A stretch of DNA of 64,000 bases from the IMG/VR virus record IMGVR_UViG_3300027819_000006; one strand, given 5' to 3'. Shown in pieces: positions 1 through 64,000 of the stretch. How positions within the stretch are numbered: the first letter of the stretch is position 1; each line of letters opens with the position of its first letter. Position numbers and translations under genes: made by a program. The notes beneath the pieces are model-generated. The model saw nothing but the letters and a program-made list of their open reading frames with translations, did not search any database and was not told the DNA's origin. Source of the stretch: a virus. Taxonomy: Duplodnaviria; Caudoviricetes.

Positions 1-6
1 TTTATT

Positions 7-93
7 TGGCGGAAGAGTGAATAGTCGAAATCCCGGCTTTCACCGCCATATCAGTATTCAAAGCTGATGGCTCTCCACAGAGCGTACTCTTCC
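7..93 (-). tRNA. tRNA-Ser(TGA)
   Basis: GGAAGAG/CTCTTCC acceptor stem, G discriminator plus CCA, loop TT-TGA-AT, long variable arm. Confidence 0.85.
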
Positions 94-95
94 TT

Positions 96-350
96 TTAAG
101 GATTTAGTTTATTAAAATTTCCAATATATATAATTTTATCATTATAGCAAGATACTCTAAAAACATTTCCATTAACATTGTCTACTATAGCAATATTTGC
201 GCCATAATTAATATTAACCAATGAATATCGTTGTGCATACATTATTTGAGGACTCACTTCTGTATGAGTTTTTATAGAGAACACTAATAATAGAAATACT
301 ATAATAGATGCTATTACTAAAATTGTTTTTTTGCTAATGTTGATTATCAT
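96..350 (-). CDS. hypothetical membrane-anchored protein
   Basis: 84-aa ORF with N-terminal hydrophobic helix. Confidence 0.5.
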   Translation of the reverse strand: MIINISKKTILVIASIIVFLLLVFSIKTHTEVSPQIMYAQRYSLVNINYGANIAIVDNVNGNVFRVSCYNDKIIYIGNFNKLNP

Positions 351-367
351 TTTAATCCTTTCATATT

Positions 368-395
368 TGGCTGCCCTAGATCGATTTAAACGATC
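368..395 (-). pseudogene. tRNA 3' fragment (T-arm, acceptor 3' strand, CCA)
   Basis: GATCG-TTTAAAT-CGATC T-arm followed by TAGGGCAGCCA; no 5' half upstream. Confidence 0.6.
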
Positions 396-402
396 AATAA
401 AG

Positions 403-478
403 TGATTACCAGTGAAAGAGTTGAACTCTCATGACAAGGTTCAAAGCCTTGTATCTTAAACCATTAGATGAACTGGCA
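403..478 (-). tRNA. tRNA-Gln(TTG)
   Basis: ACAAGG-CT-TTG-AA-CCTTGT anticodon arm, GTTCAAC T-loop; 3' end reads ATCA instead of ACCA. Confidence 0.85.
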
Positions 479-627
479 TTTTAGATTTTAAAAACATATT
501 TTCTGACTTCATCGACAAAAGACAAAGAGACTGTATTATTTTGCTCAAGAACTTGGAGTTACACCAATATTTTCTCATTAGATAAATGAGCGCTTTGATC
601 AATTTGAATTACAAGAGCTTTTAATAT

Positions 628-855
628 TTACCAACTTTCTAAATTGATTTCATGATATATTCCACATTCACAGTATAGTATTTCTACATATATACTGCCA
701 TGAGAACCACATAACTCACATTCTCCAGAATTAGATCTTATGAATATTCTATCTGTTGTCATTTCTTTATTTAATTTAGGACAGATGTATTTTAAACAAA
801 GAAGTTTAGCATCTTTATATTTCTTTATTCTTTTCATCTGTTTCATATGTTTCAT
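628..855 (-). CDS. small Cys-rich hypothetical protein
   Basis: 75 aa, CxxC and CxC pairs. Confidence 0.5.
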   Translation of the reverse strand: MKHMKQMKRIKKYKDAKLLCLKYICPKLNKEMTTDRIFIRSNSGECELCGSHGSIYVEILYCECGIYHEINLESW

Positions 856-873
856 ATAGCTTTACTTTCAATT

Positions 874-951
874 TGGAGGGATGAAGCGGATTTGAACCGC
901 AATCTGCTTGTTTCACATACAAGCGCTTTACTCGCTTAAGCTATCATCCCC
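874..951 (-). tRNA. tRNA-His(GTG)
   Basis: CTTGT-AT-GTG-AA-ACAAG arm, extra G-1, encoded CCA. Confidence 0.9.
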
Positions 952-958
952 AATTGTT

Positions 959-1035
959 TGGAGACTCCAGTTGGAATTTCACCAACACAAAGCAATTTTG
1001 CAGATTGTTCTCTTGAATATTAGAGCATGGAGTCT
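959..1035 (-). tRNA. tRNA-Cys(GCA)
   Basis: AGACTCC/GGAGTCT acceptor, CT-GCA-AA loop, CCA. Confidence 0.85.
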
Positions 1036-1045
1036 TATTTTATAT

Positions 1046-1136
1046 TGGTCGGTAAGGAGAGATTTGAACTCTAAAGATGTTTTTATCAACATCTGACAGT
1101 TTAGCAAACTGTTTGGTTCACTATACCAGATCTTCC
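1046..1136 (-). tRNA. tRNA-Ser(GCT), degenerate acceptor and D arms
   Basis: ACAGT-TT-GCT-AA-ACTGT arm, long variable arm, GTTCAAATC T-loop, ACCA end; acceptor pairs poorly. Confidence 0.65.
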
Positions 1137-1145
1137 ATATAGTTT

Positions 1146-1244
1146 AATCTACACCAGAAATGCAGATAAAATATCTTGTGCACAGATAGATTAACATCAT
1201 TTCTTATGCTCTCAACCTGGATATCAGGAGTTGCAGTGTAGATT
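1146..1244 (-). ncRNA. putative structured small RNA (unit 1 in tRNA array)
   Basis: 9-bp closing stem AATCTACAC/GTGTAGATT, inner AGAAATG/CATTTCT stem and CCTG/CAGG hairpin. Confidence 0.45.
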
Positions 1245-1251
1245 TTTATGT

Positions 1252-1326
1252 TGGTCGAGCAAGAAAGAGTTGAACTTTCATCGACTGGTTCCCAAAACCA
1301 GGGCTATTACATTAAGCTATTGCTCG
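1252..1326 (-). tRNA. tRNA-Pro(TGG)
   Basis: CTGGT-TT-TGG-GA-ACCAG arm, CGAGCAA/TTGCTCG acceptor, CCA. Confidence 0.9.
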
Positions 1327-1337
1327 ATATTTTAATT

Positions 1338-1413
1338 TGGTGACCCGTGAGATAGTTGAAATCTCCTCTAGAGTTTGAAAGACTCTGATACTTTCCGCTG
1401 TACGAACGGGTCA
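1338..1413 (-). tRNA. tRNA-Glu(TTC)
   Basis: AGAGT-CT-TTC-AA-ACTCT arm, TGACCCG/CGGGTCA acceptor, CCA. Confidence 0.85.
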
Positions 1414-1423
1414 TTTTATATTT

Positions 1424-1501
1424 TGGTGGCTCTAACAGGATTCCAACCTGTGGCTTCCTCTTTAGAAGAGAGGCACTCTATGCGGGCTGAGTTATAGAGC
1501 C
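1424..1501 (-). tRNA. tRNA-Arg(TCT)
   Basis: CCTCT-CT-TCT-AA-AGAGG arm, CCA. Confidence 0.9.
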
Positions 1502-1578
1502 ATTTAAATTTTATATCGTCATATTAGTATTTTTCTAATATTGTATTCTTCTTCAGATTGCAACCTCTTTAAAAAATC

Positions 1579-1686
1579 ATTTTATCTGGACAAGAGTGAC
1601 GTACCAGACAAGCATCATTGAGCCACCATCAGAGGAACTTTCGTTACTCCTCCACCGCTACTTTTTTCACAAGAAAGTAGTAAAAC
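1579..1686 (-). ncRNA. putative structured small RNA (unit 2 in tRNA array)
   Basis: three hairpins, one with a GAAA tetraloop (GAGGAGTAAC-GAAA-GTTCCTC), short closing stem. Confidence 0.4.
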
Positions 1687-1701
1687 TCTTTCATATTTAA
1701 G

Positions 1702-1785
1702 TGGCCCTAGAAGGATTTGAACCTTCACCCAGATTAACTGGACTAGTTCTTAAAACTAGCGTGGCTGCCGTTACACCATAGAGCC
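1702..1785 (-). tRNA. tRNA-Leu(TAA)
   Basis: CTAGT-TT-TAA-GA-ACTAG arm, long variable arm; CCA not encoded. Confidence 0.9.
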
Positions 1786-1811
1786 ATTACTTATCCATCT
1801 TCTTACAAATA

Positions 1812-2033
1812 TCAATTCAGCTTATCAAACAGAAGTGCATAAAAAACTATAATTGCCATGACTACACAAAATACTGCATCAAATTTACCTTTATCTAATG
1901 TTCTCAGATGTTCCATTGGAGCATAACAGATAAACATTAATAGTAAGAGTCCATAGATTGCTCGAAACATTTTAGTAACCTTTCTTATAGACTGTTTATT
2001 TTGTATAGTATAATATAAACAATCTATAAACAA
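1812..2033 (-). CDS. small membrane protein
   Basis: two hydrophobic segments; downstream of conserved promoter motif; true start probably the second Met. Confidence 0.5.
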   Translation of the reverse strand: MFIDCLYYTIQNKQSIRKVTKMFRAIYGLLLLMFICYAPMEHLRTLDKGKFDAVFCVVMAIIVFYALLFDKLN

Positions 2034-2041
2034 AAGTAAAG
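2012..2041 (-). promoter_or_regulatory. conserved phage promoter motif
   Basis: TTTACT-N17-TATATT with ATAGATTGTT in spacer. Confidence 0.7.
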
Positions 2042-2056
2042 GAGTATTTTAAAATT

Positions 2057-2150
2057 ATTAGACTTGCCACAATCAACCAAAGCTGATTGTTCGCCACGTA
2101 ATTTGTCTAACTCTGAATCTGCAAGAGTGCAGATTCAGCAGTAGTCTAAT
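2057..2150 (-). ncRNA. putative structured small RNA (unit 3 in tRNA array)
   Basis: 8-bp closing stem, perfect 10-bp hairpin CTGAATCTGC/GCAGATTCAG, 9-bp hairpin with a G-U pair on the minus strand. Confidence 0.5.
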
Positions 2151-2160
2151 TTTTATTAGT

Positions 2161-2188
2161 TGGTAGCCTGGGAGCGATTTGCAGGCTA
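2161..2188 (-). pseudogene. tRNA microhelix remnant with CCA
   Basis: TAGCCTG-(11 nt)-CAGGCTA-CCA. Confidence 0.55.
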
Positions 2189-2203
2189 TGTAATAAATTT
2201 ATT

Positions 2204-2302
2204 ATATGGACTTTGTACGGGATGAGGGAGTCAAACCCTCCATCTTGGCTTTATAAGAACCAGGCATTCATCAGGTATGCTAATCCCGTACAAAGTCCAT
2301 AT
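2204..2302 (-). tRNA. tRNA-Ile(TAT) embedded in a 20-bp perfect inverted repeat
   Basis: TGGTT-CT-TAT-AA-AGCCA arm, GAGGG-TTTGACT-CCCTC T-arm; IR at 2204-2223 and 2283-2302. Confidence 0.75.
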
Positions 2303-2339
2303 TTCTATTTAAAATTATTAGCTTAAAAGTAAAAATACA

Positions 2340-3227
2340 TTATGCAAGAGCTAATTGTTTCATGAATATGTCGAATTCAACTTCTACAAATAACTCGTTA
2401 TGTTTGCCCATGTCTTTTATAATATAAACTTTATAGCCAGCTCTTTCTATTTCTTTTATTTTTATCTTTTCTCTACTCTGTACTTGTTCGACTGAATGTT
2501 TATCTGCTACTTTCTTATAATGCCAAATACCATTCCATAAAATTGCAGTTTTAATATCTTCTATTATTACATCTGCATCCCAACCATTAAAAATAGCTTC
2601 ATTATGCAGTACGTTTTTAAATTTTCTGCAACACAGTTCATAAAAATATATTTCATTCTTGCTTCTTCTTCTTAATCTCTGAGAATTAGCAGATTTTTTA
2701 CCAGCTTCTCTTGCTTTAGCTAAATATTCAGCAGAAGATCTTGTACATGTTTCACAGCAATATTTTTTATTTGAATCTATTCTTTTCAAAAACATTTTTT
2801 GACAATTGATGCTATTACATGTTACTTCTATTCTTTCTATTTTATGAATATTTACTATTCTGCCGCTTACATAACCTGATTTAATAGTATTTGATACTTT
2901 TTTTCGAGTTTCTTCACTGTGTGTTCGCGCATGCGAACATTTATCAGAACAGCATTTATGAGATAGAGCATTATCTCTAATTCTTATTTGAGTTTCGAAC
3001 CATTTGTTACATCTATCACATTTGTGAAAAACTTCAACCCATAAAATCTTTTTAGCTTTCGACTTTATACTTTTAGATAATTTCTGTAATGATTCTTCTG
3101 AAAACTTTCTTCCATAAAAGGGATTATTAGACCCTTTTAAATTTATTCCAGTGTTGCAGAATCTTTTGTGAGATGTTACTGCTCTTTTAGATTTAAAATA
3201 TCTATCGCATGTATCACATTTTATCAT
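2340..3227 (-). CDS. free-standing homing-type endonuclease (Zn finger, NUMOD3-like, Vsr/DUF559-like)
   Basis: CxxC..HxxxC N-terminus, GSNNPFYGRKFSEE repeat, SKNE..DADV..ILWNGIWHY C-terminus. Confidence 0.7.
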   Translation of the reverse strand: MIKCDTCDRYFKSKRAVTSHKRFCNTGINLKGSNNPFYGRKFSEESLQKLSKSIKSKAKKILWVEVFHKCDRCNKWFETQIRIRDNALSHKCCSDKCSHARTHSEETRKKVSNTIKSGYVSGRIVNIHKIERIEVTCNSINCQKMFLKRIDSNKKYCCETCTRSSAEYLAKAREAGKKSANSQRLRRRSKNEIYFYELCCRKFKNVLHNEAIFNGWDADVIIEDIKTAILWNGIWHYKKVADKHSVEQVQSREKIKIKEIERAGYKVYIIKDMGKHNELFVEVEFDIFMKQLALA

Positions 3228-3366
3228 TGAACTATCTCCTCAGTGTTTATACTATAATAAATATAAACATCAAAGAGAAAAGTTCAACTACATATTACCC
3301 CAATCAATACTGTTTATTGAAGCAATATTTCTACCGTCCTGGATCGGTCTGCAGGCTATTTAAAAT

Positions 3367-3834
3367 TTACTTCTTCACAAGATTTGGATCAACAATTTCC
3401 GGATTGATAATTGTAACCTTGATGTCATCCATTTCGTACTTGTACTTTCCATAAGTATTTTCAAGATATGGTCTGATTGCATCTGGTGTGAAGCAGAAAA
3501 CTGATCCATCAATATCGACCAGAACTGGCATCTTCCTTCTACTAACTTTCAATCCGATAATCTTTGCATTCTTGCTATCATAAGTGAATGGCTTATTAAT
3601 CCATTCAGGATTGAGTTGATACCACTGAGCTTCTTCAATATAGTCTCTATAGAACTGCGTAATCACAACTCCATCTTCTGCAACTGCTGAACATTCAAGC
3701 TTCATACTGAAAGATGAATCATTAAACTTGATACAGCCCTGACTGAACTTGACATTATACTTTGTTTCAACAACTTTAAGAGCATTTTCAATTTCTCTAC
3801 GGATATTCTTGAGGTTGCTCTTATCAAAAACCAT
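3367..3834 (-). CDS. hypothetical protein
   Basis: 155-aa ORF with RBS, behind conserved promoter. Confidence 0.7.
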   Translation of the reverse strand: MVFDKSNLKNIRREIENALKVVETKYNVKFSQGCIKFNDSSFSMKLECSAVAEDGVVITQFYRDYIEEAQWYQLNPEWINKPFTYDSKNAKIIGLKVSRRKMPVLVDIDGSVFCFTPDAIRPYLENTYGKYKYEMDDIKVTIINPEIVDPNLVKK

Positions 3835-3886
3835 TTTGATTTAATCTCCGTTTGAGAAGTTGTTGTATAACCATTTTGTACGGTTA

Positions 3887-3915
3887 AATATAAACTGAAT
3901 GCAAATGTAAACAAT
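3887..3915 (-). promoter_or_regulatory. conserved phage promoter motif
   Basis: TTGTTTACA...GTTTATATT. Confidence 0.6.
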
Positions 3916-3917
3916 TT

Positions 3918-4376
3918 TTATTCAATTGTCAAATTATTATCTAACCATTCTTCACACTGCTCTTGAGACTTTATATTACCAAGATTGTTCCTAAAATAGA
4001 ATAGTTTCACGTTCAAAATATTTTTAAATGCTTTAATTTTCAATTTAGATATAGTGACGTGTCTTCCTCTTCTAGAGCCCTTTATTTCTATCCATAGATT
4101 ACAATCTGGTATGAAAAAATCAGGAACATATTGCATCCCATCATCTGAAGTTCCATTGCTGATAGTGAATTTTTCAGCATTTTTAATCCAATAGATGTTT
4201 CTACTATTCAGTATATCTGCAAAAGCTAATTCATACAACCCATTCATTTCAAACTGTTCACCTTTTATATTTGCAAATTGTCTATTCTTTGTAAGCTCTT
4301 TTTGAGATTCATGGTTCAAATCAATCATGATATCTCCATTAATTGGTAACCATTTTATATGATTAAATATAAACAA
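3918..4376 (-). CDS. PD-(D/E)XK nuclease
   Basis: LYELAFA..YVPDFFI..WIEIKG. Confidence 0.7.
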   Translation of the reverse strand: MFIFNHIKWLPINGDIMIDLNHESQKELTKNRQFANIKGEQFEMNGLYELAFADILNSRNIYWIKNAEKFTISNGTSDDGMQYVPDFFIPDCNLWIEIKGSRRGRHVTISKLKIKAFKNILNVKLFYFRNNLGNIKSQEQCEEWLDNNLTIE

Positions 4377-4398
4377 TTTAACCTAAAAGTAAACAACT
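4366..4398 (-). promoter_or_regulatory. conserved phage promoter motif
   Basis: AGTTGTTTACT...ATTGTTTATATT. Confidence 0.7.
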
Positions 4399-4407
4399 GT
4401 TTTATTT

Positions 4408-4485
4408 TGTAGCATCTACTCAGATTTAAACTGAGACCCTTTGCTTGGAAGGCAAACATGCTAAATCGTTAAACACTATAGATAC
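4408..4485 (-). tRNA. tRNA-Gly(TCC)
   Basis: TTTGC-CT-TCC-AA-GCAAA arm; 3' end TACA. Confidence 0.8.
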
Positions 4486-4503
4486 TTATTTTTATATATA
4501 GAG

Positions 4504-4586
4504 TGCCAGAGGAGAGATTTGAACTCTCAGTAGGATTTCTCCAGATTGCTTCTAAAGCAATTTCGTATGCATTCCGACACTCTGGC
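4504..4586 (-). tRNA. tRNA-Leu(TAG)
   Basis: ATTGC-TT-TAG-AA-GCAAT arm, long variable arm, GCCAGAG/CTCTGGC acceptor. Confidence 0.85.
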
Positions 4587-4818
4587 TCTTTTGTAATCTT
4601 TCTATTCTATCAAGTTCTTTTTGCATTTTTAAAATTTCTAATTCTGTATATATTAACAAAATTCTTAAAGAATCTAATTTTGTATTTGCAAATAAAAATG
4701 GGTTATTAAGATTTTTCATTATTGTTTTTACTAAAGCAGTATCTACAGGAACTGTTGCAGATTTTGTAGATACTGCAAACAATAAAATACAAGCTAAAAT
4801 TAATGCCATAACTTTCAT
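4552..4818 (-). CDS. small secreted protein, 3' end overlapping tRNA-Leu
   Basis: signal-peptide-like N-terminus MKVMALILACILLFAVS. Confidence 0.5.
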   Translation of the reverse strand: MKVMALILACILLFAVSTKSATVPVDTALVKTIMKNLNNPFLFANTKLDSLRILLIYTELEILKMQKELDRIERLQKSQSVGMHTKLL

Positions 4819-4835
4819 TTTATCTCATTTTAAAA

Positions 4836-4919
4836 TTGGTAGCCCTACTCAGATTTGAACTGAGACGGCATAAATGCCACTGCTTTTGAAGCAGTTGAGT
4901 AGACATTCCTCTATAGGGC
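4836..4919 (-). tRNA. tRNA-Leu(CAA)
   Basis: ACTGC-TT-CAA-AA-GCAGT arm, variable arm, CCA. Confidence 0.9.
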
Positions 4920-4942
4920 TATTGTTATTCTTCATCATTTAT

Positions 4943-5028
4943 TAGTAGCTCTGGAGGGATTTCAACCCTCACTCCATTTAAGGAACATATTCTTGAAATA
5001 TGCGAGTCTAGCAATTTCTCCACAGAGC
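4943..5028 (-). tRNA. tRNA-Leu(CAA), second divergent copy
   Basis: CATAT-TT-CAA-GA-ATATG arm, variable arm; 3' ACTA. Confidence 0.8.
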
Positions 5029-5036
5029 TATATTTT

Positions 5037-5110
5037 TGGTGGACTGAGATGGAATCGCACATCTACCACTAGTTTTTCAAGCTAGCACTCTTCTCCTGAG
5101 TTATCAGTCC
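5037..5110 (-). tRNA. tRNA-Phe(GAA)
   Basis: TT-GAA-AA loop, GGACTGA/TCAGTCC acceptor, CCA. Confidence 0.85.
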
Positions 5111-5118
5111 CTATTTAT

Positions 5119-5142
5119 TGGTGCACTTGATAGGATTCGAAC
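5119..5142 (-). pseudogene. tRNA 3' fragment
   Basis: GTTCGAATCCTATCAAGTGCACCA only. Confidence 0.6.
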
Positions 5143-5159
5143 ATATATGAGATTTTTAT

Positions 5160-5237
5160 TGGTGGGTCTGGCAGGAATTGCACCCGCATTTTTCTCCTTA
5201 AAAGGGAGCTACAAAAGCTAATTTTTGTTACAGACCC
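5160..5237 (-). tRNA. tRNA-Lys(TTT), atypical D-arm
   Basis: CTCC-CT-TTT-AA-GGAG arm, GGGTCTG/CAGACCC acceptor, CCA. Confidence 0.75.
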
Positions 5238-5821
5238 ATTAAAATCTTTAATTCATTTATGCATTTTAAAACATTTTCTTTAACATCTTGAGCTTCAAAT
5301 CTTATAACTTTCCAACCATTTTCTATACTAAATTTATCTCTTCTTTCATCTATTAATTTAACTTTTGGTAAATTATGTGTAGACCCATCAATTTCAACAT
5401 CAATTTTTAAATCTATAAAAGCAAAATCATAACAATATATACTATGCTGATAATTGTATATCCATCCTTCAATGTTTGAATATTCTAAAGCATTTTTGAA
5501 TATTTTTTCTGGATAACTCATTTTAGAGCAATGATTTAGTTTGTATGGAACTTTTTCTGGATGTTCCATTAAATATTTTATTCGATGTAAAGATAATTTG
5601 TTTCTAGTTTCTTCAGTGTGATGTCTGCCTGTCCAATATATTCTTGCTGATTCTGATCTTTTCTTCCTCAATATTTCACTTTTATCATTATCAAGACAAA
5701 ACATTACATGAGAAGTCATTTTTTGTGGTATATCAAAACAAAATTCTTTTTTACAATGTTTGCATACATATATTTTCATTATGATCCTCCAATTATATAA
5801 TAAATATAACTGTCGAATCAT
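5228..5821 (-). CDS. DUF559/Vsr-like free-standing endonuclease
   Basis: SYPE..YDFAF..VEIDGSTH..RRD..GWKVIRF; N-terminal Zn finger; likely start at Met 5776. Confidence 0.75.
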   Translation of the reverse strand: MIRQLYLLYNWRIIMKIYVCKHCKKEFCFDIPQKMTSHVMFCLDNDKSEILRKKRSESARIYWTGRHHTEETRNKLSLHRIKYLMEHPEKVPYKLNHCSKMSYPEKIFKNALEYSNIEGWIYNYQHSIYCYDFAFIDLKIDVEIDGSTHNLPKVKLIDERRDKFSIENGWKVIRFEAQDVKENVLKCINELKILMGL

Positions 5822-5896
5822 AAAAGACTTATGTAAAAAATATTTAATAAGCTAGTTCCAGTCATGGTGTACAAGTGCTTTTAATATTCAATATTT

Positions 5897-6007
5897 TGGC
5901 TGGCATGGTGGGTACCGCCCCCACATAATCTCCGTTAATTTTACATCTCTTAGGTTTAGCCTAATTGATGGGACAGCGGAGCGCAATTGCTTGTCTGCCA
6001 CATGCCA
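5897..6007 (-). tRNA. tRNA-Asn(GTT) interrupted by 35-nt insert (5938-5972)
   Basis: TGGCATG/CATGCCA acceptor, G73, CCA; removing the insert gives CTCCG-CT-GTT-AA-CGGAG. Confidence 0.75.
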
Positions 6008-6048
6008 GTATTTAAATTAGATTGTCTGCAACAATTTTTGTATAGTTT

Positions 6049-6082
6049 AATATAAACAATCTATGATCAAATGTAAACAACT
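6049..6082 (-). promoter_or_regulatory. conserved phage promoter driving the tRNA array
   Basis: AGTTGTTTACATTTGATCATAGATTGTTTATATT = TTTACA-N17-TATATT. Confidence 0.8.
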
Positions 6083-6099
6083 ATTTTAACAAAAACAAA

Positions 6100-6293
6100 A
6101 AAGAGATAAAACTTGAATGTCTTATCTCTGTGAAAGCTGTACTGCATATAAGACATTCATTCTAAGTCACTGTAGGTCTATTTTCATGATTATAGCTTTT
6201 AAAACTATTAATAGACAAACTATCTGAACATTGCAGATAGTTATCTGATAATAAGTTATGTCTTTGCTGTATGGTCATATGATTAATCTCTTT
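6100..6293 (-). ncRNA. putative multibranched structured RNA
   Basis: 11-bp and 9-bp perfect hairpins, 8-bp closing stem, no ORF. Confidence 0.4.
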
Positions 6294-6336
6294 AGTTGTT
6301 GCTAATATAAATATATCTTAATCATAGCAAAATGCA

Positions 6337-6993
6337 TTAAAAATCAGCAGTCTGTTCTTTGTTTGCCCAAGTATTTGTTGCTATATACTGTATCCTCTTT
6401 TCATTGACAATCTTAACTGCTTCTTCTTTACTTTTAGCCCAGATTGTACAGTATAGCACATGCTCATCTTGCAACAGACTATTTTTGAAATTAGAACTGT
6501 CATCAGAATTAAATAGATAAGGATAGAATCTTTCTTTCTTTTCAAACCATTCACATCTAGGGTCGTAGTTTTTGTCTCCATGGTTCAAATCTTCTACTGG
6601 ATCCTGGCTATAGTCTGACTCAACAATAGAATCACCATTTTCTCTCATATATACTACATAAGTTTTGTAGCCATTATTTATGAATGTCAGAGCTTTGTTT
6701 ATGTTGTCTATTCTGTTGTTCAGTTTAAATGATTCTGTAGAATATTCGCAATCTTGTTGTTCTACTAATCTATTTAATTTTTCTTTGTGATCATCTGTGA
6801 AAACTCCAATTGTCTGCATTCCTGAATATTCACCTTCATATAGAACATGAACAGTTTCTTCATTTTTCATAGATAAAATGAATCTTTCTAATAGTTCTAT
6901 ATTAACTATACCTACTAAATTCATTAATCTTCTTAGCAGATCTTGTTGTTCATAATTCAGATCATATTTTAGAACCAACTCTAATGTTTTCAT
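6337..6993 (-). CDS. hypothetical protein
   Basis: 218-aa ORF, translationally coupled. Confidence 0.7.
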   Translation of the reverse strand: MKTLELVLKYDLNYEQQDLLRRLMNLVGIVNIELLERFILSMKNEETVHVLYEGEYSGMQTIGVFTDDHKEKLNRLVEQQDCEYSTESFKLNNRIDNINKALTFINNGYKTYVVYMRENGDSIVESDYSQDPVEDLNHGDKNYDPRCEWFEKKERFYPYLFNSDDSSNFKNSLLQDEHVLYCTIWAKSKEEAVKIVNEKRIQYIATNTWANKEQTADF

Positions 6994-7262
6994 AGTATGC
7001 TTGGATGATCCTTTAAAAAAGACAATACATCATTTATGCCACAGTTGCAAGTTTTTCTAACTTCTATTGGAACTTGATAGTTGCAAAATAGAGAATGTGG
7101 AGCTAATTCATGTCCAACAGCATTTTCAATCTTTTTAAGAATAGCATACATTTCTTTGCACATTTTTCTGTACATATCTCTGTCAGCTATAGCAGCATCA
7201 AAAAAATCTCTAGATACTTTATCTTCATCTGTATCATGAGTGTCTAAATTTAAAAGGCTCAT
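6990..7262 (-). CDS. hypothetical protein
   Basis: 90-aa ORF in operon. Confidence 0.6.
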   Translation of the reverse strand: MSLLNLDTHDTDEDKVSRDFFDAAIADRDMYRKMCKEMYAILKKIENAVGHELAPHSLFCNYQVPIEVRKTCNCGINDVLSFLKDHPSIL

Positions 7263-7271
7263 ATTGAGCTC

Positions 7272-7559
7272 CTAAAAATCATTTGGATGTCTCAATCTGT
7301 CATCCCAGAATTCATCTACATTAGGTTTATTTGCTATATAGTTTTTGATGTTCAGCCCTACTTTTTGTAATGCTTCAAATGCATCTTGCAAAGCTTGTCC
7401 ACTTCTTAGTGTCCATAGATAGACTTCTGCTCCAGCTTCTATTTCTTTCTTAATAGCATTTATTACATCCCATTTTGGCTCACCAATAGCTAGATAGTTA
7501 CTCTGAGGATCTGTGAAAGTAGTTCCATCAAAATCCAAAGCTATATGTTTTGTCATCAA
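7272..7559 (-). CDS. small HAD-family phosphatase-like protein
   Basis: IALDFDGT motif I, LWTLRSG motif II, WDDR motif IV. Confidence 0.7.
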   Translation of the reverse strand: MMTKHIALDFDGTTFTDPQSNYLAIGEPKWDVINAIKKEIEAGAEVYLWTLRSGQALQDAFEALQKVGLNIKNYIANKPNVDEFWDDRLRHPNDF

Positions 7560-8593
7560 ACTGCCATTTCTGCTGTTAATTTAGGATGGAATTGATAATT
7601 CTCTAATTCAAAATCTGTCATCACAAAATCTTCTAATTTAGTCTGTCCTCTATCTTTTATTTTTAATTTTGATTTTGGTATTTGATATGGAATTCTCTGC
7701 AGCTGTTCTTTAACTATATCTATATGATTCAAATATATATGAGTATCTCCCCCGACAAATATTAATTCGTGCGGAACAGTATTTGTAAGTTTAGCCAATA
7801 TAGATAGTAGAAATGCATATGATGAAATATTCGAGCAGAGTCCTAAAAAACTATCCACACTCCTCTGATACCATTGCAGTGACAATTTCAATTCTGGAAT
7901 TTCTATTTTTGATAATATCTGATCTAATTTTGTTGATTCTTCAAACATTCCAGTAGAAGACTCTACATCTATTTTAAGCACTTTCATTATATCATCATAT
8001 AATACAGGACTGTTATTATTTAAATAGATTAGTTTGTCAAAATTATTCATTTTTGAACAATATAGCTGTATAAGAACATGGCATGGGGGCAATGCGCATT
8101 TATCTGAACTTACTTCTGCGGGATTCCAAGCTGTAACAAGTATTCTTCTGTCATTGGGATTTTTCTTGATTGTGTCTATAACGTTTTGAAGCTGATCTAT
8201 TTCATGTTTGTATATTTCTGTTTCTACAAAATTAGCTTCTTCTTTTTCTATAAATTCCCATTTCCGCCATTGTTTGCCATAGAGTTTGCCACAATCACCA
8301 TCATCTTCATAGTTATTTCTTTTTATATAATCTGCATAGTTTCCATCCCAGAATTTATTTTTAGCATATATTTTCTTTAGATCATTGATATTGGATGAAC
8401 CAGATATGAACCATAGTAATTCTGATAATATTGAAAGAACTGGCATTTGTCGTGTAGTAATTATTGGAAATCCTTCATATATAGAAAATCTAAGCGTAGT
8501 TCCAAAGATAGATTTAGTGTCTACACCAGTTCTGTCAGATTTAGTTTCTCCATTATCTAAAATATTTTGCAATAAGTCTAAATAGTTTCTCAA
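7556..8593 (-). CDS. thyA: thymidylate synthase
   Basis: DRTGVDT, ELLWFI, RRILVTAWNP, LPPCH, YQRSVD, NISSY, GDTHIYLNH. Confidence 0.95.
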   Translation of the reverse strand: MRNYLDLLQNILDNGETKSDRTGVDTKSIFGTTLRFSIYEGFPIITTRQMPVLSILSELLWFISGSSNINDLKKIYAKNKFWDGNYADYIKRNNYEDDGDCGKLYGKQWRKWEFIEKEEANFVETEIYKHEIDQLQNVIDTIKKNPNDRRILVTAWNPAEVSSDKCALPPCHVLIQLYCSKMNNFDKLIYLNNNSPVLYDDIMKVLKIDVESSTGMFEESTKLDQILSKIEIPELKLSLQWYQRSVDSFLGLCSNISSYAFLLSILAKLTNTVPHELIFVGGDTHIYLNHIDIVKEQLQRIPYQIPKSKLKIKDRGQTKLEDFVMTDFELENYQFHPKLTAEMAV

Positions 8594-9053
8594 AGTTTAG
8601 CATACTCCTTGTCAGAAATTTCTTGAGTAATTTCTACAATGTATGTAATTTTGTGTTTATCATTTTTAAGAGTGAATCTAAACTTTCCATCTACATAGTT
8701 CACATCAGAAGATTTAATTTTAGCATTAAATTTCTTTTCTTTATCTGATTTGACTAATGGATATATCAAAGAATCTGAAAATCTTGTTAGCAAATTGTAC
8801 AGGAAATTCTTATATGCTTTTCTGTTTTTATAAGTCATTAACATTAGATATCCTCCTTTATGATAAATTTTTCGCCATTCTTGCCTGCTTCATAAGCTTT
8901 CTTTAGTAGATCTGGTATCTCTGTCATGAAAGCTAAATCTCTTCCAAGTATCATGTCTTCTGGTGAATCACATTCATCTGAAGCAGAGCAGAAATGATGT
9001 CCATTTATTTTTAAACTATAGTAACTATCTGATGATTCAATTTCTATTTTCAT
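8590..9053 (-). CDS. two small hypothetical proteins (8590-8844, 8844-9053)
   Basis: coupled ORFs in operon. Confidence 0.55.
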
Positions 9054-9655
9054 AGAACCTCTCTAACAAATAGTGCAACTTCTATTTTTTCTCCGCATTT
9101 CATTGATAGGTCCGATAGTAATTGTTTAATAATAACTTTATCGTTTTTGATAAACTTTTGCTCTGATAGACAAACTTCTTTGAACCATTTATTCAGCTTT
9201 CCATCTACAATTTTCTGTAATAGCTCTTGTTTATCTGTTTTAAATCCTCCTTTTTCTGTCATTTCTTTCATAGTCACAATAGATAATAGATTCTGCTGAC
9301 TATTCAGCTCTCTTTCAGAAATATCTTCTTTAGAGACATACAGTGGATTTTCAGAAGCTATCTGCAGACATAGATCGTTTCCAAGAACATTAAACTCATC
9401 AGTTTTGGCCACAAAATCAGTTTGACATTTTAGTTTTAACAGAACTCCAATTTTCTTGTTAGCATGTACATATGTGAAAATTCTACCTTCAGAAGTAGTT
9501 GCATTGTTGTTTGTCAGAATCTGAATACTCTGTTCTTGCAGCCATCTGATAGCTAGTTCTATATCATTCTCTGTTTTTTCTAATGCTTCTTTACATTTTG
9601 CAACAGACACATTAGTTCTCTGTCTGAATTCTTTTATGATGTCAAGATTGTTCAT
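9050..9655 (-). CDS. tsf: translation elongation factor Ts (short form)
   Basis: IKEFRQRT..CKEAL, EGRI..YVH, LKCQTDFVAK, EVCLSEQKFIKND. Confidence 0.92.
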   Translation of the reverse strand: MNNLDIIKEFRQRTNVSVAKCKEALEKTENDIELAIRWLQEQSIQILTNNNATTSEGRIFTYVHANKKIGVLLKLKCQTDFVAKTDEFNVLGNDLCLQIASENPLYVSKEDISERELNSQQNLLSIVTMKEMTEKGGFKTDKQELLQKIVDGKLNKWFKEVCLSEQKFIKNDKVIIKQLLSDLSMKCGEKIEVALFVREVL

Positions 9656-10716
9656 TTTAGTCCTGCTTGTTTATTCAAATATTTCATGAACCAAATTCTA
9701 GCTGCTGTGCTAGCATCTCTTGTCATATCTTTTGGCTCTAAATTATTTGACTGTAATGTGTCCATTTCCTCTTTAATAATATCATTTACAACCCATTTTA
9801 GAAATGCACCAGTTCCTTTTACGTCTGGCTCAAGTGAATTTTGAGTAAAAACATATTCTATACCCTGTAAAAGTCTAGAATCTGTCACAGTATATGCAAT
9901 AAATTCATTAATAGAATTCATCTTTTCTGTATCTACTTCAGCAAGCTTTTTAACTTTAGAAGAAGAATGTTTCATCCCTTTACTTTTAAATGTAATTCTT
10001 CCAGTTTTGTTACTGTAGTTGCAAAAAACGATTCCTTCTCCTATTCCCTCTTTGCCAAAATATTTACCTACAGGACAGCAAGCTTCTACTTCTTCTGTCA
10101 TTTTCACAATTTCATTCTGCGATCTTTCAGGATAGTTAAAATCAATATCTATTGAATATGTTTTAAATTGATGAACATTATAAATTCTATTTTCATTGCT
10201 ATGAATATTTTTATATTGATCATCTGTTAGCCAATAAGCAAATACAGACTCTTCTTCTATAGCACTCATTGGAGTAATTTTAACTCCAAAAATTAAAAAC
10301 ATTTTTTCAAGTCCAGATATTGCTACTCCACCCTGAATGTTAGACCCTGCCCACTCTCCATAGATTGTAATAATGTCATCTTGTAAACTTTTAGTATCTT
10401 CATCTATTTGTTTGAACAATTTTAAAAAAACATCTTCATTAGATTTTACAAAAAATGCAAATCCAGCATTGTCATGTTCTACAGATACATTATGATTTCT
10501 TGCCTGTGCCCATATTTCTGTACCGTCGAAGGATACAGCTGCATGTGTCCCGTGAATTTTGCAAGTTCCAGTAAATGTAAGAGTTGGCAGCATTACAGAT
10601 GGATCATAGATCGCATCTCCATTTTCATCCTTACCTTTATATCTATAAGATAGCTGCACTCCTTTAATTACATTTCTGAACTGCTCAATTTCAGGAAATT
10701 TAATGAATTTTTTCAT
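9652..10716 (-). CDS. RNA ligase, Rnl2-like nucleotidyltransferase
   Basis: TCKIHGTHA (motif I), IYGEWAG, FLIFGV, GEGIVF, TFKSKG. Confidence 0.85.
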   Translation of the reverse strand: MKKFIKFPEIEQFRNVIKGVQLSYRYKGKDENGDAIYDPSVMLPTLTFTGTCKIHGTHAAVSFDGTEIWAQARNHNVSVEHDNAGFAFFVKSNEDVFLKLFKQIDEDTKSLQDDIITIYGEWAGSNIQGGVAISGLEKMFLIFGVKITPMSAIEEESVFAYWLTDDQYKNIHSNENRIYNVHQFKTYSIDIDFNYPERSQNEIVKMTEEVEACCPVGKYFGKEGIGEGIVFCNYSNKTGRITFKSKGMKHSSSKVKKLAEVDTEKMNSINEFIAYTVTDSRLLQGIEYVFTQNSLEPDVKGTGAFLKWVVNDIIKEEMDTLQSNNLEPKDMTRDASTAARIWFMKYLNKQAGLK

Positions 10717-11752
10717 TTAGTTTCTTCTCTCTTGCATAATCTTTCATTGCTGCTTCTTTAGTTTTAAACGGACCACAAGATTGAGAATAACCATTGAACC
10801 CATCCTTAGGAGGGTAATAGACTATCCAACTCCAAGTGTTCCAATATGTGCATTTATAATAAGCTACAGTTCTTTGAGTTCTGATTTTTGTTTTCATTTA
10901 TTATAAAAAATTGTTTATCATAGTTTAGAATATTTTATAATTCTATATTTTATTACAAGATTTCTATATTTTATATGATCATTGCATATCAACATTTTAA
11001 TATATGATCTTGCTTTTTTTCTAGTATGGAATGACGCTATTATAAGTGAATTGTCAATATCATAGTCTTCTATTATATAAGATCTAAAAATAGATTCTGA
11101 GATGTTGCAATATTTATATTCTACAACCCATACATTTTTCATATATTGTATCTTCTATTTAATAGTGATTATTTCAATTATCTGAATCATTGTCATCCAA
11201 AACCTGAATACCCTTCATGTATGTCCGATATGTTCCATTGAACGTATAAGTCCAATTGCACTCATCCACAAGATCATTCATCCAAGCTGATACTTCAGCT
11301 TGAGTTACAAAATATCCGTCATTTCTCAAACTTTTCTTGACATCAAATGTTGTAGTGCTACCATTATTTTCGATAAAAGTTTCTGCAACTGTTTTGACAT
11401 CATCTCTTGTAACATTTGGCTTGCTCATGACTGGAACTCCTTGTGGAATTGGTTGAGTATTTACTACAGAAACTACTCTACTTCCATTAAACATGTCAAG
11501 CAAATCATTTTCATAATACTTTAATACTTCATTTGCAACTTTTAAACTGTTAAAATATACAGTCATAAAACTTCTATACATTGGAGCTCTGACAGCATAT
11601 ACTCGATTCATTTCAGTATTATATTTGATGATATATCTTTTTTCTTGTGAATTGTTCCAATCAGGCTGCCAATCATTCTCCACAACCTGCTGTTCATCTG
11701 AAATTGCTTCCAATAATCTGAGTTTAGCATCATTAAATTTTGACACTTTCAT
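10700..11752 (-). CDS. three hypothetical proteins (10700-10897, 10918-11142, 11174-11752)
   Basis: minus-strand ORFs, no recognisable motif. Confidence 0.55.
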
Positions 11753-11846
11753 TTCCTTTCTATATTATAAAGTTTGAAACCCTAAACATAAAATATGCAA
11801 TAAACAAATGACGAAAATTGCATACAATAAAAATCTAATCAATTTC

Positions 11847-12425
11847 TTAAACACTTTTTTCTCCATGGTGATCTATTGGTTTAAACATTTTCTTATTCAT
11901 TGTCTCTTTTACTTGGTCAAAATGTAGTGGTGTAAAATTGTGGCAATCTACTCCAACATCAAAACTTAAAGAATTAGGATCATCTAGTAAAGAACCATGA
12001 CTATGTCCATATAAATGCCAAGTTCCATAGTGAGATTTATGCCATTTTTTCATAGCATAATGGCAAAGTGTGATTTCCCGTCCATTTACTTTGATCTTCT
12101 TATAGTTTTCTGTAATTGAACCAAAATATTTGTAACAATCTTTCTTGTGCTTATCTATATATCTGTCATGATCTCCAGTAATCAGATGAATAATTCCATT
12201 CAGCTTTTCTGTAAGCAGTTCTAATTCTGTAGCGCTATTTATAAAAGCAAAGTCTCCTAAATGATAAACAGTATCAGCTGGGTTGACTACAGCATTCCAA
12301 TTTTCAATCATTGTGATATTCATCTCTTGCACAGAATTGAATGGACGGTTGCAATATTCGATTATTCTAGCATGCTGGAAATGGCTATCGCTCGTGAAGT
12401 ATGCCTCAGACATTTTCTTTCTCAT
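11847..12425 (-). CDS. calcineurin-like metallophosphoesterase
   Basis: SDSHFQH, LGDF, GDHD, CHY, HLYGHSH. Confidence 0.9.
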   Translation of the reverse strand: MRKKMSEAYFTSDSHFQHARIIEYCNRPFNSVQEMNITMIENWNAVVNPADTVYHLGDFAFINSATELELLTEKLNGIIHLITGDHDRYIDKHKKDCYKYFGSITENYKKIKVNGREITLCHYAMKKWHKSHYGTWHLYGHSHGSLLDDPNSLSFDVGVDCHNFTPLHFDQVKETMNKKMFKPIDHHGEKSV

Positions 12426-12795
12426 ATTTAGCTTTTAATAGAGCTAATGTTCTCTTTTCTCTCAACTCTTCTTGTCTCTTCTGTTCTGCTAATTTTTCAG
12501 CATTTAATCTATCTCTTACAAATTGAGCTTTGTTTATTCTTTCTGTCTCCAATTCTACTATCTCAGCATCTGGTTTATTAAAATATAATAATGGTATATC
12601 TTCATATGCATTATCATCAGAATATCTGTGATGACTTAGATAGTACCTGATCTTGTTTCCATCTAATTCTATATCGTTTACATAGTAGTCAATATTTTTA
12701 GTTTCTAGAGCTAAAATTAATAGTGCTATCCTACCTGATTCTTTTGTTAGCTCTTGATATTCGTTATATGTTTTAGCTACATCAGTAGATTTCAT
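12406..12795 (-). CDS. hypothetical protein
   Basis: 129-aa ORF with C-terminal coiled coil. Confidence 0.6.
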   Translation of the reverse strand: MKSTDVAKTYNEYQELTKESGRIALLILALETKNIDYYVNDIELDGNKIRYYLSHHRYSDDNAYEDIPLLYFNKPDAEIVELETERINKAQFVRDRLNAEKLAEQKRQEELREKRTLALLKAKYEKENV

Positions 12796-14025
12796 CTAAA
12801 CCTCGACTATATATTTAATTGTTGTCTGTGCAACGTTATAAACCATAAATTCATCATTTCTCAAATCTGCTCCCCTAAGAGCAAAAACAGAATCGTAGTT
12901 TCCCTTTGCTTTCAAATTTTTCTCATTAAGATTATAGCAATCAGAAGAATGCTTTTGAATCTTATACTGATTTCCAACATGCACATCATAAAGAGAAAGA
13001 AGTCCAGTATCTGCAGTTCCACCAGTCCAACAACTTCCTCTTTTAGAAGTATAACCTAAACTCTTCTGAAATTTATTTGCAAAGTAGATTGAATTCCCAA
13101 ACATCGCACCAGTAGATACTGCATTTGATGGCCGAATCAAAAGTCCTGTGTCCAAAATATTCCACCAATTTTCATTTCTACTTCCATGCCAGAATGTCTG
13201 AACATCTTTATTTGCAGCTTTTTCAATCCATTCATTAAATCTCTTCTGAGTCTTCACATTCTCAACTCTGAAAGCAGATATAAACGTGTTGGCATTATCT
13301 TGCATCTTCATTCTGATAGAGTTAACTTCATTCTGTTCAACTGTGTACATTTTGACTCCAATTGAATCAAGAATTGTCATTCCCTTTGACTCAATAGAAG
13401 TAGAATCATCTTTGATAGAAACCTGTCCTTTCATAACATCAAGAGTATCTTGTTCTGAACTAACAAGTCTTCTAACTGTTTCAATATTCTGATCTGTAAT
13501 GACAGGAAAATTGAATATGAAATTCTGAACCTTGTTCATCTTCCTTGGGATTACAGTATAGAGATTGAGCAGTTTTGTATTTACGGGCTGTGTAACATTT
13601 CCAATTGCGAGCATGTTTGAAATTTCATCAACAATTCTCTGTGCTTCATCTACTTGTTGCATTGTAACATTAGATACTGCAACTGTATAGTTGTCTGAAA
13701 TGCTTCTCTTTGCAAATGCTTGAAGCTTGTTGATGAATGTTTTAATCAGCGGATTTGTAATATCTATGAATCCATTAGGAGACTGAACAGTTTCTGCAAA
13801 AAGAGTGGTCACATCTTTGTAACCCTTCTTGATCTTTGACTTGTAGAGAGGTTCCCATTTTTCAATCGGATAGTTTTCTTCAGTAAATCTGCCTCCCACG
13901 CGGCCATAATTAACTTTAAAACTACCAGTGCCAGAGTCAAACATCTGATATTCTTTGTTATTGTTTTGATCCGTCACCATTATGAGCTTTACAACTTTCT
14001 TGAACTCTTTTGATTCTTCACTCAT
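12796..14025 (-). CDS. poly(ADP-ribose) polymerase-like protein (WGR, regulatory and catalytic domains)
   Basis: YGRVG; LYTVIPR; WHGSR..GAMFGNSIYFA..SLGY..NDEFMVY (H-Y-E triad). Confidence 0.92.
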   Translation of the reverse strand: MSEESKEFKKVVKLIMVTDQNNNKEYQMFDSGTGSFKVNYGRVGGRFTEENYPIEKWEPLYKSKIKKGYKDVTTLFAETVQSPNGFIDITNPLIKTFINKLQAFAKRSISDNYTVAVSNVTMQQVDEAQRIVDEISNMLAIGNVTQPVNTKLLNLYTVIPRKMNKVQNFIFNFPVITDQNIETVRRLVSSEQDTLDVMKGQVSIKDDSTSIESKGMTILDSIGVKMYTVEQNEVNSIRMKMQDNANTFISAFRVENVKTQKRFNEWIEKAANKDVQTFWHGSRNENWWNILDTGLLIRPSNAVSTGAMFGNSIYFANKFQKSLGYTSKRGSCWTGGTADTGLLSLYDVHVGNQYKIQKHSSDCYNLNEKNLKAKGNYDSVFALRGADLRNDEFMVYNVAQTTIKYIVEV

Positions 14026-14070
14026 TTTGTATCCTCATGAATGATGAATTGAAACTATTTTGTATGATTT

Positions 14071-14104
14071 AATATAAACAATCTATGAGCAAAAGTAAAC
14101 AGTT
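14071..14104 (-). promoter_or_regulatory. conserved phage promoter upstream of PARP
   Basis: ACTGTTTACTTTTGCTCATAGATTGTTTATATT. Confidence 0.8.
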
Positions 14105-14625
14105 TATTTAGATTTTTTCATCAATTCCACATAAATTTTTTTACATGCTTCTGTACCATTCATCGCTGAATGAGGCTTATTCTCTCGTTTATGCCCAAAA
14201 TGTTCTAAAATGCAATCCAAAGAGTAATATTTTAATCTCAATGGCCAAGCCAAAGATATTGTATCTATCCAAGTGTATGAAGTAATCTCTACTCCATATT
14301 GTCTAGATGAATATGTTATAAAACTTCTGTCAAATGATGAATTATGAGCTACAAATGCAGATCCTTTTGTTATTGATTCAAATTCTTCCCAGAATGCTTT
14401 TGTTTGCAGCTGAGCAGACTTTTTCCATTCTGTCAAAACAAATCCATTCACAGCAGAAGCAGAAGGATGCATTCTATGCAGATATACAGGAAGCAATTTT
14501 CTATACCACCTGCAAAGCTCTTTAGAGCAGTCAGCATTAGTTTTTATTAAAGCTATTTCTATAATTTCATTAAATTCTGGTAAGAGACCAGTAGTTTCTA
14601 TATCTATGAAGCAGAGATTTTTCAT
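14104..14625 (-). CDS. DEDDh 3'-5' exonuclease (DnaQ-like)
   Basis: FIDIETTG, VAHNSSFD, IDT, HSAMNG. Confidence 0.88.
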   Translation of the reverse strand: MKNLCFIDIETTGLLPEFNEIIEIALIKTNADCSKELCRWYRKLLPVYLHRMHPSASAVNGFVLTEWKKSAQLQTKAFWEEFESITKGSAFVAHNSSFDRSFITYSSRQYGVEITSYTWIDTISLAWPLRLKYYSLDCILEHFGHKRENKPHSAMNGTEACKKIYVELMKKSK

Positions 14626-15004
14626 CAGTTAGCATTCTTATCTTTATGAGCATGTGCAATCTTGTTCATCGCTCTGTCAATTTCATGCATGACTTGTTCT
14701 GTTGGAGCAGATACATATAGAAAATTTTTAATATAACTGAATAGTTCAACAGCTTCATTGTGCACCAGAGTATAGTCTATTGATTGTTTCATTTCTATTT
14801 ATCCAATTTTTGACAAGTTGTGGAGTTATATGAAATAGTTTGTCTTTTTGTTTATCTTCAATGTCATTCCAACTGAATCCACTAATTTCTGATATGCTAG
14901 TTATTATTTTTTGATTTTCTGGAGATTCTATAATGACTGATTTTTAACTATAGAATAACTCCAGATTTTATTTTCTATAGTTACTTTTTTAAGTTTGTTG
15001 CGTC

Positions 15005-15829
15005 TCATTTTGTGTTTTCGGGTATTTCGCAAATTGGTGGCATGTTCATTTTATGAGAATTGCTTGTATGGAATTTAGAATAAATATCTAATACTTCTTT
15101 TGATCTATCATCTAAATCTGCTACAAGATGATTATAATCTTGAATTGTCATAAAATTTTTATGTTCGTTAAAATTCATTGCCCATTCAAGTTCTTCATAT
15201 GAAGCTCCAATATGATCTTCATCAGACCTTCCATCTTCCCAAAGACCATCTGTTGGAGTAACTTCAATAATTCTCTTATCAATATTCATCCATTTTGCAA
15301 GTTCTCTAACTTCTGTTTTTGTAAGTTTTCCAATAGGACTAATATCTACTCCTCCATCTCCATATTTTGTGAAAAATCCCACTCCATAGTCTTCTACATA
15401 GTTTCCAGTTCCTACAACTAAAAGTTTTTCATCTGCTGCAAAATTATAGAGTGCACACATTCTGAGCCGAGACTGTAAATTTGCCATAGCAAGTTTATTC
15501 TGAACTTGATTGATTGGTAATACTCCTTTGAAAGCGTTGAAAACAGTCTCTAAATAAATGATTTTGGGCTCTGCACAATCATAAGTATTTCTAAGCCAAT
15601 ATGCATGAATAGCTGAAAGCTCGTCCGGTTCAATGGGCTTAGTGGGTAATCTAACAACAACAGTTTTCTTACCAGTCATTGCACACAGAGTAGAAACTAC
15701 AGCAGAGTCAATTCCTCCTGAAATTCCTATAATAAAACCATTCATATTAGCTTCGTTACGGTAATCTGATAACCACTGAACAATATGATTTGTAACTTTT
15801 TGACAGTTCATATTTATCCTTTCTATCAT
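15005..15829 (-). CDS. nadE: NH3-dependent NAD+ synthetase
   Basis: GISGGIDSAV, NLQSRLRM, GTGN..E..GFFTKYGDGGVD, PTDGLW. Confidence 0.95.
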   Translation of the reverse strand: MIERINMNCQKVTNHIVQWLSDYRNEANMNGFIIGISGGIDSAVVSTLCAMTGKKTVVVRLPTKPIEPDELSAIHAYWLRNTYDCAEPKIIYLETVFNAFKGVLPINQVQNKLAMANLQSRLRMCALYNFAADEKLLVVGTGNYVEDYGVGFFTKYGDGGVDISPIGKLTKTEVRELAKWMNIDKRIIEVTPTDGLWEDGRSDEDHIGASYEELEWAMNFNEHKNFMTIQDYNHLVADLDDRSKEVLDIYSKFHTSNSHKMNMPPICEIPENTK

Positions 15830-15834
15830 TTGCT

Positions 15835-16173
15835 TTATACTCTATTTATGATATAGACTATGGGTTTACCTATAAAACTAAATGCATAATATGTAAACCA
15901 AAACATTATCGCTAAAATTTTATATAATAAGAGTGCTGTATATGGTGCTATGAGCAAAGATATAAACATCATTTCTAACAATTGATCTAGATTTAAGTAC
16001 TCTTCCATCATGTCATACCAAGAAGGCTTATGATAATTATTATCTCTGATAGGAATAGAATCTCCATCATAAAATGCAAATCTACCATCATATTTATATT
16101 TTTGATAAACGATAAGTAAAAGTCTAAACATGAAAAGAGATATAGCTGTTAAAATATAACTGTAGATTGTCAT
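15835..16173 (-). CDS. membrane protein
   Basis: two hydrophobic segments. Confidence 0.6.
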   Translation of the reverse strand: MTIYSYILTAISLFMFRLLLIVYQKYKYDGRFAFYDGDSIPIRDNNYHKPSWYDMMEEYLNLDQLLEMMFISLLIAPYTALLLYKILAIMFWFTYYAFSFIGKPIVYIINRV

Positions 16174-16348
16174 AGATTATCCTTTTCTATTAAAAATGTC
16201 CAAAAATTTATGTTCTCTTATTATTTAAGCAAGTATTTTTTGAGTTTTTAAATTTTTGTTTTGAAGATTTTGTCTCCTTGAATAAATTTTATTAAATTTT
16301 GTTAAAAAATGTTATGTTTTAAAAATATAAATTGGAGAAAAGTAAATG

Positions 16349-17626
16349 TCATCTCCCATCTTCTTTAAATTTCACAAAAACTGGAAAGCGCAATGAATAA
16401 ACTGTTGTATTTTCACTTGTTGTTACATTCTGATATTTAATTTCGACTATTTTACCTATATATTTATCTCTATTGTTCCAAATCATATCTCTATCTTGAT
16501 CACTGAATCCAGATCCACAACTTGATCTGACAAATTTACCCTCGATTTCTCCTTCTACAAAAATATTGCCCAAAGTATTTGAATTTTTGCCATTTCCAAG
16601 AGCAAAGCCCGTAATTTGTAAGTCTTCCTCTTTAAACATTTTAACTTTCAGCAAATTATTATCACGATCCCATGAATAATAATTATCGGGAGATCTTAAC
16701 ATTGCTCCCTCGAACCCAGCTTCAACAAACTTTACACAAATCTTTTCAATCTCTTCTTTTGTATTAGGAATTACAGAATAGTTAATTGGAATTACATATT
16801 CATATTTTTTCCAATTAACTCTTTTCAGAACCATCACCATGTCATTTGTATTCTTGAAATTACTACTTCCTACAGCAAATACATTGAACTTGATCTTCTT
16901 CTTATGATCATCATTTACGTTTCTATAAGACAAAACATATCCCTGAATTGTCTCAAATGGAATGTCTGGTGAATAAAGTTCTCCGTCAATGAATTCAAAA
17001 TCATTGTCTTTGCATATTTCATTAAGCTCTGCAATTACATGATCAAAACCTGTAATTTCTGTAGCACCTCTTGTATAAGCTACTCCAGTTTTGAGATCAT
17101 AATTTATGTCTAGATTGTGTGGATGTTTTGTATTGAATAATGTACATCTCAGCCCATCGTACTTTTTTGAAGCAAACCAATACTTCACTCCATAATCTCT
17201 ACCTTCTTCCCATTTATTTGCAAGCTGAACTTTATATTCTTTGATGAAATCCTTGCCATAGACCTTCTTCAATGAAGTAGAAGAGATTCCAATCTTGAAT
17301 CCTTTTTGCAGAATGCATGTAAAAATTTCTTGAGTTTCTTTTGTACACTCCATCATCAGGTCATCGATTGCATCTTTTGCTGCATTACCAGTCAGCTTTC
17401 TGCTCTTCAACTTTTCTTGTAAGTCATAGAATTCATGCCACTTCTCATGAAATGTATCACATCCGGTAACAGATGTTTTGATTTTATTGACATTAAAAAT
17501 TTCAAATGGATCATAACAGAGTCTAAAAGCTTCTCTGATTTCTGTATCAGATGAATACTTGCAGAGAATGGCCAACTTTTCATTTGTTCCAGTAGAAGCT
17601 TTGATCTCTGAGATTAGTTTTTCCAT
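16349..17626 (-). CDS. ATP-dependent DNA ligase
   Basis: KKYDGLR, DGELY, FNVF, EGAMLR, LKVK, GSGF, SLRFP. Confidence 0.95.
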   Translation of the reverse strand: MEKLISEIKASTGTNEKLAILCKYSSDTEIREAFRLCYDPFEIFNVNKIKTSVTGCDTFHEKWHEFYDLQEKLKSRKLTGNAAKDAIDDLMMECTKETQEIFTCILQKGFKIGISSTSLKKVYGKDFIKEYKVQLANKWEEGRDYGVKYWFASKKYDGLRCTLFNTKHPHNLDINYDLKTGVAYTRGATEITGFDHVIAELNEICKDNDFEFIDGELYSPDIPFETIQGYVLSYRNVNDDHKKKIKFNVFAVGSSNFKNTNDMVMVLKRVNWKKYEYVIPINYSVIPNTKEEIEKICVKFVEAGFEGAMLRSPDNYYSWDRDNNLLKVKMFKEEDLQITGFALGNGKNSNTLGNIFVEGEIEGKFVRSSCGSGFSDQDRDMIWNNRDKYIGKIVEIKYQNVTTSENTTVYSLRFPVFVKFKEDGR

Positions 17627-17667
17627 TTTTGCTTCCTATAGTTTATATGATTATTTTTGTATAGTTA

Positions 17668-17701
17668 AATATAAACAATCTACACTTAAAAGTAAACAGT
17701 T
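17668..17701 (-). promoter_or_regulatory. conserved phage promoter upstream of ligase
   Basis: ACTGTTTACTTTTAAGTGTAGATTGTTTATATT. Confidence 0.8.
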
Positions 17702-17809
17702 ATATTGACATATCCTTCAATAAATTGATCCAAGCTACAGCTACAATAGAAACACAAATAACTACTACAATCCACACTAGTGCTTCTGGCCACCTCATGA
17801 TAAAACTCC

Positions 17810-18282
17810 TTATGTAAAGAAAGTCAATGAATCTTCTTCTATGATGATTCCACACCGTTTCAGCTCTATAATCTGATCTTCTGTTATGACTTCTGCTAAT
17901 TCTTCTAAATTGATGTTCAGATAAAATATATCATGCTCAGCAGCTGCAATCATGTCAGAATCTTCTGATTGCAGCTCACTCAAAAGTAACATAGCATGAA
18001 GGTCTGGTCTATTACTTCTTTTATTTTCTATTTTATGAAACTCTAGATATTCTTCATCATGCTTATCAAACAATTCCAGCATTTCTGATAGATCCATATC
18101 TACTCATCTCCTTCTTCAATTTTAGAATCGAATTCTTCAGCATCTTTTAAATCTTTGATCTGCCTAAGATTTCTTCTGAGCTCTTGTCTAAATCTTCTAT
18201 TGTGATTCTTTTTATTTTTTTCAACTACATAGTCTGCACTATTAGAATCACTATTATTAAAACCCTGTTTTTGCTTCCTCAA
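17810..18282 (-). CDS. two small hypothetical proteins (17810-18097, 18100-18282)
   Basis: ORFs with RBS in operon. Confidence 0.6.
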
Positions 18283-18283
18283 C

Positions 18284-18721
18284 TCATTTCTCCTTCTTGA
18301 AATTTAATTTTAGTATTTTCTGTAGCCTTAAACTTGTTATATTGACAATAAATTTTTGCCATTTTCTACCAATTTCAGTAAATTCTTTTTCAGTCAACCA
18401 TTTTGTATCTTTTGTTTCATAGTGAGGCTCATCAAAATCATCTATATTGTGAACACTGCAAGCATATACAGTCATTGGATTGAATTTGCCTATTTTATGT
18501 ATATTTTCTATATTTGTTTCTTTTAATCCTAATTCTTCTTTTCCTTCTCTAATAGCAGCATCTAATTCTGTTTCTCCGTCATCTATCATTCCTTTTGCTA
18601 TCTGATATTCTAACGATCCAAAATTTTGATCACTCGGTCTCATGAACAGAAAATGAAACTCATCATCTTTTATATAAAATGGAATCATTGCAGCTCTATT
18701 TTTCTTTTCATCTACAGACAT
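18284..18721 (-). CDS. Nudix hydrolase
   Basis: Nudix box GMIDDGETELDAAIREGKEELGL. Confidence 0.9.
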   Translation of the reverse strand: MSVDEKKNRAAMIPFYIKDDEFHFLFMRPSDQNFGSLEYQIAKGMIDDGETELDAAIREGKEELGLKETNIENIHKIGKFNPMTVYACSVHNIDDFDEPHYETKDTKWLTEKEFTEIGRKWQKFIVNITSLRLQKILKLNFKKEK

Positions 18722-19427
18722 TCGATTAAATCCTCTTTTGGAATTTTAACTCCATACACTTTGCCAATACCGAATAAATTGCAACAATATAGACCATTTG
18801 GCTGAGAAGTGATTTCATCTAAAGAATTAACAGCAAGAGTCTTCTTAATATCTGGTCCATAATGAACAGGATATGTTCTATTAGAATGTTTTAGTTTAAA
18901 CTTTTTCATCTTCAGATTCCTCCTCGCCTACAAATAGATTATCATTTTTAAAAATGTGCAACTGATAAGAATCTGTATTTTTTGAAAATAGCTTTGACCA
19001 CATGCTTTTCTTAGCTATGACTGCAACATATTCTTTGTCTAATTTTAATCTCAATTCCTCAGTAATATGTTCATCGCAAGCAAGACGTAATAAAACAGCA
19101 GATTTCACTTTGTTAAATTCTTCTTGCATTTGCTCTAAATCTAATGACCATATACTAGGCATACTAAATCTCCTTAGATGACTCATGTTTAGATGTTAGA
19201 TCTTCATCTGGAATTTCAATGTTGAAAACCATTCTGTCTGATCTGTGCAGAGTGAATAGATTTGTATTTTCTTTGAGTAATACATCTTTTCTGTTAAGTT
19301 CAATTTGTCCCACAATAGACTTATTTTTATAGTTTCTATTCTTAACATCATAACCAGAAACATGATAGAAATTATATGTCTTAGATTCTTTAACTCTGTG
19401 AATGGTTCCAGTGATGTAGTAGCTCAT
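18712..19427 (-). CDS. three small hypothetical proteins (18712-18909, 18896-19186, 19164-19427)
   Basis: overlapping coupled ORFs behind promoter. Confidence 0.55.
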
Positions 19428-19464
19428 ATTGTCCTTTCAGTATTTTGTTATTTATAATATTTTA

Positions 19465-19498
19465 AATATAAACAATCTATACTCAAATGTAAACAACT
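19465..19498 (-). promoter_or_regulatory. conserved phage promoter motif
   Basis: AGTTGTTTACATTTGAGTATAGATTGTTTATATT. Confidence 0.8.
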
Positions 19499-19814
19499 AT
19501 TTTTAGAAAATATTAAAAGCTACACATAGATATTATCTATACATAACTTTTTTAACTCATTTTATTGTTGCATCAAAACACCCTTTTAAGCAGTTTCAAC
19601 GGCTTCATTCATTGAACTCATTACTGCTGCTCCACATCCAGAACAGAATTTATTTGAGCTTTCATTTAAAGCATCAGTTAGTTTAATATTGAGCAAATTT
19701 ATATCTTGAAAATCAGATTGCCATATTTTTACAAATTTACATTTTAAAATATTTATTATATTTTGTTCTCTAATGTTGTCTCTTTCTATCTATTCATTAT
19801 TGAATAGATGTTAA

Positions 19815-19890
19815 TTGCGGGAACATTCAGATTTTAACTGAAATTACCAGGGTTTGGAATCCTGCATTTTGTCTTTTAAACTATGTTCCC
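19815..19890 (-). tRNA. tRNA-Trp(CCA)
   Basis: CAGGA-TT-CCA-AA-CCCTG arm, GGGAACA/TGTTCCC acceptor; 3' GCAA. Confidence 0.75.
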
Positions 19891-19910
19891 ATGTTTCATT
19901 TTAATACAAA

Positions 19911-20528
19911 CTATACAAATTTTAAAAAATAGTTCCAATCTTCTCTATTTTTCAGATCAACAACCTTTTGAAATTTATTGATCCATTGTGGTTTAGATGG
20001 CTTTTTTAACAGCTTAAAACCAACTTCTTCTAAACTTTTGTTGCCTTTGTATTCATTGCAGTTTTTACAACATGCAACACAATTAGAAAAACTGCTACTT
20101 CCACCAGAAGCTTTCGGAATTATATGATCAATTGTTAGCATATCTATATTATATTTTTTATAACAGAATTGACAAGTATAAGAATCTCTCTGCAGTATAG
20201 ATGCTCGACTATACTTGACAAAATAACTTGGTAATTCATCTGTTCTATGAACTATAACAGAAGGAGCTAAATGTTTATATTTTGGAGAATGAACTATATG
20301 ATATTTATCTTCTGGCAATCTATCTGATATTCTCACTAATTCGTCATAATCAATAGCTGAAAGTTTTGATCCTACTAAATTGTTAAACTTGTCATATACA
20401 TCTTCTGTAAGAACCATTTTAGCATAATTCTTATATATTAGTCCGAAAGCTGTTCTTACATCTGTAATGTTCAGAGCAATCCAGCTCCTGTTAATACAGA
20501 GAGTTTCCCTATTCAATAAAGAACTCAT
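19911..20528 (-). CDS. HNH endonuclease (McrA-like)
   Basis: RDSYTCQFC, TIDHIIPKASGG, NCVACCKNCN. Confidence 0.9.
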   Translation of the reverse strand: MSSLLNRETLCINRSWIALNITDVRTAFGLIYKNYAKMVLTEDVYDKFNNLVGSKLSAIDYDELVRISDRLPEDKYHIVHSPKYKHLAPSVIVHRTDELPSYFVKYSRASILQRDSYTCQFCYKKYNIDMLTIDHIIPKASGGSSSFSNCVACCKNCNEYKGNKSLEEVGFKLLKKPSKPQWINKFQKVVDLKNREDWNYFLKFV

Positions 20529-20532
20529 TTTA

Positions 20533-20796
20533 TCAATCCCAATTTAAAAAATCTGAATGCTCTAAACAGACGCATCTATCATATTTAGCACTGCCAAGCA
20601 TAGATTGATTAATGATGCCTAAGTCTAAACATGCTTGACAAGGAATAACTTTATAGCAAAATGCACAAATTATTCCTTTTTTTTCAGCAGTTCTAATAAC
20701 TGGACATTTACAATTGCACTTTTCGCTGTATACATAACTGAAAATATGACTAAATGCTAATTTTATTCTTTCATTTTTAGCAGTACTATAACTCAT
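20533..20796 (-). CDS. Cys-rich hypothetical protein
   Basis: several CxC and CxxC pairs. Confidence 0.55.
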   Translation of the reverse strand: MSYSTAKNERIKLAFSHIFSYVYSEKCNCKCPVIRTAEKKGIICAFCYKVIPCQACLDLGIINQSMLGSAKYDRCVCLEHSDFLNWD

Positions 20797-21470
20797 TTTG
20801 CTGTTTTCTTTCTATTAGCAGAACTAGTTTTTTTATCCCAACTTTTTCTATTTCTATATGTAAATTTTGGTTCGATAATCTCATCCACCCAGCCATATTC
20901 TAGAGCTTGCTCGCTAGAAATGTACCATTCACGCTCTTCGTTAATTTTAGCTTCTATTTCTTTTTCAGACAAATTTGACTGTTCGCTTAAAAGTTTTAGA
21001 ATTCTTCTCCATAGATCTTCTAAATTTTTAGCATGGCTTAATGTAGATTTAGCATCTGCATCAACTATTCCAGCACTGATATTATGCATCATCAAAGTTG
21101 TATTTTTATAGCAATATCTTTTTAGACCAGAAACTAGAATTATAAATGCTCCAGAGCAACATTCTCCAATACCAATGGTTCTTACAGCACAAGTACCAGA
21201 TCTTATATAGTCAGATATGAACATTGATACTTGAGCATCACCACCTGGGGAATTTATGTATAGATCAATAGGTTCTTTCTCTTCTTTAATTTTTAACAAT
21301 TCACATTGTAACCATACTGTCTCTATAGCATTTTCTGTGATCAGACCATTCATTATTACATATCGGTTATCTAAAGCTGCTTTTTTGCATTCATATATGA
21401 GACTATTATCTGGATCATCAAATTTTTCATCAGCTTCAAGATCATATTGCATGCTCTTCACCACAGTCAA
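20793..21470 (-). CDS. clpP: ClpP-family serine protease
   Basis: LYINSPGG, GECCSG (Ser), MMHN (His), EWYISSEQALEYGWVD. Confidence 0.9.
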   Translation of the reverse strand: MTVVKSMQYDLEADEKFDDPDNSLIYECKKAALDNRYVIMNGLITENAIETVWLQCELLKIKEEKEPIDLYINSPGGDAQVSMFISDYIRSGTCAVRTIGIGECCSGAFIILVSGLKRYCYKNTTLMMHNISAGIVDADAKSTLSHAKNLEDLWRRILKLLSEQSNLSEKEIEAKINEEREWYISSEQALEYGWVDEIIEPKFTYRNRKSWDKKTSSANRKKTAK

Positions 21471-21484
21471 CGTCTCCTAAAATT

Positions 21485-21515
21485 AATGGGCAGAAAATTT
21501 AATCTCTGCCCATTT
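21485..21515 (-). terminator. intrinsic terminator-like hairpin
   Basis: ATGGGCAGA/TCTGCCCAT stem with flanking A/T runs. Confidence 0.55.
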
Positions 21516-21541
21516 TTACATCTTTTAGCATTACATATATT

Positions 21542-22177
21542 CTACAGATTAAATCCTACAGCTATTCTTTGAAGTTTTGAATCTCTGATATCTTCAAAAT
21601 TATACGCTACATAAACATGTTTTGTCATGTTTAGAGAAACTACTCCAACATTGTCAAACTTATGAACATCTAAAGTTCTGTCAACATTCCAAGAAGTCTT
21701 CCAGAATAGTTTTAGATCTCTGTTAGCATAATTAAATGTTGCCCACGATACTAATATTTTATGATCTACTTTGGCAAAATTCTGATCTAAATCTTGTTTA
21801 TATCCTAAATTTGCAGAAAAATATTTTGTTACATTTGCACCAACACCAAGTACATACTCGTGATACTTTACTGTATCATATGTATATTTGTATGAACCAG
21901 ATAGATTTACTAGAGATACTCTTCTTGATAAGTCTACTGTTCCATTTGCTCTGTATTTTTTACCATTGATATGCACATATTTGCCATAAATTGCTACTGC
22001 AACTTTATTGACATTCAGATTATGATTTACAAACAAGCTTTTTTGATCAACTGAATTATCTTTCATCCAAGAAAAATCAGCATTCAAAGCATGAGCAAAC
22101 TTAGGTAAAGCTATTAATGACAGTGTAATTGCTAAAATTGTTGCGAATATTTTCATATATTGTACTCCTCTATTCAA
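21542..22177 (-). CDS. secreted, probable outer-membrane beta-barrel-like protein
   Basis: signal peptide AHA, alternating aromatic/polar strands, C-terminal IAVGFNL. Confidence 0.55.
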   Translation of the reverse strand: MNRGVQYMKIFATILAITLSLIALPKFAHALNADFSWMKDNSVDQKSLFVNHNLNVNKVAVAIYGKYVHINGKKYRANGTVDLSRRVSLVNLSGSYKYTYDTVKYHEYVLGVGANVTKYFSANLGYKQDLDQNFAKVDHKILVSWATFNYANRDLKLFWKTSWNVDRTLDVHKFDNVGVVSLNMTKHVYVAYNFEDIRDSKLQRIAVGFNL

Positions 22178-22646
22178 TGATTTCTAAAATTGTGAATTTT
22201 TTGCTTATGGGAACTGTGTATACCAAACTACTTGTCAGCATGATATCTTTAAAATAGTCATTATTTTCATCTAGAAATTCTAAATCAAATATCACCTCCT
22301 TAGGATTTATTTCTTCTCTTATCACTATTCCAAATTGATTTGCTGAGTCTTCTTTCTTTAAAGCATTCTTTCTTGCTGTATTGACATCTTTGTACCATTC
22401 AAAGATAGTTGTTTCTATATTTTTTTTCTGCTTCATGTCATTAAAATTAGCATATGAATTGCTGTTTCTGTTATCAGAAAGTATTAATCCTTTGTAGAGA
22501 ATATAGCTGTCTGAATCGACAAATTCTTGTATCCTACCTGACATATTTATAACTTCATTAATATTTTTTTGCTTTCTAGTTAACCATTTCAAAATTCTAT
22601 AATATTCTAGAGTTTTGTTTTCTACTATTATATCAGATAAGTTCAT
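22170..22646 (-). CDS. hypothetical protein
   Basis: 158-aa ORF. Confidence 0.55.
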   Translation of the reverse strand: MNLSDIIVENKTLEYYRILKWLTRKQKNINEVINMSGRIQEFVDSDSYILYKGLILSDNRNSNSYANFNDMKQKKNIETTIFEWYKDVNTARKNALKKEDSANQFGIVIREEINPKEVIFDLEFLDENNDYFKDIMLTSSLVYTVPISKKFTILEIIE

Positions 22647-22797
22647 ATGTTTAAATTTTATACAACTAAGTGTTTATATTTTATACAGTTATAGTCTTTT
22701 AAATTTAATTTGTTCAATCGTAGAAATTTAAATCATAAAATTTGTACATCCACTATTCAGCTAATATTAAATATTAGTGAGCTTTTAAACTTGTACC

Positions 22798-24111
22798 TTA
22801 ATATGTTTTACCAAAACTTGTAACAAACGTAAAAAAGTCATTAATGTTTACTGCTTTGTCATCATTAAAATCTCCACGAAGATCTGAATCAGACCAGTAT
22901 TCTTGAAAAATCCAAAAGTCTTGCAGTGTTACAACTCCATCTGCATCAAGATCTGGAATTGGTGCTGCAACTTTCAAACTTTCTTTAACATCTGTAAACT
23001 TGCCTACAAGAATATTTGGAAGTTTAGTATTTGCATTCTTTCCATTTACATATAGAATATTTCTCATTTCTAAACTATTTAGGGGTTCTCTTCCCAATGA
23101 TTTTCTTGCAGAACTTATATTTGTTGCTATAGCTCCTGCAAATGCTCCTGCAACAGAGGTTCCTCCAAAACTACTTGTATACCATCTATTTTTATTTGTA
23201 CTATTTACAAGATCTCCTCTACCACAAGTTGTGATATCTACTCCTGGACAGCATATATCAACCCTTGAACCATATGAAGTAATACCAGAAGGGCCTATAT
23301 AATCATCTTTTATATAAGCTGCCGCAACAAAAATAGCACCAGAATCTCTAAAATTTCTATCAAATTTTCTTCCAAATTTTAGATCATCTAAATCTGTATT
23401 TGTATTCCCGACTGGTTCTATTACAATTATTCCTTTATCAATACAATATTTTATTCCATCATATACATAATCTGCATATTCAACTGGAACATGTTCATTA
23501 TTAAATTGTAAAGCACATTCAAAAAATATTACATCACCTTTACTTAATTTATCTCCTGCAGTTAATAAAGAATCCAATAAATTATATGTGCTAGCAAAGC
23601 TTATTTCTGCATCTTGACACAACCCATTTATGCCAAATTTATTATTTTGTGCAGCTAATATCCCAAGAACTTCCGTACCATGATCTGTATAGCTGTCTCC
23701 ATCTATCATAGGTCCATTTATAAAACCAACATGTTTCCATATTAAATCTTCATGTAAAAAATTACAATTACCATCTATTATACAGACTTTAATTCCAGAA
23801 CCAGATAAATCTTTTCTCCATAGAGGATAATTCAAAGATTTGATTATTTGTGCCCAATAAGAAGTTAAATCTGGAGTTACATCATTCTCTTTCAAGTCCA
23901 TGATTACTGCTGTACTAACTTTTGTTGGTTCTTCATGATAGCTATCTATATATTGTGAATTTTTTGTAATTTGATCTAAAGAATCTACTGAAAAATAACA
24001 TTTTAGACTATCAGAAACATTTCTATGCTCATATGGAAAATAGAAATCCTCTGATTTTAATTTTAGTATCAATTCTTTTGTATATTGTTTTAACTTTCCT
24101 ATATAGCGCAT
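22798..24111 (-). CDS. subtilisin-like S8 peptidase with C-terminal dockerin/EF-hand-like repeat
   Basis: IIDG, DHGTEVLG, GN oxyanion, GGTSVAG; DLDADGVVTLQDF and DFNDDKAVNINDF. Confidence 0.88.
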   Translation of the reverse strand: MRYIGKLKQYTKELILKLKSEDFYFPYEHRNVSDSLKCYFSVDSLDQITKNSQYIDSYHEEPTKVSTAVIMDLKENDVTPDLTSYWAQIIKSLNYPLWRKDLSGSGIKVCIIDGNCNFLHEDLIWKHVGFINGPMIDGDSYTDHGTEVLGILAAQNNKFGINGLCQDAEISFASTYNLLDSLLTAGDKLSKGDVIFFECALQFNNEHVPVEYADYVYDGIKYCIDKGIIVIEPVGNTNTDLDDLKFGRKFDRNFRDSGAIFVAAAYIKDDYIGPSGITSYGSRVDICCPGVDITTCGRGDLVNSTNKNRWYTSSFGGTSVAGAFAGAIATNISSARKSLGREPLNSLEMRNILYVNGKNANTKLPNILVGKFTDVKESLKVAAPIPDLDADGVVTLQDFWIFQEYWSDSDLRGDFNDDKAVNINDFFTFVTSFGKTY

Positions 24112-24297
24112 TTAATTTCTCTATAATGTTTTGTTTTCTAGTGCTAATTGTAATTCTGTTAAAAACAAGTCAGACACACATGCAATCTGACATAGCAAGA
24201 TTCATTTTCGAGATGTGAAATTTCTACTGCATCTCTTTTAAGTATATTTCTGCCAAGAGTTCCTTGAATGAATTTCTTGCAAACATCACAAATGTAT

Positions 24298-24657
24298 TTA
24301 GTTTCTTTCATCTGCTGTTTTTCTATTTAGCAATTTTACTTTACTTGGATGAGATAGTTTAAAATCTTCTTCTATATCTTTTTCTACATCTTCTCTATAG
24401 CCAAAATAACCTTTCAGATATCTTTTGCATCTAGCATTGAATTCTATTTCATCATTTTCTTGTAAATTTAGTTTAGCAAACCCTTTTGTATATGAGAACC
24501 ATAGATGATCAGTTAAAATGTTACCTTCAGCATCTTTTACATCTTTCAGAAGTACAGTCTTTTCTGGTCCTCTATAGCCATTTTTAAGTCCAAATCTAGA
24601 AAATGTAGCTGTGAATTTTAATCTTTCTTCTTCTATTTTTTCTAATTGTTCTCTCAT
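24298..24657 (-). CDS. hypothetical protein
   Basis: 119-aa ORF, OB-fold-like pattern. Confidence 0.65.
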   Translation of the reverse strand: MREQLEKIEEERLKFTATFSRFGLKNGYRGPEKTVLLKDVKDAEGNILTDHLWFSYTKGFAKLNLQENDEIEFNARCKRYLKGYFGYREDVEKDIEEDFKLSHPSKVKLLNRKTADERN

Positions 24658-24664
24658 TTAAAAA

Positions 24665-25870
24665 CTAAATAAACTCCCAATGTTTTGTTTCTTGTCGAGC
24701 TTTAGGCATTTCTATATTTAATAGATTGTTTTCCCAATTCTGTTTTTGTTCTGAATCTAATTGGTCATATTCTAACTTTAGATTCCAAATACTCTTACAA
24801 CTTTCGTGATTCTTGCATAGCGCAGAGCATCCTGAAAATTTTTCTTTTTCTTCTATTAAATGCATAACTTTCATTCTATTTTCGACATCATTCCAAATAT
24901 CTATAAAACTCCTCTTATAAACATTGCCATATGAATACTTCAGATGCCCACGAGTATTAGGACACACAAAAATTTCTCCTTGAGCACCTATACATGGAGT
25001 TAACTGACTACCATAGCATTTCTTATAGTGTCGACCAAAGTGAATAGGATCATCTATTAAGTCATTCAACTTATATTCGTTGATCTGAAATTTGTCTCCT
25101 AATATTTCTTTTGCTTGCTTTAATAGTGGTTTTATATCAGTTTCCCAGAATTCTACTTTTCTTTGAGTTTCTCCTTCTTTTTCTACACTGATTATTTCTG
25201 GCTTATATTGACAATAATCTACATCATAATTTTTAAACATGTTAGCAAAATCAATTATTTCAGTATAATTGTCAGGAGTTATAACAAATCCAGTACCTAT
25301 TACTGTTTTGCTATTTATTCGCTTTTTAGTTTCTATTAATTTAGACAGATTAGATAGCATTTTATTCCAATCTGTATTCTTGTTAGTAACTCTAATTCTA
25401 TTATATGTTTCTTCTGTTCCTGAATCTATTGAAAATCTGATCCATTCCATATATTTGCACATAGATTCAAATAGATCAAATTTATCTAGCATTACACCTG
25501 CTGTAAATATACCCATTTTAATGTCAGAATTTTGTCCAATATATTCTAGAACGGGTTTAAATGCGGGTGAAATTGTCGATTCTCCACCCCCTGTGAAGTT
25601 TGTGCTGCGTACTCCAATGCTTATAAGATCTTTTGCTATTTCTAATGCTTTTTCTTTTTGCATTATAGATCTGTCAAATGTTTCAGAATTCTTATATTTA
25701 TCGAAATGAATATGCGCTGACAGGCAGAAGAAACACGAGTGCATACAGCTATTTGACAAGTCCCACTCTATAAGCACTGGAGGTGGATGATTTCCTTTTA
25801 TTAGCTCGATTGTTCTATCTATATTAGCTATTATTTTTTGCTGAGGAGAGAAGATTTTTAAATTTTTCAT
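24665..25870 (-). CDS. radical SAM/SPASM protein
   Basis: CMHSCFFC, FTGGGE, C-terminal Cys cluster with YGNV..SFIDIWN. Confidence 0.92.
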   Translation of the reverse strand: MKNLKIFSPQQKIIANIDRTIELIKGNHPPPVLIEWDLSNSCMHSCFFCLSAHIHFDKYKNSETFDRSIMQKEKALEIAKDLISIGVRSTNFTGGGESTISPAFKPVLEYIGQNSDIKMGIFTAGVMLDKFDLFESMCKYMEWIRFSIDSGTEETYNRIRVTNKNTDWNKMLSNLSKLIETKKRINSKTVIGTGFVITPDNYTEIIDFANMFKNYDVDYCQYKPEIISVEKEGETQRKVEFWETDIKPLLKQAKEILGDKFQINEYKLNDLIDDPIHFGRHYKKCYGSQLTPCIGAQGEIFVCPNTRGHLKYSYGNVYKRSFIDIWNDVENRMKVMHLIEEKEKFSGCSALCKNHESCKSIWNLKLEYDQLDSEQKQNWENNLLNIEMPKARQETKHWEFI

Positions 25871-26855
25871 ATTAAATTCAATTCTTTCATTTTGCTATTA
25901 TCCCATATCTCTATTGGAACATCTATATTGTTTTTAGCAAAAATGAGTTTATTTTTTGATTTTTCATCCATGTATCCTTTTACTTCTATTATTTTTGTAA
26001 GTAAATTATTTTCGAATATAAAGAAATCTCCTCTATAATGATTGTTTTTATCTTGCACTACATTCATATATTCGTATTTCCATACTATATTATTATCATC
26101 TAAATAGCAACTTTTAGCTCCCAAGACGATCTCATCCAAATATCATTATAATATCCACCTTTGCCAATGCCTGCATTTTTATATGCTGGCTCGCCATAAT
26201 GATGATGATTTTCACCTCTCAAATGATCATTACAATGCTGTTCCCACATTTCTAAAGCTTTTTCTCTACCATATTTATCTGTCCAAATATCCAATATAGA
26301 TATACCATACATAGGATTTCCTTCTCCTACATACAGTATCTTATTCCTTTCACTAGTTTTTATAGATATTGCTTTTAATCTATCATCTGTATCTTTAGTC
26401 AATCCTTTATTCCAATTTGGACTTATTATATTTGAGCAAGACATGCAATATAATTCATTCCTACCTATCTCTTTATAGCAAAAAATACATCTACCTTTGC
26501 AGTCTTTGCATATATAAGTATTATTGTTCCATGACAATTTATTTCCACAATACATGCAAAGTTTATCTATAGTGGGAACATGTCTGCATTCTGGGCACGC
26601 ATCATAATCATATTTTATTGTTAAATAATGTAATACTTTATTACAAAATCTGCATCTTTTTCTATCATTGTCTACACACTCACAGCATCTAGTTCGCTCT
26701 TTTGAAGAATTATTACCTAATTTATTATTACAACTTTCACATCTTCTAATTATAATTAATTTTGATTTCTCCAATAAACAATGTTTGCAAACTCCATGGC
26801 TATTTTTATTACCTAATCTATTACTGCACCCTTCTTCTTTACAAAATCTTATCAC
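25867..26855 (-). pseudogene. frameshifted Cys-rich homing-type PD-(D/E)XK endonuclease
   Basis: 26100-26855 ends WMRSSWELKVA; 25867-26139 continues YLDDNNIVWKYE..GDFFI..IIEVKG in another frame. Confidence 0.75.
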
Positions 26856-26874
26856 TTTCTCTTCTCCATAAATA

Positions 26875-26963
26875 GAAATAGCTTATAGGTGTCTGAAAAA
26901 TACAAATTACTGTACTTTTTCCTATAAGCTATTTCATTATTTATAGCTTGTATTTTTCAGACA
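26875..26963 (-). repeat. interleaved double inverted repeat (A-B-A'-B'), copy 1
   Basis: 15-bp IR 26875-26889/26921-26935 and 16-bp IR 26890-26905/26948-26963, both perfect. Confidence 0.9.
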
Positions 26964-27050
26964 ATATAAATATATCTATTATAGAAGAAAAGACATTAAA
27001 AACTAATAATTTCTCCTTTTATTAAATCATGAATACAGATTTCATATCTT

Positions 27051-27845
27051 TTAAAGTTGTTGATTACTGTGATATCCGCTTAAATGATCTACATAAAAAT
27101 CAAAATTATTTACACTTTTCAAACATGTTATATTTTCCATATCAAATAAATTATGCCCAGCTATATGTTCTCCTGGCTGCATACTAGAAAATATATATGG
27201 TACTTTTACAAATAGCTCTCTGTGACATAAATGTGCACTTCCATAAGCATTGTCTTTTGTAGTGCATTTATAGAATTTGTTATTGTGTTCATATAGTTGC
27301 ATCTCTTCATCTATATCTAAATGATTACTAAATATATACTTGTTATCATTTTCTTTGAATTTTCCTTTATAATCTACTACTTGTTTAGCTGGTGAATTAT
27401 ATTTTATTAATCTTGCTTCTATTTTATCTATTGGTAATTGTTCTAATCTCTGTGGAGAAAAATAGATATTTGAATCAGTTCTCATTATAAGCTCTATATC
27501 ATCTTTAATGTTTATATAAACAATCTGATCTGCATCATTATAGAAGAAAAATTCATATTTACTAAAATCTGAATCTACCTTATTCTGTACATATTTTACT
27601 ATTTCGTGCCACAGATGATTTGGTGGAACTGTATGTTCATCAAATTTAGCTATATAAAAATCTAATTCAAGACTTGTAAGATCTTTGTAATCTATGTCAT
27701 TTTGTACACCTACAACTATATCTGAAAACTGTTTCATAGATTTATAAGTTTCTATAAAGTAATCTATAGATTTTTCTTTAGGCAGAACTCTTGTATGTGG
27801 ATAGTTATCTTGAGCATAGTATGGTAAAATAGATAGATATTTCAA
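27051..27845 (-). CDS. glycosyltransferase-like protein
   Basis: FFYNDADQ (DxD-like), YVDHLSG; glycan island context. Confidence 0.5.
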   Translation of the reverse strand: MKYLSILPYYAQDNYPHTRVLPKEKSIDYFIETYKSMKQFSDIVVGVQNDIDYKDLTSLELDFYIAKFDEHTVPPNHLWHEIVKYVQNKVDSDFSKYEFFFYNDADQIVYINIKDDIELIMRTDSNIYFSPQRLEQLPIDKIEARLIKYNSPAKQVVDYKGKFKENDNKYIFSNHLDIDEEMQLYEHNNKFYKCTTKDNAYGSAHLCHRELFVKVPYIFSSMQPGEHIAGHNLFDMENITCLKSVNNFDFYVDHLSGYHSNQQL

Positions 27846-28220
27846 TTACAGTCTTCCATCTTTAGAGAATCTTTTAGCTTCATCTTCTATTACTTGTTTG
27901 CTCCTATTATAATCTGAAATCATCATTTCATAATCCATAGAATAGTCATTCTTCAACTGATACAAATGATACAATTCATGTCTCAAACTTTCTATTACGC
28001 TTGACAAATATCTTCCATTAACTTTAACATAGATTTGAAATATTCCGTTTACATCTTTTTCTAACAACCCTGAAGCTTTTGTGTTTATATGATCAACTAA
28101 ATTTATGTCTAATTTGATACTTTGTATTTTCAATCTAGCTACTATATTCTTTACTGCTCTTTTAATGTCTTCAGTATAGCTTTTTACTTCTTCATTTTTT
28201 GACTTAATTCTCAGAATCAT
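27846..28220 (-). CDS. HExxH metallopeptidase-like small protein
   Basis: LRHELYH..E motif. Confidence 0.55.
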   Translation of the reverse strand: MILRIKSKNEEVKSYTEDIKRAVKNIVARLKIQSIKLDINLVDHINTKASGLLEKDVNGIFQIYVKVNGRYLSSVIESLRHELYHLYQLKNDYSMDYEMMISDYNRSKQVIEDEAKRFSKDGRL

Positions 28221-28957
28221 GTGTTCATCAGCTTTCTATAAATTTCTTTCATGTCATTGTTGCTATTAACTACATCTAAAATATCTTGATTATCTATTGA
28301 CTTTATGTTTTGACAGACATAGTAGTGATGCAGAGCTTTACCATTAGTTTTGACTCTTGTATATGGATTTTCTGTAAATGAATCTGCATGAGCATGAACA
28401 AATGGTCTGTAGAAAACTATCTTAAAATACATCTGGTTCAAAAATGCTTCGAAATATTTTGGAATGAACAGACCAGGGTAGACAAAAGCATGTTGATGTC
28501 CTTCATAACCAAATTGATGATCAAAATCAGGGATAGAAATATGAACATATCCACCATCTATGCATATATTCTTTATATTAATTAAAGCATGATAAGGCGA
28601 AGATACATGCTCTAGTACTTCATAGATCATTACAAATTCAAATTTATCATACAGTTCAGATTTCTTATCTATTGTATCTTCTACGATATCTAATTTAAAG
28701 AAGTCATCTATTTCTTCTAAACCTTGCAGCTCTGCAAATATTTTTATGCTTTCATCTGAAACATCTGAAGCTGTAACATGATTGTCATATTTTTGTTTTA
28801 TTTCTTTTGCTGTATGTCCGAAACCAGAACCTATTTCTAAAACTTTTTTGTGATGAGGAATGAGCTCTGATGGTAGCTCAAACTGTGTCCAATATTGTGT
28901 TATAAATTTTTCTACTCCTCCCAATAAAGAACTACCATACACATCATGAGCATTCAA
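28217..28957 (-). CDS. class I SAM-dependent methyltransferase
   Basis: VLEIGSGFG, SDVS, YEVLEHV, GGYVHISIP. Confidence 0.9.
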   Translation of the reverse strand: MNAHDVYGSSLLGGVEKFITQYWTQFELPSELIPHHKKVLEIGSGFGHTAKEIKQKYDNHVTASDVSDESIKIFAELQGLEEIDDFFKLDIVEDTIDKKSELYDKFEFVMIYEVLEHVSSPYHALINIKNICIDGGYVHISIPDFDHQFGYEGHQHAFVYPGLFIPKYFEAFLNQMYFKIVFYRPFVHAHADSFTENPYTRVKTNGKALHHYYVCQNIKSIDNQDILDVVNSNNDMKEIYRKLMNT

Positions 28958-28960
28958 ATG

Positions 28961-29305
28961 TTATCTCTTTGAAAGTTCATTGTATGAATCTACTGCATTA
29001 TCTATAGTTATGTCTGCTACCATGCCATGTTTTTTGATCTGTTCATTAGCAATTTGTCTAATCTCTACATCTTTTTTACTAACTTCATAAAGCTGAGCAT
29101 AAAATGATCTTCCACCATGAGACTTGTTTCCAGAAAGTTTAGCATATTCTTTCAATCCCAAAGCTTGTCTAATAGCTCTTAAATCTCTTCCATTCATGTT
29201 ACATTTTTCAGATCCTGAACATCCAAGCAGTCTGCCTAATTGATTTACTGAATTAGCTCTTTTTGCCCAAAATCTGATTTCTGATTTATCTATATTGTAT
29301 AACAT
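28961..29305 (-). CDS. hypothetical protein
   Basis: 114-aa ORF. Confidence 0.6.
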   Translation of the reverse strand: MLYNIDKSEIRFWAKRANSVNQLGRLLGCSGSEKCNMNGRDLRAIRQALGLKEYAKLSGNKSHGGRSFYAQLYEVSKKDVEIRQIANEQIKKHGMVADITIDNAVDSYNELSKR

Positions 29306-29324
29306 TCTGTGAATCCTTTTTATT

Positions 29325-30186
29325 TTATATTAATGATAGTTCTTTCATTTTTTCACCATCCCATACTTCTACAATACAGTGCTCTAGTATTTCTTTTAAT
29401 AATAAAACTTTGAGCATATTTTCCATAGTAACATATCCTTTTACTTCAATTATTTTTATAAGTTCTTTCTTGTTATTATAAATGAAAAAATCTGGTAAGT
29501 ATGAAACATTGTTCCATAAAATATATCTTTTTTCTTCATACTTCCATATTATATTATTGTCGTCTAAATATTTTGCTACTTTTGCTTCCCATGTAGATCT
29601 AAAACATATTTTTTTATATCTAGTTTTTATACCTCTCCCTATTTTGGAACTTAATTTTATAAAACCATTTCTGAAACCATTTTTTCTTGTCTCAGATATC
29701 TTATCTCTTGTTTCTTTACTTACTTCTTTTCCAAACATTGGATTATTTTCGCCTTTGAACTCTTCTCCTTTTCCATATCTTGGATTATTTATTCCTCTGT
29801 AGTGATCATTTAAGTATTGTTCATACATTTCTTCTGCTCTTTCTTGTCCATAATTATCTATCCAAACATCTTTTAAACTTCTATTATATCGAGGATTATT
29901 TTCGCCCTTTAATGATCCATTATCTCTTATTGTTTTAGAAGCTTTTAAAGATATATTTTTGTATATTTCTTTAACTTCGTCTTTATTTCTATTTTTCGTC
30001 CAATGTTCTATTTCTCCACTATCTATTTTTGCTTTTCTAAAACCATTCGATAATTTAGCATTTGGAAATTTTATTTTATATCTTTAATGTCATGTTGTGC
30101 TTTTTAAGATGTGATGCAGTTATAAAAGAAAAAAGCTTATACTCTGTTTTATCTTCTATACATTGTAAGCAATGTATTTTATCCAA
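29325..30186 (-). pseudogene. homing-type NUMOD3 + PD-(D/E)XK endonuclease, frameshift near 30080
   Basis: ORF 29325-29828 extends in frame upstream; Zn-finger N-terminus from TTG 30186 in another frame; RSTWE..YLPDFFI..IIEVKG. Confidence 0.7.
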
Positions 30187-30273
30187 TTTATTCTCCAATA
30201 AAAATATTGTCAAACTATATGTTTAATAGATTTTTGATATCTATTAGCGCTCTGTAATAAATTTATGTTAGTA

Positions 30274-30549
30274 TTAAATATAAATATGCTGACTTATAGC
30301 TTTTACAATTCCTGTCTTTACGAATCTGTTAGATGTCTGTATTATTAAGTCTGCTTCTTTGCCATAGTCTATAGCTTCTTTATTAGATATTGAATAGTCA
30401 TAGTATAAGTTTTCATGGTTAACATAAACATAATTTGATTTTTCTGTAACTTTAAATTCTATATTTTTATCATCTAAATCATGTAATCCAAGAATTATTT
30501 GAGAAGTACTAAAACAATACTCAGGAGTACAAACAATTAAGATTTTCAT
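30274..30549 (-). CDS. short paralogue of the N-terminus of 31432-32400
   Basis: shared KIL..GLH.L..K..F..TE.SNY pattern. Confidence 0.55.
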   Translation of the reverse strand: MKILIVCTPEYCFSTSQIILGLHDLDDKNIEFKVTEKSNYVYVNHENLYYDYSISNKEAIDYGKEADLIIQTSNRFVKTGIVKAISQHIYI

Positions 30550-30749
30550 TTATTTCTATAAACTTTTGACCATTTTTCTAATATTTCAAAATGTTCATAA
30601 AGCAATATTCCATCTTTTTTGATTTCTTCTGGACAAGCATATTCATTTTGAATATCTGACATAGCCCTTCCAAGGCAATCTTCTAGCTTGTCATCTTCAT
30701 AGAGTTCTTTATTTATGAAACCAAATTTCTTATAAATATATTCTATCAT
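30546..30749 (-). CDS. hypothetical protein
   Basis: 67-aa coupled ORF. Confidence 0.5.
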   Translation of the reverse strand: MIEYIYKKFGFINKELYEDDKLEDCLGRAMSDIQNEYACPEEIKKDGILLYEHFEILEKWSKVYRNK

Positions 30750-30755
30750 GATTTT

Positions 30756-31439
30756 TCAAATTCTTCGTGCAACAAAAATCCACCCCATAGCAAGCTCATG
30801 TCTGCTAATATCTGGTGAAGTTATAAATTCTGCACTAATATCGTTAAATTCTTTATTATCTTTCATGAATCTCTTTATTGCATTATCAACACCAGCTAAA
30901 TTTTTATCATGTAGTATTACATATCCATCTTTAATAACTTTTGGTGTAAATTTATATAATTCCTGTACTACAGATTCTTCTTCATGACTAGAATCTATGA
31001 ACAATAATCCTAAATCTGGTATTTGATCTATATCAACATCTTGAGATTTCATTCTGTGTTTTACAATTAAACGATCAACTTGCCATTTAGTCATATTATC
31101 GTCATACATTTTTCTTAGATCAAGACTATTTTCATTTACTTGTTTTACAAGATTGCCATCATATGCTAAATCTTCGACAGTTAATGGATCTATAGAATGT
31201 AATCTAAGTTTTGTATTTTCTCCAAATCTGTCTTGCATTGATGTAGCTAAAACTACAGACATTGCTCCTACCCATGAACCACACTCTGCAATATTGCTTT
31301 CTGGCATCAATTTTACAGCTTTATTTAATATCTGAGGTTCAAATTCGCATGTCATCGAGACAATTCCTAATGCATCATCTCCTCTTTGATTTGCATCACA
31401 TTTGTTATGGTGAAGCATATATTCATCAAATCTATTCAT
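30756..31439 (-). CDS. class I SAM methyltransferase (Methyltransf_24-like)
   Basis: AECGSWVG, LHSID, LLFIDSSHEE, GYVILHD. Confidence 0.85.
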   Translation of the reverse strand: MNRFDEYMLHHNKCDANQRGDDALGIVSMTCEFEPQILNKAVKLMPESNIAECGSWVGAMSVVLATSMQDRFGENTKLRLHSIDPLTVEDLAYDGNLVKQVNENSLDLRKMYDDNMTKWQVDRLIVKHRMKSQDVDIDQIPDLGLLFIDSSHEEESVVQELYKFTPKVIKDGYVILHDKNLAGVDNAIKRFMKDNKEFNDISAEFITSPDISRHELAMGWIFVARRI

Positions 31440-32400
31440 TTATTACTCCAGCAAGTTCACATTCTTTTAATAAATAGGACACACGAGCAATTGTTGTATG
31501 ATTCTCAAGAACATATTTAAAACAGTTTGTAGCTACTTTTTCTCTATAATCATCATTATCTAAATTATAAACTGCTTCTAAAAGTGAATCTTCGTCATCA
31601 AAATCTAAGTAATGTTCACCTCTAATAAATGAGTATGGCATATAAATCTTTATTGGTTGAGTGAGAATAAAACATCCATTTGCAAACCCTTCCCACATTC
31701 TTGCAGCGTTACAATTCAGCGACCCATAGCCATCAACACAAATTTTAGAATTGTACAAAGTTTCATAATAGTTAGAATGATCTCTATTACCAGTGTCTAC
31801 TGCAACTTTATTTTTATGATCATACATATTTCCTATAACAGAATTTTCTAACTTTGCATTTTTTAGCGTATTTTCGATCCAGATGCGATCTGGTTTTGTC
31901 TCGTCATGTGGTCCGAACATACATGCTAAATATATATTCTTATTTTTAATGTTATTTAGTATTTCATCATGAGACTTAAAAAAATATCTATTTTCTATAG
32001 CAAATGGGAATGGTTTAACATTTGAAGGATGCTCTAATGACAAAAGCATTTCTCTCTTGAAATAAAGAGCAAAATGCTCAGTGTTCTTTCTATATTTAGA
32101 AAAATCTTCACCATCGACAAAAATTGTCTTGTCTGGTCTAAATATGCTCTCTGCTATGCCATCTTTTGCTTCTTGATTTGAACATAAGATTATTAGATCA
32201 GCTATATCTTTACCAAATTTTACAGCTACATTGTCATCATATAAAGTATGATCATATTGACCTTCTACTTTTGAATAATTGCTTTGTTCAGTACAGTAAA
32301 ATTTTACTTTATTTTGAAGTGAAAGTTCATGCAAGCCCTCTATTAAAGAACTCTGACAAAAATCATAAAATTTTGATTGAATGACTAAAATTTTCAACAT
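31432..32400 (-). CDS. GT-B glycosyltransferase (CgeB/Glyco_trans_1_2-like)
   Basis: FVDGED, SKICVD..RMWEGFANG, ENHTTIARV. Confidence 0.75.
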   Translation of the reverse strand: MLKILVIQSKFYDFCQSSLIEGLHELSLQNKVKFYCTEQSNYSKVEGQYDHTLYDDNVAVKFGKDIADLIILCSNQEAKDGIAESIFRPDKTIFVDGEDFSKYRKNTEHFALYFKREMLLSLEHPSNVKPFPFAIENRYFFKSHDEILNNIKNKNIYLACMFGPHDETKPDRIWIENTLKNAKLENSVIGNMYDHKNKVAVDTGNRDHSNYYETLYNSKICVDGYGSLNCNAARMWEGFANGCFILTQPIKIYMPYSFIRGEHYLDFDDEDSLLEAVYNLDNDDYREKVATNCFKYVLENHTTIARVSYLLKECELAGVINE

Positions 32401-32509
32401 TCTTCTAAAATCTCTTCTATTTCAAACACTTCATTAAATTCTACATTTCCAATAGCTGGATAACCAGCATATATCATTATAATTATCAATTACTATATAA
32501 ACCAGTAAA

Positions 32510-33694
32510 TTAATTTTCTTTGACAGAGAGATTATAGACTCCTCTGTGCAGAATGTTTAGAGCAGCATTGAAATCTGCATCTAAACTTAGACAGCAATTC
32601 AGACATAAAAATTGTTCATTCTTCCTATTTTTTTTATCTCTGAATCCACATGTAGAACAAGTTTGAGATGTATAGAAAGAAGAAACTTTCTTCAATTCTA
32701 TACCCTGTTCTTGACACAGCATTTCAAATTTTGAAATAACACTTGGATAAGACCAATATTGCAACTTACTATTCATTTTTTTGCTATATTTTGATTTATG
32801 CTTTACTTGTTGTAAATCTTCCAAGATGACAGTAGAAACATTTTTTAAATCAATGGAGTTGCAAATTTCGTTGATTTTATTGTTTTTGAAAGTAAGATAT
32901 TGTTTATAGTTTTTAGAGCCTCTCTTCATATTTGATAGTATAGTATACATTTGTTTCATTTCTTGACCATAGACATCATTATTTGAAGAAACTATAAGTT
33001 TATTGTAACCTATATCAAAAGCAATGGAATCATGTTTTTCTTTCATCTCTACTTCTTTTTCATATGAAAATATAATATAAAAATTGTCATTTATTTTCTT
33101 TAACTGCACAGTTTTCTTTCTATTCCAGTCTTTATATTTTAAAGATTGCTTATGCCACTTTATTGGAAGATTAATTTGAATTGCTTTCTTTTTATCAGAA
33201 TAAAAATGAGGCAATTTCAGTCCTATAAACTCATTAAAATGAATAGAAGAATTTTCATAGCTGAGTAATCTGTCATCAATATTAATAGAAATATTCTTAA
33301 TGTCTATTTTGCAAATTTTTATAGCATCTTTCAATTTCAAATCTTTAAATCTTTTGTTCAGAAATTTCAGCTGTCTATTTCTTTTGATAAAGTATTTGTA
33401 GCACTTCTTATATTTTTTATATCTTTTATCTAGACAGTATTCTATATTAGATCTGACAATCTCAGAAGCTTGTTTATAGACAATTTGTCTCCACTGAGAA
33501 TGATGAATTTTGTTAATAGGAAGAATCTTAGAAGACAAATTCTTATTTAATTCTAATTTTTGAGATAAAATAAGCTCTATATAAAATTTGACGTCTATTT
33601 CATAATCTTCAAATAGTTGTTCTAAATATTTAATTTTATTTAAATTAGAAAATTTTAAAATATGTCTACTACTTCTTATCAAGATCAATCTCAC
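32510..33694 (-). mobile_element. tnpB: IS200/IS605-family TnpB RNA-guided endonuclease, no TnpA seen
   Basis: RuvC FDIG, LEDL and DAD.NAA.NI; Zn ribbon SQTCSTCG..CLNC. Confidence 0.88.
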
Positions 33695-33702
33695 AATAAA
33701 AA

Positions 33703-33777
33703 TGCCAAGTATTGAACCTCAAATAGACTATGTCTATAAAGATACTTGGCAAATAGATAACATCTATTTGAGGTTCA
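33703..33777 (-). repeat. interleaved double inverted repeat, copy 2
   Basis: 10-bp IR 33703-33712/33742-33751 and 15-bp IR 33713-33727/33763-33777. Confidence 0.85.
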
Positions 33778-33988
33778 TATATAAATATATTGTGAGATTA
33801 GAAAAAGACAAAAAGGTTAAATTTTTACATTTATTTTACATAATTTTACAGAATATAGTTACTAGTTATAATATTTATGAAAGTTGACGCTTGTTGAATT
33901 GTATCAAACTGAGATGAATTCTTTGTAACAATATTTTCTCCCCAATCTGAATCATAGCTCACTGATACTTTCACGCTGAAACTCCTTG

Positions 33989-34546
33989 TTAAATCAAAAC
34001 TTTTTGTTTAATCTGTTTTCTAGCTATTAACTCTGTTCGCATAATATCTTTATCTGTCCAGAGGTATTTTCTGAAAGTGTTAGATTTCAGAACAAAATCT
34101 GTATTTATCAAACCTTGATCATGATACAATTTAGTCCCATCTTTGCAAAAATATTCAAACCAATCATCCCCCAACTGCGTTTGGTGAGTTGGATCGCGGC
34201 GAAACGCAATATCTCCAAATGGTACTTCTATAGTTAGTAAAGCATCATGTTTCATAACTCTATATATTTCATTCATCAAAAATATGAAAGGAGTTAATTT
34301 TTCTATGTTGCCTTCTGAGTCTTGAACATATACAATTTTAGCTGTGTGTTCTAAACCATCAAATATATTTACTTTATCTATAGAACTGTCTAAATTTGGT
34401 AACGGCTGAAATCCAAGATTTAGCTTGAAAAATAGACAGTTTTCAGGTTTAGATTTAGGCTGAACTATATCTATACCAATAGTTTGATAACCTTCTTCTT
34501 CTCTAAAGTTGCTCCCTACAAAAAGCTCGAGCTTGATTTTATCCAT
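33989..34546 (-). CDS. SAM methyltransferase (type 11-like)
   Basis: LELFVG..GIDI..DGLEH..EIYRVMK..IEVP..DPTH. Confidence 0.8.
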   Translation of the reverse strand: MDKIKLELFVGSNFREEEGYQTIGIDIVQPKSKPENCLFFKLNLGFQPLPNLDSSIDKVNIFDGLEHTAKIVYVQDSEGNIEKLTPFIFLMNEIYRVMKHDALLTIEVPFGDIAFRRDPTHQTQLGDDWFEYFCKDGTKLYHDQGLINTDFVLKSNTFRKYLWTDKDIMRTELIARKQIKQKVLI

Positions 34547-35046
34547 TAATTTATTCCCAATTTCTGTTCTATTAATTTTCTTGTAATATAGTGTAAATTA
34601 AATTTGTAACAATATTCTATATACCATTGTTGTATAGTATTTTTATTCTTTTTAGCTTTTGCAGCACCTTTCCAATCACATATCATTTCTTCTACATATT
34701 TTTCTGGTATTTCTAATGCTATACACTTATCATACTCTTCATCTTCTTCAATATCAATTTCTAATGGCATAATCCAATATTGCCAATGATGTTTATTTCT
34801 TGCAAAATGTAAAAATACTGCTCTATCAAATTTATCACCAGAATTATGTGTCGAATTATATACTTTCTTGCTTCTATTTCCTGCACTTTTACCATAAAAA
34901 TATTCTGAATATGCTAAAAATTCTGATGGACAAAAAGACGAAATATCATGAATTAATCCCAGCAATGGTCTACCAATTTTGCACATTTCTAAAAAAACAT
35001 ACCATTTATGAATTAATCGATATCTTAAGTGTTTTAAATATTTCAT
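34546..35046 (-). CDS. HD-like protein (DUF5662-like)
   Basis: HKWYV, IHDISSF, HFARNKHHWQYW, EMICDW. Confidence 0.75.
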   Translation of the reverse strand: MKYLKHLRYRLIHKWYVFLEMCKIGRPLLGLIHDISSFCPSEFLAYSEYFYGKSAGNRSKKVYNSTHNSGDKFDRAVFLHFARNKHHWQYWIMPLEIDIEEDEEYDKCIALEIPEKYVEEMICDWKGAAKAKKNKNTIQQWYIEYCYKFNLHYITRKLIEQKLGIN

Positions 35047-35109
35047 TTTTAACTAGTCTCAAATTGATTGGATTGCTTAGCATCCCTTGAATCGCTTAGC
35101 GTCTTTAAT

Positions 35110-36045
35110 TTACACCTTTTTATTTTTCAACATTTTTCTCAATGTTCTTACCAACTGCTTCCTTGCTTGATTCATTCTTTTGGTCTTTAAATCTCTTCTC
35201 TTCCTACGTATTGGCTTTAATCCTTGAGCAATCCTATCTTCATTGATCTTCTTTCTATTTTCTTCTTTGTCAATTTTCTTCTGTTCTCTGTTCTGTATAT
35301 CAATTAAAACAAGCTTATTTCTCTGTTCTGTAATATAGTCTAATAAATGATTTGATAAATAAGCAGATTTGCAAATTCCAGGAGTATTGCCAAGAAATTC
35401 AGAAGTTTTTGTAACGATCAGTTTTATTTCCTTGCTCAAATCTACTTTTTTAAGAGGAAGCTCTTTATCTTTGATAAAATCTTCATATATGCAGAAAGCT
35501 GTGTAGTTTGCTGCTAATGTTCGAAAATCTTTTGTAGTGAATATTTTGCCTATATTCTTCTTTAAATACTTCTTTATGCTTTTATCTGTGATATTTAGCC
35601 ATAAATCTGTTGATGATTCTTCATAAAATTTATGACCATATTCAATTAAAATTTTATCATCAGAAGTTATAAATTGGCTTACAACTTTTTTTCCTACAAA
35701 ATCTAGTATGATATGATTGTCATAAAATAGAATATGTTCCTTTTTCAGAGTAGAAGCTCCAAAAGTTTGAACAAATTCGCCTTCATGTCCTTTAACTACC
35801 GCTGTATAACCTTCAGCTGAGCCCTCATTTCCCACACGAATTCCGGTTTTGCAGAGTAGATATATAGCATATGCTTCTTTTGATCCAGTTTTAATATCTT
35901 CTACAATCTCGGGTTCAATTTTTGTCCAAACTTCAGCAAGCTTGTTTACTCTATTAAATTTAGAAGCTTTCTTATCCTTCTGCTTAATTCTATTGCTTTT
36001 AGAGAAAAATTCTACCTCTCTACCATTGAATATCAGTTTTGACAT
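35110..36045 (-). CDS. DNA topoisomerase IB
   Basis: TGIRVGNE, FGASTL, FVGKK, KDFRT, LGNTPGICKSAY (catalytic Tyr). Confidence 0.92.
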   Translation of the reverse strand: MSKLIFNGREVEFFSKSNRIKQKDKKASKFNRVNKLAEVWTKIEPEIVEDIKTGSKEAYAIYLLCKTGIRVGNEGSAEGYTAVVKGHEGEFVQTFGASTLKKEHILFYDNHIILDFVGKKVVSQFITSDDKILIEYGHKFYEESSTDLWLNITDKSIKKYLKKNIGKIFTTKDFRTLAANYTAFCIYEDFIKDKELPLKKVDLSKEIKLIVTKTSEFLGNTPGICKSAYLSNHLLDYITEQRNKLVLIDIQNREQKKIDKEENRKKINEDRIAQGLKPIRRKRRDLKTKRMNQARKQLVRTLRKMLKNKKV

Positions 36046-36084
36046 TTTTCTCTCTATTTAATAATAACACATTGTTTATGATTA

Positions 36085-36118
36085 AATATAAACAAATATC
36101 ATACAAATGTAAACAACT
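36085..36118 (-). promoter_or_regulatory. conserved phage promoter upstream of topoisomerase IB
   Basis: AGTTGTTTACATTTG...TTTGTTTATATT. Confidence 0.75.
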
Positions 36119-37247
36119 TTTTTTCATCTTTTAATAAATCTTCTTTAAACAAAATATAGAATATTTTTGATTCTTTATCGTATTTTTCAATAAAAATTTG
36201 CATTTTCTCTTTAGATTCTGGTCTCATCCAGCCTTTAACTTCTTCTATTCTTATCAAATTATTATTTTCATCATAGATAAAGAAATCAGGAGTATAAGTT
36301 GTATTTTCTAATTTATAAGTTATTTCTTCATATTTCCAATTTGCAGATATAGAATCTAGAAATTGAGCTCTTTCCAGCTCATAGGTAGATTTCATCTTTA
36401 TTTCAGCATTGTTTCTATCTGCATAAACAACTCGATGCCACTTAGGAGATACTCCATACATAGGATTTCCAGAACCAGATCTATCTATAGACCATTTTTG
36501 TTTTTGTTCGTCTGAAAAAATATATCCATACATGCTATTTTTGCTACCAGTCATAGGATTAACACGATGATTTTCTTTATGTTTATTAATTAATTTTAAT
36601 AATTTATTTTCTGCAATTTCCTCTCCATATTTAATTACCCAAGCATCAAAAAAAGACATTCCAAACATTGGGTTTTTGTCTCCTTTTAATGATTCAGAAA
36701 TGTTTCTCTTATGAGAATCTGAAAGTTTTTTATCTTGCCAAACACCAGGCCTACCCATTAAAGATTTAGATATTTTTTCTTTTACTCCAGGCTTATGTAC
36801 AGGATTTCTATCTCCAAGTTTACAACAAACTCTGCACATATTTAAATCTGCAGAAACTACATTAGTGCATCCTTCTTCAACACAATAGAAAGTTTTAGAA
36901 GCTTTACATTCATCACAAATAAAAATTTTTCTATGACCTTTAAGCATTTTATCTCCACATACTGTACATCTACAAGTATTTTTCTCAGACATATAAAATT
37001 GATGTTTTGAACATCTACTACCTTCATTTTTTACTTTATTGTTGCAATTTTCTATTAAGCATTTATATTCTATTTTATTTCTGCAATCTCCACAAATACC
37101 AATTTTATTAGTTCCGCCTATAGGATTTATTTTACAAGTTTTGCATATTAATGGAGGTTTTCCACTCTTACATCTTTTACAGATATTACTTTTATAATTA
37201 ACATTAAGTTTTTTAGGGCACGATATACAGTATCTATCTTCTTGCAT
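36099..37247 (-). CDS. Cys-rich NUMOD3 + PD-(D/E)XK homing-type endonuclease
   Basis: many CxxC pairs, GDKNPMFG repeats, KSTYE..YTPDFFIY..EEVKGW. Confidence 0.8.
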   Translation of the reverse strand: MQEDRYCISCPKKLNVNYKSNICKRCKSGKPPLICKTCKINPIGGTNKIGICGDCRNKIEYKCLIENCNNKVKNEGSRCSKHQFYMSEKNTCRCTVCGDKMLKGHRKIFICDECKASKTFYCVEEGCTNVVSADLNMCRVCCKLGDRNPVHKPGVKEKISKSLMGRPGVWQDKKLSDSHKRNISESLKGDKNPMFGMSFFDAWVIKYGEEIAENKLLKLINKHKENHRVNPMTGSKNSMYGYIFSDEQKQKWSIDRSGSGNPMYGVSPKWHRVVYADRNNAEIKMKSTYELERAQFLDSISANWKYEEITYKLENTTYTPDFFIYDENNNLIRIEEVKGWMRPESKEKMQIFIEKYDKESKIFYILFKEDLLKDEKKLFTFV

Positions 37248-37260
37248 TACCTCTCCAAAA

Positions 37261-37352
37261 AAAAATTGTCTATAGTAGCACCCTAATAGACTGAAGTCAG
37301 AAGGCTATAGACAATTTTTCAAATATATTTATGTTTTGTCTATTAGTGTGCT
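37261..37352 (-). repeat. interleaved double inverted repeat, copy 3
   Basis: 15-bp IR 37261-37275/37305-37319; 15-bp IR with one mismatch 37277-37291/37338-37352. Confidence 0.8.
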
Positions 37353-37603
37353 TATAATAAATATATTTGATCAAGAAATAAATGCATTTGACCTATCCCT
37401 GTCTCTGCCATTAGCAGATATCCATATCCCTCTTTTGAACCAGCTTCTATATCTTTAATTATCTTTGGTTCAATAGTTCCCCAGTCTCTAGCAATTTTTC
37501 CTACACGTACAAACTTTGCAATTTTCTTGTCTTTTTGCTTTATTCTACCATTTGGATCAGAGAAGAATACTGCTGGCCTATTTTCGTAAGTGAAGTTGAT
37601 CAT
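37352..37603 (-). pseudogene. truncated second topoisomerase IB N-terminus
   Basis: RIKQKDKK.KF.RV..IEP.I..DI..GSKE..TGI matches 35110-36045 and stops just before the catalytic Arg. Confidence 0.85.
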
Positions 37604-37669
37604 TTAGTAATTCTCCTCTATTTTGGTATGTTTAAATATAAATTTCATACCAAAAGTAAAGGATTATTT

Positions 37670-38359
37670 TCAAAAATTACACTGACATCCTTTTAACATT
37701 AAAATGTCCATATCGCAAATACAGCCCCAAACTCTATTTGTTTTCTCTAATTGAGCTTTTATGGATTCTTTAACATTTGTAACTTCATATCGAGAAAAAA
37801 TTTTATCTGATAATTCTGCATGAGGTATAAATGGAATATAGATACTTAATATATGTCTATTATCTAATCTCTTACAAATAGAATCTATAAACTTAGTTTC
37901 ATCATCTATTTCAAAATCTAACATTCTTGTTTCAGCTGTTATTGCTGTAGCTATTACTCTATCTTTACAAGTTTCTTTGTCATACATAAATAAAACTCTA
38001 GATGGCAAATTCATACTTTCATAACCATATATTATATTTTTATTTGTCATAATTTGAAGATGATAAACTAATTTTATTATATGACTATACAGTTTATTTG
38101 TGTAATCTGAAGTAAAACATCGATTTAATTGATCATAATCAGCCAAGAATCTTTCTTGATTTCTTAATAGAGTTATAGCTGTGCATTTAGAATATTCTGT
38201 CAGTTTTTCATATTCTTCACAATTTAAAACATTTTTCAATTTAATTTTAAGTTCTTCTATAGCATTCTCATTCAAACTATAACATTCTATATCAACTATC
38301 ATATGCTGTATTTTTGAATATATGCATTTCAACCAAGGATGTATTATATCTATATTCAT
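37670..38359 (-). CDS. hypothetical protein with C-terminal CxC-x8-G-CxC tag
   Basis: ends CICDMDILMLKGCQCNF. Confidence 0.75.
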   Translation of the reverse strand: MNIDIIHPWLKCIYSKIQHMIVDIECYSLNENAIEELKIKLKNVLNCEEYEKLTEYSKCTAITLLRNQERFLADYDQLNRCFTSDYTNKLYSHIIKLVYHLQIMTNKNIIYGYESMNLPSRVLFMYDKETCKDRVIATAITAETRMLDFEIDDETKFIDSICKRLDNRHILSIYIPFIPHAELSDKIFSRYEVTNVKESIKAQLEKTNRVWGCICDMDILMLKGCQCNF

Positions 38360-38362
38360 TTT

Positions 38363-39148
38363 CTATTTAACAAATTGTTCTAAAATTTGTCCTTTCGTTA
38401 TGTTATATTGTTTTAGCAATTGCTTTTTATATTCCATATTATGCGTGTGCAGTAAAGAAATTTCAGGTGTCCACTCTAGCCGGGGTAATTCTTTGCGCTG
38501 CATGTCGTGCCAATAATATTCTAATAGATGTCGATTTATTTCTATATTAAACTCTTCATCATTTAGCATTGTGAAATTTATGATTCTGTCTCTAAGTGTA
38601 TATAGAATATATTCTTCTGTATTTTCAAATCCTAAAGATGTTGGTGCGTATTTATCAATTAGCTTTTGCTGTCTTAATCGAAAATCACAAACTTTAAATT
38701 GAAAAGGTAATATTCTGTGCAAAAATTTTCTTCTAAACATCATACAATCTGGTGCTACCAATTCATTGCAATCTATTCCTGCTGAGAATTGCTTACCAGA
38801 ATCTATAAAATTTTGAACAGCTTTTACAAATCCTTGTTCTGTTAAAAAATGCACATCAAAATTATGTATAACTACTGTATCTCTGTAGCCAGCATTAGCA
38901 TAAGACAGCCCTTCGTTTATTTCTGAAAGTGCTCCTGTAGCAGGATTTTTGTCAATCGGCATAGAAATAAATGCATTCTCAAATACTCCTGAGCAAATCT
39001 TTGTAAGATCTCCGTTGTAAACTGTTACATGTTGCAGATCTTTGTTGAAAGAATAGTTGCTAATTATATCAATTCCAGTATAATATTCAAATACTTTGTT
39101 GACAGATCCAATTCTGATCAAAATTATATTTTTAGGATCAAACATCAT
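38363..39148 (-). CDS. glycosyltransferase-like (GT-A) protein
   Basis: VIHNFDVHF, PDCMMFRR, LLHTHN; island context. Confidence 0.5.
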   Translation of the reverse strand: MMFDPKNIILIRIGSVNKVFEYYTGIDIISNYSFNKDLQHVTVYNGDLTKICSGVFENAFISMPIDKNPATGALSEINEGLSYANAGYRDTVVIHNFDVHFLTEQGFVKAVQNFIDSGKQFSAGIDCNELVAPDCMMFRRKFLHRILPFQFKVCDFRLRQQKLIDKYAPTSLGFENTEEYILYTLRDRIINFTMLNDEEFNIEINRHLLEYYWHDMQRKELPRLEWTPEISLLHTHNMEYKKQLLKQYNITKGQILEQFVK

Positions 39149-39620
39149 AATCTATAGCAATCATTTCACTTTGTTTAGTATTATATACATATTGCAACTT
39201 TCCAGATTTATATGAAGCAAAAATAACATCCAATCTTCCATACTCTATCAAATGACTTTCAGTAGCTGTATATGGATAGCTTTTTAGATCTGATAATCCA
39301 AGCTTATACTTGAATGTATTGAAATCATTCACTTCTTCATATTTCATTTTTACTGTTGTCATTTTAGCAACCCTTTATTTAAATTATGGAACTATAATAC
39401 TACTTGTCATCTGTCTGTGCATTGCTTCATATATGAGTTCTGGTATCTGCAAAGTTCTACAATGCGAACATACAATTGTAGGAATGGGTCCTAAATTGAA
39501 ACCCATTAGTTTCTCATCATCTTTCTGTTCATAACCACAAGCTACACATATAAAATGATCAGATGCTTCATTTTCTTGTTTTTCTTCCGAGCCAGGGAAT
39601 TGTAATATATTGTCAGCCAT
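39138..39620 (-). CDS. two small hypothetical proteins (39138-39362; 39384-39620 Zn-ribbon)
   Basis: CVAC..CSHC in the second ORF. Confidence 0.55.
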
Positions 39621-40191
39621 TTTCCTCCACTATTTTTTCAATGATGCCGTGTATCAAACAAATGCTTGATATCTCATGAACTCCATATCCACTTTCTTTA
39701 AACCATATAATATCGTCAAAACACTTTTTAGATTCTTCATATGTATTTTGAAATCCAAATATTCCAATTGTTTTGCACTTAACAGATTTTGCATATGCAG
39801 AAGCATGTAAAATATTCTTAGACTTACCACTAGAAGATATAGATATTAGTAAATCATTTTCATTTAGATTAAATCTTTTTAGCCATTCAATATAAATATT
39901 TTCAAAAGTGTAATCATTGCCAAAACAAGTTAACATAGACCCAGAAGACATTACATGAGCTTCTATATTACATCTTTTAAATAGATCATTTGCTATATGA
40001 TCGCAGTTGCTCCAAGATCCCCCATTTCCTGCAAGGAATATTCTTTTACTTGATTTTATAGCATTATATAAATTATATACAGAGTTAATATTTGTAGAAC
40101 ATACAAATTTATTTACTTCACACGAGAACTTTGCTACAAAATCATTTACTTCATAAACATCTTTCAGCTGTTCTTCCATACTACTTTGCAA
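39613..40191 (-). CDS. gmhA: phosphoheptose isomerase (SIS domain)
   Basis: AGNGGSWSNCDH, NDYTF, ISSSGKSKN, HE. Confidence 0.85.
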   Translation of the reverse strand: MQSSMEEQLKDVYEVNDFVAKFSCEVNKFVCSTNINSVYNLYNAIKSSKRIFLAGNGGSWSNCDHIANDLFKRCNIEAHVMSSGSMLTCFGNDYTFENIYIEWLKRFNLNENDLLISISSSGKSKNILHASAYAKSVKCKTIGIFGFQNTYEESKKCFDDIIWFKESGYGVHEISSICLIHGIIEKIVEENG

Positions 40192-40858
40192 CTCTTGTAG
40201 TTACCTTCACTTCTTTTCTGTTCAACACTCTGTCTTTAACTTCTGATACTACTTGAGCAAGATGTGCTTCAACATGTTTTACATATTCAGCAACTACTAG
40301 TTCTTCTGCTTTAGCCTTGCTTTCTACATCTTCAAAAACATGTGTAAATGCAGGAACTACATGCAGTGCATCTTCTACTAGCTCTACTACTTTAACTTTT
40401 ACTTTCATTTTGTTTCTCCATAAATTTAGTTGTGATTTCTTGTGTCATAGTTCTATATTCGTAAAAATCTGACTCTGGTCTTTTGATAATTTGCAATAAT
40501 GGTTGCTCTATACTATTAGATATTAAACAGTAGTGCACAAAAGTATATGGATCTATAAAGTGTTTACCAGTTTTAAGATCACTTCTTCCATCGAACTGTT
40601 TAAAATCTTTTACTATAGCTGTAATTACTTTTTTAGGAAATGCTTTTATCATTTAGTTAGTATGTTGTCCTGTTTGATTTCTGCTAATTTTGTTTCTTTA
40701 AACTGTTCTACATTGATATTTTTTTTAAATAGCTCATATTTAAATCGAACCATATCTTCTATGCCTATCATAGCTTCTTTTACAGCATCTACTTTATGCA
40801 ATGCTTCTAAAGTTAATAGAGCTTCAGCATCTAAATTTGCATCTTTTAATAGATTCAC
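40181..40858 (-). CDS. three small hypothetical proteins (40181-40408, 40392-40652, 40649-40858)
   Basis: coupled ORFs. Confidence 0.5.
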
Positions 40859-41021
40859 ACATTTGCTCCTATTTAGTTAGAATATCTTGTTTAATTTCTG
40901 ATATTAGTTTACTTATTTCTTGTAGCTTTAATAAAGTTCTTTCATTTTTTAAACGTAATTTTTCATTTTCTTCATTTAAATTGAAATTATCTTGTTGTAG
41001 CTGCTTTAAATCTTTTTTCAT

Positions 41022-42020
41022 CTATTCCTCAATATTGAAAATAATACGACTCCCATAAGAATCTATCTCAAAATGTTCTTCTGTCAAGCCTAAGCTATTC
41101 ATTGAAGCTCTTACATTCTCTTGTTTGTCTGGTTTGGCGTATAGTATTAAATATCCTCCCCCACCGGCTCCTGTAATCTTACCACCTGTTGCTCCAGCTT
41201 GTATTGCTGAATTATAAAGATTGTCAATATGCTCATTGCTTATATTACTACTAAATGTTTTCTTTAACTCCCAGTTCTTAGACATTGTTCGGCCAATAGC
41301 ATCAAAATCTCTATTTTTCAAACTAACATTTAGATGTTTAGCTAATTCTACATTTAGATGCATTGCTTCTATTACTTTTTGATTGTCAATTAAATTGCTA
41401 TTCTGTTCATTGAGCACAGAAGATGATTCTCTAGTTATTCCAGTATTAAACATTAAAATGTTTCTAGATATGCTTTTTAGCTCATCATCTGAGAAGTCAT
41501 ATCTCGATATTCCTACATAGTCATTCTTCTCAAATAGAAATCTGTTGAAACCACCAACTGATGCCCAGTATTGATCCTGAACACCGATATTACGGTTGCA
41601 CATGTTTATCTCTATATGACAAGCCTCTTTAGCTAATCTTTCTTTAGAAACTTGCTGACCATTCATAGTATATAAAGCATTCAATAGAGACACTAAAAAT
41701 GAGCTAGAAGACCCAAGTCCTGTGCCCTTTAAAGAAATATCAGAAAAACAAACTATTTCTAGTCCACAATCTATATTTAGATATTTTAAAGTATTTTTAA
41801 CAAAATCATGCTTTATCGAATTTATATTATTTACATCAACTATTTCATTTTCTGAATATTTAAGAAATATCTTATTATCTTTTCTTTTCTTAACCAGAAC
41901 ATATGTAAATTTATTTATAGAAAAACCTATACATATTCCGCCATATTTTTTAAAATATATTGGAGAATCACTTCCTCCACCGCAGAGTCCCAAACGAGTC
42001 GGAGATTTACTTAAAATCAA
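41022..42020 (-). CDS. hddA: D-glycero-alpha-D-manno-heptose-7-phosphate kinase (GHMP)
   Basis: PTRLGLCGGGSD, GTGLGSSSS, GVQDQY, GGKITGAGGGG. Confidence 0.9.
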   Translation of the reverse strand: MILSKSPTRLGLCGGGSDSPIYFKKYGGICIGFSINKFTYVLVKKRKDNKIFLKYSENEIVDVNNINSIKHDFVKNTLKYLNIDCGLEIVCFSDISLKGTGLGSSSSFLVSLLNALYTMNGQQVSKERLAKEACHIEINMCNRNIGVQDQYWASVGGFNRFLFEKNDYVGISRYDFSDDELKSISRNILMFNTGITRESSSVLNEQNSNLIDNQKVIEAMHLNVELAKHLNVSLKNRDFDAIGRTMSKNWELKKTFSSNISNEHIDNLYNSAIQAGATGGKITGAGGGGYLILYAKPDKQENVRASMNSLGLTEEHFEIDSYGSRIIFNIEE

Positions 42021-42412
42021 GTTTTAAAATCCTTATCTTTCTAAATCATTTAGATATTCAACTAATTCGCTATATTTCTTAAACCATAGAGCTACGTTGT
42101 CTTCTATCATTTTACCTACAGCTTTTAAAGATTTTATCTGAGCTTTATCAAATTCTGAATCTCCATCTTTTGTGAAGAAAAAGAATAGAGTTTTATATGG
42201 TATCTTATTACTATCGTCTACAACTTCAGCTATAGAATAAACTCCAACTATCTTGGGAGTTATGTACTTTATCACAAATTTTTCTTTGTTTAATTTCTTC
42301 TGCTTGACATTCTGGAATCCAATCTTCTACTACAGGATTAAAATAATCAATTTTTAACTGATTAATTTATTTCTCCATTTGCTATCTGTACAAGTACCCA
42401 TTAATGCTACTT

Positions 42413-43468
42413 TCATTGTTTACTCCTTATAGATTCTACTGTATCTTTTATCATATCGTTGATATTCTTTTTATGGTGCCAATCAAAATATTTACTTGTT
42501 TTTGTAATATCTGCTAAAGTTATTTGCGCTTGTTTCACAACGTCCGGTAAATAATCTATATTAGGCCACAGTAATTCATCATCTTTACCAGTGACATATT
42601 TTGCTACTAATCTGTATATTTCATACACACTGTAATTTTTGTTAGTGCCCACATTAAATGTTTCTGAATCTTTCATACATATTCTTTTTTCCAAAGCTAG
42701 CATGTGTAAATCTACAACATCATCTATATGAATGTAATCTCTTCTTCTACAGCGATCCCCATAGATTATTGGGTTTTCATCATTCAGCATTTTTGATGCA
42801 AATGCGCCCATTACAGGAGGGACATCACGCAAGATGTTCTGAGACTTGCCGCAGACATTGAATAATCTGAATAAAGTAGATCCAAATCCAAAATCTTTGC
42901 TCATAGACCTGACAAATTGTGATGCTGCCATTTTAGTTATAGCATAATAACCCATTGGAGTAGATGTATTAGGTGCTTGATTTTCATTAGAGGGATATGT
43001 AGAACCATAATTATATACTGTCCTTGACTCTATATCTACAACTTCTTTTGCTTCTACATATGGTATACTATCATATTCAGCACTTGTATCTGCAAAGAAA
43101 AAGTGTTTACATTCAAACTCTTTAGCTATTTTTAGCATCTGAATTGTACCATTAACATTTATATCTATAGCTTTTTCTGGATGATCATTACAGAAATTTA
43201 ATTCACCTCGTGCATGGCCACATACTACTGCATCTAATTTATCTATGCGTAATATACAGTCAAGATATTCAAATATAGTGTCATAATTTCTTGCATCTAT
43301 GACAGCAAAATGAAAATTAAGGTTGTCTTGCAAATCTTCTATATTCTTTTTAAAACCACAGCTAAGATCATCTATTCCTATCACATTATAGTTGCCATTA
43401 TTCACTAATCTTCTAGCTAAATGAGAATAGACGAAACCTGCACAGCCAGTTATTAGAATATTTTTCAT
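42413..43468 (-). CDS. NDP-sugar epimerase/dehydratase (extended SDR)
   Basis: TGCAGFVY, YAITK, RLFNVCG, RDYIHIDD. Confidence 0.9.
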   Translation of the reverse strand: MKNILITGCAGFVYSHLARRLVNNGNYNVIGIDDLSCGFKKNIEDLQDNLNFHFAVIDARNYDTIFEYLDCILRIDKLDAVVCGHARGELNFCNDHPEKAIDINVNGTIQMLKIAKEFECKHFFFADTSAEYDSIPYVEAKEVVDIESRTVYNYGSTYPSNENQAPNTSTPMGYYAITKMAASQFVRSMSKDFGFGSTLFRLFNVCGKSQNILRDVPPVMGAFASKMLNDENPIIYGDRCRRRDYIHIDDVVDLHMLALEKRICMKDSETFNVGTNKNYSVYEIYRLVAKYVTGKDDELLWPNIDYLPDVVKQAQITLADITKTSKYFDWHHKKNINDMIKDTVESIRSKQ

Positions 43469-43728
43469 TGTTTATTCCTAAATTCTATATATCTATTTAG
43501 ACACCATATAGCTTTATTTATATCTTCTGTTTCTGATCCTTTATATGCTGCTCTACATATATATTTTATAGCATTACCCAGATGGAATCCAAAATTTTGA
43601 TCTTCCAAAAAATCTATAGTTTCAATTTTCCCTACATTATAATGTGATGGATGATTTACTTTTTCTTTTAATTGTGGAACTATAAAGCCTGTTCTATTTT
43701 CTTTATTCTTCTTTGTTGTTTTCTGCAT
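43465..43728 (-). CDS. DUF3310 family protein
   Basis: VNHPSHY..ETID..GNAIKYICRA..K..EDINKA.W. Confidence 0.9.
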   Translation of the reverse strand: MQKTTKKNKENRTGFIVPQLKEKVNHPSHYNVGKIETIDFLEDQNFGFHLGNAIKYICRAAYKGSETEDINKAIWCLNRYIEFRNKQ

Positions 43729-43930
43729 CTATTTCATCTCTTTCAGTCCAAGACATTTCAAAATATAGATCTTCCATTTTTGATAGCAATTCTTTTTCTT
43801 TTTCAGTATATTCAATTGTGTGTTCTTCTAATGCATTTTGCAAATTTTCTAGTTGTAGTCTTAATTCTCTGTATGTGTCTAATTGTAGCATTTCTCAGTT
43901 CTCCAATTGTTGCTATTAATTTATAATAAA

Positions 43931-44971
43931 TTATGACAAGCTTTTATAAATATCTAATTGTTTTTTGCCCATATCTAGTGCATAGCACATATTTTTCCAA
44001 AGTGATTTTGCATTATTACTAAAATATTCATAATCTACTTTTTTATCTGCAAATGCTTTCATTATTCTTGAATATTCATCTACATCTCCATATTTTGTCA
44101 CGAATCCTGAGTTCTGTATGCATTCTATATGTCCTTGATAATGTAATCCGTAATGACTTATTATTGGTTTACCTCTTGATTGAGCATTCCATATTGCTGA
44201 AGAATTACATTCGCCATCTTTTCTTGAGTGAGTCATCACATTTAGAGTGTTATAAAATCTATTTATTCTGTCTGTATCAATAGATTTATTTATCAATCTA
44301 TAATTTTTAATATTTAGCTTTTCAAATGATTCTTTAGCATATTCTTCTACTCCCATTATAACAAAACAAGTTTTGTCAGTTTCTATTTTAGAGTAAGCTA
44401 ATAAATTTAGATTATCAAAAGTCTGAGGATCTGGTCGACCAATATGACCGAAGACAAAAGTATCTTCGTCTATATTCAGTTCTTTTCTTAAATTTTCATT
44501 ATTCAAAGGATCTTCTACTGGATTTCTTACAACTAAATGATTTGAATCATTTTGCTTATTTACAGCATTTCTAATCCAGCTTGATACATATATTACTTTT
44601 GATATATCTATTGTCTCATCTTGATTTCCAAAAACTGAAGTAGATATAAAATGTTTGCAATGCTGTTTAATTTCTTTTATAAATGGAAACTCTGGAATGC
44701 CCGCAGAATATCTATGAGTAATAAAAGGCTTAATCTCTCTCGTTATATAAACTAGCTCTGGTCTTGATCCATAAGCAAATACTCTATCTTTACCCAATAT
44801 TTTTGAAAATTGTTCAAATCTTAAACTGTCTTTATCTGCAGGATAAAATACTGTATGAATAAAATTGCTCTCTTTATCAATAATATTCATGTGTTTACAT
44901 AGCAGTAATAACATCTCTTGTGTCCCGCCAATTCCTAAGTCTCCTATATGATGAAGTACTGTTTTTTTCAT
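43931..44971 (-). CDS. GT4-like glycosyltransferase
   Basis: GIGGTQ, FGHIGR, DGECNSSAIWNAQSRGKPIIS. Confidence 0.85.
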   Translation of the reverse strand: MKKTVLHHIGDLGIGGTQEMLLLLCKHMNIIDKESNFIHTVFYPADKDSLRFEQFSKILGKDRVFAYGSRPELVYITREIKPFITHRYSAGIPEFPFIKEIKQHCKHFISTSVFGNQDETIDISKVIYVSSWIRNAVNKQNDSNHLVVRNPVEDPLNNENLRKELNIDEDTFVFGHIGRPDPQTFDNLNLLAYSKIETDKTCFVIMGVEEYAKESFEKLNIKNYRLINKSIDTDRINRFYNTLNVMTHSRKDGECNSSAIWNAQSRGKPIISHYGLHYQGHIECIQNSGFVTKYGDVDEYSRIMKAFADKKVDYEYFSNNAKSLWKNMCYALDMGKKQLDIYKSLS

Positions 44972-46020
44972 ACTTCATCCTTATAGATATTTTCTTTTAT
45001 TTTTATAGCTCTTTCTTTATAATATTCATCTAAATCTCTATCTAGATATTCGCCAAAAACTATATGATATATTTGAGATTGCTCAGGATATAGTTCGACA
45101 AATTTAGATATTTTTTCTCTCGATTTATTTAAAGTATATTCGCATTTCACTTCCTCTATTCTGATCAAATTATTATTTTCATCATAAATATGAAAATCAG
45201 GGATATATTTGCATGTCAATAAATCATATTTTATTTCTTCATAAGTCCATATTATATTTTTAGAATCTAAGAATATTGCTCGTTTAACTTCATATGAAGA
45301 TCTCATATTATATCCATTGTATGGATATCTGCTTTTTACTTTTATAGTGTTTTTTCTACATTTTTCACATATTCCATTTTTATTACCTTTATGAATAGGT
45401 GCAGGGCACAATGAACAAAAAACACCATGATTCTTAACTTTATCTTTAACATTAGAGCATTCTAATATTATATTTGGATAATCTTTTCTTATATGAATAG
45501 CATTCATATATTTATGTTTTGTCATCATATGTCTAGTCAGTTGCTGTTTCACTTTACTGCATATTGGACATATTAAATAATCAACGAATTCCTGTCCTGT
45601 CAGCAACTGTTTTATAATATCTAATCTTATATTTTTATTATGTTCAACTATATGCTGTTTGCTTTTTGATGCAGAGCAACTTCTGCATAAATCGCTTCTG
45701 CCAGTAGTTTCTCCACCACAATTAGAGCAGTAATATTTTTTAAGTTTTCTGCAATTATTACATTCTTCGAAACCATTAGATATAGTCCTTTTTGGAAGTA
45801 CTTTTCCACATGATATGCAGCTAATATCTTTTTTAAAATCTTCATCTCTGCATTCGACACACATATCAATATTTTTTAATACAGTATGATAATGAAGTAT
45901 TTTATTGCATGATATGCAACGAGCTCTGCTATTCAATCTACAATTTTTGCATATTTTTAAACCAGCTGCTATTGTATGATGATGAAGATTTTTATTGCAT
46001 TTTTCACATTTCTTATTCAT
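44968..46020 (-). CDS. Cys-rich PD-(D/E)XK homing-type endonuclease
   Basis: repeated CxxC; MRSSYE..YIPDFHIY..EEVKC. Confidence 0.75.
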   Translation of the reverse strand: MNKKCEKCNKNLHHHTIAAGLKICKNCRLNSRARCISCNKILHYHTVLKNIDMCVECRDEDFKKDISCISCGKVLPKRTISNGFEECNNCRKLKKYYCSNCGGETTGRSDLCRSCSASKSKQHIVEHNKNIRLDIIKQLLTGQEFVDYLICPICSKVKQQLTRHMMTKHKYMNAIHIRKDYPNIILECSNVKDKVKNHGVFCSLCPAPIHKGNKNGICEKCRKNTIKVKSRYPYNGYNMRSSYEVKRAIFLDSKNIIWTYEEIKYDLLTCKYIPDFHIYDENNNLIRIEEVKCEYTLNKSREKISKFVELYPEQSQIYHIVFGEYLDRDLDEYYKERAIKIKENIYKDEV

Positions 46021-46361
46021 TTCACTATATTTTCTTCTTGCTCTATAAACTCTGTCAATTTCTTATGCAAAACTTTTGCTTGCTCAATATTCATCTGTTC
46101 AAAATTTAAATCTTCTGGCACTAATATGAAACTACAGCTTTCATCTAATTTCTGTGAAGCAAAGAAATCTTGCAAGCTTTTAGATATACTCGATAACCAA
46201 TCGCTGCTATGTTTTGTTCTAGAACTATATTTAACTATGAAAAGCTTTCTATTTAGAGATAGAACAGAACATTCAGATATGAAACTATGCAAATCATTCA
46301 TAGAATTTAGTTTTTTAAATATGTTCATGATTTCTCCATATCTAATAAAGCTTTCTTCCAT
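46017..46361 (-). CDS. hypothetical protein
   Basis: 114-aa coupled ORF. Confidence 0.55.
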   Translation of the reverse strand: MEESFIRYGEIMNIFKKLNSMNDLHSFISECSVLSLNRKLFIVKYSSRTKHSSDWLSSISKSLQDFFASQKLDESCSFILVPEDLNFEQMNIEQAKVLHKKLTEFIEQEENIVK

Positions 46362-46811
46362 TCTGCACCAAATGCATAATTTCCTAAACCTCTATCTGAT
46401 TTAACTACTCTGTGACAAGGTATCAATATTGGCAGAATGTTCTTACTCATTATAGTTCCTACAGCTCTATATGCTTTGCTATTACATAGTTCTGCTAATT
46501 CTTTGTACGATAAAGTTTTACCTCTGTAAGTGTTTTGTATCAGTTGCTTATATTTTATAGCTAAAAGTTGAATGAGCAGTAATTCCAATGCAATAAGCTA
46601 AATTTTTATAGAATGATATTTCTTTTCCATTGTCAAAATATTCTCTGAAGTCTGATGCTATAGATTGTATAGTTTTGTTATCTAATTCTAATTCTTCTAT
46701 ACTAAATTTAACATCAGATTGTTTGAAGTCTAATAACTCTATTTTTAGAATCAAACCATCTATATAATAAACTTTTATTTTGCCAAATCTTGTGTTAAAT
46801 ATTGCTGTCAT
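46325..46811 (-). pseudogene. ogt: O6-methylguanine-DNA methyltransferase, split by a frameshift near 46550
   Basis: LSYKELA..YRAVG..IPCHRVV..GNY in 46325-46588; N-terminal half in 46548-46811. Confidence 0.85.
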
Positions 46812-48095
46812 TGAGCATATCTAACTTCATCAGATCCTTCTTTTATCATTCTGATATTTGGAGCCTCTGGTTTTTCTATTGTCTCTTGCAAAGGTTTAAT
46901 TTCTAATTTATATCTATACCAATTTCTCTCATCTTTACTTGTTTCTTTAAAATAAACATCTTCATATCTTTTAACAGAAGCAACCCAGCCAAATTTCTGC
47001 AATTCTTCATTTATATGTGGCAATGCATGATCTATCCTATTAAAACACGGTAAATCTATTTATCCACCATTAGATGATATTCTTCTGTTAAGACTATTAA
47101 ATTCATACTCGATAGAAAACAAAACATTCTTTATTAGCTGTTCAGCATAATTTTTAGATATTTTGTGTTCTGTTTCTTTTAATTGCTGTGGAGTTGGAAT
47201 GTTCATAGATTGTCTGTAAATTTTAGAAATTGATGAATATCAGTGAAAACTTGATTATTTGCTACTATTCTGTAACCTTTTCTGTAAATATCTGATACAT
47301 TTGAAAGTAAAGATTTAACAACCTCTCCATTGATACATTCATAATAATGTATTCTTATGTTTTTATCATCTTTTTCTATAGAATACCAGCCATCTTTATG
47401 TAATAGATCATAATTCATAATTACTTGTCAAGTCCTAATTCTAATTCATGGCTCTTGACTGTCAGAATACTTTCTATCAAATTCAATCTTTCTCTTATAG
47501 CATATACTTCATTATAAAATTGCTCTATTTGTTCTGCTGAACAATTCATATCTCTTATACAATGTTCATAGCTAATTATATGATCTCTAATATTCATAAA
47601 ATCTTCAGTGACTTGCTTTTTCTGTTTATTTTTGTTCATTTTATATTTCTCCAATTAATTCAGCATTTTTGTCTATCCAATCAATATCTATAGCTTACTT
47701 GTGAAATCTGACATAGTCATTTTCACCAAAATCTATTTCATACATTTTGCTATATACAAAAGATATATTTCCTATCATCTCTATTTCTTGTCCATATCCA
47801 ATTTTAACTTTTATTCTATCATTTAACTTGAATTTATTACTGTTTTTTGGAGATATATAGCTTTCAAAAAATAGTATATTATCTTTTAATCTGATATTGT
47901 CATATTTCATGTTATCTCTCGAGTTTTGTTTTCTCTACCATACCATTTTTCTCTTTTATTAACAGCATTGTTGTATGCTTCTAAACAATTTATTAAATAT
48001 TCGGCTAATATAAAATCAGGAGTATTACTATAGTTTTCTATGGAATATTTATTTATAAGTTGCGTTAATTCTCTTTGAAAATCAATTTCATTCAT
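46808..48095 (-). CDS. run of small hypothetical proteins (46808-47023, 47203-47418, 47421-47654, 47695-47910, 47907-48095)
   Basis: minus-strand ORFs; last has the common phage motif NTPDFILAEYL. Confidence 0.55.
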
Positions 48096-49695
48096 CTTTA
48101 TAAATCCTTTCTTTAACTTTTTTAGCTGTTAATTCATATTGAAGCTCTTCTCTTTGCAAATCTCTTTTCTGTTTATCTATTGATTTTCTATGGATTATAT
48201 GATTGCCGATCAATATAAATTCTTTTTTAGCTCCAATAACTTGCTCATGCGTTTCACCACGAAACTGACATACGTTTTTATTAAATAATCTTTTTTGAGC
48301 GTCATGTTCATAATTTATCCATTTAAATCCAGACATATTCCACCCTCTAGATTGACAAAATTCTAATAATTCCTGATCAGATAGTCCATCTAAAATATTC
48401 TTTCTTGGAATAGAAATACAATCTATATTTTTATTTTGCATCTCCCATATGCACCAGTTTATCTGATTTAGAAAATGATGTTCATATGTTTCATCTGAAT
48501 CTATAAATAGAATATAATTATTTTTAGCATTCTCTAAAGATGCATTTTTTTGTATTTCAAAGTTATCTTTCCACTCTCTTTCTATAACTTTTACTTTATC
48601 TACTCCAACTTTATTTTGAAAGCTATATAGAATATTTTTAGTTCCGTCAGAAGATTTGCTATCTATTACAGATACAAATTCATTATTTATATATAGCTCT
48701 ATATTATCTAAAGTTCTTTTAATAGTTTCTTTGTCACTTCTTGCAATGTTGCAAATACTATATTTTACATCTGGCTTTTTATGATGTTCATACAAATACA
48801 TAAACTTGTCAAACACATCTTGAACTTCTGCATTTACATTAGTTTCTACATATAAATTATTGTAAATTTCTGAACTTCTCTGTGGCAAGTGCACTGGCAA
48901 GAAAAACGTGTTTTTTGTATAGATGCATACAGTTGGTATTCTATTTCTTGCTGCAACTTCCCACAGCCAACTATTGGTTGCTATACATCCTTGAGCGTAT
49001 TCTTGAATTAGTGCTATAGTTTCTTCTACAGACAATCCCATAGCATCAAAATATTCTACTTCTTTATTCAATGCTTCTTTTAATCCATAATCTTCATCGT
49101 TTATTCCTACTAGCATTGGAGTAAATTCATTTTCATATAACTTTCTACAAATAGAAACCCATTTTTCTTTTGATAAAAATCTACCCTGCTGTAAATCAAC
49201 ATCAAATCCCTCAGGAGAACCACTAGATGTGATAGGATTAATAATGACATATTTATATTTTAATCGTAATTTTAAATTTTTACATCTATTTGGTTCATCC
49301 AAATATTTTCTTAGTCTTATATGAGGGTAATATTCAGTTTTATATTTATAGAAATCTTCCATATCATAATTTGAAATGAAAGAGGGAGTTTCATTGTTAA
49401 AAATTTCAGCACAGAAACATGCATCAATGAGCATGTCGCCATCTTTCAATATAGATTTTTTCAACCATTCTTTGAAATATTCTACTTGTGAATGATTTGT
49501 GAAATTTTTTATTACAGAAGATTTATATCCTTCTCTTGTAGCTTGTTCTTTACATAAAATAGGACTTTTACCCCAGCCGCCAAAATAGAAAACTATCTCA
49601 TGATCTGAATGTTTTTCTTTTATAGATTTACATCTAGTCAAGAAAGATAGAAAATCTCCATAGCCTGCCATATGTAAAATCACTATTTTATTCAT
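48088..49695 (-). CDS. GT9 (heptosyltransferase-like) + GT2 fusion protein
   Basis: GYGDFL N-terminus, SWLWEVA; second domain IDSKSSDGT..FIDSDE..HEQV. Confidence 0.8.
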   Translation of the reverse strand: MNKIVILHMAGYGDFLSFLTRCKSIKEKHSDHEIVFYFGGWGKSPILCKEQATREGYKSSVIKNFTNHSQVEYFKEWLKKSILKDGDMLIDACFCAEIFNNETPSFISNYDMEDFYKYKTEYYPHIRLRKYLDEPNRCKNLKLRLKYKYVIINPITSSGSPEGFDVDLQQGRFLSKEKWVSICRKLYENEFTPMLVGINDEDYGLKEALNKEVEYFDAMGLSVEETIALIQEYAQGCIATNSWLWEVAARNRIPTVCIYTKNTFFLPVHLPQRSSEIYNNLYVETNVNAEVQDVFDKFMYLYEHHKKPDVKYSICNIARSDKETIKRTLDNIELYINNEFVSVIDSKSSDGTKNILYSFQNKVGVDKVKVIEREWKDNFEIQKNASLENAKNNYILFIDSDETYEHHFLNQINWCIWEMQNKNIDCISIPRKNILDGLSDQELLEFCQSRGWNMSGFKWINYEHDAQKRLFNKNVCQFRGETHEQVIGAKKEFILIGNHIIHRKSIDKQKRDLQREELQYELTAKKVKERIYKDE

Positions 49696-50705
49696 TTATT
49701 TAACTCTATTGTCAAGAAATTATCTGCATTTCTAATATTATAATTTAAATGAGACATTATCCATCTATCTAAACAAATATTAGTATCTTCTATTTCTTTT
49801 TCTGCATATACTATCGTAGGATTTTGCATGCAAAGAGTAAAATCTTTATCTAAGTAGTGCTTTCCAGTATGAATAAATAAAAGTTTATTTTTAAGTATGT
49901 CTGTAACACCAGTATAAGAATATATGTTGCATTTTCTATGATTTAATGATATAGCTCCATATCTTTGAATACTATTATAATTAGAGTATTTATCTGGTCT
50001 AAAACTTTTTCTTTGCTCTATAGAAGCCAATACTTTATGTGAACATAATAGATTTATAGTATCTAAACTTTTATTTTCTGACCACTTACTATACAAATGA
50101 TCTATGTTGTCGATTGAATTGACATGTAATTTATATGAGCAAGCTATAATTCTATCTATGCAAGAAGATTCTATATCATAAAATGAATTTTCAGCGATTA
50201 TAGTAGAAAATTCAACTTCTGCATCTAATCTATTATATGATTTGAAATTTTTACTAACATCATCTTTAGATATCCATCTCTGTCTTAACTTTCTAGTCTG
50301 AATAGAAATCTCTCTATCTATTATTGAGACCTTGTTACATTTACAACCATTCAAACTTAAATCTCTTATACTGCAGCTACAGCTATTTTTATAATATATT
50401 GGAATCGTTCTATTCGTATTAGTACATATCCGTATGTTAAACAAGTTATGACAAAAACTTCTATACATTCTAACCCATATTGACAATGCTAAAGATTTGA
50501 AATATTCATCAGCATAATCAGATTTATTCAGAACACTAAAATTATCTAATATTCTCTTTATTGCAATTTTATGATATAATGATTTATTGAAACCCCTTAA
50601 AAATGACTGCTCTATTAGACTTATCCATTTTTCTGGTTTGTTATTATATTCATCTAATAGCTTATTTTCATAATCTTCTATATTAATTTTGCTCTGCATT
50701 GACAT
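49692..50705 (-). CDS. hypothetical protein with internal CxC-x8-G-CxC motif
   Basis: CSCSIRDLSLNGCKC at 50337-50381. Confidence 0.7.
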   Translation of the reverse strand: MSMQSKINIEDYENKLLDEYNNKPEKWISLIEQSFLRGFNKSLYHKIAIKRILDNFSVLNKSDYADEYFKSLALSIWVRMYRSFCHNLFNIRICTNTNRTIPIYYKNSCSCSIRDLSLNGCKCNKVSIIDREISIQTRKLRQRWISKDDVSKNFKSYNRLDAEVEFSTIIAENSFYDIESSCIDRIIACSYKLHVNSIDNIDHLYSKWSENKSLDTINLLCSHKVLASIEQRKSFRPDKYSNYNSIQRYGAISLNHRKCNIYSYTGVTDILKNKLLFIHTGKHYLDKDFTLCMQNPTIVYAEKEIEDTNICLDRWIMSHLNYNIRNADNFLTIELNK

Positions 50706-51067
50706 CCAATAGACATTAGAATATTCAAATCACAGCTACATTTCATATCATCAAACATTTTAACTACTTCTACATAATCTTCATCTTTTTCAAAATCTAG
50801 AGCATCATCTTCATCAAATATAGCATACTCATAATAGTCTTCTAACATTATATTATATGTAGTCTTATTCATAGCATATATTATTATTTTTGATATTTGA
50901 TCATTATCAAACTCAGCATTCAAACAATAAGTAATGTCCCAACTATTCAAACTAGCTGCATCAAAAATAGATTCTATACTAGAATAGATGTCATTTTTAT
51001 CAGAAGTACTAGTTAATTCTGTGTCTTTATAGTAGAGCTGTAGAATATCTGTAATATCTAATTTCAT
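50678..51067 (-). CDS. hypothetical protein with C-terminal Cys tag
   Basis: CSCDLNILMSIGCQC. Confidence 0.7.
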   Translation of the reverse strand: MKLDITDILQLYYKDTELTSTSDKNDIYSSIESIFDAASLNSWDITYCLNAEFDNDQISKIIIYAMNKTTYNIMLEDYYEYAIFDEDDALDFEKDEDYVEVVKMFDDMKCSCDLNILMSIGCQCRAKLI

Positions 51068-51253
51068 TGATGCAAGCTCTCTTCTAATAACTTAAAATTT
51101 TTGTTCAGCGATTCAATTATAGAAGTTATTTGTAGTTCTGTGTATGACTTGTTTAATCTCTTTTTGCTATTTTTTAAACTTTCAAATACCAAAGATGCTG
51201 TACACAAATTATCTATTGTTTTTTCTACAATAGATCTATCTAAAGCAATTTTG

Positions 51254-51736
51254 TCATCCATTGATCTTTTCTATTATGTTAGTTGTTGAAACTCCTTCAA
51301 TCATTGTAAATTGTAATACTTTTCCACCATATGATTTAACATAGTCTGAGCCTATTATTTTCTTTACAGAATATTCTGAACCCTTTACAAGAACATCTGG
51401 TTTGACAGATTTAACTAAATTTAACACAGATTTATCATTGAATGCTACTATATAATCAACAAATGATATAGCAGATAGTACTTTACTTCTGTTTTCTAAA
51501 TTGTTTATTGGTCTGTCTGGTTCTTTATTCTGTTTAGTAGATTTATCTGAATTTATTCCTACTATAACTATATTGTTAGCATTTATATTTTTGCAGAAAT
51601 TTAATAGGTCAGTATGCCCTGCGTGGATCAGATCCCAGATTCCATTAGTAAATATGACAGTTTTATTGCTGAATTTTGCATTCTGTATGCTGAATAATAA
51701 ACTCTTTAGATCGACAATTTTTTCTCTATATCTCAT
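51254..51736 (-). CDS. rfaE2: heptose-1-phosphate nucleotidyltransferase (RfaE domain II)
   Basis: FTNGIWDLIHAGH, VGINSDKS, KPDVLVKGSEY, EGVSTT. Confidence 0.9.
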   Translation of the reverse strand: MRYREKIVDLKSLLFSIQNAKFSNKTVIFTNGIWDLIHAGHTDLLNFCKNINANNIVIVGINSDKSTKQNKEPDRPINNLENRSKVLSAISFVDYIVAFNDKSVLNLVKSVKPDVLVKGSEYSVKKIIGSDYVKSYGGKVLQFTMIEGVSTTNIIEKING

Positions 51737-51857
51737 TTTTGTTCTCTATATACAAAACTTTCTAATTCATTATCATACAAAAATATTAATCTGTATTTCA
51801 ATTTCGAAATTTCTTCTTCTGTTTTTATTGGTATGATAGATATTATCTTTTCTGATA

Positions 51858-52433
51858 CTAAATTTGATTTTTGCATTGGCAACCTTTTAATATTAAAGTG
51901 TCTATGTCACAAGTGCATCTATTAATTAAGGGTATTTTTATATGTAATTTATGCATTCTATCAGACCTTACTATAGCGTCACATTCTTCTATCAGTTTTG
52001 CAGATTTATTTTTACCATTTTTATACAAGTGCATTGCATCTTCAGATGGAGAAATTACAAACAATGGAGCAAAAATTTTTTGAATTTCATTGAGATTATT
52101 TTTATCATAATTACTTTTTTTGAATTTTGCTATATCTTGAGAAGTTTCTATGTTAGTTTTTAATCTTCTTTCTATCATAGGTACTCCGATAAAATCATCT
52201 ATACAAACATTTAACATTATATCATTCATCATATTATCTTCAGAAGTAATTTTCCATATGTTTATATTTGATTGACATTCAAAACAATCACAGCTATGAA
52301 TTTTATATTCTGGCATTACATGCTGACTATAATATATGGCAGCATACTGATTAATTACAGAATATATAAATCCTTTTACAAATGATTTAGATTCACTTTG
52401 AAAATGTTTATTAACATACTCTTCTAATGTCAT
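51858..52433 (-). CDS. hypothetical protein with C-terminal Cys tag
   Basis: CTCDIDTLILKGCQC. Confidence 0.7.
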   Translation of the reverse strand: MTLEEYVNKHFQSESKSFVKGFIYSVINQYAAIYYSQHVMPEYKIHSCDCFECQSNINIWKITSEDNMMNDIMLNVCIDDFIGVPMIERRLKTNIETSQDIAKFKKSNYDKNNLNEIQKIFAPLFVISPSEDAMHLYKNGKNKSAKLIEECDAIVRSDRMHKLHIKIPLINRCTCDIDTLILKGCQCKNQI

Positions 52434-53479
52434 TTCAATCCTCTTTTCAATAAGATACTATCAACACATTCATCAATTATTTCTATTACAGTTTTCTCTT
52501 GTTTTCCAAAAAAACTATGCAATAATGATGTATCACCAAGTCTTCTTTTTACCAAATTTGGATCATGTTCTTCATATATAATTTTGCTTCTAGTGCAGTC
52601 AATTCCTTTGCTTGTAAGCAACTGCTCTATTATTTCTGTTAATTGTAATACAGATGTTTCTTTACCAGAACAAGCATTTATAAAGCCCTCAAAATAGTCT
52701 GGATTCTTCTTACAAATACCTGATTGTGCAGCTAAAATGTTATATCTAGCTACATCTTCAGCATGTATAATATCTAGTGTCTGCTGTCCATTTCCATAGA
52801 TAGTTATATCTTTTCCATCAATGAATGCATTTATAAATTTAGGTACAATCTGCACATAGATATTTTTATCTGACTGTCTTGGACTAGTTATATTAAAAGG
52901 TCTAAAAGATATAAACTTTAGTCCATCATTATCTGAATATGATTTTGCTATATGCTCTACAGATATTTTATTAGCTCCATATAGCAATGAATTATTTCTG
53001 AAATGATGTCTTTCATCTGTAGGAAAATAATCTGAATTTCCATACACAGAAGCAGATGAAGCAAATATTACTTTCTCTACTCCATATCTCAAAGACAACT
53101 CAAACATGTTGACAGAACCCATTACGCCACATTCTATTGCTTCGTATCTTGCTGATCTACTATCAAGAGTTAAAAGCGACGCTTGATGAAATACATAATT
53201 TGGTCTGAAAACATCAAATATGAAATCCATCTTTCTATAATTCGTTATATCATCTCTATAAAAATGTATTCTATTATCATTTTCAGAAGCATATTCATAG
53301 GCCCTGTCTAGATTAGACAGATTGCCATTATACATATTATCAATTACGACAATATTAGAACCTTTGTAGTATTTAGCTAATAACTCTACTATATAACTTC
53401 CAACATTTCCCGCGCCGCCAGAGATTACAGATGTAGTGCAATCTTTCTGCTCTATCTGTTTGATGTTACTATTCATCAA
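52430..53479 (-). CDS. NDP-sugar epimerase/dehydratase (extended SDR)
   Basis: SGGAGNVG, FASSASVYG, YGANK, FRPFN. Confidence 0.92.
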   Translation of the reverse strand: MMNSNIKQIEQKDCTTSVISGGAGNVGSYIVELLAKYYKGSNIVVIDNMYNGNLSNLDRAYEYASENDNRIHFYRDDITNYRKMDFIFDVFRPNYVFHQASLLTLDSRSARYEAIECGVMGSVNMFELSLRYGVEKVIFASSASVYGNSDYFPTDERHHFRNNSLLYGANKISVEHIAKSYSDNDGLKFISFRPFNITSPRQSDKNIYVQIVPKFINAFIDGKDITIYGNGQQTLDIIHAEDVARYNILAAQSGICKKNPDYFEGFINACSGKETSVLQLTEIIEQLLTSKGIDCTRSKIIYEEHDPNLVKRRLGDTSLLHSFFGKQEKTVIEIIDECVDSILLKRGLK

Positions 53480-53763
53480 CCTCCACTATCGTCGTCTTCA
53501 TCATCTGATTCTTCATCTTCAGAATCAAGATCTGAATCTTTGTCTTTATAGCCATGATAAACATGTTCAGCATCTTCAAATCCCCATTCTAACATTGTCA
53601 ACATGTTCTCTAATTCTTCTTTTACTATTTTAAGTTTACTTCTGTAATACTTGACCGAGCCTTCAGATCTTCTCAAATCTATCATGTCTAAAATGTCTGA
53701 TGATTCTTCTGACAATACATTTAGAGCATCTTCTAATCTATTGCTGATTCTCACTGAGGCCAT
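53476..53763 (-). CDS. acidic-tailed hypothetical protein
   Basis: 95 aa, D/E-rich C-terminus. Confidence 0.6.
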   Translation of the reverse strand: MASVRISNRLEDALNVLSEESSDILDMIDLRRSEGSVKYYRSKLKIVKEELENMLTMLEWGFEDAEHVYHGYKDKDSDLDSEDEESDDEDDDSGG

Positions 53764-53764
53764 T

Positions 53765-54111
53765 TTAATTTCTCCTGTTTTGTTTGCATTGACAGCCTTG
53801 TAGCATTAATGTATTCATGTCGCATAAACATTTTCTGCTATAATCAGATTCAAAATGAAAAAATGTATCAGTTGGTTTTTTCATGGGTTGAGTAACTGCA
53901 AATTCTTCTATTATATAGCTAGACTATGTTTTTATCAGCTCTTTCTAAGTATTCATTAAATATTTCTATTGGAGCATCTTCTATGGATGGAAAAGTAACA
54001 GACATCTCTATATCGTTGTTTACATAGAGCATTCTGTTCCAATCTCTTTTAAAATTTCTGTTGCTTAATTCTTTACAGCGCTAATATTTCAATTTCAGAT
54101 TGCTCAGTCAT
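53765..54111 (-). pseudogene. frameshifted ORF with C-terminal Cys tag (not in ORF track)
   Basis: CLCDMNTLMLQGCQC at 53786-53830; two frameshifts upstream. Confidence 0.65.
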
Positions 54112-54499
54112 TTTTCAGCTCTTTCATTCTATCTGAATAGCACCCACATCCATATCTAGTTAAATTATCTACACTACAAATACATTCTGTAAATTCAAAG
54201 AAATCATCTAATATAATTGATTCAAGTGTTACAGTTATTTCTGGTATTTCATTAGGTTCTGTTTTGCTTGTTTCATATTTAAGATAGAAATATAGAGGTT
54301 TGAAATTAACTTCTTGGCATTTATCTCTTAAAGTTGTTATCTGTCCAACAAAATTTTTCGGTGCTGGCATTTCATATGTACCATTATTTTGTTTGAACTG
54401 TAATTCTTCTTTTGATATTTCTTTTCTGAGAAATTGACTCAGTAATGTATCTGATTGATCTTTATAAGATTTAATTGCTCTTGCTTTTGATACTGTCAT
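54104..54499 (-). CDS. hypothetical protein with C-terminal Cys tag
   Basis: CICSVDNLTRYGCGC. Confidence 0.65.
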   Translation of the reverse strand: MTVSKARAIKSYKDQSDTLLSQFLRKEISKEELQFKQNNGTYEMPAPKNFVGQITTLRDKCQEVNFKPLYFYLKYETSKTEPNEIPEITVTLESIILDDFFEFTECICSVDNLTRYGCGCYSDRMKELKND

Positions 54500-55414
54500 A
54501 ATAGCTCCTTGCTTTTATATAGTTTTTCTAGTTCTTTTAAATGATTGAACTTCAGCTCATTATTTATCAATTTTTCTGACATTTCAGAATATATTTTATG
54601 CCAATCTTTCAGATATGCTGAACTAACTGTTAAGTTAATTTCAACATCTTTATCTTGTTTTGCCATTTTAGTAAGTTTTTTCAGATCAAGTTCAGAATTA
54701 GAATTCAAATAAAACAACATTGGTCTGATATTATTTCCTAAAAATCTAGATAAGAATGCTCCTTCTAATTGTTTTTCGGGAGTAGCTTTACCTATAGGGT
54801 ATTTATTCTCAGGATTATATGTCTTGCCTTTCTCTAAAGGTTTTATAGCATTAAATTCTTCTAATGTTATTTCACGCAAATCAAACTTGAATTTCTCTTT
54901 TCCTTGTTGTAACCTATTTAAGAAATTATAAGCATATTTATTGAAATCGTCTAAAACAGCTGAATAAGGTTTTTGTTTAGTATTAAATCCTAAAAGTTCT
55001 TTTTCATTATACTTTTCGTCATATTCAGAATATCTAAATTCTTTAATCTGATAACCATCCATTCTATCTCTGATCATTTCTTCTATTTGCTGTCTTGAAT
55101 CTGTAAAAACAATTGTATCTCCATTTTTATATTTGTTTTTATGTATTTCTTCATTTTGAGAGCTTCTTTTACTGTCATAACTATAGTCTATCTCCTATGA
55201 ATTCTTTCTTCTGTTTTTTAGCATATTTTTCCATTACTTGTTCATCACTCATTTCATCAAATCCAAGTTCACACCATCCAAGGTACCAAAATTTCTTGCT
55301 ATGCCATTTATTTTTAGTATGATAAGGATTGATGCTTACTGATAAGCCAATATTTTTTATTGATTTACCTTTTAGATAAGCTGAAATCTTCTTGTTTTCT
55401 CTCTTTTTGTTCAT
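54496..55414 (-). CDS. hypothetical proteins (54496-55077, 55181-55414)
   Basis: coupled ORFs. Confidence 0.55.
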
Positions 55415-55908
55415 AGTTCATTCCTTCTGTATGATCCACAAGTACATCCCTGCAATATCAATGTATCAATGTTGCATGTGCACTTTTTAATTATTGATTG
55501 CATGTTTTCTGCAGTTATTGGTCCTAATTTGTATTCTGCTACTATGCTTTTTGCTACATTGCAACAAATAGATTCATGAAGATTTTCTAAATCATATAGT
55601 CTATTTTTTAGAATGTAATCATAATGTTCATTAATTTTCATAGTTGTAATATCATTATTGAACAATTTATCTGATTTTGTTAAAGAAGCTTCATCTACTG
55701 TTTCTTTAAATAGAATTATATTATCAATATTTTCATGAATATCTACTTTTACTCTATCAAGAGCAACTTTTTGGGTCCTGTAAGTGAAACATAATTCTAA
55801 ATAAAATTTAATATCTTCTATACAAGCATAGCATAAATCATATTCTTTATAATTTTCATCAATTTCAAAATATTTAGAATGATCTACTGTTTTATTAGCA
55901 CATCTCAT
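55411..55908 (-). CDS. hypothetical protein with C-terminal Cys tag
   Basis: CTCNIDTLILQGCTC. Confidence 0.7.
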   Translation of the reverse strand: MRCANKTVDHSKYFEIDENYKEYDLCYACIEDIKFYLELCFTYRTQKVALDRVKVDIHENIDNIILFKETVDEASLTKSDKLFNNDITTMKINEHYDYILKNRLYDLENLHESICCNVAKSIVAEYKLGPITAENMQSIIKKCTCNIDTLILQGCTCGSYRRNEL

Positions 55909-56819
55909 TTAATTTTCTCAATTTCTTGTAAGAATCTCTTAACTGCATCTTTCCAATCTGGCATCTGTTTTAGCTCTTTGCATTTTCTCAATCTATAGCA
56001 ATCTAAAGCTGAAAAATTTGGTCTCTTGACATTGGAGTAAAACTCTGAAGCTTTTACTGCTTCTAATAAATTAACATCCCAACCCATCAATTCGTAAATA
56101 TATTTGGCAAACTTATACCAGCTCAGAACTCCTCTGTTAACTATATTCCATGTCCCATATTCTTGTACATCATGAATTAGCATATCTACTAAAACTTCAC
56201 TAATGTCTTTAGTATATGCTATGGAGATAATCTGGTATGACACTACTTTTGTTACATCTTTTCCATTATATTTGTTCATGATCATATATGGAAAATTGCT
56301 CCAATTTTTAGCTGAACTACCTTTCTTGCCAAATAGAGATGATACTCTTATATTAAAATATTTATTGCATATAGCTTTCAGAGTCATTTCTCCAGCAGCT
56401 TTTGTTACTCCATAGAAATTCAGAGGATCTACTTTTGCAAATTCTGTGAATCCTTCAGATGTTAGAGCTTGAGATGAATCCGAGCCAAGCACATAGTCAG
56501 TACTAAAATTAATGAGCAGACTATCGTATTTATTTGCCAACTGAGCCATATTTTTTACAGCAACTATATTGACCTCGCAAGCTAAAGATGGATTATTTTC
56601 AATTTGTTCAACATTATGACATGATGCTCCGTTAATTACGATGTCAGGACGTAAATCTTCAAAATAGTGCTCTATAAGTTTAGGATCAGTAACATCTAAT
56701 TCTTCTCTATTTCTAGCTATAGTTAAAAATTTATCTCCATGCAGTTTTAGATTACTATAGAGATCAGAGCATAATTGCCCATCGCTGCCAGAAATTAAGA
56801 CTCTCTTTACTAAACTCAT
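55905..56819 (-). CDS. rmlD: dTDP-4-dehydrorhamnose reductase-like
   Basis: SGSDGQL, FSTDYV, YGVTKAAGE, RPNFSALD. Confidence 0.92.
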   Translation of the reverse strand: MSLVKRVLISGSDGQLCSDLYSNLKLHGDKFLTIARNREELDVTDPKLIEHYFEDLRPDIVINGASCHNVEQIENNPSLACEVNIVAVKNMAQLANKYDSLLINFSTDYVLGSDSSQALTSEGFTEFAKVDPLNFYGVTKAAGEMTLKAICNKYFNIRVSSLFGKKGSSAKNWSNFPYMIMNKYNGKDVTKVVSYQIISIAYTKDISEVLVDMLIHDVQEYGTWNIVNRGVLSWYKFAKYIYELMGWDVNLLEAVKASEFYSNVKRPNFSALDCYRLRKCKELKQMPDWKDAVKRFLQEIEKIK

Positions 56820-57400
56820 TACTTAGTTTCCCTCTTCCAATCCCAACCCATTATATCGACAGAAGCTCTATATTCATCAGATCCGTTATATTTGTTATTT
56901 ATAAAGTAGAGTAAAATAGCTTCTTCATTTGTAAAATTAAAAGAGCCATGTTGTAATCCTCTTCTCACTATTACAGGGCCGTTATTAGTGTTCCTATCAG
57001 ACAAATAAAACCATTTACATACTGGTCCATTTATAAAATCAGAATATAAATCTTTATTCTGTTTAAAATAATCTGAATTCATAAAATCAAACCACTGATT
57101 AACTAATTTTAGTCGTTGAATTTTTGAATAATCAGATGTTTTTTTAATGAAATCATCAAGAGTTTTATTATCATATCTCTCTCTATATAAATCATAAACT
57201 GCTTGACTATAATTTGGAACATTACAAATTCCAATTTTTAGAGAACCTTTGAGCACAATTTGATAATCATCTTGAGCATAATGCATGTGGAAAGCTGCTA
57301 GTGTACCTGGATAAACTATACTGCAATTTATGTCTCCCTCTTTCATAGAAGAAAATATGTCACAGTATCTCTGAGCTCTATCATCTCCACCTGCTCGCAT
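56819..57400 (-). CDS. rmlC: dTDP-sugar 3,5-epimerase-like cupin with internal insertion
   Basis: DDR, AFHMH..QDDY, GLQHG; adjacent to rmlD. Confidence 0.7.
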   Translation of the reverse strand: MRAGGDDRAQRYCDIFSSMKEGDINCSIVYPGTLAAFHMHYAQDDYQIVLKGSLKIGICNVPNYSQAVYDLYRERYDNKTLDDFIKKTSDYSKIQRLKLVNQWFDFMNSDYFKQNKDLYSDFINGPVCKWFYLSDRNTNNGPVIVRRGLQHGSFNFTNEEAILLYFINNKYNGSDEYRASVDIMGWDWKRETK

Positions 57401-57639
57401 TAGATCAATTCCTTTCTACAAATACACCCTTTTAATGTCAAAGTATCTATATCACAGACACATTCTATATTATTAGTAGCAATTTTATTAGCAAATCTTT
57501 CAAATTTAAAGTTATTCCTCATCACACTTCTCATGCCATTTTCTATATACCACTCAGAATAATTTTTTACTGATCTTATTTCATAGCCACTATTTTTAAG
57601 ATATCTCTGAATATCTTCTGGTAATTTACTTTCATTCAT
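57400..57639 (-). CDS. small protein with C-terminal Cys tag
   Basis: CVCDIDTLTLKGCIC. Confidence 0.65.
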   Translation of the reverse strand: MNESKLPEDIQRYLKNSGYEIRSVKNYSEWYIENGMRSVMRNNFKFERFANKIATNNIECVCDIDTLTLKGCICRKELI

Positions 57640-57654
57640 AACGCACCTCTTAAT

Positions 57655-58119
57655 TTAATATAGCATCGAAACTTTTAAAGCATTATCGAGCACTTCGTCA
57701 AGCTTGTCAATCGTCAAATTACGCTTCTTATTATAAACTGCTACTTCATCAGCTGCTTCTAATCTTTCTTTATCAGATAATTCTTTATTTCTTCTAGCAT
57801 CCTCAAGCGACCACAGCTTCTTCGTGTAAGTATTCAAATCTGCTATCAAATCTAGAAAATAATCATCTTGTTCTGCATGTACTGTTTTATCGTAATTCTT
57901 ATATTTTTTATACGTAGCTGGTCTATCCCAATTAATTATACTGACAAGTATAGATGATAATTCTTTTATTAACCAGCCTCTCTGTTCTAGAAGTCTGTCT
58001 ATTACTTCTAATTCTTCTTCAGATCTTGCTGTTTCTCTGTTTACTTTAATTCTTTGCTCTAATATGCAAAGCTGATCAATTATTCCACCTAAAGTTTGAA
58101 TTTTATAACACTCCATCAA
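57655..58119 (-). CDS. helical protein, DUF4254-like
   Basis: GGIIDQLCIL..K; LWSLED.R; NKKRN..IDKLD. Confidence 0.5.
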   Translation of the reverse strand: MMECYKIQTLGGIIDQLCILEQRIKVNRETARSEEELEVIDRLLEQRGWLIKELSSILVSIINWDRPATYKKYKNYDKTVHAEQDDYFLDLIADLNTYTKKLWSLEDARRNKELSDKERLEAADEVAVYNKKRNLTIDKLDEVLDNALKVSMLY

Positions 58120-58750
58120 CTAATTCATCTATTTCATGCAACATGCCGTGATTGACATGTTTAATTCTGAGTAATACAGTAGATAGTTCTAAAATTTTAT
58201 TATCTTGATCTTTCAATTCTGCTAACAGTTTTATCTCTCTTGAAGTCAGAGAATTCTGATACATGAATATCTTTACATCATGAAAGAAATCATTTAGAAT
58301 TTTTCTTTGTTTCCATCTTTTCAAAATTTTCTCTTTTTATTACAATTTTCTATTTCTTTTAGCATTTTGTTAAATTGAATCTTGTTTATATGAATGTAGC
58401 TGCTAGCAGATAGTGAATCTATGAATAGTTCATAGTAGTTATTATCTTTTTCTGAGTCTAAAATTGTATGAGAATGAAAAATCATATTAGTATAACAACC
58501 AATCTAGCATCAAAAAATGTAATATTCTATATGTAACAGATATTCTGTGACTAAATTTTATGTTGTATGTTTTGTCATCTATTTGCTGCATAGAAAATTT
58601 CAGCTTTTTATCAACTAGAAAATTATAATTGCCAAATGTTTCATGCTTGTCATGCATGATAGCATATTTTATTTTCTCTTTCAATCTATAATACACTATT
58701 TCTGATATATCTATATTATAGATTTTATTTTCATAGTTTATATGAATCAT
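58103..58750 (-). CDS. small hypothetical proteins (58103-58324, 58487-58750)
   Basis: minus-strand ORFs. Confidence 0.5.
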
Positions 58751-58757
58751 CTATCTA

Positions 58758-59084
58758 TTATACAAAAGTCATTTCAAATTCTTTTTTGCATATACAACCC
58801 TGCAATATCAGAGTTTGCATGTCGCATGTACATATGTCATTAATTGTACTTATTCCATTATTTTTATCTTTGCAATTGTGCAAACATTCAAAGATATATT
58901 TTATGTTATCTTCTGTATATTTGTGAGTGTCAGGAAAATGTATAGCATCTCTATAACAAAATTCACATGTCAATCTCAGCTTTTCTTTATAGTTGTCCCA
59001 AGTGTCTAATTTTGAATTATATGTGAAACCCAAATGTTTTAAAAATTTTTGTATAGTAGCTATATCTTTATTCATTTCCAGCAT
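58758..59084 (-). CDS. hypothetical protein with C-terminal Cys tag
   Basis: CTCDMQTLILQGCIC. Confidence 0.7.
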   Translation of the reverse strand: MLEMNKDIATIQKFLKHLGFTYNSKLDTWDNYKEKLRLTCEFCYRDAIHFPDTHKYTEDNIKYIFECLHNCKDKNNGISTINDICTCDMQTLILQGCICKKEFEMTFV

Positions 59085-59109
59085 CTCAATTAAATTTTAA
59101 TACAATAGA

Positions 59110-59973
59110 TTAGCAAATTATACGCCAAACTATATCTATTTCGTCTTCCCAGATGCGAATTAGTCTATAACCATTATCTTCAGCTATTCTATTTTTTCTA
59201 TTATCATTATCAATCTTTCCCTTTTGCCATTCATTTACAGGTCCATTAACATATATTCTAGGATTACAGTGATAATAGTTACCATCAACTTCTATTAACA
59301 TGTTATATTCTGGAATATAAAAATCAAAATAAGATTTATTTAAATAAAACTGACTCTTATACTCTATATTTAAACTATCTAAAATCTTAGCTATTTTTAT
59401 TTCAGGTTTACTTATTCTATATTTAAGACATTTTTCATTTCTATTTTTATTTCTTGCAATCCACATTTCTTCTGCTTTTTCAAGACCATGTTTTTCTATC
59501 CATATATCTTTAAGTGATTTACCATACATGGGATTTTTGCTTCCAGAAACATCTGCATGATTTTCTGACATACTAACAGTTGATTTTTTTATTCTTTCAT
59601 CAGTTTCTTTAGTTAAGCCTTTATTCCATGTTATTATAGATCCTTGTTCAAGCCTTTCTATTCGTGTTTCAGATATTTTATTACATGATTCGATAGAATG
59701 TTTTCTACCATACATGGGATTATTTTCACCCTTTGCTAAACCTTTTTCTATTCTAGTTTTAGATATTTTAGCTTTAGTTTCTTCAGATGCTTTTCTCCCT
59801 TTCAACTTTCCTGAATTTTTACATTTATGACATTTTCTATTCAGCCCAGTAACTTCGTTCAAGCAATTTGTCGCAGCACATTTATATTTGATATATTCTA
59901 TGCATTCTTGACATATTCCAGATTTATTTCTATTGCCTAATTCATTAATACCACAAATATAGCATAATAGCAT
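59110..59973 (-). CDS. NUMOD3 + DUF559/Vsr-like homing-type endonuclease
   Basis: GENNPMYGRKHS, SKPE..FDFYI..IEVDGNYYH..GYRLIRIWE. Confidence 0.85.
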   Translation of the reverse strand: MLLCYICGINELGNRNKSGICQECIEYIKYKCAATNCLNEVTGLNRKCHKCKNSGKLKGRKASEETKAKISKTRIEKGLAKGENNPMYGRKHSIESCNKISETRIERLEQGSIITWNKGLTKETDERIKKSTVSMSENHADVSGSKNPMYGKSLKDIWIEKHGLEKAEEMWIARNKNRNEKCLKYRISKPEIKIAKILDSLNIEYKSQFYLNKSYFDFYIPEYNMLIEVDGNYYHCNPRIYVNGPVNEWQKGKIDNDNRKNRIAEDNGYRLIRIWEDEIDIVWRIIC

Positions 59974-59990
59974 TATACATTCTCAAATAA

Positions 59991-60072
59991 AAAGACTTAC
60001 AGTGTGGATAAGAAATAATAGCAAAGCTATTTTCACTGTAAGTCTTTGTAAACTACTATTATTTCTTATCCA
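59991..60072 (-). repeat. interleaved double inverted repeat, copy 4
   Basis: 14-bp IR 59991-60004/60034-60047 and 17-bp IR 60005-60021/60056-60072, both perfect. Confidence 0.9.
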
Positions 60073-60105
60073 ATAATAAATATATTTGAGAAAATGCAAA
60101 ATGCA

Positions 60106-62484
60106 TTATTTTAGTTTACATTTTATAAAAAATCCCTTATCGATATCTTGTAAATATTCATATTCTAAATTTACTAAATTTAACAAATATTCTATAGCTT
60201 TAGGAGTTGGTAGCCATACGTGCTCTCCCTTACCTATGGTTTGCCATCTCTGCATATGTTCTTGTGCTTCTATGCATCTAAAATTTGGACATCCTATAAA
60301 TAATAGTGAATTTTCATGCATCAAATTTTTACAATTATTTAAGAATTCTAAAGGATTTGTATGCTCTATTACTTGATCAGAAAATAGAATATCAAATTTT
60401 TTATCAGTAAATAGTTCAAAACTACCATATAGAAGCTTGTTTTTTAATTCTGGGAATAATTCTAATCCTTTATCTATGCTGGGCTTATTTATATCTACTC
60501 CTACAGCATCATAGCCTTCTTCTATAGCAGCTTTTACAACCAGTCCGCAGTTAGCTCCAATATCTATAAAAGAACCTGAATTTTTGTACTGCTTAGCTTT
60601 CAAAACATTGGGTTTAGAATGATTATTAAAAACTTCTTGCCATCTAAAACTATATTCATCAGATATATTCTTCTCTTGATCTATATGTATATTGTAATCA
60701 TTTTTCTGTATGAAATCTAATTCCTCATTTACATAGTATTGACTTCCTGGAATATTAAAATAGAATTTAGATTTTTTGCTATTATCTATCATTAGCTTAG
60801 GTTTTTCTAAGAATTTATCAATAGCTGCTATAACATGCTCTGGTTCGATGCTAGACATGCATATAAATTGACTAGTGTTTACGCATTTTGGAATAAAAGT
60901 TAATCCACCATTGTCTAACAAGTTAAAAAATTGTGAATGTTTGCATGAAATGCATTCTAGAGCATTATTCTGTATATAGTATATATATTCTCTGTTAGCA
61001 TTGCTTAAATAAGTAGAAGCTGCTCCATTGATAGCGATAGAGGGAATATTAAATGATCTTGCTATATGAATTGGACCATTATCTCCACCTAAGAAAAATT
61101 CGCTATGTTTAATTAGAGATAATAGTGTTTTTAAATCGACTTTATGATACTTGCTGTCTGTCAATTCAGAAAAATCAGATAGACCAGGCTCTATTACTTT
61201 ATGACCTTTTTTTTGTAAATATTCTATTATAGATTTATATTTAGCTTGTCCTAAAGTTTTTCCTCCCCACCCGCTACCATCTGCTACTACCACAACATAG
61301 GGTTTTAAATGAGAAAAATCTTCATATAGATGATTACTATTATCTAGTTCAGCATATTTATCTTTTGGATTATTAAACGTTATATCTGCTGTTCTAGCAT
61401 AGGAATCAATGAATAATTTATTTTTTGAGCTCTCATATGATAGATCGAGAGAGATTTTTAACTGATGATTAGTATTGTTTAAATGATCTTCTAATATTAA
61501 TTTGTCATCTATTTTTACTATTTCATCGGGCTTATGAGCAAAATATTCTACTATTTCAGGTTTAGCTGTATAGAAAGTAATTTTGCATCCTTCATATTTT
61601 TGTCTTAATTTCTTTACTATCGGCTCACATAGCAATATATCTCCAATACCAACTACACGAGAAATTCCAATGTCAACTATTCCAGATGTCTGTTTTAGTA
61701 TATCTAATATTCTATTATTGTGTTCTGTAAATGCAGCATTTCCCATCAGAGTTGGAAATGTTCTCTTTATTTCTATATCATCATCTTTTTCTATAATTTC
61801 TTCTTTAATGTCTACAGATTTAGGTGCTCCAATTTGCTTAGCTATATCTTCCAAAGACATCTGCTGTTTTCCACCACCAAATTTGACCCATTGAACAACA
61901 GTAATTTCTGCTGGTATGCAACCTCTATATCCTTTTTCTGCCCATTGCTTCAGTACAAGCCCAGGCATGAATAGAGGCTGTCCATCTTTTACTTCTACAC
62001 ATTTATTCCAGTCTACTTCTACATCTTTGAAATGACAGATTTCATCTAAACATATTTCTTCTATTTTTGGAGGATTTGATATTCTGAAACCAATTGTATT
62101 CAGAGGATGATCTGGAATATCTACATTTCTATATTCGCAATGTCCAAGAGCATATTTACAGTGCTTATTATTTGCAAAATCTTCTAAATGTGCAGCTATA
62201 TGTCTTGGAAACCACATTATGTTATTGACAGTCTTGTAAAAAATAATATCAGCAGAAGCTAACTTAAGTGCCTCATTGAATAGAGAGACACTCTCGTCAG
62301 TTTTAATAAATCTTATATTTAGAGATATTTCTTTACACTTCTCTTTAACAGTATCTAAATCTCTTATAGAAGACACAATTAAATCTATATTTTTATGAGT
62401 CTGTTCAAACACATTCTTGATAGAGTTTTGAACATGTATGTCATCTGAATTTTCAGCTATTAATATGACGGTTACTAAATCCAA
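60106..62484 (-). CDS. multidomain GT2-like + GT9 + SAM methyltransferase protein
   Basis: N-terminal GT-A-like; GIGDILL..GGDNGPIHIA (GT9); FIDIGANCG..DQVIEH (MTase). Confidence 0.85.
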   Translation of the reverse strand: MDLVTVILIAENSDDIHVQNSIKNVFEQTHKNIDLIVSSIRDLDTVKEKCKEISLNIRFIKTDESVSLFNEALKLASADIIFYKTVNNIMWFPRHIAAHLEDFANNKHCKYALGHCEYRNVDIPDHPLNTIGFRISNPPKIEEICLDEICHFKDVEVDWNKCVEVKDGQPLFMPGLVLKQWAEKGYRGCIPAEITVVQWVKFGGGKQQMSLEDIAKQIGAPKSVDIKEEIIEKDDDIEIKRTFPTLMGNAAFTEHNNRILDILKQTSGIVDIGISRVVGIGDILLCEPIVKKLRQKYEGCKITFYTAKPEIVEYFAHKPDEIVKIDDKLILEDHLNNTNHQLKISLDLSYESSKNKLFIDSYARTADITFNNPKDKYAELDNSNHLYEDFSHLKPYVVVVADGSGWGGKTLGQAKYKSIIEYLQKKGHKVIEPGLSDFSELTDSKYHKVDLKTLLSLIKHSEFFLGGDNGPIHIARSFNIPSIAINGAASTYLSNANREYIYYIQNNALECISCKHSQFFNLLDNGGLTFIPKCVNTSQFICMSSIEPEHVIAAIDKFLEKPKLMIDNSKKSKFYFNIPGSQYYVNEELDFIQKNDYNIHIDQEKNISDEYSFRWQEVFNNHSKPNVLKAKQYKNSGSFIDIGANCGLVVKAAIEEGYDAVGVDINKPSIDKGLELFPELKNKLLYGSFELFTDKKFDILFSDQVIEHTNPLEFLNNCKNLMHENSLLFIGCPNFRCIEAQEHMQRWQTIGKGEHVWLPTPKAIEYLLNLVNLEYEYLQDIDKGFFIKCKLK

Positions 62485-62491
62485 GTTTTTA

Positions 62492-63737
62492 TTAACCTAC
62501 CTTTTCTTCATCATACTGATCTTCTAAATCAGATCTCTTATGAATAATTTTTACAAGTCTTGTGTCAATTTTCTTAATTTCAGATACATTCTCAGAATTA
62601 TGTTTAGTCAGAACAATACAATTTCTATAATTAGACCAGTCAACCATGAATTTGTTGTCTAAATTTCCATTGTTCTGTATTTTTACAAGCTCATTAAGAG
62701 CATTCAAAGTATATAGAGTGTTTGTATCTTTCTTTCTGTGTAGAGATACAGTATTTTCTACTATATCAGAAAATTTATTAATCTTGTCCTTGTCAACATT
62801 ATAAGTCAGAACATATTGATGTGGTTTTGTAGTGTCTCTAAGAAGAAATACTTTCTCATTGATGACACTAAAATTATTAAAAATGTCATAAACAGTGTTT
62901 CTAATACTTCCTTTTTTGACGAATGTTGCTAATAACATTAGATTTACATTCTGTCCATTGTAACCCTTATTTTCTGATTCTATAACAACCTCTTGATCTT
63001 CCATGACAAAACTAATCCTTTCTTGAAACTAATATGTTTAATTGTTTGTGAACCAATTCGTGTAGAAGATCTAATGATTCTTTTTCTTCTACTTTCATTT
63101 CACTTAATATTTTTATAAAACTAACAGCAAAATTTTTAAACTTGTAGTCTTCAAAAAATTCTACTAGATATTCTTCTGGAATTTTATTTAGGATAGTAGA
63201 GGCAATATCTTCTTTACTGATTATCTTCACTATTTCTTTAATCTCATCTACTATTACAGCCTTATTCATGTCATCTAAATCTCTACCATCCAATAAAGAG
63301 TTTAATTCATCTACTACATTTTTAAACACTCTATATAGTTTTCTTTTATCTTTTACTATCCAGTTCTCATATTGCTCAGCATTACCAGTAAAAGAAACTA
63401 TGTCATTCACATTAATATAGTGAGTACCATCAGATCTGCTTCTGATTTTGTTGACTAAATATGATTCTAGTAGATGTTTAACTTTCTTAAACATCTCTTC
63501 ATCATGCATGAATTTGTTTCTTAGAGCCATCATGGACTCACTTACTACAAATTCATAGATGTTTTTAATTTTTTCTAATAGCTCTGATTTGCTACTTTCA
63601 TCTGAAACTTTAGATGTTCTAATGTTGTTTTTGTCTTGAATATGCTTTTTAAATTTGTCAAAAACATCTTCTTTATTGATTCTAAATAATATTTCTATAG
63701 GAGCTGTAGCTTTGTCTGCTGTTTCTTCTGACATCAA
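62492..63737 (-). CDS. two hypothetical proteins (62492-63004, 63012-63737)
   Basis: long ORFs with RBS. Confidence 0.65.
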
Positions 63738-64000
63738 ATTTCTCCAATTTTGTTACATTTTAGAGTATAAAGAACAAATTCATTTTCTAAAATATTTAAT
63801 GATTCTTTTACTATATCAAATAGCAAATGATGCTCTTCTACAAAACAGTCTAATATAATAGAATCATGCTTTGTAGCTATTATTTTTGACTTCAAGTTGT
63901 TTCTAATAATGTTTGATTGAAAATTTGACACAAACTTTAAGAATATACATACTGCTTCATTCTGACAAAGATTATTAATGCTCTTGTCTTGAACATCTTC
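63734..64000 (-). CDS. C-terminus of family A DNA polymerase-like protein (partial)
   Basis: open frame to window end; N..CQNEAV and TKHDSIILD (motif C-like). Confidence 0.6.
   Translation of the reverse strand, partial: EDVQDKSINNLCQNEAVCIFLKFVSNFQSNIIRNNLKSKIIATKHDSIILDCFVEEHHLLFDIVKESLNILENEFVLYTLKCNKIGEI

Follow-up and report, generated by a model that had tools for sequence, protein, structure and literature searches.

The window analysed here, a stretch of 64,000 nt, belongs to a T4-like phage from groundwater that has a genome of 271,885 bp and a GC content of roughly 25-30%. It carries an array of 17 tRNA genes, all on the minus strand, which ends at window position 7 where it adjoins gp32. 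The gene at the head of this array is a tRNA-Asn gene that is interrupted inside its anticodon (Table 1). Read along the minus strand, the locus comprises a terminator-like hairpin, a promoter, the tRNA-Asn gene, a stub of an older tRNA, the gene for a DUF559 nuclease and then the rest of the array. The promoter sequence, TTTACA-17-TATATT at 6077-6049, lies just after the hairpin and 42 nt upstream of the tRNA-Asn gene. It is part of a motif that is present in five near-identical copies in the window, the other four of which precede protein genes, and contigs of the source runs match this stretch at several places. The claim made in the initial annotation, that this is the first tRNA behind a conserved promoter, is therefore borne out. 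The AT-rich spacers on the 5' and 3' sides of the gene resemble those of the neighbouring tRNA genes, most of which also encode CCA. The 218-aa protein of the upstream operon has no homologue among 5.8 billion proteins, and no related locus was found for it.

Table 1. Features of the tRNA-Asn locus and interrupted tRNA genes in arrays of ligase-bearing phages (positions are those of the window or, where a locus is named, of that locus)
Feature	Position	Strand	Description
ATP-dependent RNA ligase gene	9652..10716	-	PF09414; phrog_548; 3.6 kb upstream of the tRNA-Asn gene, same strand
218-aa ORF	6337-6993		Gene of the upstream operon closed by the hairpin at 6102..6129
Terminator-like hairpin	6102..6129	-	11-pair stem followed by the T-run TTTTTTGTTTT; closes the upstream operon
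Conserved phage promoter motif	6036..6090	-	About 50 nt, with TTTACA-17-TATATT
tRNA-Asn, 5' exon	5973..6007	-	tRNA positions 1-35: acceptor 5' strand, D arm, anticodon-stem 5' strand, C32 U33 G34 (U35)
tRNA-Asn, insert	5938..5972	-	35 nt, inside the anticodon
tRNA-Asn, 3' exon	5897..5937	-	First part: U36 A37 A38, anticodon-stem 3' strand, variable loop; second part: T arm, acceptor 3' strand, G73, CCA
Acceptor stem			TGGCATG/CATGCCA; 7 Watson-Crick pairs
D stem			GCAG/TTGC; 3 Watson-Crick pairs and 1 G-U; U8 before the stem
Anticodon stem			CTCCG/CGGAG; encloses 42 nt instead of 7
T stem			GTGGG/CCCAC; 5 bp; variable loop of 5 nt, ATTAT
DUF559 (Vsr-like) nuclease gene	5228..5821	-	Immediately downstream of the tRNA-Asn gene
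Endonuclease-like gene	3918-4376		Nuclease-like, in the tRNA array
NUMOD3 gene	2340-3227		Nuclease-like, in the tRNA array
Interrupted tRNA-Lys(UUU)	L241 1201-1307		31-nt hairpin at 34/35; Rfam 62 bits; only Lys in the arrays of that contig
Interrupted CAU-anticodon tRNA (Met/Ile)	L254 4019-4129		37 nt at 34/35 or 35/36; Rfam 57.6 bits
Interrupted tRNA-Gly(UCC)	L110 6082-6187		Assigned by identity elements (G1 C2 G3, U73); 30 nt at 36/37
Interrupted tRNA-Pro(GGG)	L169 4108-4233		52-54-nt AT-rich insert near positions 31-33

Several further features of the array were noted. Two tRNA stubs (5119-5146 and 5843-5878) derive from an older tRNA with the canonical T loop TTCGAAT, and flank the DUF559 nuclease gene together with an odd-looped tRNA-Lys. 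The second of these, read as 5878-5843, is a 5' tRNA fragment that directly follows the tRNA-Asn gene. The arrangement suggests that tRNAs borne on such cassettes are recoded versions of the genes that they replace. In the tRNA-Lys itself (5160-5237), the D stem is 6 bp long and the T loop reads TGCAATT. A tRNA-Phe (GAA) with the T loop TGCGATT is encoded at 5037-5110 on the minus strand; it is missed by ARAGORN at default settings and scores 42.7 bits with Rfam. Between the promoter and the tRNA-Asn gene, a 12-nt piece of the D arm (5991-6002) recurs with one mismatch at 6022-6033, 31 nt upstream. This repeat may be a relic of rearrangement, or may be due to chance (rough expectation 0.05-0.1).

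The tRNA-Asn gene, as read from the sequence, is a GC-rich cloverleaf of 111 nt (6007-5897). Its stems of 7, 4, 5 and 5 bp follow the standard spacing, and all 21 pairs form (20 Watson-Crick and one G-U). The 100-nt bin over the element has a GC content of 50%, compared with 19-33% in the clear bins on either side. At its ends the gene has U1-A72, G73 and an encoded CCA. In silico removal of the insert yields a 7-nt loop, CTGTTAA, with U33, the anticodon GUU and A37; the exact junction could be either 34/35 or 35/36, one base apart. The Asn identity set, G73 and the rejoined anticodon, is thus present, and U1-A72 is typical of bacterial and phage tRNA-Asn. The spliced 76-mer is called tRNA-Asn(GTT) by ARAGORN at the default threshold.

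This anatomy confirms what the initial annotation had proposed, a tRNA-Asn(GTT) gene interrupted by a 35-nt hairpin, and assigns it to the minus strand; the deletion of 5938-5972 restores a canonical loop, as had been claimed. The same annotation described the acceptor, D and T arms as intact. This holds for the acceptor and for the D and T stems, but the D and T loops depart from the canonical form. In the D loop, ACAAGCAA, the GG (G18 G19) is missing, the T loop, GGCGGTA, lacks T54, T55 and A58, and the only elbow features retained are G53-C61, C56 and R57. Some of these departures are shared within the array, as the D-loop GG is also absent in 8 of the 13 other tRNAs read from it, and G55 also occurs in its tRNA-Lys and tRNA-Phe. 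GGCGGTA is the most deviant T loop of the array. A coding role for the element was rejected, the only ORFs over it on either strand being at most 37 aa long with GTG or TTG starts.

The insert folds as CATC-AA-TTAGG-CTAAA-CCTAA-GA-GATG (5970-5944) in both the minimum-free-energy and the centroid structure. The hairpin consists of a 4-bp CATC/GATG helix, a 2x2 internal loop (AA/GA), a 5-bp TTAGG/CCTAA helix and a 5-nt CTAAA loop. Both junctions fall within a single 6x9 internal loop, which is bounded by the anticodon stem on one side and by the helix of the insert on the other. The ribozyme core of a self-splicing intron needs roughly 200 nt or more. A group I or group II intron or a small ribozyme was rejected on the length of the insert, 35 nt, and on the lack of any matching Rfam family at E<=1; at E<=10 the insert is touched only by a partial overlap with sR24, at chance level (11 bits compared with a gathering score of 36). 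Judged from its length and its predicted fold, the insert cannot splice itself.

Other known forms of insert do not fit either. A bulge-helix-bulge intron was rejected, as the arm does not have two 3-nt bulges and a 4-bp helix, and CUGU is unable to pair with AAAU. The insert is a simple hairpin of 4 and 5 bp without a T-arm motif, and not a tRNA-like element of 79-114 nt as in the introns of Lak megaphages. The geometry of an RNase III-like cut was discarded for this gene, the arm not being duplex at the junctions and showing no stagger. The insert was also considered as a repeated mobile element and rejected, with just one copy in the window; no further copies were found across the 64 kb, and a search of IMG/VR with the insert stem pattern returned no matches.

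Automated detection of the gene depends on the settings used. ARAGORN at default misses it, whether or not introns are allowed. From -ps90 onwards, the program in intron mode reports tRNA-Asn(gtt) with an intron (36,35), so that the ARAGORN check suggested in the initial annotation does return the interrupted tRNA-Asn, though only at this relaxed threshold. At -ps90 there is one other intron call in the 64 kb, which has a GC content of 22%, lies within an ORF and fails after splicing. Further relaxation (-ps85) gives many false intron calls inside ORFs of AT-rich DNA, and a relaxed call is therefore not evidence by itself. The Rfam tRNA model RF00005 does not match the gene even at E<=10, and the folding z-score of the element is just -1.6.

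The silence of default ARAGORN and of Rfam and the modest z-score are what could be expected of a chance resemblance, or of part of a promoter or leader rather than an RNA gene. We nevertheless consider such an origin extremely improbable. A strict cloverleaf scan, which allows no mismatch in any stem and an insert of 0-60 nt, recovered on the tRNA strand five ordinary tRNAs and, as the sole insert-bearing match, the tRNA-Asn element. The same scan gave 2 matches in 3.84 Mb of shuffled sequence (30 shuffled windows), or about 0.07 per window before the CCA is required, and none in uniform random sequence. Default ARAGORN accepts the spliced form, the gene shares about 75% identity with genuine tRNA-Asn genes of phages, and the conserved promoter motif stops at 6036, well upstream of the element. 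Chance resemblance is ruled out for practical purposes.

The exons have clear counterparts in other phages. The rejoined 17-nt anticodon arm CTCCGCTGTTAACGGAG was found in 69 IMG/VR contigs, and 62 of the sites are uninterrupted tRNA-Asn genes according to ARAGORN. These correspond to 43 distinct sequences; T is the first base in 40 of them, and G73 and CCA are found in most. The closest tRNA-Asn match in IMG/VR is identical to the spliced candidate at 59 of 76 positions. U1-A72, G73 and the loop CTGTTAA recur in the tRNA-Asn genes of phages with a related RNA ligase. On these sequence comparisons, the two exons are the two halves of a phage tRNA-Asn.

The insert, in contrast to the arm that it interrupts, appears to be specific to the phage lineage, because no phage in IMG/VR shows this arm split by 25-50 nt: the pattern CTCCGCTGT-N25-50-TAACGGAG gave 35 matches there, all of them chance occurrences in coding DNA. 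Close relatives were not detected by blastn against phage records, and the exact T-arm/acceptor pattern has no relative in IMG/VR or in GTDB genomes. In four groundwater DNA runs, every sequence matching the locus was a fragment of this same phage, and none lacked the insert; a search for RNA runs containing the locus returned none. The other assemblies that carry the phage are identical at this locus. The 17-gene array, the 64-kb window and the next 10 kb of the 271,885-bp genome contain no second tRNA-Asn.

An insert confined to one lineage is possibly young, as would be expected if the gene were a recently disabled tRNA-Asn pseudogene, in which a working gene was hit by a 35-bp insertion, for instance the scar of a repair event or residual mobile DNA, while homing nucleases were reshaping the array; any RNA still made would be functionless. 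The deviant T loop is compatible with this history, and so are the older tRNA stubs beside nuclease cassettes in the array, including the one directly behind the gene, and the D-arm repeat with its hint of rearrangement. It is difficult, however, to see a decaying gene in a GC island within an AT-rich genome that has no mismatch in 21 stem pairs, or a repair scar in a clean 9-bp hairpin placed exactly so that its removal restores the universal tRNA-Asn loop. The gene is also the sole tRNA-Asn seen, and is the first behind a strong conserved promoter. Finally, other phages have fully canonical tRNAs of this design, as described below. We therefore regard a pseudogene as unlikely.

Related phages were collected through the RNA ligase that is encoded near the array. 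tRNA arrays were scanned in about 100 loci and 15 large contigs of these ligase-bearing phages, which together hold roughly 250-300 tRNA genes, and four fully canonical tRNAs interrupted in the anticodon loop were identified among them (Table 1). As the ligase served to find these phages, its presence alongside interrupted tRNAs says nothing about a link between the two. In L241, L254 and L110, the inserts are anticodon-loop hairpins of 30-37 nt, mostly at 34/35, in arrays of large T4-like phages, as here. The tRNA-Asn gene has the same design as these three genes, namely an otherwise complete tRNA, within a phage array, whose anticodon is interrupted midway by a hairpin of 20-40 nt. The tRNA bodies of L241 and L254 are fully canonical (Rfam scores of 57-62 bits), whereas the D and T loops of the tRNA-Asn gene are deviant. 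The canonical bodies of the interrupted tRNAs point to selection for tRNA function, and hence to removal of the inserts.

The insert sequences of L241, L254 and L110 are otherwise unrelated to the present one; the exception is the CATCAA directly 5' of the hairpin in L241, which the present insert shares and which, having been spotted post hoc, may be chance. A CAT(C/T) near the 5' end of four inserts was likewise noted only post hoc and is given no weight. The pattern of the L241 tRNA-Lys was found in IMG/VR only in the contig of L241 itself and in chance matches.

The anticodon arm of the L110 tRNA-Gly forms an almost continuous 19-bp rod, in which the splice sites are staggered by 2 bp and would leave a 2-nt 3' overhang. 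This stagger corresponds to the cut geometry of RNase III, and the resulting ends could be joined directly by an ATP-dependent ligase.

The arrays of ligase-bearing phages also contain over-long tRNA-like genes (L163:5725-5849, L049:17751-17879 and 18771-18904, and L167:3884-3969). One of them is a tRNA of 122 nt that scores 43.8 bits, and the middle parts of the others were not parsed. In the first 86 related loci, 17 of the 105 tRNAs called by ARAGORN, leaving aside Leu, Ser and Tyr, are 80-91 nt long (including L049:1087-1176 and L058:1037-1126). Two such tRNAs were inspected; both are tRNA-Asn with the extra length in the variable region, which in one of them is a clean 5-bp hairpin.

T4 RNA ligase reseals anticodon loops that have been cut by host nucleases. 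The ATP-dependent RNA ligase encoded upstream of the array is the most plausible candidate for an enzyme that could seal the tRNA-Asn halves. Its nearest homologues are 44-54% identical, relatives of the gene adjoin tRNA arrays in L038 and L049, and a metallophosphoesterase gene lies near it. A phmmer comparison of the ligase with solved structures gave no match. As for a cutting enzyme, neither an EndA nor an RNase III family is among the best 25 of 39 Pfam families (55 ORFs), and the Pfam families listed for 73 of the window's ORFs include no EndA/TSEN member.

Some observations on the genes around the ligase and its homologues are recorded here. The ligase homologue at L038:10004-11824 is apparently split into two ORFs (211 and 206 aa) separated by about 560 nt, which could be an intron or an inserted element. 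In the window, the Pfam model for thymidylate synthase matches its gene (7556-8593, minus strand) in two stretches, suggesting an insertion within the gene. The ORF at 7272-7559 (minus strand) has no Pfam match; its best PHROG is annotated 'phosphoheptose isomerase', and these searches do not support a role in end healing.

We propose that the locus is transcribed as a precursor of tRNA-Asn(GUU), and that the 35-nt hairpin dividing its anticodon is a mini-intron spliced by proteins, a reading to which we give slightly less than even confidence. Transcription would proceed from the conserved promoter about 35-40 nt upstream, and the ends of the transcript would be trimmed like those of the other tRNAs of the array, with their AT-rich spacers and encoded CCA. 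An endoribonuclease of the host or the phage would excise the hairpin, which is predicted to sit in the internal loop atop the anticodon stem, while the acceptor, D and anticodon stems would hold the halves together. An ATP-dependent RNA ligase, most likely the phage's own 3.6 kb upstream, would then rejoin the halves into a 76-nt tRNA-Asn. At the DNA level, by analogy with collaborative homing, the insert may also break up a conserved tRNA-gene sequence that the homing nucleases of the array could target, and the recoded T loop might perhaps have the same cause, evasion of homing nucleases.

The initial annotation had considered a short protein-spliced intron, a pre-tRNA that cleavage and ligation would activate, or a decoy. 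Common ground for these three readings now is that the gene is genuinely derived from a tRNA-Asn and that its insert is not self-splicing. The intron reading has gained at the level of the class from L110, L241 and L254, and also from the finding that this is the sole tRNA-Asn seen. It is partly supported by the canonical tRNAs with comparable hairpin inserts in related phages; the single instance, taken alone, is weakly supported.

The decoy is one form of another alternative, in which the transcript stays unspliced and acts as a stable, non-decoding tRNA-like RNA with a long anticodon arm, whether as a decoy or sponge for anticodon nucleases or further defences directed at tRNAs, or as a small RNA akin to rnaC and rnaD. 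The T4 tRNA cluster does produce these two long stable RNAs, of which rnaC has a canonical T arm, and the non-canonical elbow of the present gene suggests relaxed constraints for use on the ribosome. In addition, phage tRNAs are known to evolve anticodon-loop changes that evade host tRNA nucleases (PMC10264068). An RNA of this kind would not be expected, however, to keep in its exons what AsnRS and decoding require (G73, U1-A72, C32 U33 GUU A37 A38), and the bodies of the interrupted tRNAs in related phages are perfectly canonical. We consider this alternative improbable.

If the protein-spliced reading applies beyond this gene, phages would own a protein-dependent form of tRNA splicing, in which hairpins at 34/35 are excised by an endoribonuclease of host or phage, the phage ligase joins the exons and the inserts shield conserved tRNA-gene DNA from homing nucleases. 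The present gene would then be one member of the class, with a T loop that was recoded as well. This more general proposal is possible, though doubtful. To our knowledge, textbooks recognise only self-splicing tRNA introns in bacteria and viruses, and treat protein-catalysed tRNA splicing as archaeal and eukaryal. Should a working tRNA-Asn be made from this gene, a cut-and-seal pathway would have to operate in a bacterial system, since a 35-nt insert cannot self-splice. Phage RNA ligases would then gain a routine biosynthetic job besides repair of the damage done by host anticodon nucleases. The case also ties the architecture of tRNA genes to the arms race with homing nucleases in phage tRNA arrays. 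It enlarges a class seen repeatedly in several phage lineages by an Asn member, whose recoded T loop is unusual.

Among published systems, the only precedent found is that of the tRNA introns of Lak megaphages, which the background given in the initial annotation had omitted (PMC6784885). These 'enigmatic' introns have no Rfam match and their mechanism is unknown (Devoto et al. 2019, PMC6784885). The inserts shown in Table S6 of that study are 79-114 nt long and tRNA-like with T-arm motifs, and their position according to tRNAscan in eukaryote mode is directly behind the anticodon (PMC6784885). Both cases concern a short anticodon-loop insert in a phage tRNA that is too small for a group I or group II intron and is Rfam-negative. 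The present insert differs from the Lak introns in being a simple 35-nt hairpin that lies within the anticodon (at 34/35 or 35/36), and in belonging to an unrelated T4-like groundwater phage.

The tRNA introns of archaea and eukaryotes are marked by a bulge-helix-bulge and are removed by EndA/TSEN together with RtcB or Trl1. The present insert resembles them as a short intron of the anticodon loop that would need an endonuclease and a ligase. It lacks a bulge-helix-bulge, however, and is not at position 37/38, and the nearby ligase is of the ATP-dependent type, which joins a 3'-OH to a 5'-phosphate, and not RtcB.

The group I intron of tRNA-Leu(UAA) also lies at 34/35. With group I tRNA introns the present gene shares the anticodon-loop site and the association with homing nucleases whose recognition site is the anticodon region of the tRNA gene, but its insert of 35 nt has no room for a ribozyme core and no Rfam intron match. 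Group I introns in the anticodon loops of bacterial and phage tRNAs, some of them with homing endonucleases, have been reviewed (PMC3984707).

A further comparison is with the break and repair of anticodon loops in T4 infection, where PrrC makes the cut, and Pnkp and Rnl1 repair it. Nothing is excised from the tRNA in T4, and the ligase here belongs to PF09414 and not to the Rnl1 family. The likeness lies in a phage ligase that reseals, or in the present case would reseal, a cut loop, and in the make-up of the T4 tRNA cluster, which contains the segB homing nuclease together with rnaC and rnaD.

Follow-up and report, generated by a model that had tools for sequence, protein, structure and literature searches.

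Interleaved perfect inverted repeats before nuclease genes of a phage: candidate structured leaders acting at the RNA level

A genome that carries homing endonucleases or TnpB-type nucleases may be harmed by them and, to our knowledge, the ways in which phages restrain such enzymes are understood in detail only for T4 and a few of its relatives. In the T4 scheme, a hairpin hides the ribosome-binding site in transcripts that read through from upstream, and transcripts from the gene's own promoter lack the 5' arm of that hairpin; the scheme holds for I-TevI, I-TevII, I-TevIII, segB and Aeh1 mobE (PMC2988022). A different arrangement is seen in seg43(25) of Aeromonas phage 25, where a very stable hairpin is located just upstream of the ribosome-binding site without covering it (PMC2988022).

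The locus considered here occupies positions 26875-26963 of a 64,000-nt stretch of viral DNA ('the window' throughout), with 27-34% G+C and 14 tRNA genes. All genes of the window lie on the minus strand, so that the directions of transcription and replication are not separable. No near match to the window was found among deposited phages; the sequencing runs that contain the stretch are groundwater metagenomes, with no RNA run among them. An Rfam scan of the whole window at the gathering score returned tRNAs only, with no family at the element, and a literature search gave no hit on interleaved inverted repeats of this kind. The reading preferred here, with moderate confidence, is that a mobile nuclease cassette has this element as its structured 5' leader, which would act as RNA and combine an outer clamp on translation with an inner, gating core.

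Four elements of one shape and unrelated sequence

The original prediction described perfect 15- and 16-bp inverted repeats whose arms interleave and abut at 26889/26890, and a sequence check bears this out: the arms of both pairs (A and B, Table 1) are perfectly complementary, with spacers of 15 nt and 12 nt inside the element. The predicted closeness to the GTG at 26855 also stands, although the distance counted is 19 nt and not 20 nt. On the plus strand the order is A, B, 15-nt spacer, A', 12-nt spacer, B'; the arms are named here for the coding (minus) strand, on which the order reads B-A-B'-A'. Perfect interleaved pairs with both arms of at least 10 nt occur three times in the window and never in 30 second-order Markov shuffles, and abutting pairs with at most one mismatch and summed arms of at least 21 nt occur four times, against none or one weaker example per shuffle. 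Folding of the element region gives z = -4.7. The interleaved perfect repeats at 26875-26963 are real and beyond chance; no other copy of the A or B arm sequences is present within the 64-kb window, nor in IMG/VR or JGI metagenome contigs.

Table 1. Coordinates of the leader, its nuclease gene and the three further leaders in the window
Feature	Position	Strand	Remarks
Box ATGTCT, -35-like or activator-box-like	26991-26996	-	16 nt upstream of the -10-like hexamer
Anti-start arm	26972-26996	-	promoter-region RNA, complementary to ribosome site and start codon
Conserved motif ATATATTTATAT	26964-26975	-	holds -10-like TATATT 26969-26974; ends 0 nt before B
Helix B 5' arm (B)	26948-26963	-	16 nt; own transcript of the cassette predicted to begin here
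Spacer L1	26936-26947	-	12 nt; 26938-26946 pairs with 26866-26874 in state A (MFE)
Helix A 5' arm (A)	26921-26935	-	15 nt
Spacer L2	26906-26920	-	15 nt; 26910-26919 partly mimics B (MFE)
Helix B 3' arm (B')	26890-26905	-	perfect complement of B
Helix A 3' arm (A')	26875-26889	-	abuts B', no linker
Translation start region	26849-26874	-	U-rich UAUUUAU; Shine-Dalgarno GGAG 26864-26867; GTG 26853-26855
Nuclease gene, frame a	26100-26855	-	251 aa; Cys-rich zinc-ribbon-like N-terminus, GxxNPMYG motifs; TAG 26100-26102
Frameshift, approximate site	26106-26107	-	one-base loss in Ala codon would account for it
Nuclease gene, frame b	25867-26142	-	91 open codons; PD-(D/E)XK-like domain, D...EVK
Second leader	59991-60072	-	arms 14 + 17 nt; before intact NUMOD3/Vsr-like nuclease 59110-59973
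Third leader	37261-37370	-	arms 15 + 15 nt, one mismatch; before NUMOD3/PD-(D/E)XK-like nuclease 36099-37247
Fourth leader	33703-33777	-	arms 10 + 15 nt; before TnpB-like gene 32510-33694

A scan of the window for perfect inverted repeats, followed by inspection of the flanks, located four such elements, the arm sequences of which are unrelated and each of which lies directly 5' of a nuclease gene, encoding a Cys-rich endonuclease of NUMOD3/PD-(D/E)XK type (a putative assignment in this copy) in three cases and a TnpB in one. In all four, the coding strand presents the motif ATATATTTATWAT, the arms B and A, then B' adjoining A', a U-rich stretch and the start codon, in that order and always in the orientation of the gene. 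The spacing is similarly regular: the motif, in the form ATATATTTAT(W)AT, is followed after 0-1 nt by B (15-17 nt), L1 (8-18 nt; 8-12 nt in three copies and 18 nt in the third), A (10-15 nt), L2 (12-15 nt), a B'/A' gap of 0-1 nt, and 8-19 nt from A' to the start codon. The U-rich stretch after A' reads UAUUUAU in this copy and UUAUUU, nine U or UUUUUAUU in the others, and the motif is the sole sequence common to the four leaders. The third leader, with its core at 37261-37352, has a third interleaved helix (37319-37332 / 37357-37370). Helices A and B comprise 117 positions when summed over all four copies; one is a mismatch, the other 116 are Watson-Crick pairs, and G-U pairs are absent. One structural design, rather than one sequence, precedes at least three kinds of nuclease gene, which points to a general, transferable solution.

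Other nuclease genes of the window do without the core. Two more paralogues have no leader, one of them overlapping both of its neighbours by 4 nt and the other, at 29325 to about 30040 (within 29325-30273), being decayed and showing no recognisable leader; in the decayed paralogue the C-terminal 167 aa are intact and the N-terminal zinc-ribbon part is scattered over other frames. The nuclease genes at 2340-3227 and 5228-5779 (Cys-rich or DUF559-type) carry the motif TATATTTATTAT 20-30 nt before the start and have a short leader without interleaved helices; the core is therefore dispensable, an optional add-on. The third cassette (in the region 35110-37603) lies between an 83-aa stub and an intact copy of a topoisomerase IB N-terminus, 51% identical, and homology of the stub stops at TGI (residue 70), 6 nt before the promoter box; promoter and leader therefore came in with the nuclease.

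Beyond the window, no abutting pair with arms other than low-complexity sequence was found in approximately 800 kb of other phage DNA (26-45% G+C), which included 80 NUMOD3/Vsr-like nuclease loci taken from IMG/VR, 420 kb in all, together with one phage contig (97 kb) and one complete phage genome (288 kb, 30.6% G+C); this DNA gave weak pairs only (arms of 9-13 nt), and the clearest candidates inspected were AT-only. An alignment of the multiple nuclease paralogues is too divergent to seed a search. A further perfect inverted repeat in the window, of 20 bp (2204-2223 / 2283-2302), overlaps with its inner ends a tRNA-Ile(tat) called by ARAGORN at 2215-2289 and not reported by the Rfam tRNA model at the gathering score; the segment 2204-2302 may represent a tRNA-like element in which the closing stem is unusually long.

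The frameshifted nuclease gene and its neighbours

That the downstream nuclease is frameshifted, as originally claimed, is borne out by its paralogues, homology to which goes on in the -1 frame beyond the stop of frame a at 26100-26102. Frame b is open for 91 codons, and none of 6332 off-frame windows of equal length is open, the chance of such a stretch being about 1e-5 to 1e-4; all 16 columns that do not vary between the paralogous nuclease domains are kept in it, D...EVK among them. This nuclease and its paralogues have the GxxNPMYG region and the D...EVK domain in common. Profile searches return a sub-threshold double zinc ribbon as the only Pfam match to the product of 26100-26855, and resolvase/endonuclease families of PHROGs for the shifted C-terminus (6e-6); NUMOD3 scores above the cut-off in three paralogues and the TnpB domain is recognised in the gene of the fourth leader, with Phage_endo_I and DUF1064 below the cut-off in paralogues. 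A PDB sequence search with the nuclease domain returned nothing meaningful.

Perfect repeats upstream of a broken gene had been taken to mean that selection acts on the element independently of the reading frame, or else that the frameshift is recent or an assembly error. The second of these is favoured by the 91 open codons, the retained catalytic motif and the retained invariant columns. An assembly error is unlikely, given that the break lies outside any long homopolymer and is reproduced in Logan contigs of two groundwater runs, which cover 25600-27300 at about 18x with zero differences, although these contigs probably rest on the reads already used in the source assembly, and the two runs seem to be a single data set deposited twice; a sediment run covers two short pieces only, reaching neither leader nor break. 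The frameshift is most likely real and recent, to judge from the reading frames and the contigs, and a recent frameshift is enough to explain an intact leader. Programmed frameshifting was considered and rejected, there being no slippery site at GCT ATT TAG. It is also possible that leader and promoter are selected apart from the nuclease, for the benefit of the downstream radical-SAM operon, since no promoter-like motif other than that of the cassette was seen ahead of the radical-SAM gene.

This radical-SAM/SPASM gene is the downstream neighbour of the nuclease, its ATG overlapping the nuclease stop in frame b, and the upstream neighbour is a 264-aa gene of no assigned family. Together, the radical-SAM/SPASM enzyme, a subtilase-like protease and a class I methyltransferase that flank the nuclease (22798-25870, 28217-28957) are reminiscent of a peptide- or base-modification cluster. 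The 264-aa gene has no relative in viral or metagenome contigs, the nuclease at 26100-26855 found no homologue but itself in a search of 5.8 billion proteins, and the nuclease of the third leader has no close relative in IMG/VR. One relative of the radical-SAM gene was found (L001; 48% identical), in a different gene context and without a nuclease; because the context differs, this locus was discarded as an empty allele. Searches of viral contigs, metagenome contigs and proteins found neither a nuclease-free nor an orthologous allele of the locus.

Promoter-like motif, proposed outer clamp and interleaved core

The exact core of the motif, ATATATTTAT, occurs nine times in the window against 2.5 expected, and a box of the form wTGyhTTTw starts exactly 22 nt before TATATT in the four leaders as well as at 6315 and 3265; its spelling is ATGTCT in this copy, ATGCAT in three others and TTGTCT before tnpB. 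The TATATT hexamer is common to the nuclease leaders and to the TTTACA-17-TATATT promoters of other genes, and the wTGyhTTTw box stands in the leaders where those promoters have TTTACA. The latter form a sigma-70-like class, TTGTTTAC(A/T)TTTG, about 12 nt, GTTTATATTTAA, equivalent to TTTACA-17-TATATT, which is found before at least six non-nuclease genes (36116, 19496, 6080, 4396, 3914 and 17673, minus strand). TATATT ends 5-7 nt before helix B and, counting 7-8 nt from the hexamer, transcription in every copy is predicted to start at a purine, which is base 1 or 2 of B (G at 26962 here). From this sequence pattern we infer that the leader motif works as a promoter. The T4 late promoter TATAAATA was rejected as a feature of the leader family, being present in L1 of this copy only and unenriched between genes.

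Two further observations concern the surroundings of such motifs. On the minus strand at 6100-6340, a box ATGCAT and TATATTTATAT at 6315 are followed by about 200 nt without a long reading frame, ending in two overlapping hairpins (6114-6159, 6102-6129) and a T-run, so that the appearance is that of an orphan leader or of a small RNA that carries a terminator/anti-terminator pair. Just upstream of the promoter box of the cassette, an orphan Shine-Dalgarno-like AAAGGAGAAAT at 27013-27023 (minus strand) stands 16 nt away from the nearest ATG; it may have served as ribosome site for a gene that the cassette displaced.

The outer layer of the proposed leader is a clamp. RNA reading through from upstream would carry the promoter region, which would pair with the Shine-Dalgarno sequence and start codon and shut them; transcripts from the cassette's own promoter would begin at the first or second base of B, lack the anti-start arm and so be translatable. 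The anti-start arm and 26849-26874 form a predicted duplex of -14.4 kcal/mol (RNAduplex), matched by 1.1% of genomic 45-mers and by 12 of 500 shuffles. For the four copies, the duplexes of the upstream 45 nt with the start region (from A' to past the start codon) are at -14.4, -19.7, -12.6 and -15.4 kcal/mol, and the fractions of genomic 45-mers that do as well are 0.011, 0.000, 0.036 and 0.002, significant for each copy; the clamp helices contain G-U pairs. In ensemble calculations with 80 nt of upstream RNA added, the mean unpaired probability of Shine-Dalgarno and start falls from 0.56 to 0.18 in this copy, and from 0.69 to 0.01 and from 0.59 to 0.15 in two others; accessibility in the tnpB copy, which has no clear Shine-Dalgarno sequence to score, is unchanged. 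A clamp by the upstream arm is supported by computation in all four copies.

The inner layer is the interleaved core. Stepwise folding predicts that B:B' forms once B' has been made in all four copies, and in this copy then flips to A, the completed leader favouring the A state (-33.6) over the B state (-24.2) by 9.4 kcal/mol. In the A state of this copy, A:A' gains the 9 bp between 26938-26946 and 26866-26874, reaching the GG of GGAG; positions 26910-26919 of L2 can pair with the first 10 nt of B' (two G-U pairs), and strand exchange could proceed by this route. In the other copies the two states are nearly balanced or B is favoured, and upstream RNA shifts the balance inconsistently. Masking of the ribosome site by state A was considered and rejected: predicted access is 0.56 in A and 0.46 in B, so that the state hardly alters it and a simple on/off mask is unsupported.

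Geometry constrains the core further. Because B' and A' abut, a coaxial stack of the helices needs L1 to span 25-31 bp, which by inference excludes coaxial stacking in the three copies with a short L1 (8-12 nt). Helices that cannot stack coaxially are either alternatives or parts of a strained side-by-side knot, any mutual exclusion of A and B being argued on geometric grounds. During transcription B:B' would form first, and in this copy the A state would then grow to about 34 bp, recruiting L1 and L2 and reaching the GG of the Shine-Dalgarno sequence; the core could limit how much nuclease is made, or serve as a slow gate, by way of refolding, processing or RNA stability.

Alternative readings and comparison with known systems

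The case for a cassette leader is that the same architecture stands before four nuclease genes, with none expected by chance. Action at the RNA level, on the sense strand, is favoured by the registration of the elements to the -10 hexamer, the ribosome site and the orientation of the gene, by the U-rich tail and by the G-U pairs of the clamp, and the leader family is most likely an RNA-level control on nuclease gene expression. Against this reading are the lack of a consistently favoured state, the lack of any G-U pair in 117 positions and the dispensability of the core. Perfect arms free of G-U are unusual for a structure selected purely as RNA, and fit templating at the DNA level equally well; such perfection suggests that one arm is copied from the other as template, or that both strands are constrained, and raises the question of how paired arms stay matched as the copies diverge completely. 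A tentative extension of the leader reading is that of a portable cis-regulatory module, in which helices made exclusive by topology begin at the 5' nucleotide and arms are kept complementary by self-templated copying; such copying with free drift would explain an identical architecture, the lack of sequence similarity and the lack of G-U pairs.

The geometry of the core also admits formation of both helices at once, as a compact side-by-side pseudoknot at the mRNA 5' end, constitutive and without switching, acting for example to protect the mRNA from decay or to hold a fixed spacing that favours closure of the clamp. The B'/A' gap of 0-1 nt, the position of B at the predicted 5' nucleotide, the lack of a consistent preference for A or B, and the independence of ribosome-site access from the state are all in keeping with this, and L1 of 8-18 nt and L2 of 12-15 nt should, on geometric grounds, suffice for a side-by-side arrangement. 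Each helix, however, makes about 1.4 turns, requiring threading or compensating loop crossings, and the stems are far longer than known pseudoknot stems, with an L1 too short for a coaxial stack; we consider the pseudoknot unlikely.

Less probable still is an attenuator, in which A:A' and the U-rich stretch would terminate transcription before the nuclease and B:B' would be the anti-terminator, trapping A in its loop. The presence of a U-rich sequence after A' in all four copies, and the extra upstream helix of the third copy, which would trap B in read-through RNA, suit such a device, and terminators are known inside or before endonuclease genes of the T4 family (PMC2988022). The structure itself argues otherwise: a terminator scan calls none at 26856-26975, the stem has 33% G+C, the A:A' loop is of 29-31 nt (31 here), the tail UAUUUAU is a weak U-stretch and is paired with L1 in the A state, and A and B, unlike the alternatives of classical attenuators, have no nucleotides in common.

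An action of the element as DNA, whether as a hairpin/cruciform or as an operator, in mobility, recombination or autorepression of the nuclease, is put on a par with the attenuator. Watson-Crick arms without G-U in 117 positions pair equally well on both strands, and one copy precedes a TnpB gene, the IS200/IS605 relatives of which use DNA hairpins at their ends. I-TevI binds an operator over its own promoter (PMC2988022). Yet the arms resemble nothing else in the window and have no partner resembling a homing site (an operator of that type was rejected, no leader showing similarity to nearby gene sequence), no transposase or recombinase is adjacent, and a shared binding protein is hard to reconcile with four unrelated arm pairs before three nuclease kinds; RNA-level action accounts more readily for the constant placing of the elements relative to the -10 hexamer, the ribosome site and the orientation of the gene, and the G-U pairs of the clamp point the same way.

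Template-switch (quasipalindrome) mutations are classic in T4. That the repeats are functionless by-products of such mutation in an AT-rich genome is very improbable. Perfect arms and full divergence between copies are the expected product of templated copying, but the same topology, arm lengths, abutment and position are seen at four nuclease genes and are absent from the remainder of the 64 kb, and no comparable abutting pair occurs in the approximately 800 kb of other phage DNA.

Taken as the structured leader of a nuclease cassette, the element is closest to the T4 scheme in its outer layer. Here too a selfish nuclease gene has a promoter-like motif immediately upstream, the RNA before the predicted transcript start is complementary to the Shine-Dalgarno sequence and start codon, and predicted access depends on where the transcript originates. 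It differs in the leader of about 90 nt, with two long perfect interleaved helices, that lies between the clamp arms, and in its promoter motif, ATATATTTATWAT here and TATAAATA in T4 late promoters; the likeness is, for this locus, a computed one. With seg43(25) it has in common that the gene is a free-standing endonuclease gene and that a stable structure stops a few bases short of its Shine-Dalgarno sequence, leaving this unmasked, the structure being a single hairpin there and two interleaved ones here.

The core invites comparison with two further classes of RNA. Like leader attenuators and riboswitch platforms, it has two helices that probably do not coexist, a U-rich stretch after the 3' helix and a 5' helix that forms first; unlike classical attenuators, in which the alternatives overlap in nucleotides, any exclusion here would be by topology, and no ligand, leader peptide or protein partner is evident. 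Its strand order (stem 1, stem 2, stem 1', stem 2') is that of H-type pseudoknots, from which it departs in its stem length (10-17 bp, the usual being 3-10), in the direct junction of stem 1' with stem 2', and in a long linker at the point where the classical fold lacks one. If the core turns out to work as a topological switch, or as a shield of the 5' end, RNA control would gain a new principle and engineered expression control a compact part. On the modelling presented here, the clamp is a variant of the known T4 mechanism, and the interleaved core is what makes these leaders unusual.

Follow-up and report, generated by a model that had tools for sequence, protein, structure and literature searches.

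The tnpB gene and the repeats upstream of it

The window analysed here, i.e., the whole stretch of 64,000 nucleotides of groundwater phage DNA, carries on its minus strand the gene tnpB (32510-33682), which begins with a TTG codon and whose product of 390 aa is predicted to belong to the TnpB/Cas12f-like family of RNA-guided nucleases. The longer ORF at this place (32510-33694) matched the Cas12f1-like TNB domain PF07282 with E = 3.4e-17; against the NCBIfam TnpB model NF040570 the score was 80.6 bits (E = 1.3e-22), which is below the curated cut-off of 100 bits. The RuvC residues D223, E288 and D368/D370, as well as four zinc-finger cysteines, were invariant among 23 homologues, and judging from these residues the protein possesses both the RuvC D-E-D residues and the zinc-finger (TNB) domain of a TnpB/Cas12f-like nuclease. 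As for the start codon, we place it at the TTG 33682-33680 and not at the GTG at 33694, because homologues from two phage records begin with MIRTSKH at this very point; the database entry comprises the same 390 residues.

Two inverted repeats of 10 and 15 bp, abutting at 33712/33713 just upstream of the TnpB start, had been pointed out in the original prediction. Our repeat search recovered both of them as perfect repeats, and with the start codon corrected as above they still lie immediately ahead of the gene. Pair A (33703-33712 / 33742-33751) consists of 10 nt with 100% complementarity. Pair B (33713-33727 / 33763-33777) comprises 15 perfect nt and can be extended to 25 nt with 84% complementarity (33713-33737 / 33753-33777), the perfect part being the outer 15 nt. 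A and B are interleaved, with their left arms directly adjoining each other. Both lie inside a third repeat of 12 perfect nt, C (33687-33698 / 33788-33799), that the original prediction had overlooked, along with a conserved promoter-like motif just beyond C.

All of the nearby genes are on the minus strand. When read in this direction, the arms come in the order C, B, A, B', A', C', and the region as a whole runs from a sigma70-like promoter through B, A, B' and A' to a U-tract, a GAGA ribosome site and the TTG of tnpB (33682). The 5' arm of the outer helix (arm C, 33788-33799) is within the promoter spacer. It is followed by the 5' arm of helix B (33763-33777), which forms 15 perfect bp, and by the 5' arm of helix A (33742-33751; 10 bp), located inside the loop of helix B. 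Arm B' (33713-33727) passes without a gap into arm A' (33703-33712), whose core TTGGC is kept in every TnpB-linked leader. The U-tract (33695-33702; TTTTTATT on the sense strand) adjoins A' directly, and arm C' (33687-33698) covers the GAGA ribosome-binding site at 33692-33689, ending 4 nt ahead of the start codon, which itself comes 20 nt after A'. Helices A and B have no bases in common, the loop of each holding one arm of the other. An ORF of 61 aa on the plus strand (33702-33887) overlies the leader; it has no family match, is opposed to all the neighbouring genes and was dismissed as spurious.

The predicted promoter is composed of a -35-like hexamer TTGTCT (33806-33811) and a conserved ATATATTTAT block (33781-33790) that includes the -10-like TATATT (33789-33784); the promoter scan reads this motif as TTGTCT, 16 nt, TATATT. 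The scan alone is weak (25 matches vs. 13.8 expected in the region), and the promoter call therefore rests on the conservation of the motif. In its general form, TG[CT][AC]TTT-N13-ATATATTTAT, the motif has five copies in the window, all of them on the coding strand and none on the other. The exact 10-mer ATATATTTAT is present in nine copies, against 2.5 expected; six are on the coding strand, four of these before interleaved leaders. The predicted transcription start lies around the beginning of arm B; arm C would then be upstream of the start and absent from transcripts initiated at the leader's own promoter.

Nothing was called as a terminator in a standard scan of 32200-34200. The only Rfam overlap at the leader was a miRNA model at chance level (22.7 bits vs. 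a gathering score of 55, E = 0.33), and in the whole window only tRNAs reached their gathering score. The sequencing runs found to contain the stretch were groundwater DNA runs, possibly from the source sample, and none was an RNA run.

Sister leaders in the window and relatives of the tnpB locus

The motif TG[CT][AC]TTT-N13-ATATATTTAT precedes each of four leaders in the window, all of them having a structured region and a ribosome site before a minus-strand start codon, from which the leader ends 14-21 nt away. Besides the copy before tnpB, these are E3 (59980-60092, minus strand; B of 17 bp, A of 14 bp, outer helix of 10 bp), E1 (26875-26963, minus strand; B of 16 bp, A of 15 bp) and the variant E4 (37261-37346, minus strand), a looser copy with a B of 9 bp, an A of 15 bp and a gap of 7 nt between B' and A'. 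E3 precedes a NUMOD3/Vsr-like homing endonuclease gene (59110-59973) and E4 a NUMOD3 endonuclease-like gene (36099-37247). The gene behind E1 (26100-26855; GTG start) encodes a zinc-ribbon protein whose N-terminal part is paralogous to the E3 endonuclease, and no nuclease domain was recognised in it. The genes behind E1, E3 and E4 encode related zinc-ribbon/NUMOD3 proteins, two of them with PD-(D/E)XK-type nuclease ends (Vsr/DUF559-like and DUF1064/resolvase-like). Behind the fifth copy of the motif, at 6336, there are a small ORF, a stretch richer in G+C and a DUF559 endonuclease-like gene. The resemblance to elements in front of homing-type nucleases, noted in the original prediction, is thus borne out: the same layout, promoter motif and U-tract/ribosome-site tail stand before three homing-endonuclease-like genes.

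The genome has about 29% G+C, and short AT-only repeats are common in it. Perfect interleaved repeat pairs of at least 10 nt were found three times in the window (26875-26963, 33703-33777 and 59991-60072) and not once in 30 Markov shuffles. With the stricter layout, in which the left arms abut, there were four matches in the window vs. a mean of 0.1 in the shuffles. A scan tolerant to G.U pairs, covering 391 kb on both strands, returned the layout only at the four window copies and at two related TnpB loci.

For a broader comparison, we collected 237 homologues and 80 metagenome loci, and scanned 59 upstream regions, the window copy included. The leader structure was present in two of the other 58 TnpB loci scanned (L007 and L019), with two further weak AT-only matches at the level of the shuffles (mean 1.2). 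L103, outside that scan of 59 regions, is the fourth carrier of the leader. A group of homologues with 38-62% identity (L001, L002, L004, L009, L010-15 and L021) has plain AT-rich DNA upstream of tnpB and ATG starts. The phage collection contained no close DNA relatives, and a TnpB protein scan of viral contigs gave none. An exact-pattern scan of viral contigs for the conserved 19-mer spanning A' and the U-tract produced two matches, both within unrelated coding sequence, and they were discarded.

The full leaders thus stand before tnpB at four loci with unrelated neighbours (the window locus, L007, L019a and L103). In the window, the locus is situated between an unknown gene of 185 aa and a glycosyltransferase gene. 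L007 is a paralogue in the same 271,885-bp phage contig, following a helicase gene; L019a precedes a different, non-homologous glycosyltransferase; and L103 is flanked by genes on the opposite strand. Since the glycosyltransferases that follow tnpB in the window and in L019 lack homology, synteny of these two loci was rejected. Outside the window, the homologous leaders belong to the paralogue on the same phage contig and to two groundwater contigs from Hainich. At two other loci, L019b and L106, only A', the U-tract and the ribosome site are kept, fused to an upstream reading frame. The start codon of tnpB is TTG at every locus with a full or half leader and, as judged by eye, ATG in seven leaderless homologues. 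In all seven leaders, i.e., the TnpB-linked ones and those before E1-, E3- and E4-linked genes, A' is followed by a U-rich run and then by a GAGA or GGAG ribosome site, and 13 nt (TTTTTATTTGAGA) are identical in the endonuclease leader E3 and the TnpB leader L007.

The comparison of the window with L007 at the DNA level delimits the unit. Upstream of the promoter, identity is about 40%; it amounts to 83% over A-L-B'-A', the 3' half of the leader (L being the linker after A), and to 50-75% in the 5' half of the CDS. The most conserved stretch of the cassette is 32510-32650 (minus strand), with a sliding identity of 80-92%, and immediately past the tnpB stop codon identity drops to about 45%. 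This profile sets the limits of the cassette at about 33811 and about 32510. A guide-RNA scaffold would be expected in the conserved last ~150 nt of the CDS, which would also mark the right boundary. An Rfam search of the tnpB 3' region gave no family match, RAGATH-18 included. Weak similarity downstream of tnpB in three phages turned out to be located in unrelated downstream genes and was dropped. Within the TnpB clade, these comparisons show that the leader moves together with tnpB and is in effect the 5' part of a tnpB cassette, a point on which the original prediction needs to be corrected.

What stood in the place of the leader before can be read from the relatives. In the closest relative outside, L018 (83% identical), the C-terminus of an IS607 transposase (NF033518) overlaps the tnpB start, and in L107/L108, which fall into the nine-member clade of the window copy in our tree, a complete tnpA of the Resolvase type (PF00239) occupies the leader's place. 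No tnpA was found upstream of the window tnpB, where 290 nt hold only an ORF of 42 aa and the leader. Given its presence in L018 and L107, the window copy is best regarded as a tnpA-less derivative and not as an intact IS607. Since L018 and L107/L108 carry a serine-recombinase tnpA at this position, the tnpA-tnpB arrangement of IS607 is the predicted ancestral state of the clade, with the leader standing in the former place of tnpA. The frame of the original prediction, which had discussed the locus in terms of IS200/IS605, has to be replaced accordingly: the relevant family is IS607, with its serine-recombinase TnpA.

Covariation, folding energies and the proposed function

Base pairing in the seven leaders is exceptionally regular: 182 out of 185 paired positions are Watson-Crick and three are G.U, with no A.C pairs and no mismatches. 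These counts and those of compensatory changes were made with our own scripts on few, partly related sequences, the helices being anchored by hand because MAFFT failed to align the arms of the four TnpB leaders correctly. The three G.U pairs (one in L019a, two in L103) pair on the sense strand only. In helix B, the window copy differs from L007 by a change from A-T to G-C, two changes from C-G to T-A and a paired indel, with no pair broken. Helix A shows two to three both-sided changes in each comparison (window vs. L019a, window vs. L103 and L019a vs. L103), or up to four in an ungapped reading, and helix C of the window differs from that of E3 by a paired one-base insertion. Such changes are good, though informal, evidence, at the level of sequence comparison, that all three helices have been kept by selection.

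Folding energies of the sense and antisense strands are similar and hence uninformative as to the strand. The outer helix C, taken as a duplex with the ribosome-site region, has -25.3 kcal/mol and z = -5.2 against shuffles, and z = -5.8 was obtained for E3; in L103 the outer helix comprises 11 bp, in L019a 8 bp, and that of E1 and L007 is weak. In the model, the stretch from the ribosome site to the start codon is unpaired with a probability of 0.25 in the read-through RNA of the window copy vs. 0.49 in its own-promoter RNA, and for E3 the corresponding values are 0.09 and 0.64. In all seven leaders, this stretch is modelled as less accessible in read-through than in own-promoter RNA, clearly so in four and marginally in three. 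Between the states with A or B formed, E1 favours A by 9 kcal/mol, the window copy favours B by 7, and in E3 the two are about equal. Comparable energies with a preference varying from copy to copy are as expected for a bistable element. Helix A has a loop of 29 nt and few G-C pairs. The linkers measure 12-27 nt between A and B' and 8-18 nt between B and A, and there is none between B' and A' of the window copy. In L103, the tail is 31 nt long, and the U-tract lies beside A' and not beside the ribosome site.

Overall, we consider it probable that the element is a promoter with a folded RNA leader restraining the expression of the nuclease, and not a transposon-end hairpin. The cassette would comprise its own predicted promoter, a folded RNA of about 95 nt, the U-tract, a weak ribosome site, the weak TTG start and tnpB, and a cassette of the same kind would serve the protein-guided homing endonucleases of the phage. 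In this TnpB lineage, the serine-recombinase tnpA of IS607 would have given way to the leader, so that tnpB was left as a free-standing gene for an RNA-guided nuclease. Helix C would pair the promoter-spacer stretch with the ribosome-binding site. In transcripts reading in from upstream, both C arms would be present and the ribosome site hidden; those from the leader's own promoter, lacking arm C, would leave it exposed. In this way, upstream transcription could pass on to downstream phage genes with the nuclease staying untranslated.

The inner helices may add a further layer of control. Helix A, closed over a small inner hairpin and followed by the U-tract, would be terminator-like: in the A state, linker L would pair with the initial bases of B' to make up a long hairpin directly before the U-tract. 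Helix B, transcribed first, would prevent this terminator from forming and would act as an antiterminator, so the leader would meter how many of the own-promoter transcripts reach tnpB. We favour this terminator (A plus U-tract)/antiterminator (B) scheme as the leading sub-model, and the terminator-like role is suggested by the fact that the U-tract stays with A' in L103.

Several observations count against this reading, among them the weak outer helix of E1 and L007 and the similar folding energies of both strands. The long hairpin is A+U-rich, its loop is large, and, as said above, the standard scan calls no terminator here. In both transcript classes, helix B is upstream of everything, and no signal that would favour the A state can be named. 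For an RNA element, pairing that is 98% Watson-Crick is uncommonly clean, and a structure at the DNA level would account for it just as well.

Most of the results above speak directly to other explanations. A chance clustering of inverted repeats in AT-rich intergenic DNA might be suspected in a genome of ~29% G+C, where short AT-only repeats are frequent; the layout was nevertheless reproduced by no shuffle, it recurs at fixed positions before nuclease genes and its arms covary between genomes, which leaves this explanation with practically no probability. Alternatively, the repeats might represent the subterminal hairpin that IS200/IS605-type elements typically carry at the left end and to which Y1 TnpA binds, as would fit their position at the 5' end of tnpB and their inheritance together with tnpB in a small clade. 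The left-end hairpins of IS200/IS605 elements such as IS608 and ISDra2 are short and imperfect, are present at both ends, are bound as ssDNA by Y1 TnpA and are conserved throughout the IS group. The phage leader resembles IS608 and ISDra2 ends in having an inverted repeat close to the 5' end of a unit that bears tnpB, yet it displays none of these hairpin properties. Neither arm A nor arm B nor the two joined recurs at the 3' end of tnpB, where there is no matching hairpin either, and elsewhere in the window the arms have only chance-level near-matches. We also considered that the arms might have been copied from a target or guide sequence nearby and discarded this idea, a third copy of any TnpB-leader arm being absent. 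Moreover, the structure was found in only two of the 58 other TnpB loci scanned, the relatives in the clade carry an IS607 serine recombinase and not a Y1 (HUH) TnpA, the same layout stands ahead of non-transposon genes, and IS607 elements have no terminal repeats (PMC13565253). Hence, we regard an IS200/IS605 end as very improbable, in agreement with the original prediction, which had already doubted it; the comparison of left ends of related tnpB loci that it called for revealed that the structure is not general among them.

Two further readings accept the structure and differ in how it would work. The repeats might act mainly at the DNA level, as a conserved promoter/stem-loop linker forming a recombination hotspot that shuffles nuclease cassettes between sites or phages, a role that has been proposed for the PeSL cassettes of T4-type phages, with RNA effects being secondary. 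Pairing is indeed nearly all Watson-Crick, E3 and L007 have the promoter and the 13-nt tail in common, and helix B is wholly different in the closely related L019a and L103 with A' being kept, which suggests modular exchange; in addition, PeSLs, promoter-plus-stem-loop cassettes of about 100 bp, recombine and form mini-circles (PMC2839356). Against this, the orientation to promoter and start codon is fixed in all seven leaders, the only departures from Watson-Crick pairing are sense-strand G.U pairs, which would read as A.C mismatches on the opposite strand, one helix lies specifically over the ribosome site, and selection for recombination alone would hardly account for compensatory substitutions. 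Arms 29-40 nt apart, as they are in the leaders, extrude poorly from duplex DNA. We therefore consider a mainly DNA-level role unlikely, though both may hold, i.e., a regulatory cassette that also recombines. In the other reading, A and B form together and give the mRNA a compact, bent 5'-terminal pseudoknot with long stems, which would be a static block or stabiliser (a nuclease-resistant cap or a repressor anchor) and not a two-state switch. The absence of shared bases, the covariation maintaining both A and B and an A-B' linker (12-27 nt) always long enough to span helix B are consistent with such a fold. The leader of T4 gene 32 has a repressor-anchoring fold with a U-rich single-stranded operator, which the U-rich single-stranded run between our fold and the ribosome site recalls. 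However, by our own geometric estimate, the missing B'-A' linker and the 8-18 nt between B and A make coaxial stacking of the two helices (25-31 bp) impossible, only a sharp fold-back being compatible with them, and winding 10-15 bp within a closed loop is kinetically hard. A static pseudoknot seems to us rather unlikely.

Returning to the restraining RNA leader, we propose control at the RNA level because of the fixed orientation to promoter and start codon, the sense-strand G.U pairs and the helix over the ribosome site; RNA, and not DNA, would be the active form, and A and B would either alternate or coexist as a bent pseudoknot. The original prediction had spoken of a shared control or mobility module. 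The same three features uphold the first half of this suggestion, as control of expression, and no test supports mobility.

Comparison with known systems and significance

A folded leader that restrains a selfish nuclease has well-known counterparts in T4-like phages. For I-TevI of T4, a helix that hides the ribosome site and has a promoter inside is established, and the same has been proposed for I-TevII, I-TevIII, segB and Aeh1 mobE (PMC2988022). As there, we see a selfish nuclease gene within a co-directional phage transcription unit. In the T4-type systems, the helix hides the ribosome site in upstream transcripts, and a promoter located in the helix yields translatable RNA without the 5' arm; helix C has exactly this geometry, the promoter and start being predicted in our case. 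The stable helix including the ribosome site that defines such systems is represented here by the 12 perfect bp over GAGA. Three features set the leader apart: about 95 nt with two covarying interleaved helices and a U-tract are placed between the sequestering arms, the promoter looks sigma70-like or middle-type, unlike the T4 late TATAAATA, and the gene it serves encodes an RNA-guided TnpB.

A similar logic operates in the fold-back inhibition of IS10 and IS50, where read-in transcripts hide the ribosome site of the transposase and own-promoter transcripts do not. Here, too, read-in RNA would pair with and hide the ribosome site, own-promoter RNA being spared. In IS10 and IS50, however, the structures are simple two-arm ones in DDE transposons, whereas the leader is composite and stands before a phage tnpB.

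The PeSL cassettes of RB49 and phi1 (PMC2839356) are another related case. Like our leaders, they are intergenic, ~100 bp long and made up of a sigma70-like promoter, a stem-loop and a Shine-Dalgarno sequence before a start codon, are repeated many times per genome and are tied to accessory or mobile genes. Their stem-loop serves as a terminator or attenuator (PMC2839356). The defining combination of promoter, stem-loop and Shine-Dalgarno repeated at intergenic sites can be recognised, on prediction, in the window as well. Nonetheless, a PeSL has a single stem-loop, often with G/C runs, and PeSLs flank orphan genes in general; the leader has three nested or interleaved helices without an arm sequence consensus and is tied, in the window, to nuclease genes. 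The hairpin before seg43(25) of Aeromonas phage 25 (PMC2988022) resembles our leader, being a very stable RNA hairpin right upstream of the ribosome site of a free-standing endonuclease and not covering it. It is a single hairpin of unknown effect, in contrast to the two interleaved helices and the separate ribosome-site helix of the leader.

Consequently, the logic of helix C and the promoter-plus-stem-loop cassettes are already known. What appears to be new is the interleaved covarying pair and the presence of such a leader on a TnpB without its IS607 transposase; our literature search found no description of either the interleaved covarying pair or a TnpB with such a leader.

It is also tempting to go one step further and to think of a portable RNA control module of uncultured T4-like phages, set by its fold (a promoter, two interleaved helices and a clamp on the ribosome site) and not by its sequence, that could be placed before any selfish nuclease, and that captured an IS607 tnpB, displaced its transposase and so made of a transposon gene a free-standing RNA-guided homing nuclease controlled by the phage. 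The interleaved pair would then be a new type of switch, with exclusion brought about by topology and not by shared bases. We put this forward tentatively, as a possibility that we are more inclined to doubt than to accept.

Cas12 descends from TnpB nucleases, which are mostly treated as passengers of IS200/IS605 or IS607 elements. Our results suggest that phages make no difference between selfish nucleases guided by RNA and those guided by protein, and they suggest an evolutionary route by which a transposon gene becomes a free-standing homing gene. The proposed mutual exclusion of two inner helices without shared nucleotides would be unusual among regulatory RNAs. If confirmed, the leader would represent a compact, sequence-independent design for silencing a toxic gene inside a read-through transcription unit.

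Open reading frames flanking the tnpB cassette

Two short ORFs lie on the minus strand on either side of the tnpB gene and its leader. Past the tnpB stop, and ahead of the glycosyltransferase gene, is a 27-aa ORF (32392-32475). Its stop overlaps the glycosyltransferase ATG (ATGTTGA), an arrangement seen in genes that are translationally coupled. This ORF is possibly the remnant end of a gene that was split or displaced by the tnpB cassette. The other, a 42-aa ORF (33846-33974) flanked by the leader promoter and, further upstream, the 185-aa gene, has a GTG start and a strong AAGGAG ribosome site; comparison with Pfam and PHROG gave no match for it.

Endonuclease genes elsewhere in the window

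In the E4 leader, the variant sister leader preceding the NUMOD3 endonuclease-like gene, arm A is 15 nt long; a third copy of it, with one mismatch, was found at 36485-36499 (minus strand), within this endonuclease gene and approximately 760 nt past its start. By our own estimate, about 0.03 such one-mismatch matches would be expected by chance. The endonuclease gene is adjoined by one for a eukaryotic-type topoisomerase IB catalytic core (35110-36045, minus strand; PF01028, E = 1.9e-16), which is unusual in a tailed phage.

The nuclease-type promoter motif occurs a fifth time at 6336, in a minus-strand region (5830-6340). Downstream of this copy lie a 38-aa ORF, a hairpin of 10 bp and a structured-looking stretch, richer in G+C, of some 270 nt. 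After this stretch comes a DUF559 (Vsr-like) endonuclease gene (5228-5821, minus strand). Rfam comparison of the 5830-6340 region returned no match; together with the DUF559 gene, it could represent a structured RNA, intron-like or of another kind, accompanied by its nuclease. A cluster of 11 tRNA genes occupies 400-5240 on the same strand.

Leader relatives in metagenome tnpB loci

Two tnpB copies from Hainich groundwater contigs (L019, 5468-5620; L106, 530-680) retained just the 3' half of the leader, namely A' (the 3' arm of helix A), the U-tract and the ribosome site. These half leaders form an in-frame part of an N-terminal extension of about 50 residues with an ATG start, and may be either decaying or recruited into coding sequence.

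In L107, a locus of the same clade, a promoter-like sequence (800-855) precedes the IS607 tnpA and is similar to the leader promoter of the full-leader copy L019a. Its predicted -10 element lies only about 3 nt ahead of the tnpA ATG, which suggests that the tnpA mRNA is leaderless. The L107 sequence further suggests inheritance of the IS607 promoter by the leader cassettes.

Follow-up and report, generated by a model that had tools for sequence, protein, structure and literature searches.

The stretch of DNA analysed here (64,000 nt, hereafter the window) comes from an uncultured groundwater jumbo phage with contigs of up to 272 kb, and the minus strand is the coding strand for all genes throughout. 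The locus of interest is centred on a gene for a 382-aa homing endonuclease (36099–37247, minus), identified from Pfam and PHROGs matches, its paralogues in the window, and a conserved C-terminal domain. The predicted protein is composed of Cys-rich zinc-ribbon repeats, NUMOD3 repeats (Pfam NUMOD3, 1.3e-10), and a C-terminal nuclease domain of the PD-(D/E)xK type (motif PDF...EVK), with a weak match to DUF1064 and matches to resolvase/endonuclease families in PHROGs. The PD...ExK motif is intact and is conserved in relatives of the protein, and the combination of a nuclease domain with modular DNA-binding repeats, encoded outside an intron or intein, places the gene amongst the free-standing homing endonucleases.

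Downstream, after a spacer of 53 nt, lies an intact topoisomerase IB (Topo IB) gene (311 aa; 35110–36045, minus; Pfam Topoisom_I, 1.9e-16), for which 86 homologues were collected and which matches solved poxvirus Topo IB structures. Reading upstream from the start codon of the nuclease gene (ATG, 37245–37247), the minus strand carries a Shine-Dalgarno sequence (GGAGAGG, 37250–37256), a U tract (37257–37260), a set of interleaved inverted repeats (37261–37352), and a promoter-like region (37354–37388, minus) consisting of AATGCATTT (37380–37388), 13 nt, and an exact 16-mer (37354–37369) ending in TATTAT. The leader and the nuclease gene are one cassette of ~1.3 kb, of which the promoter-like region is the left end. 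Upstream of the repeats is an 83-codon ORF (37352–37603, minus), the stop codon of which overlaps the outer arm of the repeat.

Nuclease genes are a recurrent feature of the window. Two members of the nuclease family are decayed, one (25867–26855) being split by a frameshift into ORFs of 251 and 90 aa and the other (29325–30190) retaining only the C-terminal 167 aa, with N-terminal remnants upstream. An array of 13 tRNA genes (400–5240) is interspersed with nuclease genes at 2340–3227 (NUMOD3) and 5228–5778 (DUF559); two similar 26-nt stretches (~3335–3360 and ~2165–2190, minus; ~20/26 identical) lie on either side of the former, and a 23-nt inverted repeat (2204–2302) corresponds to the extended acceptor region of tRNA-Ile(tat). 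Genes for radical-SAM/SPASM, SIS-domain, GHMP-kinase, and glycosyltransferase-methyltransferase proteins are found around the cassettes (24665–25870, 39613–42020, and 60106–62484), which suggests sugar or DNA-modification pathways.

Topoisomerase IB sequence on both sides of the cassette

Codons 1–70 of the upstream ORF (37394–37603, minus; hereafter the stub) were identified by BLASTP as the start of a Topo IB allele, apparently displaced. The stub shares 51% identity with residues 1–69 of the intact Topo IB (E 3e-21), the two gene starts are ~65% identical in DNA, and homology to every relative stops at stub residue 70. The remainder of the ORF (37352–37393, minus; 13 codons and the stop) is, judged from sequence, translation, and alignment, a non-homologous tail. 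Upstream of the coding sequence, block X (minus) comprises the stub together with its promoter-like/RBS region and reaches 37642, and block Y (35839–36092, minus) comprises a promoter-like block (36077–36092), the RBS, and codons 1–69 of the intact gene; both begin at a common box, TTTATATTTAA(A/T)CATA (37642–37627 and 36092–36077, respectively). Since the duplication extends upstream through the RBS to this box, two blocks of ~250 nt flank a segment of 1,301 nt (37393–36093) made up of the leader, the nuclease gene, and 6 nt. A gap of 6 nt separates the nuclease stop codon from block Y, and the fit of the duplicated blocks around the cassette leaves 0–6 nt to spare. The upstream block is a dead-end stub, and the downstream block heads the intact Topo IB gene. 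The first-pass annotation had described a truncated topoisomerase gene at this position; the breakpoint in Topo IB sequence is real, but the gene itself is uninterrupted and the fragment is a diverged duplicate of codons 1–70.

The last homologous residues of the stub, T-G-I, correspond to T67-G68-I69 in the intact protein, and the next positions in the family (86 homologues) are R70 (86/86), V, and G72 (86/86). The stub ends one codon before this Arg-x-Gly motif, the only invariant motif in the N-terminal third of Topo IB; in the intact gene the codon of the invariant Arg70 is at 35836–35838. We take R70 to be the first catalytic arginine from its alignment position relative to the poxvirus enzymes and from what is known of the family, as the HMMER alignment to the poxvirus structures starts at residue 93. 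The last nucleotide of Topo IB homology is 37394 (37391 when GGT is scored against CGT), and cassette-type sequence begins at 37388, from where it agrees with the left-hand flank of another of the window's nuclease leaders (the 60073–60088 side). The junction can therefore be placed at 37388–37394, which is 36–42 nt from the outer repeat arm; the tail of the stub ORF being translated cassette sequence, the junction interval also falls at the start of that tail. It is the promoter-like motif, and not the repeat, that forms the edge of the incoming DNA. The expectation of the first-pass annotation that the element lies close to the insertion boundary holds up under this mapping, the junction not being far from the element. 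The repeat belongs to the DNA that arrived with the nuclease gene. The closeness of the repeat to the boundary is explained by its being the 5' leader of the nuclease gene.

The Topo IB site is the cleanest junction of the leader family in this window. A stub was detectable at the Topo IB cassette only, of the seven nuclease cassettes in the window, and none was found around the other six nuclease genes at E below 0.01. The check proposed in the first-pass annotation combined the mapping of the junction with an uninterrupted allele; the junction has been mapped, but an uninterrupted allele was not found in the searches. No match to 35000–38400 was obtained by blastn against 50,697 phage records, tblastn with Topo IB returned only matches of 34% and 28%, and scans of viral contigs with Topo IB and with the nuclease recovered no uninterrupted allele. 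A word-indexed search with the stub for longer proteins found none, and in a HMMER scan of 1.84 billion representatives the closest match to the stub was the same genome's own Topo IB (54%); no close sister genome was found in these searches. Four groundwater DNA runs, and no RNA run, were listed as containing the stretch or parts of it, and their contigs were only fragments of the same phage, with no joint across the cassette. With every search for an uninterrupted allele blank, the cut site proposed below, and the direction of the proposed event, are read from a single genome. At the loci with a 52%-identical Topo IB (L002–L007), there is no nuclease upstream, a 155-aa HNH gene overlaps the 3' end of the Topo IB gene, and the gene neighbourhood differs; the overlap indicates that Topo IB is tied to a different nuclease, at the other gene end, in a second phage lineage.

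The N-terminus of the stub is nearer than that of the intact protein to four of the seven close relatives (stub/intact identities of 49/39, 49/42, 55/43, and 52/43%); for the remaining three, the two are about equally close. This is the pattern to be expected were the stub the original gene start. The identity between the two copies, in protein and in DNA, is low, so they separated long ago. This divergence would also suit an old tandem duplication, or the acquisition of a second Topo IB, after which the cassette landed in the upstream copy and the 3' part of that copy was deleted, the Arg-x-Gly motif not being a target; the failure of the searches to return an uninterrupted allele agrees with such a history. 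We consider it distinctly improbable, as there is no spare flanking sequence, block Y resumes only 6 nt beyond the nuclease stop codon with no 3' remnant of a first copy, both blocks begin at the same promoter-like box, and the break is positioned exactly at the only invariant motif of the N-terminal third, as homing sites are. A duplication leaves this exact fit unexplained.

Interleaved repeats and the recurrence of the leader

A repeat search of the window resolved two inverted repeats at 37261–37352. The arms of repeat A (37261–37275 and 37305–37319) pair at 15/15 positions, the arms of repeat B (37277–37291 and 37338–37352) pair at 14/15 with one mismatch, and the plus-strand order A-B-A'-B' is interleaved with a gap of 1 nt between A and B. 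In the sense of the mRNA (minus strand), B' (37338–37352) is the 5' arm of helix B and A' (37305–37319) the 5' arm of helix A, and these are followed by B (37277–37291) and then A (37261–37275), next to which lie UUUU and the Shine-Dalgarno sequence. Both 15-mer arm sequences are unique in the window except for their own partners. There are three independent sites in the window with two interleaved inverted repeats of ≥13 nt, compared with none in 40 dinucleotide-preserving shuffles of the whole window, by which a chance origin of the interleaved repeats is ruled out. The repeat search and the shuffles confirm the perfect and single-mismatch 15-bp repeats with a 1-nt gap that had been described from the sequence in the first pass.

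A third inverted repeat, absent from the earlier list, overlaps the A/B set (C'/C, 37319–37370, minus; C' at 37357–37370 and C at 37319–37332) and is perfect at 14/14 positions. C' is the region of the promoter-like 16-mer, C lies within the B'–A' spacer, and the pair is part of the minimum-free-energy fold. The B'–A' spacer also contains a reverse-oriented near-copy of the promoter-like 16-mer (37320–37335, plus; two mismatches), which points toward the stub, occurs at this site only, and is a possible antisense promoter. Within the nuclease ORF, ~760 nt downstream of the leader, a third copy of A' with one mismatch (36485–36499, minus) could pair with arm A; by a rough estimate, ~0.03–0.05 such matches would be expected by chance.

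The repeats belong to a leader that was verified in seven copies, four in the window and three in a second phage contig (Ga0118719_1006158, from a JGI metagenome). In the window, all on the minus strand, the leader precedes the 382-aa nuclease gene (37261–37352), a NUMOD3/PD-(D/E)xK gene at 59973–59110 (leader at 60072–59988), a frameshifted nuclease paralogue at 26855–26100 and 26139–25867 (leader at 26963–26875), and a TnpB gene at 33694–32510 (leader at ~33790–33690). In the second contig, one copy precedes a 35%-identical nuclease and two precede HNH (DUF7487) homing-endonuclease genes. All of the genes behind the seven leaders encode selfish nucleases (four PD-(D/E)xK with NUMOD3, two HNH/DUF7487, and one TnpB), and the leader was found in front of none of the ~110 other genes examined.

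In all copies the order in mRNA sense is promoter-like motif, B', spacer, A', spacer, B, A, U-rich tract, Shine-Dalgarno sequence, and start codon. B' starts 0–2 nt past a TAT(T/A)AT-like box, the B'–A' and A'–B spacers measure 5–18 and 12–16 nt, respectively, and B and A are separated by 0–1 nt in six of the seven copies and by 6 nt in the seventh. Arm A is followed by the U-rich tract and GGAG, with the start codon 14–22 nt after the arm. The helices, each 15 bp at the Topo IB site, range over 15–19 and 9–19 bp across the copies. No sequence relationship connects the arms of different copies, and yet pairing is found at 173 of 177 arm positions (counted over six leaders), with 2–5 pair types per column, so it is the pairing itself that is conserved. 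The leader has been kept through complete turnover of its sequence in front of three unrelated nuclease families, without a match to Rfam.

The exact 16-mer occurs in the window only at 37354–37369 and 60073–60088, each directly 5' of B', and at both sites AATGCATTT is positioned 22 nt upstream of the ATATATTTAT core. The leader at 26963–26875 and the TnpB leader have similar promoter-like motifs with the same spacing. The motif was not picked up in a scan with the sigma-70 consensus. The promoter-like motif is present without the repeats at five nuclease genes that are related or neighbouring (including those of two relatives, L008–L010, and the window genes at 2340–3227 and 5228–5778), from which it follows that the leader is not obligatory. 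In a metagenome scan, strong leaders were confined to the phage of the window and the L013/L014 contig lineage. At 5830–6340 (minus), a bipartite promoter-like motif (AATGCATTT, 13 nt, and a 10-mer including ATATATTTAT) is found right after the stop of the ORF at 6337–6993; it is followed by ~500 nt without an ORF, which include a G+C-rich, structured-looking stretch (~5900–6010), match no Rfam family at the gathering score, and lie upstream of a zinc-finger/DUF559 nuclease gene starting near 5778.

Interleaved pairings are known in the cores of group I introns (P3/P7), which raises the idea that the repeats are paired segments of such an intron, or of another ribozyme, splitting Topo IB. No Rfam family was found with E up to 10 over 32000–39000, and at the gathering score the whole window gave only tRNAs; perfect helices of 15–19 bp are also unlike intron cores, and the downstream Topo IB is complete with its own start codon, leaving nothing to splice. 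Of the explanations considered here, a ribozyme is the least probable, and a group I intron was rejected on the missing covariance-model match and the complete Topo IB.

The first-pass annotation had likened the loop and flank of the element to IS605/IS1341 right ends and had proposed a role in mobility. On that reading, the repeat would be a subterminal hairpin of an IS200/IS605-IS1341-type element and take part in single-strand transposition. Such elements, with the omega-RNA region of TnpB, do resemble the locus in having a structured non-coding segment beside a nuclease gene; one of the seven leaders precedes TnpB (32510–33694), and the loop at the Topo IB site holds a small hairpin, GAC-UUCA-GUC. 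The leader, however, is 5' of its gene and not at a right end, is without TnpA, has an unrepeated sequence, and serves the protein-guided HNH and PD-(D/E)xK nucleases, which have no transposase, as well as it does TnpB. Four unrelated genes and 3.5 kb separate the repeat from the TnpB gene, whose own leader, built in the same way, precedes the gene and is not found at the 3' end. The decamer on which the resemblance was based, GACTTCAGTC, occurs a single time (minus strand, 37298) and is absent from the rest of the window and from the 94 loci compared, and as a hairpin it has a stem of only 3 bp; no Y1 (HUH) transposase gene was present among the neighbouring ORFs scanned. The right-end resemblance is thus not upheld, and a transposon origin of the repeat appears highly improbable. 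As a candidate identity, an IS200/IS605-IS1341 end was discarded because the end sequence does not recur and the adjacent gene is a NUMOD3/PD-(D/E)xK endonuclease. Instead of mobility, the position and polarity of the repeat, fixed relative to the Shine-Dalgarno sequence in all seven copies, point to control of expression.

Folding, geometry, and possible function of the leader

That the repeat is the leader of the nuclease gene, and travels with it, can be stated with high confidence. We would give about even odds to the further proposition that it controls nuclease expression through two mutually exclusive helices. Helices A and B have no nucleotide in common, but they are interleaved and the B–A strand is continuous, so that on geometric grounds both should not form fully and a two-state leader is the simplest reading. 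A full pseudoknot containing both helices was rejected on the same kind of reasoning, since the B'–A' spacer of 5–18 nt would have to span both (~85–90 Angstrom).

Partition-function folds of six leaders showed a switch in the balance of the helices in two (site 2 and TnpB), and in the equilibrium folds A'/A was dominant in four of the six whether or not B' was complete. The accessibility of the Shine-Dalgarno sequence changed clearly only at site 2 and was inconsistent across the six leaders; at the leader of 37261–37352, the mean unpaired probability from the Shine-Dalgarno sequence to the AUG was 0.37 in the read-through RNA and 0.45 in the RNA with its own start. A leader of the T4 type, in which the RBS is sequestered, was rejected because the arms end at least 4 nt upstream of the Shine-Dalgarno sequence and the change in accessibility is inconsistent. 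The presence of a U-rich tract after arm A would be compatible with a terminator, but the loop measures 27–31 nt, and a terminator consensus scan called none at the leader.

In the leaders of the window and of L095, only 2 of the 173 pairs (six leaders counted) are G.U, which makes them as rare as A.C, A.G, or U.U. This near-absence is unusual for selection on RNA only and leaves room for a role at the level of DNA or for copy-correction of the arms. The repeats might then act as hairpins or cruciforms that mark or protect the cassette boundary during repair, or might be a product of templated repair. The almost purely Watson-Crick pairing, the position of the element within ~40 nt of a recombination junction, and folds without a consistent translational read-out are all in keeping with a DNA-level function, and it retains some weight. 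It is nevertheless unlikely given that 7/7 copies keep a fixed polarity and a fixed distance from the Shine-Dalgarno sequence and the start codon, that a U-rich tract after A and a promoter-like motif before B' are oriented to the transcript and would be unneeded by a strand-symmetric DNA structure, and that the three other copies in the window are without a detectable junction or stub. Should a switch function be borne out, the leader would amount to a compact natural device that restrains DNA-cutting enzymes.

Relation to known systems and a proposed route of homing

Several known systems share part of this arrangement. The T-even phages have free-standing homing endonucleases (seg, mob) that spread by intronless homing, and I-TevI and Aeh1 mobE have RBS-sequestering hairpins combined with a nearby late or middle promoter. 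The likeness extends to a selfish nuclease between or inside conserved genes, a promoter-like signal, and a structured leader upstream of the Shine-Dalgarno sequence. In contrast to the T-even leaders, the present leader has two long interleaved helices in place of a single hairpin, the Shine-Dalgarno sequence and the start codon lie outside both helices, and folding shows no consistent masking.

The PeSL and PmSL elements of T4-like phages place a stem-loop upstream of a promoter, followed by a Shine-Dalgarno sequence and start codon (Arbiol 2010, PMC2839356; Comeau 2014, PMC4122927), and the PmSLs have a TGCTT Mot box and a TATTAT −10 box (PMC4122927). They resemble the present leader as short promoter/stem-loop/Shine-Dalgarno/start motifs before variable genes at points of exchange, and their boxes resemble its AATGCATTT ... 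TATTAT, whereas the spacing of the boxes differs. A single stem-loop (a terminator) upstream of the promoter in the PeSL elements stands against two interleaved helices downstream of a promoter-like motif here. Membership in the PeSL/PmSL elements was rejected, as the helices here come after the promoter-like motif, ahead of the Shine-Dalgarno sequence, and not upstream of the promoter.

The duplicated blocks recall a different group of elements. WHO elements of Torulaspora and Lachancea yeasts replace gene ends, for example that of FBA1 (Coughlan et al. 2020, PMC7282813); in fungal mitochondria, mobile endonuclease ORFs create hybrid genes and have a similar way of spreading. As in both, the nuclease lies beside its target, the replacement end is diverged, and the old end is left as a stub beyond the nuclease; a displaced target-gene end beyond the nuclease and an intact gene with a diverged end are both present at the Topo IB locus. 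Here as there, the break is in conserved coding sequence and the target gene stays intact. The differences are that the host is a phage, that the 5' end of the gene with its promoter and RBS is replaced and not the 3' end, that there is one stub and not a trail of several, and that the enzyme is a zinc-ribbon/NUMOD3/PD-(D/E)xK nuclease and not an HO/intein-like LAGLIDADG protein, Pfam and PHROGs giving no HO/WHO family. With a different nuclease family, the resemblance is one in the way of working and not of membership. No phage example of a homing cassette replacing the promoter-proximal end of a gene came up in the literature searched, and the passages matched by word in a survey of phage homing endonucleases at exchange boundaries (PMC10448857) do not mention displaced gene-end stubs.

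The arrangement of genes and repeats is best explained, with a probability that we would put at roughly 0.6, by a homing-endonuclease cassette having replaced the start of the Topo IB gene, with the repeat acting as a two-state RNA leader that controls the nuclease. The nuclease would cut Topo IB alleles at the conserved Arg-x-Gly motif, the type of site that homing enzymes typically choose. The old start ends one codon before an arginine found in 86/86 homologues and the cassette begins 2–5 nt later, which predicts the cut site of the nuclease. In the ensuing repair, the cassette would be installed along with a gene start that is diverged and presumably resistant to cutting, and the old start would be displaced, a form of intronless homing with replacement of a gene end. 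Two versions can be envisaged: the cassette may carry the new start and fuse it to the resident 3' part, as WHO elements do, or all of the sequence downstream of the cut may have been exchanged for the cassette plus a whole foreign allele, the left-hand join being illegitimate. The closeness of the stub to the relatives weakly favours the first.

The repeat would be transcribed as the leader of the nuclease mRNA, and its two states may govern the timing or the amount of nuclease production, at the step of translation, termination, or RNA stability. The leader might, for example, tell read-through transcripts, which would contain the full B', from transcripts begun at the cassette's own promoter-like motif, which ends 0–2 nt before B'.

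On the homing reading, the locus would show a cassette replacing the promoter-proximal end of a gene in a phage. A broader and more tentative proposal, which we regard as plausible but somewhat short of even odds, is that in groundwater jumbo phages a portable, bistable two-helix leader acts as a safety catch for HNH, PD-(D/E)xK, and TnpB nucleases, and that at least one of these cassettes owes its spread to cleavage of an essential gene at the catalytic-arginine codons, after which the start of the gene is rebuilt from a diverged copy carried by the cassette. If true, this would be the phage counterpart of the WHO strategy of yeasts, applied to the 5' end of the gene.

Follow-up and report, generated by a model that had tools for sequence, protein, structure and literature searches.

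The SecA-like C-terminal domain, with ligands spaced as CXCX8C[HC], is a portable module of SecA, YecA, and YchJ that binds either Zn or Fe and attaches to SecB and ribosomes (bioRxiv 10.1101/613315). This SEC-C module (PF02810) is of ~20 residues, with a CxC and two more ligands. It usually forms the very end of otherwise unrelated proteins (SecA, YecA, YchJ, and MetAP), set off by a flexible linker, and there it binds one Zn or Fe ion and is a docking handle to SecB or the ribosome. The SWIM domain (PF04434, CxCxnCxH) is also a small Zn module with many architectures, which starts with CxC and ends, after a short spacer, in C-x-ligand. Short C-terminal addressing elements on unrelated cargo are known as well from the encapsulin cargo-loading peptides and the poxvirus PRANC/F-box-like tails; these have no cysteines and their receptors are known (shell protein and SCF ligase).

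A peptide with some of these features is repeated in the genome of a groundwater jumbo phage, of which a stretch of 64,000 nucleotides, here called the window, was analysed. Nine copies of C-x-C-x8-G-C-x-C had been claimed for the window in the initial annotation, and all nine of the 45-nt minus-strand sites do translate to the motif:

Tag copy 1: 37679..37723, minus strand, CICDMDILMLKGCQC, 2 residues before the stop of the 229-aa carrier c1
Tag copy 2: 50337..50381, minus strand, CSCSIRDLSLNGCKC, internal, residues 109-123 of the 337-aa carrier c2
Tag copy 3: 50696..50740, minus strand, CSCDLNILMSIGCQC, 5 residues before the stop, with the c2 start codon inside its tail
Tag copy 4: 51873..51917, minus strand, CTCDIDTLILKGCQC, 4 residues before the stop
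Tag copy 5: 53786..53830, minus strand, CLCDMNTLMLQGCQC, 6 residues before the stop
Tag copy 6: 54140..54184, minus strand, CICSVDNLTRYGCGC, 11 residues before the stop
Tag copy 7: 55438..55482, minus strand, CTCNIDTLILQGCTC, 8 residues before the stop
Tag copy 8: 57418..57462, minus strand, CVCDIDTLTLKGCIC, 5 residues before the stop
Tag copy 9: 58788..58832, minus strand, CTCDMQTLILQGCIC, 9 residues before the stop

The near-C-terminal position described for eight of these is also borne out (2-11 residues before the stop), copy 2 being internal. No copy arose in 200 mononucleotide shuffles of the window. On its coding strand, relaxed and half-motif patterns (CxC-x4-L-x3-G; L-x3-GCxC; CxC[DSN][ILMV]xxL) return the same nine sites and no others, and the motif is therefore all-or-none here. 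A tenth copy is present ~24 kb past the end of the window, beside baseplate genes and outside the glycan island, and with it the genome has at least 10 tagged proteins. The loci that carry the nine copies are:

Carrier c1: 37670..38359, minus strand, 229 aa, ORFan with no family match, downstream of a conserved 261-aa island gene
Carrier c2: 49692..50705, minus strand, 337 aa, its stop overlapping the start of a GT2 gene
Carrier c3: 50678..51067, minus strand, 129 aa, acidic ORFan
Carrier c4: 51858..52433, minus strand, 191 aa, directly downstream of an epimerase gene with a 4-nt overlap
Copy-5 locus: 53765..54032, minus strand, a tagged ORF of 39 codons (53765-53884) and a preceding ORF of 37 codons in another frame (53919-54032)
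Carrier c6: 54104..54499, minus strand, 131 aa, ORFan
Carrier c7: 55411..55908, minus strand, 165 aa, directly downstream of an RmlD-like reductase gene with a 4-nt overlap
Carrier c8: 57400..57639, minus strand, 79 aa, with a weak relative, P0022 (Z = 5.3), that is also tagged
Carrier c9: 58758..59084, minus strand, 108 aa, with an orthologue, P0011, that keeps the tag

At the copy-5 locus it is the 37-codon ORF that is called in the public assembly. A +1 shift at GTC TAG C would fuse it to the tagged ORF, as the earlier description of a frameshifted ORF would have it, but two mini-ORFs are also possible, and the locus may be either these or a frameshifted or decayed carrier. No homologue of c2 was found among 5.8 billion proteins, and this carrier may have arisen by fusion of a small tagged ORF with a body downstream of it.

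That the carriers are unrelated outside the tag holds on direct comparison, the best pair in motif-masked BLASTP having E = 0.26 and within-genome pairs scoring Z < 3 in Smith-Waterman alignment against shuffles. Together with carrier domains as different as PrkA, a deviant Walker A, and Zn ribbons, this leads to rejection of an ordinary paralogue family. In orthologous carriers of related phages (c9/P0011, c10/L012, and c8/P0022) the tag is retained while the bodies diverge. Mean pairwise identity between copies is 0.71 at codon position 1, 0.74 at position 2, and 0.42 at position 3, with 0.31-0.34 in the 45-nt flanks, and all four Gly codons (GGA, GGT, GGC, GGG) and both Cys codons (TGT and TGC) are used. 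High identity at positions 1 and 2, with position 3 near background and the flanks at background, indicates selection on the peptide, as had been proposed. The array is compact and operon-like, and the copies are closely followed by the next gene, as might be expected of a DNA or RNA element at gene 3' ends (a promoter, terminator, or recombination or homing site), or they might be the conserved end of a paralogue family. The codon pattern argues against such an element, as does the same peptide in genomes from 26% to 68% GC, and carriers of 56-337 aa with different domains and nothing else in common argue against both; these explanations are scarcely credible, being already refuted as far as sequence analysis reaches.

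Beyond this genome, ~46 further unique copies, mostly on unrelated ORFan proteins, came from DNA-pattern scans and from a profile search that covered 1.84 billion proteins. The exhaustive profile search gave 26 matches at E < 1e-3, including ~20 small foreign proteins whose tag is likewise close to the C-terminus. One DNA-pattern scan found 23 IMG/VR loci, and a second pattern found 8 loci, as opposed to 0 for a control in which the spacing of these bases was off by one nucleotide. These copies are in large uncultured phages of 26-68% GC. Among all tagged proteins are a P-loop ATPase, a PrkA-like protein, several Zn-ribbon proteins, and many ORFans. The module is therefore portable, as first suggested, its carriers being otherwise unrelated both within the window phage and across other large phages. 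Cellular genomes (596 Gb) gave ~12 matches against ~9 expected by chance, 2-3 of which look real; the tag is near-confined to viruses and is essentially absent from cellular genomes. Near-complete phage genomes have 1-4 copies, compared to at least 10 in the window phage, which indicates an expansion in its lineage.

Across the copies the core is CxC-x4-L-x3-GCxC, with CxCxxxxLMxxGCxCG in the majority. C0, C2, L7, G11, C12, and C14 are invariant in all 55 unique tags; S or D at the +3 position is consistent with a helix N-cap, and I, L, and M form a hydrophobic face. Outside the core few positions are conserved (K at -1 in ~50%, a hydrophobic residue at +17, and R-E in the long tail), so the case for a universal docking surface is weak. 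The tag is followed by 2-14 residues, with a modal distance to the stop of 3, and some copies are internal or N-terminal. Residues upstream of the foreign tags are 71% disorder-promoting, against 56% elsewhere.

The tag was not found in Pfam, NCBIfam, PHROGs, PDB sequences, SEC-C and SWIM models, or the literature searched. There is thus no match to a characterised domain, and no full-length homology between carriers, either of which had been named at the outset as evidence against a portable module. By these comparisons the tag appears to be a domain family not described before. Although it shares with SEC-C its portability and its short C-terminal form, the last two ligands of SEC-C are adjacent, whereas the phage tag is CxC-x9-CxC in 55 of 55 copies. 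SEC-C has Ser at +2 after the second Cys and a conserved Tyr, both lacking from the tag, which has S, D, or N at +1 and no conserved aromatic residue. The L-M helix is specific to the phage tag, and SEC-C is cellular, while the tag is virus-restricted. The tag profile matched no PDB chain at E ≤ 10, SecA included; PF02810 matched none of 8 window and 10 foreign carriers at E ≤ 1, none of 28 more at E ≤ 0.01, and no tag position in six-frame translations of five tag-bearing records at E ≤ 10. Membership of SEC-C is therefore rejected on ligand spacing, HMM non-match, and the Ser and aromatic residues.

The last ligand of SWIM is His, where all 55 tags have Cys, and SWIM is ~38 positions long with a conserved helix after it. 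PF04434 gave no match to a tag at E ≤ 10, nor did it come up in the Pfam carrier scans, so that membership of this family is rejected too. Capsid targeting sequences of the T4 type are N-terminal leaders cleaved by the prohead protease at (L/I)xE; the tag is C-terminal and Cys-based, and this candidate is likewise rejected.

AlphaFold2 predicts the tag as coil-helix-coil-helix with pLDDT 80.5 overall and 90 in the core. The whole of c9 is modelled as an alpha-beta-beta-beta body (pLDDT ~86), a helix, a linker with pLDDT < 50, and then the tag. The tag is thus confidently predicted to be a CxC-helix-GCxC mini-fold, separated from the body by a flexible linker. The tag model, with 30 residues, was too small for structure searches, which gave no match. 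A hydrophobic segment is present in one of 56 carriers; the other 55 have no signal peptide or membrane segment, and are therefore presumed intracellular, where structural disulfides are unlikely. With four invariant cysteines, no export signals, and a predicted one-helix mini-fold, it is plausible that the tag binds metal.

Two other uses of the cysteines may be considered. CxC pairs can serve as redox motifs, and with four invariant cysteines within 15 residues the tag could form disulfides or act as a thiol switch that makes carrier activity or stability redox-dependent. This is quite unlikely, given the reducing cytoplasm expected for 55 of the 56 carriers, and a spacing and capped helix like those of small metal knuckles. 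It is decidedly unlikely that one tag, or two in a dimer, would hold a [2Fe-2S] or [4Fe-4S] cluster. The Cys4 motif would allow this, and SecA-like domains prefer iron in vivo (bioRxiv 10.1101/613315), but a search of five tag-bearing phage records, of which three are at least 91% complete, found IscA (PF01521) in none, and the tag has no likeness to known cluster-binding motifs in Pfam or NCBIfam.

Eight tags in the window are interleaved with glycan genes (sugar-nucleotide and glycosyltransferase), and there is a like arrangement in the related islands of L004 and G001/G002. The placing of the motif inside the glycan island is therefore correct as to its concentration there, but the tenth copy is outside and the setting is not general. 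In single-tag genomes the sugar epimerases are 47-64 kb from the tag, and the tagged ORFs are among the DnaB, PolA, RecT, RNA ligase, and ThyA genes of a replication/recombination block. The glycan-island setting would therefore belong to the window lineage (the window phage, G001/G002, and L004), and the suggested link to glycosyltransferase enzymes does not extend to the single-tag genomes. No conserved neighbour or co-occurring gene was found across the tag-bearing genomes. A metallophosphoesterase is a recurrent neighbour; this is a common phage gene, and is far from the tags in the window phage.

The tag has also been considered a substrate for post-translational modification, either by radical SAM/SPASM enzymes making thioether cross-links as in ranthipeptides, or through S- or O-glycosylation by glycosyltransferases. 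The SCIFF/ranthipeptides and QhpC similarly have a Cys-rich C-terminal stretch with Asp or Ser beside Cys, the window has a radical SAM/SPASM gene (24665-25870) next to a subtilase gene (22798-24111), and the glycan genes lie among the tags. The tags are 12-34 kb away from that radical SAM gene, however, and two of three near-complete tag-bearing genomes (G004 and G005, both at least 91% complete) have none, so that the proposed link to this enzyme is not supported. The carriers are full-size proteins of 56-337 aa rather than leader-core peptides, and none matches an NCBIfam RiPP-precursor family. A ranthipeptide or SCIFF precursor is rejected on these grounds, and with the epimerases of single-copy genomes so distant, modification of either kind is very unlikely.

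The near-C-terminal position, and the phage ClpP of the window, G003, and G004, could reflect a degron for phage or host Clp, or a C-terminal cap against tail-specific proteolysis. The earlier link to ClpP fails in G005, one of the three near-complete tag-bearing genomes, where phage ClpP is absent. The tag has a predicted fold (pLDDT 80-90) and further residues after it, unlike ssrA-type degrons, and some copies are not C-terminal. An ssrA-like ClpXP degron is accordingly rejected, and there is very little probability of a degradation or stability signal of any such kind.

There is perhaps an even chance that the tag is a new Cys4 metal-binding module serving as a portable handle, by analogy with the SecA C-terminal metal-binding domain. 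It would be the core of a small self-contained module of ~20-28 residues, found almost only in large phages, in which the four cysteines most likely serve as the ligands of a single metal ion, Zn2+ or possibly Fe. The metal would pin a minimal fold of CxC strand, S/D/N-capped helix, glycine turn, and second CxC, with the helix I/M, L, and M side chains packing on the metal site, and a short second helix (G-x-[FIM]-x-R-E) may often follow. Joined to the C-terminal end of unrelated proteins by a linker that is flexible and either polar or proline-rich, such a handle could give different bodies one property. This would be either association with themselves or one another through a bridging metal, or docking to a common partner, in the manner of the SecA-like domain, through which SecA, YecA, YchJ, and MetAP reach SecB or ribosomes. 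Most phages would have a single use for it, typically on a replication/recombination-block protein, while in the window lineage at least 10 proteins would have come to carry it, and the genes of most of these lie among sugar-nucleotide and glycosyltransferase genes. Against a handle, most phages have one copy per genome, which would be just as expected of an ordinary small domain belonging to a single protein.

The initial suggestion of an addressing tag goes further, and may be put as an addressing code of large phages, in which the Cys4 knob is recognised by a receptor dedicated to it, either encoded by the phage or a universal hub of the host, and the carriers are thereby brought together, for example at a glycan-building complex, the replisome, or the virion. 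This stronger form has a small chance of being correct. As in the encapsulin and PRANC systems, one short C-terminal element is common to unrelated or fast-evolving proteins, here with expansion to 10 copies, but no receptor is detectable for the phage tag, and most phages have a single tagged protein.

The proteins of large and huge phages are mostly ORFans, without an experimental foothold. A 15-residue signature on dozens of unrelated ORFans, in phages that differ in GC and gene content, gives a common entry point, and one peptide could be used both for a metal-binding assay and as bait for partners. Were the tag a common handle for docking or assembly, it would point to a virus-specific organisation of accessory proteins, and would account for a lineage with ten or more tagged proteins inside a glycosylation island. 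If it is an addressing code, a whole set of fast-evolving ORFans of the window lineage would be wired to one site, in a phage-specific form of protein sorting that could be compared with the cargo peptides of encapsulins or the PRANC tails of poxviruses. Even as a mere stabilising zinc knob it would be a new domain family that Pfam, NCBIfam, and PHROGs do not contain, and one that would improve phage annotation and provide a marker for phage contigs in metagenomes.

Each of the nine 45-nt sites on the minus strand of the window translates as C-x-C-x8-G-C-x-C, so the nine copies of fixed spacing described in the initial annotation all read as claimed; the motif did not occur once in 200 shuffles of the window. 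No decayed copies were found on the coding strand, where half-motif patterns gave only the same nine sites. In eight copies the tag ends 2–11 residues before the stop codon, the C-terminal placement previously reported, and the one remaining copy is internal in c2, a tagged ORF of 337 aa. Identity among the copies is 0.71 at the first codon position, 0.74 at the second, and only 0.42 at the third, compared with 0.31–0.34 in the flanks; Gly is encoded by all four of its codons and Cys by both of its own. This confirms that the codons differ synonymously and that conservation is at the protein level, and, as judged from the aligned copies, shows selection acting on the tag peptide. An element acting at the DNA or RNA level was considered as an explanation of the tag, but is ruled out by the codon-position pattern, as are a promoter, a terminator, a recombination site, and a homing site.

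The proteins carrying the tag had been regarded as otherwise unrelated, and within the window this is upheld. With the motif masked, the best pair of carriers in BLASTP was no better than E = 0.26, and no pair was better than Z = 3 in Smith-Waterman comparisons against shuffles. The fifth copy is at a locus where two short ORFs are in different frames:

53765–54032, minus strand: 39-codon tagged ORF behind a 37-codon ORF.

Were the frame to shift by +1 at GTC TAG C, the two would merge into a tagged protein of approximately 90 aa. The locus may be a frameshifted or decaying carrier, and could reflect a pseudogene, a sequencing error, or programmed frameshifting.

A profile built from the nine copies was used in an exhaustive search of 1.84 billion representative proteins. 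There were 26 matches at E < 1e-3, six of them this genome's own proteins and about 20 of them small foreign proteins that carry this motif close to their C-terminus; one match, P0002, was discarded as a low-complexity artefact. The usual foreign form is CxC[SD]xxxLMxxGCxCG, followed by G-[IK]-stop or x-[FIM]-x-R-E. In IMG/VR, 23 loci match a degenerate DNA pattern of this foreign consensus and 8 match a second pattern, which requires neither the Met nor the trailing Gly. A spacing control for the second pattern, with identical fixed bases one nucleotide out of register, matched no loci in IMG/VR. Word-indexed protein searches with c2, with the 79 aa carrier c8, and with the consensus tag region each returned the query alone. 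There were 12 pattern matches in 596 Gb of bacterial and archaeal genomes, where about 9 would be expected by chance, and only two or three of the 12 are near the end of a real ORF. Among GenBank phages, tblastn found the tag only in LR756511, an uncultured 595 kb 'huge phage'; matches in the phiKZ group fall outside the tag and are noise. Across the collections searched, the tag is therefore essentially virus-restricted. The phages that carry it range from 26% to 68% GC, and a T4-type capsid (Gp23) is detectable with Pfam in one of the five records checked.

Across 55 unique tags, C0, C2, L7, G11, C12, and C14 are invariant, and about half have Lys at position -1. At +3 the residue is S, D, or N, which are classical helix N-cap residues, and at +4 it is I, M, or L. 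Foreign tags have Met at +8 in about 91% and Gly at +15 in about 91%, figures raised in part by one scan pattern that required both residues, though they hold for the HMM-derived matches too. The window copies have I/T/M at +8 and K/N/R at +15 and are a derived subtype of the tag.

From a 40-row alignment of tags, AlphaFold2 predicted coil (CxC), helix, coil (GCxC), and second helix in that order, with a pLDDT of 80.5 overall and 90 in the core. The model of the whole of c9, a 108 aa carrier (58758–59084, minus strand), has a confident alpha-beta-beta-beta body with a helix, a linker of pLDDT < 50, and the tag at pLDDT 72–77. This N-terminal body, residues 4–44, is reminiscent of HicA/dsRBD-like folds, and c8 and c9 have in common the start IQ(R/K)(Y/F)LK..G(Y/F). 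Neither a VIA wide fold search with the model of the tag nor a query of the ESM Atlas gave a usable match, and Foldseek found no match to the c9 model in the PDB. Disorder-promoting residues make up 71% of the eight positions preceding foreign tags versus 56% elsewhere. A hydrophobic segment is present in just one of 56 carriers, which are therefore considered to be soluble intracellular proteins. Given four invariant thiols, a reducing compartment, two CxC pairs, and a capped helix, the tag is most simply read as a predicted tetrathiolate metal site.

Scans of the carriers with Pfam, PHROGs, and NCBIfam found no known domain for the tag, the tag profile found no chain among PDB sequences, though SecA structures are deposited there, and full-text literature searches found no description of this motif. 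Its closest analogue is the SecA-like metal-binding domain (SEC-C, PF02810), which spans about 22 residues with the spacing CXCX8C[HC], is portable, and is joined at the C-terminus through a flexible linker; it binds Zn or Fe, and through it SecA, YecA, YchJ, and some MetAPs dock to SecB or ribosomes (10.1101/613315). The phage tag would have the same plan, but it differs in spacing and lacks the Ser and Tyr signatures. Even at E <= 10 the PF02810 model matches no tag; together with the spacing, the missing Ser and Tyr, and the negative PDB search, this places the tag outside SEC-C. Membership of the SWIM zinc fingers (CxCxnCxH, PF04434) is likewise rejected, the SWIM HMM being negative. The tag matched no characterised domain in these searches, and this Cys4 module is missing from current domain libraries. 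Bona fide SEC-C and SWIM motifs are present elsewhere in two of the tag-bearing huge phages in IMG/VR (G004 341805–341855 and G003 259917–259976), and therefore several kinds of small Cys module are found side by side in these phages.

The carriers range in size from 56 to 337 aa. The 28 foreign carriers yielded one Pfam domain (PrkA C-terminal) and one weak PHROG match. Several carriers have extra CxxC pairs, a few tags are internal or N-terminal, and one protein, P0007, has two tags in tandem. There is a single tag in each of the near-complete genomes G003 (373 kb), G004 (390 kb), G005 (167 kb), and G007 (170 kb), and there are four, dispersed, in the 595 kb phage. Three to four tags are inside the glycan islands of the fragments G001 and G002 and of locus L004, whose island enzymes are 35–47% identical to those of the window, making these relatives of the window phage. 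The window phage itself has a tenth tagged protein, c10:

L053 6172–6852 (ENA record ~139.5–140.2 kb), ~24 kb past the window end: 226 aa protein with the tag CECDMSTLILYGCKC.

This tag is 8 residues from the protein end. The protein starts MYLEISGRRSGKTT and has a deviant Walker A, SGRRSGKT, presumably of the kind seen in terminase-type ATPases. Its gene adjoins gp25-like baseplate genes, while the G001 orthologue, which has kept the tag, is located in the glycan island instead. No further copies are present at record positions 124–164 kb. In the orthologous carriers c9/P0011, c8/P0022, and c10/L012 the tag is retained and the bodies are strongly diverged.

The window belongs to a phage contig of ~272 kb with a GC content of 29%, found in groundwater metagenomes (ENA ERZ27253369, k141_1484514); T4-type baseplate genes are on the contig DNA flanking the window. 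All large ORFs of the window are on the minus strand. They encode ThyA, RNA and DNA ligases, a PARP-like protein, NAD synthase, ClpP, an HNH nuclease, TnpB, TopIB, a radical SAM/SPASM enzyme beside a subtilase, and a long sugar-nucleotide/glycosyltransferase island containing SIS/GmhA-like, GHMP kinase, cytidylyltransferase, three SDR epimerases/reductases, GT1, GT2, and GT9-methyltransferase genes. In the window lineage the tagged ORFs are wedged between sugar-pathway genes, often translationally coupled, and the sugar-pathway enzymes themselves are never tagged. The overlap with the next gene is mostly 1–4 nt, suggesting that translation is coupled along the island; the start codon of c2 (50705) is inside the tag tail of the carrier c3, with a gene overlap of 28 nt (window 50678–50740, minus strand).

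The island region is broken up by three nuclease genes, and Pfam NUMOD3 is matched by the first and third:

36099–37247, minus strand: NUMOD3 homing-nuclease gene.
44968–46020, minus strand: nuclease gene.
59110–59973, minus strand: nuclease gene.

The C-terminal stretches of the first two are near-identical (...PDF(F/H)IYDENNNLIRIEEVK...). Just downstream of the first is the TopIB gene (35110–36045, minus strand) and upstream is an 83-codon ORF (37352–37603, minus strand) that is a diverged duplicate of the TopIB N-terminus (...FFSDPNGRIKQKDKKIAKF... versus ...FFSKSNRIKQKDKKASKF...). A copy of the TopIB 5' end thus appears to lie on either side of the nuclease cassette.

Single tags elsewhere have different neighbours:

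L022: DnaB helicase, PolA.
L013: PD-(D/E)XK nuclease, Pol III alpha.
L028: RecT.
L008 and L025: RNA ligases.
L002: ThyA, DHFR, RNR, PhoH, RecA.

Since these neighbours differ and the nearest epimerase is 47–64 kb from the tag in G003–G005, the glycan-island association is specific to the window lineage. The proposed location of the tags in a glycan island therefore holds for that lineage but not as a general rule. In the window phage the tags are concentrated in the island without being confined to it, the tenth copy being outside, beside baseplate genes.

Links of the tag to radical SAM enzymes and to the phage ClpP had also been suggested. Among three near-complete tag-bearing genomes, however, radical SAM is missing from two and ClpP from one, so neither link is sustained, and the NCBIfam RiPP-precursor models do not match the carriers. 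A link to IscA is not supported, the gene being absent from five of five tag-bearing records. By co-occurrence, none of radical SAM, ClpP, IscA, epimerase, and Gp23 is obligatory in tag-bearing genomes. Every ORF of the tag-bearing loci was clustered, but no convincing conserved partner came out of this: the only yield was glycan enzymes in the related lineage and a metallophosphoesterase that is common. At 22798–25870 (minus strand), the S8 subtilase adjoining the radical SAM/SPASM enzyme has a C-terminal dockerin-like repeat (NCBIfam 'GC-type dockerin', 33.5 bits), with no obvious precursor peptide between the two genes. This tail is an ordinary Ca-binding repeat with no cysteines and is unrelated to the tag.

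The initial observation is correct, and the general idea of a portable module conserved at the protein level is supported in part; no support was obtained for specific ties with radical SAM, with ClpP, with IscA, or, as a general rule, with glycan islands. That the tag is a portable protein module is close to certain, and that it binds metal is predicted with reasonable confidence, while a role as a docking handle for a common partner is put forward tentatively. The combined reading, of a real, protein-level, portable, virus-restricted Cys4 module with probable metal chelation that serves as a shared handle for docking or association, is given an even chance. The most likely chemistry of the tag would be metal chelation, and its most likely use in these phages that of a shared handle for docking or association.
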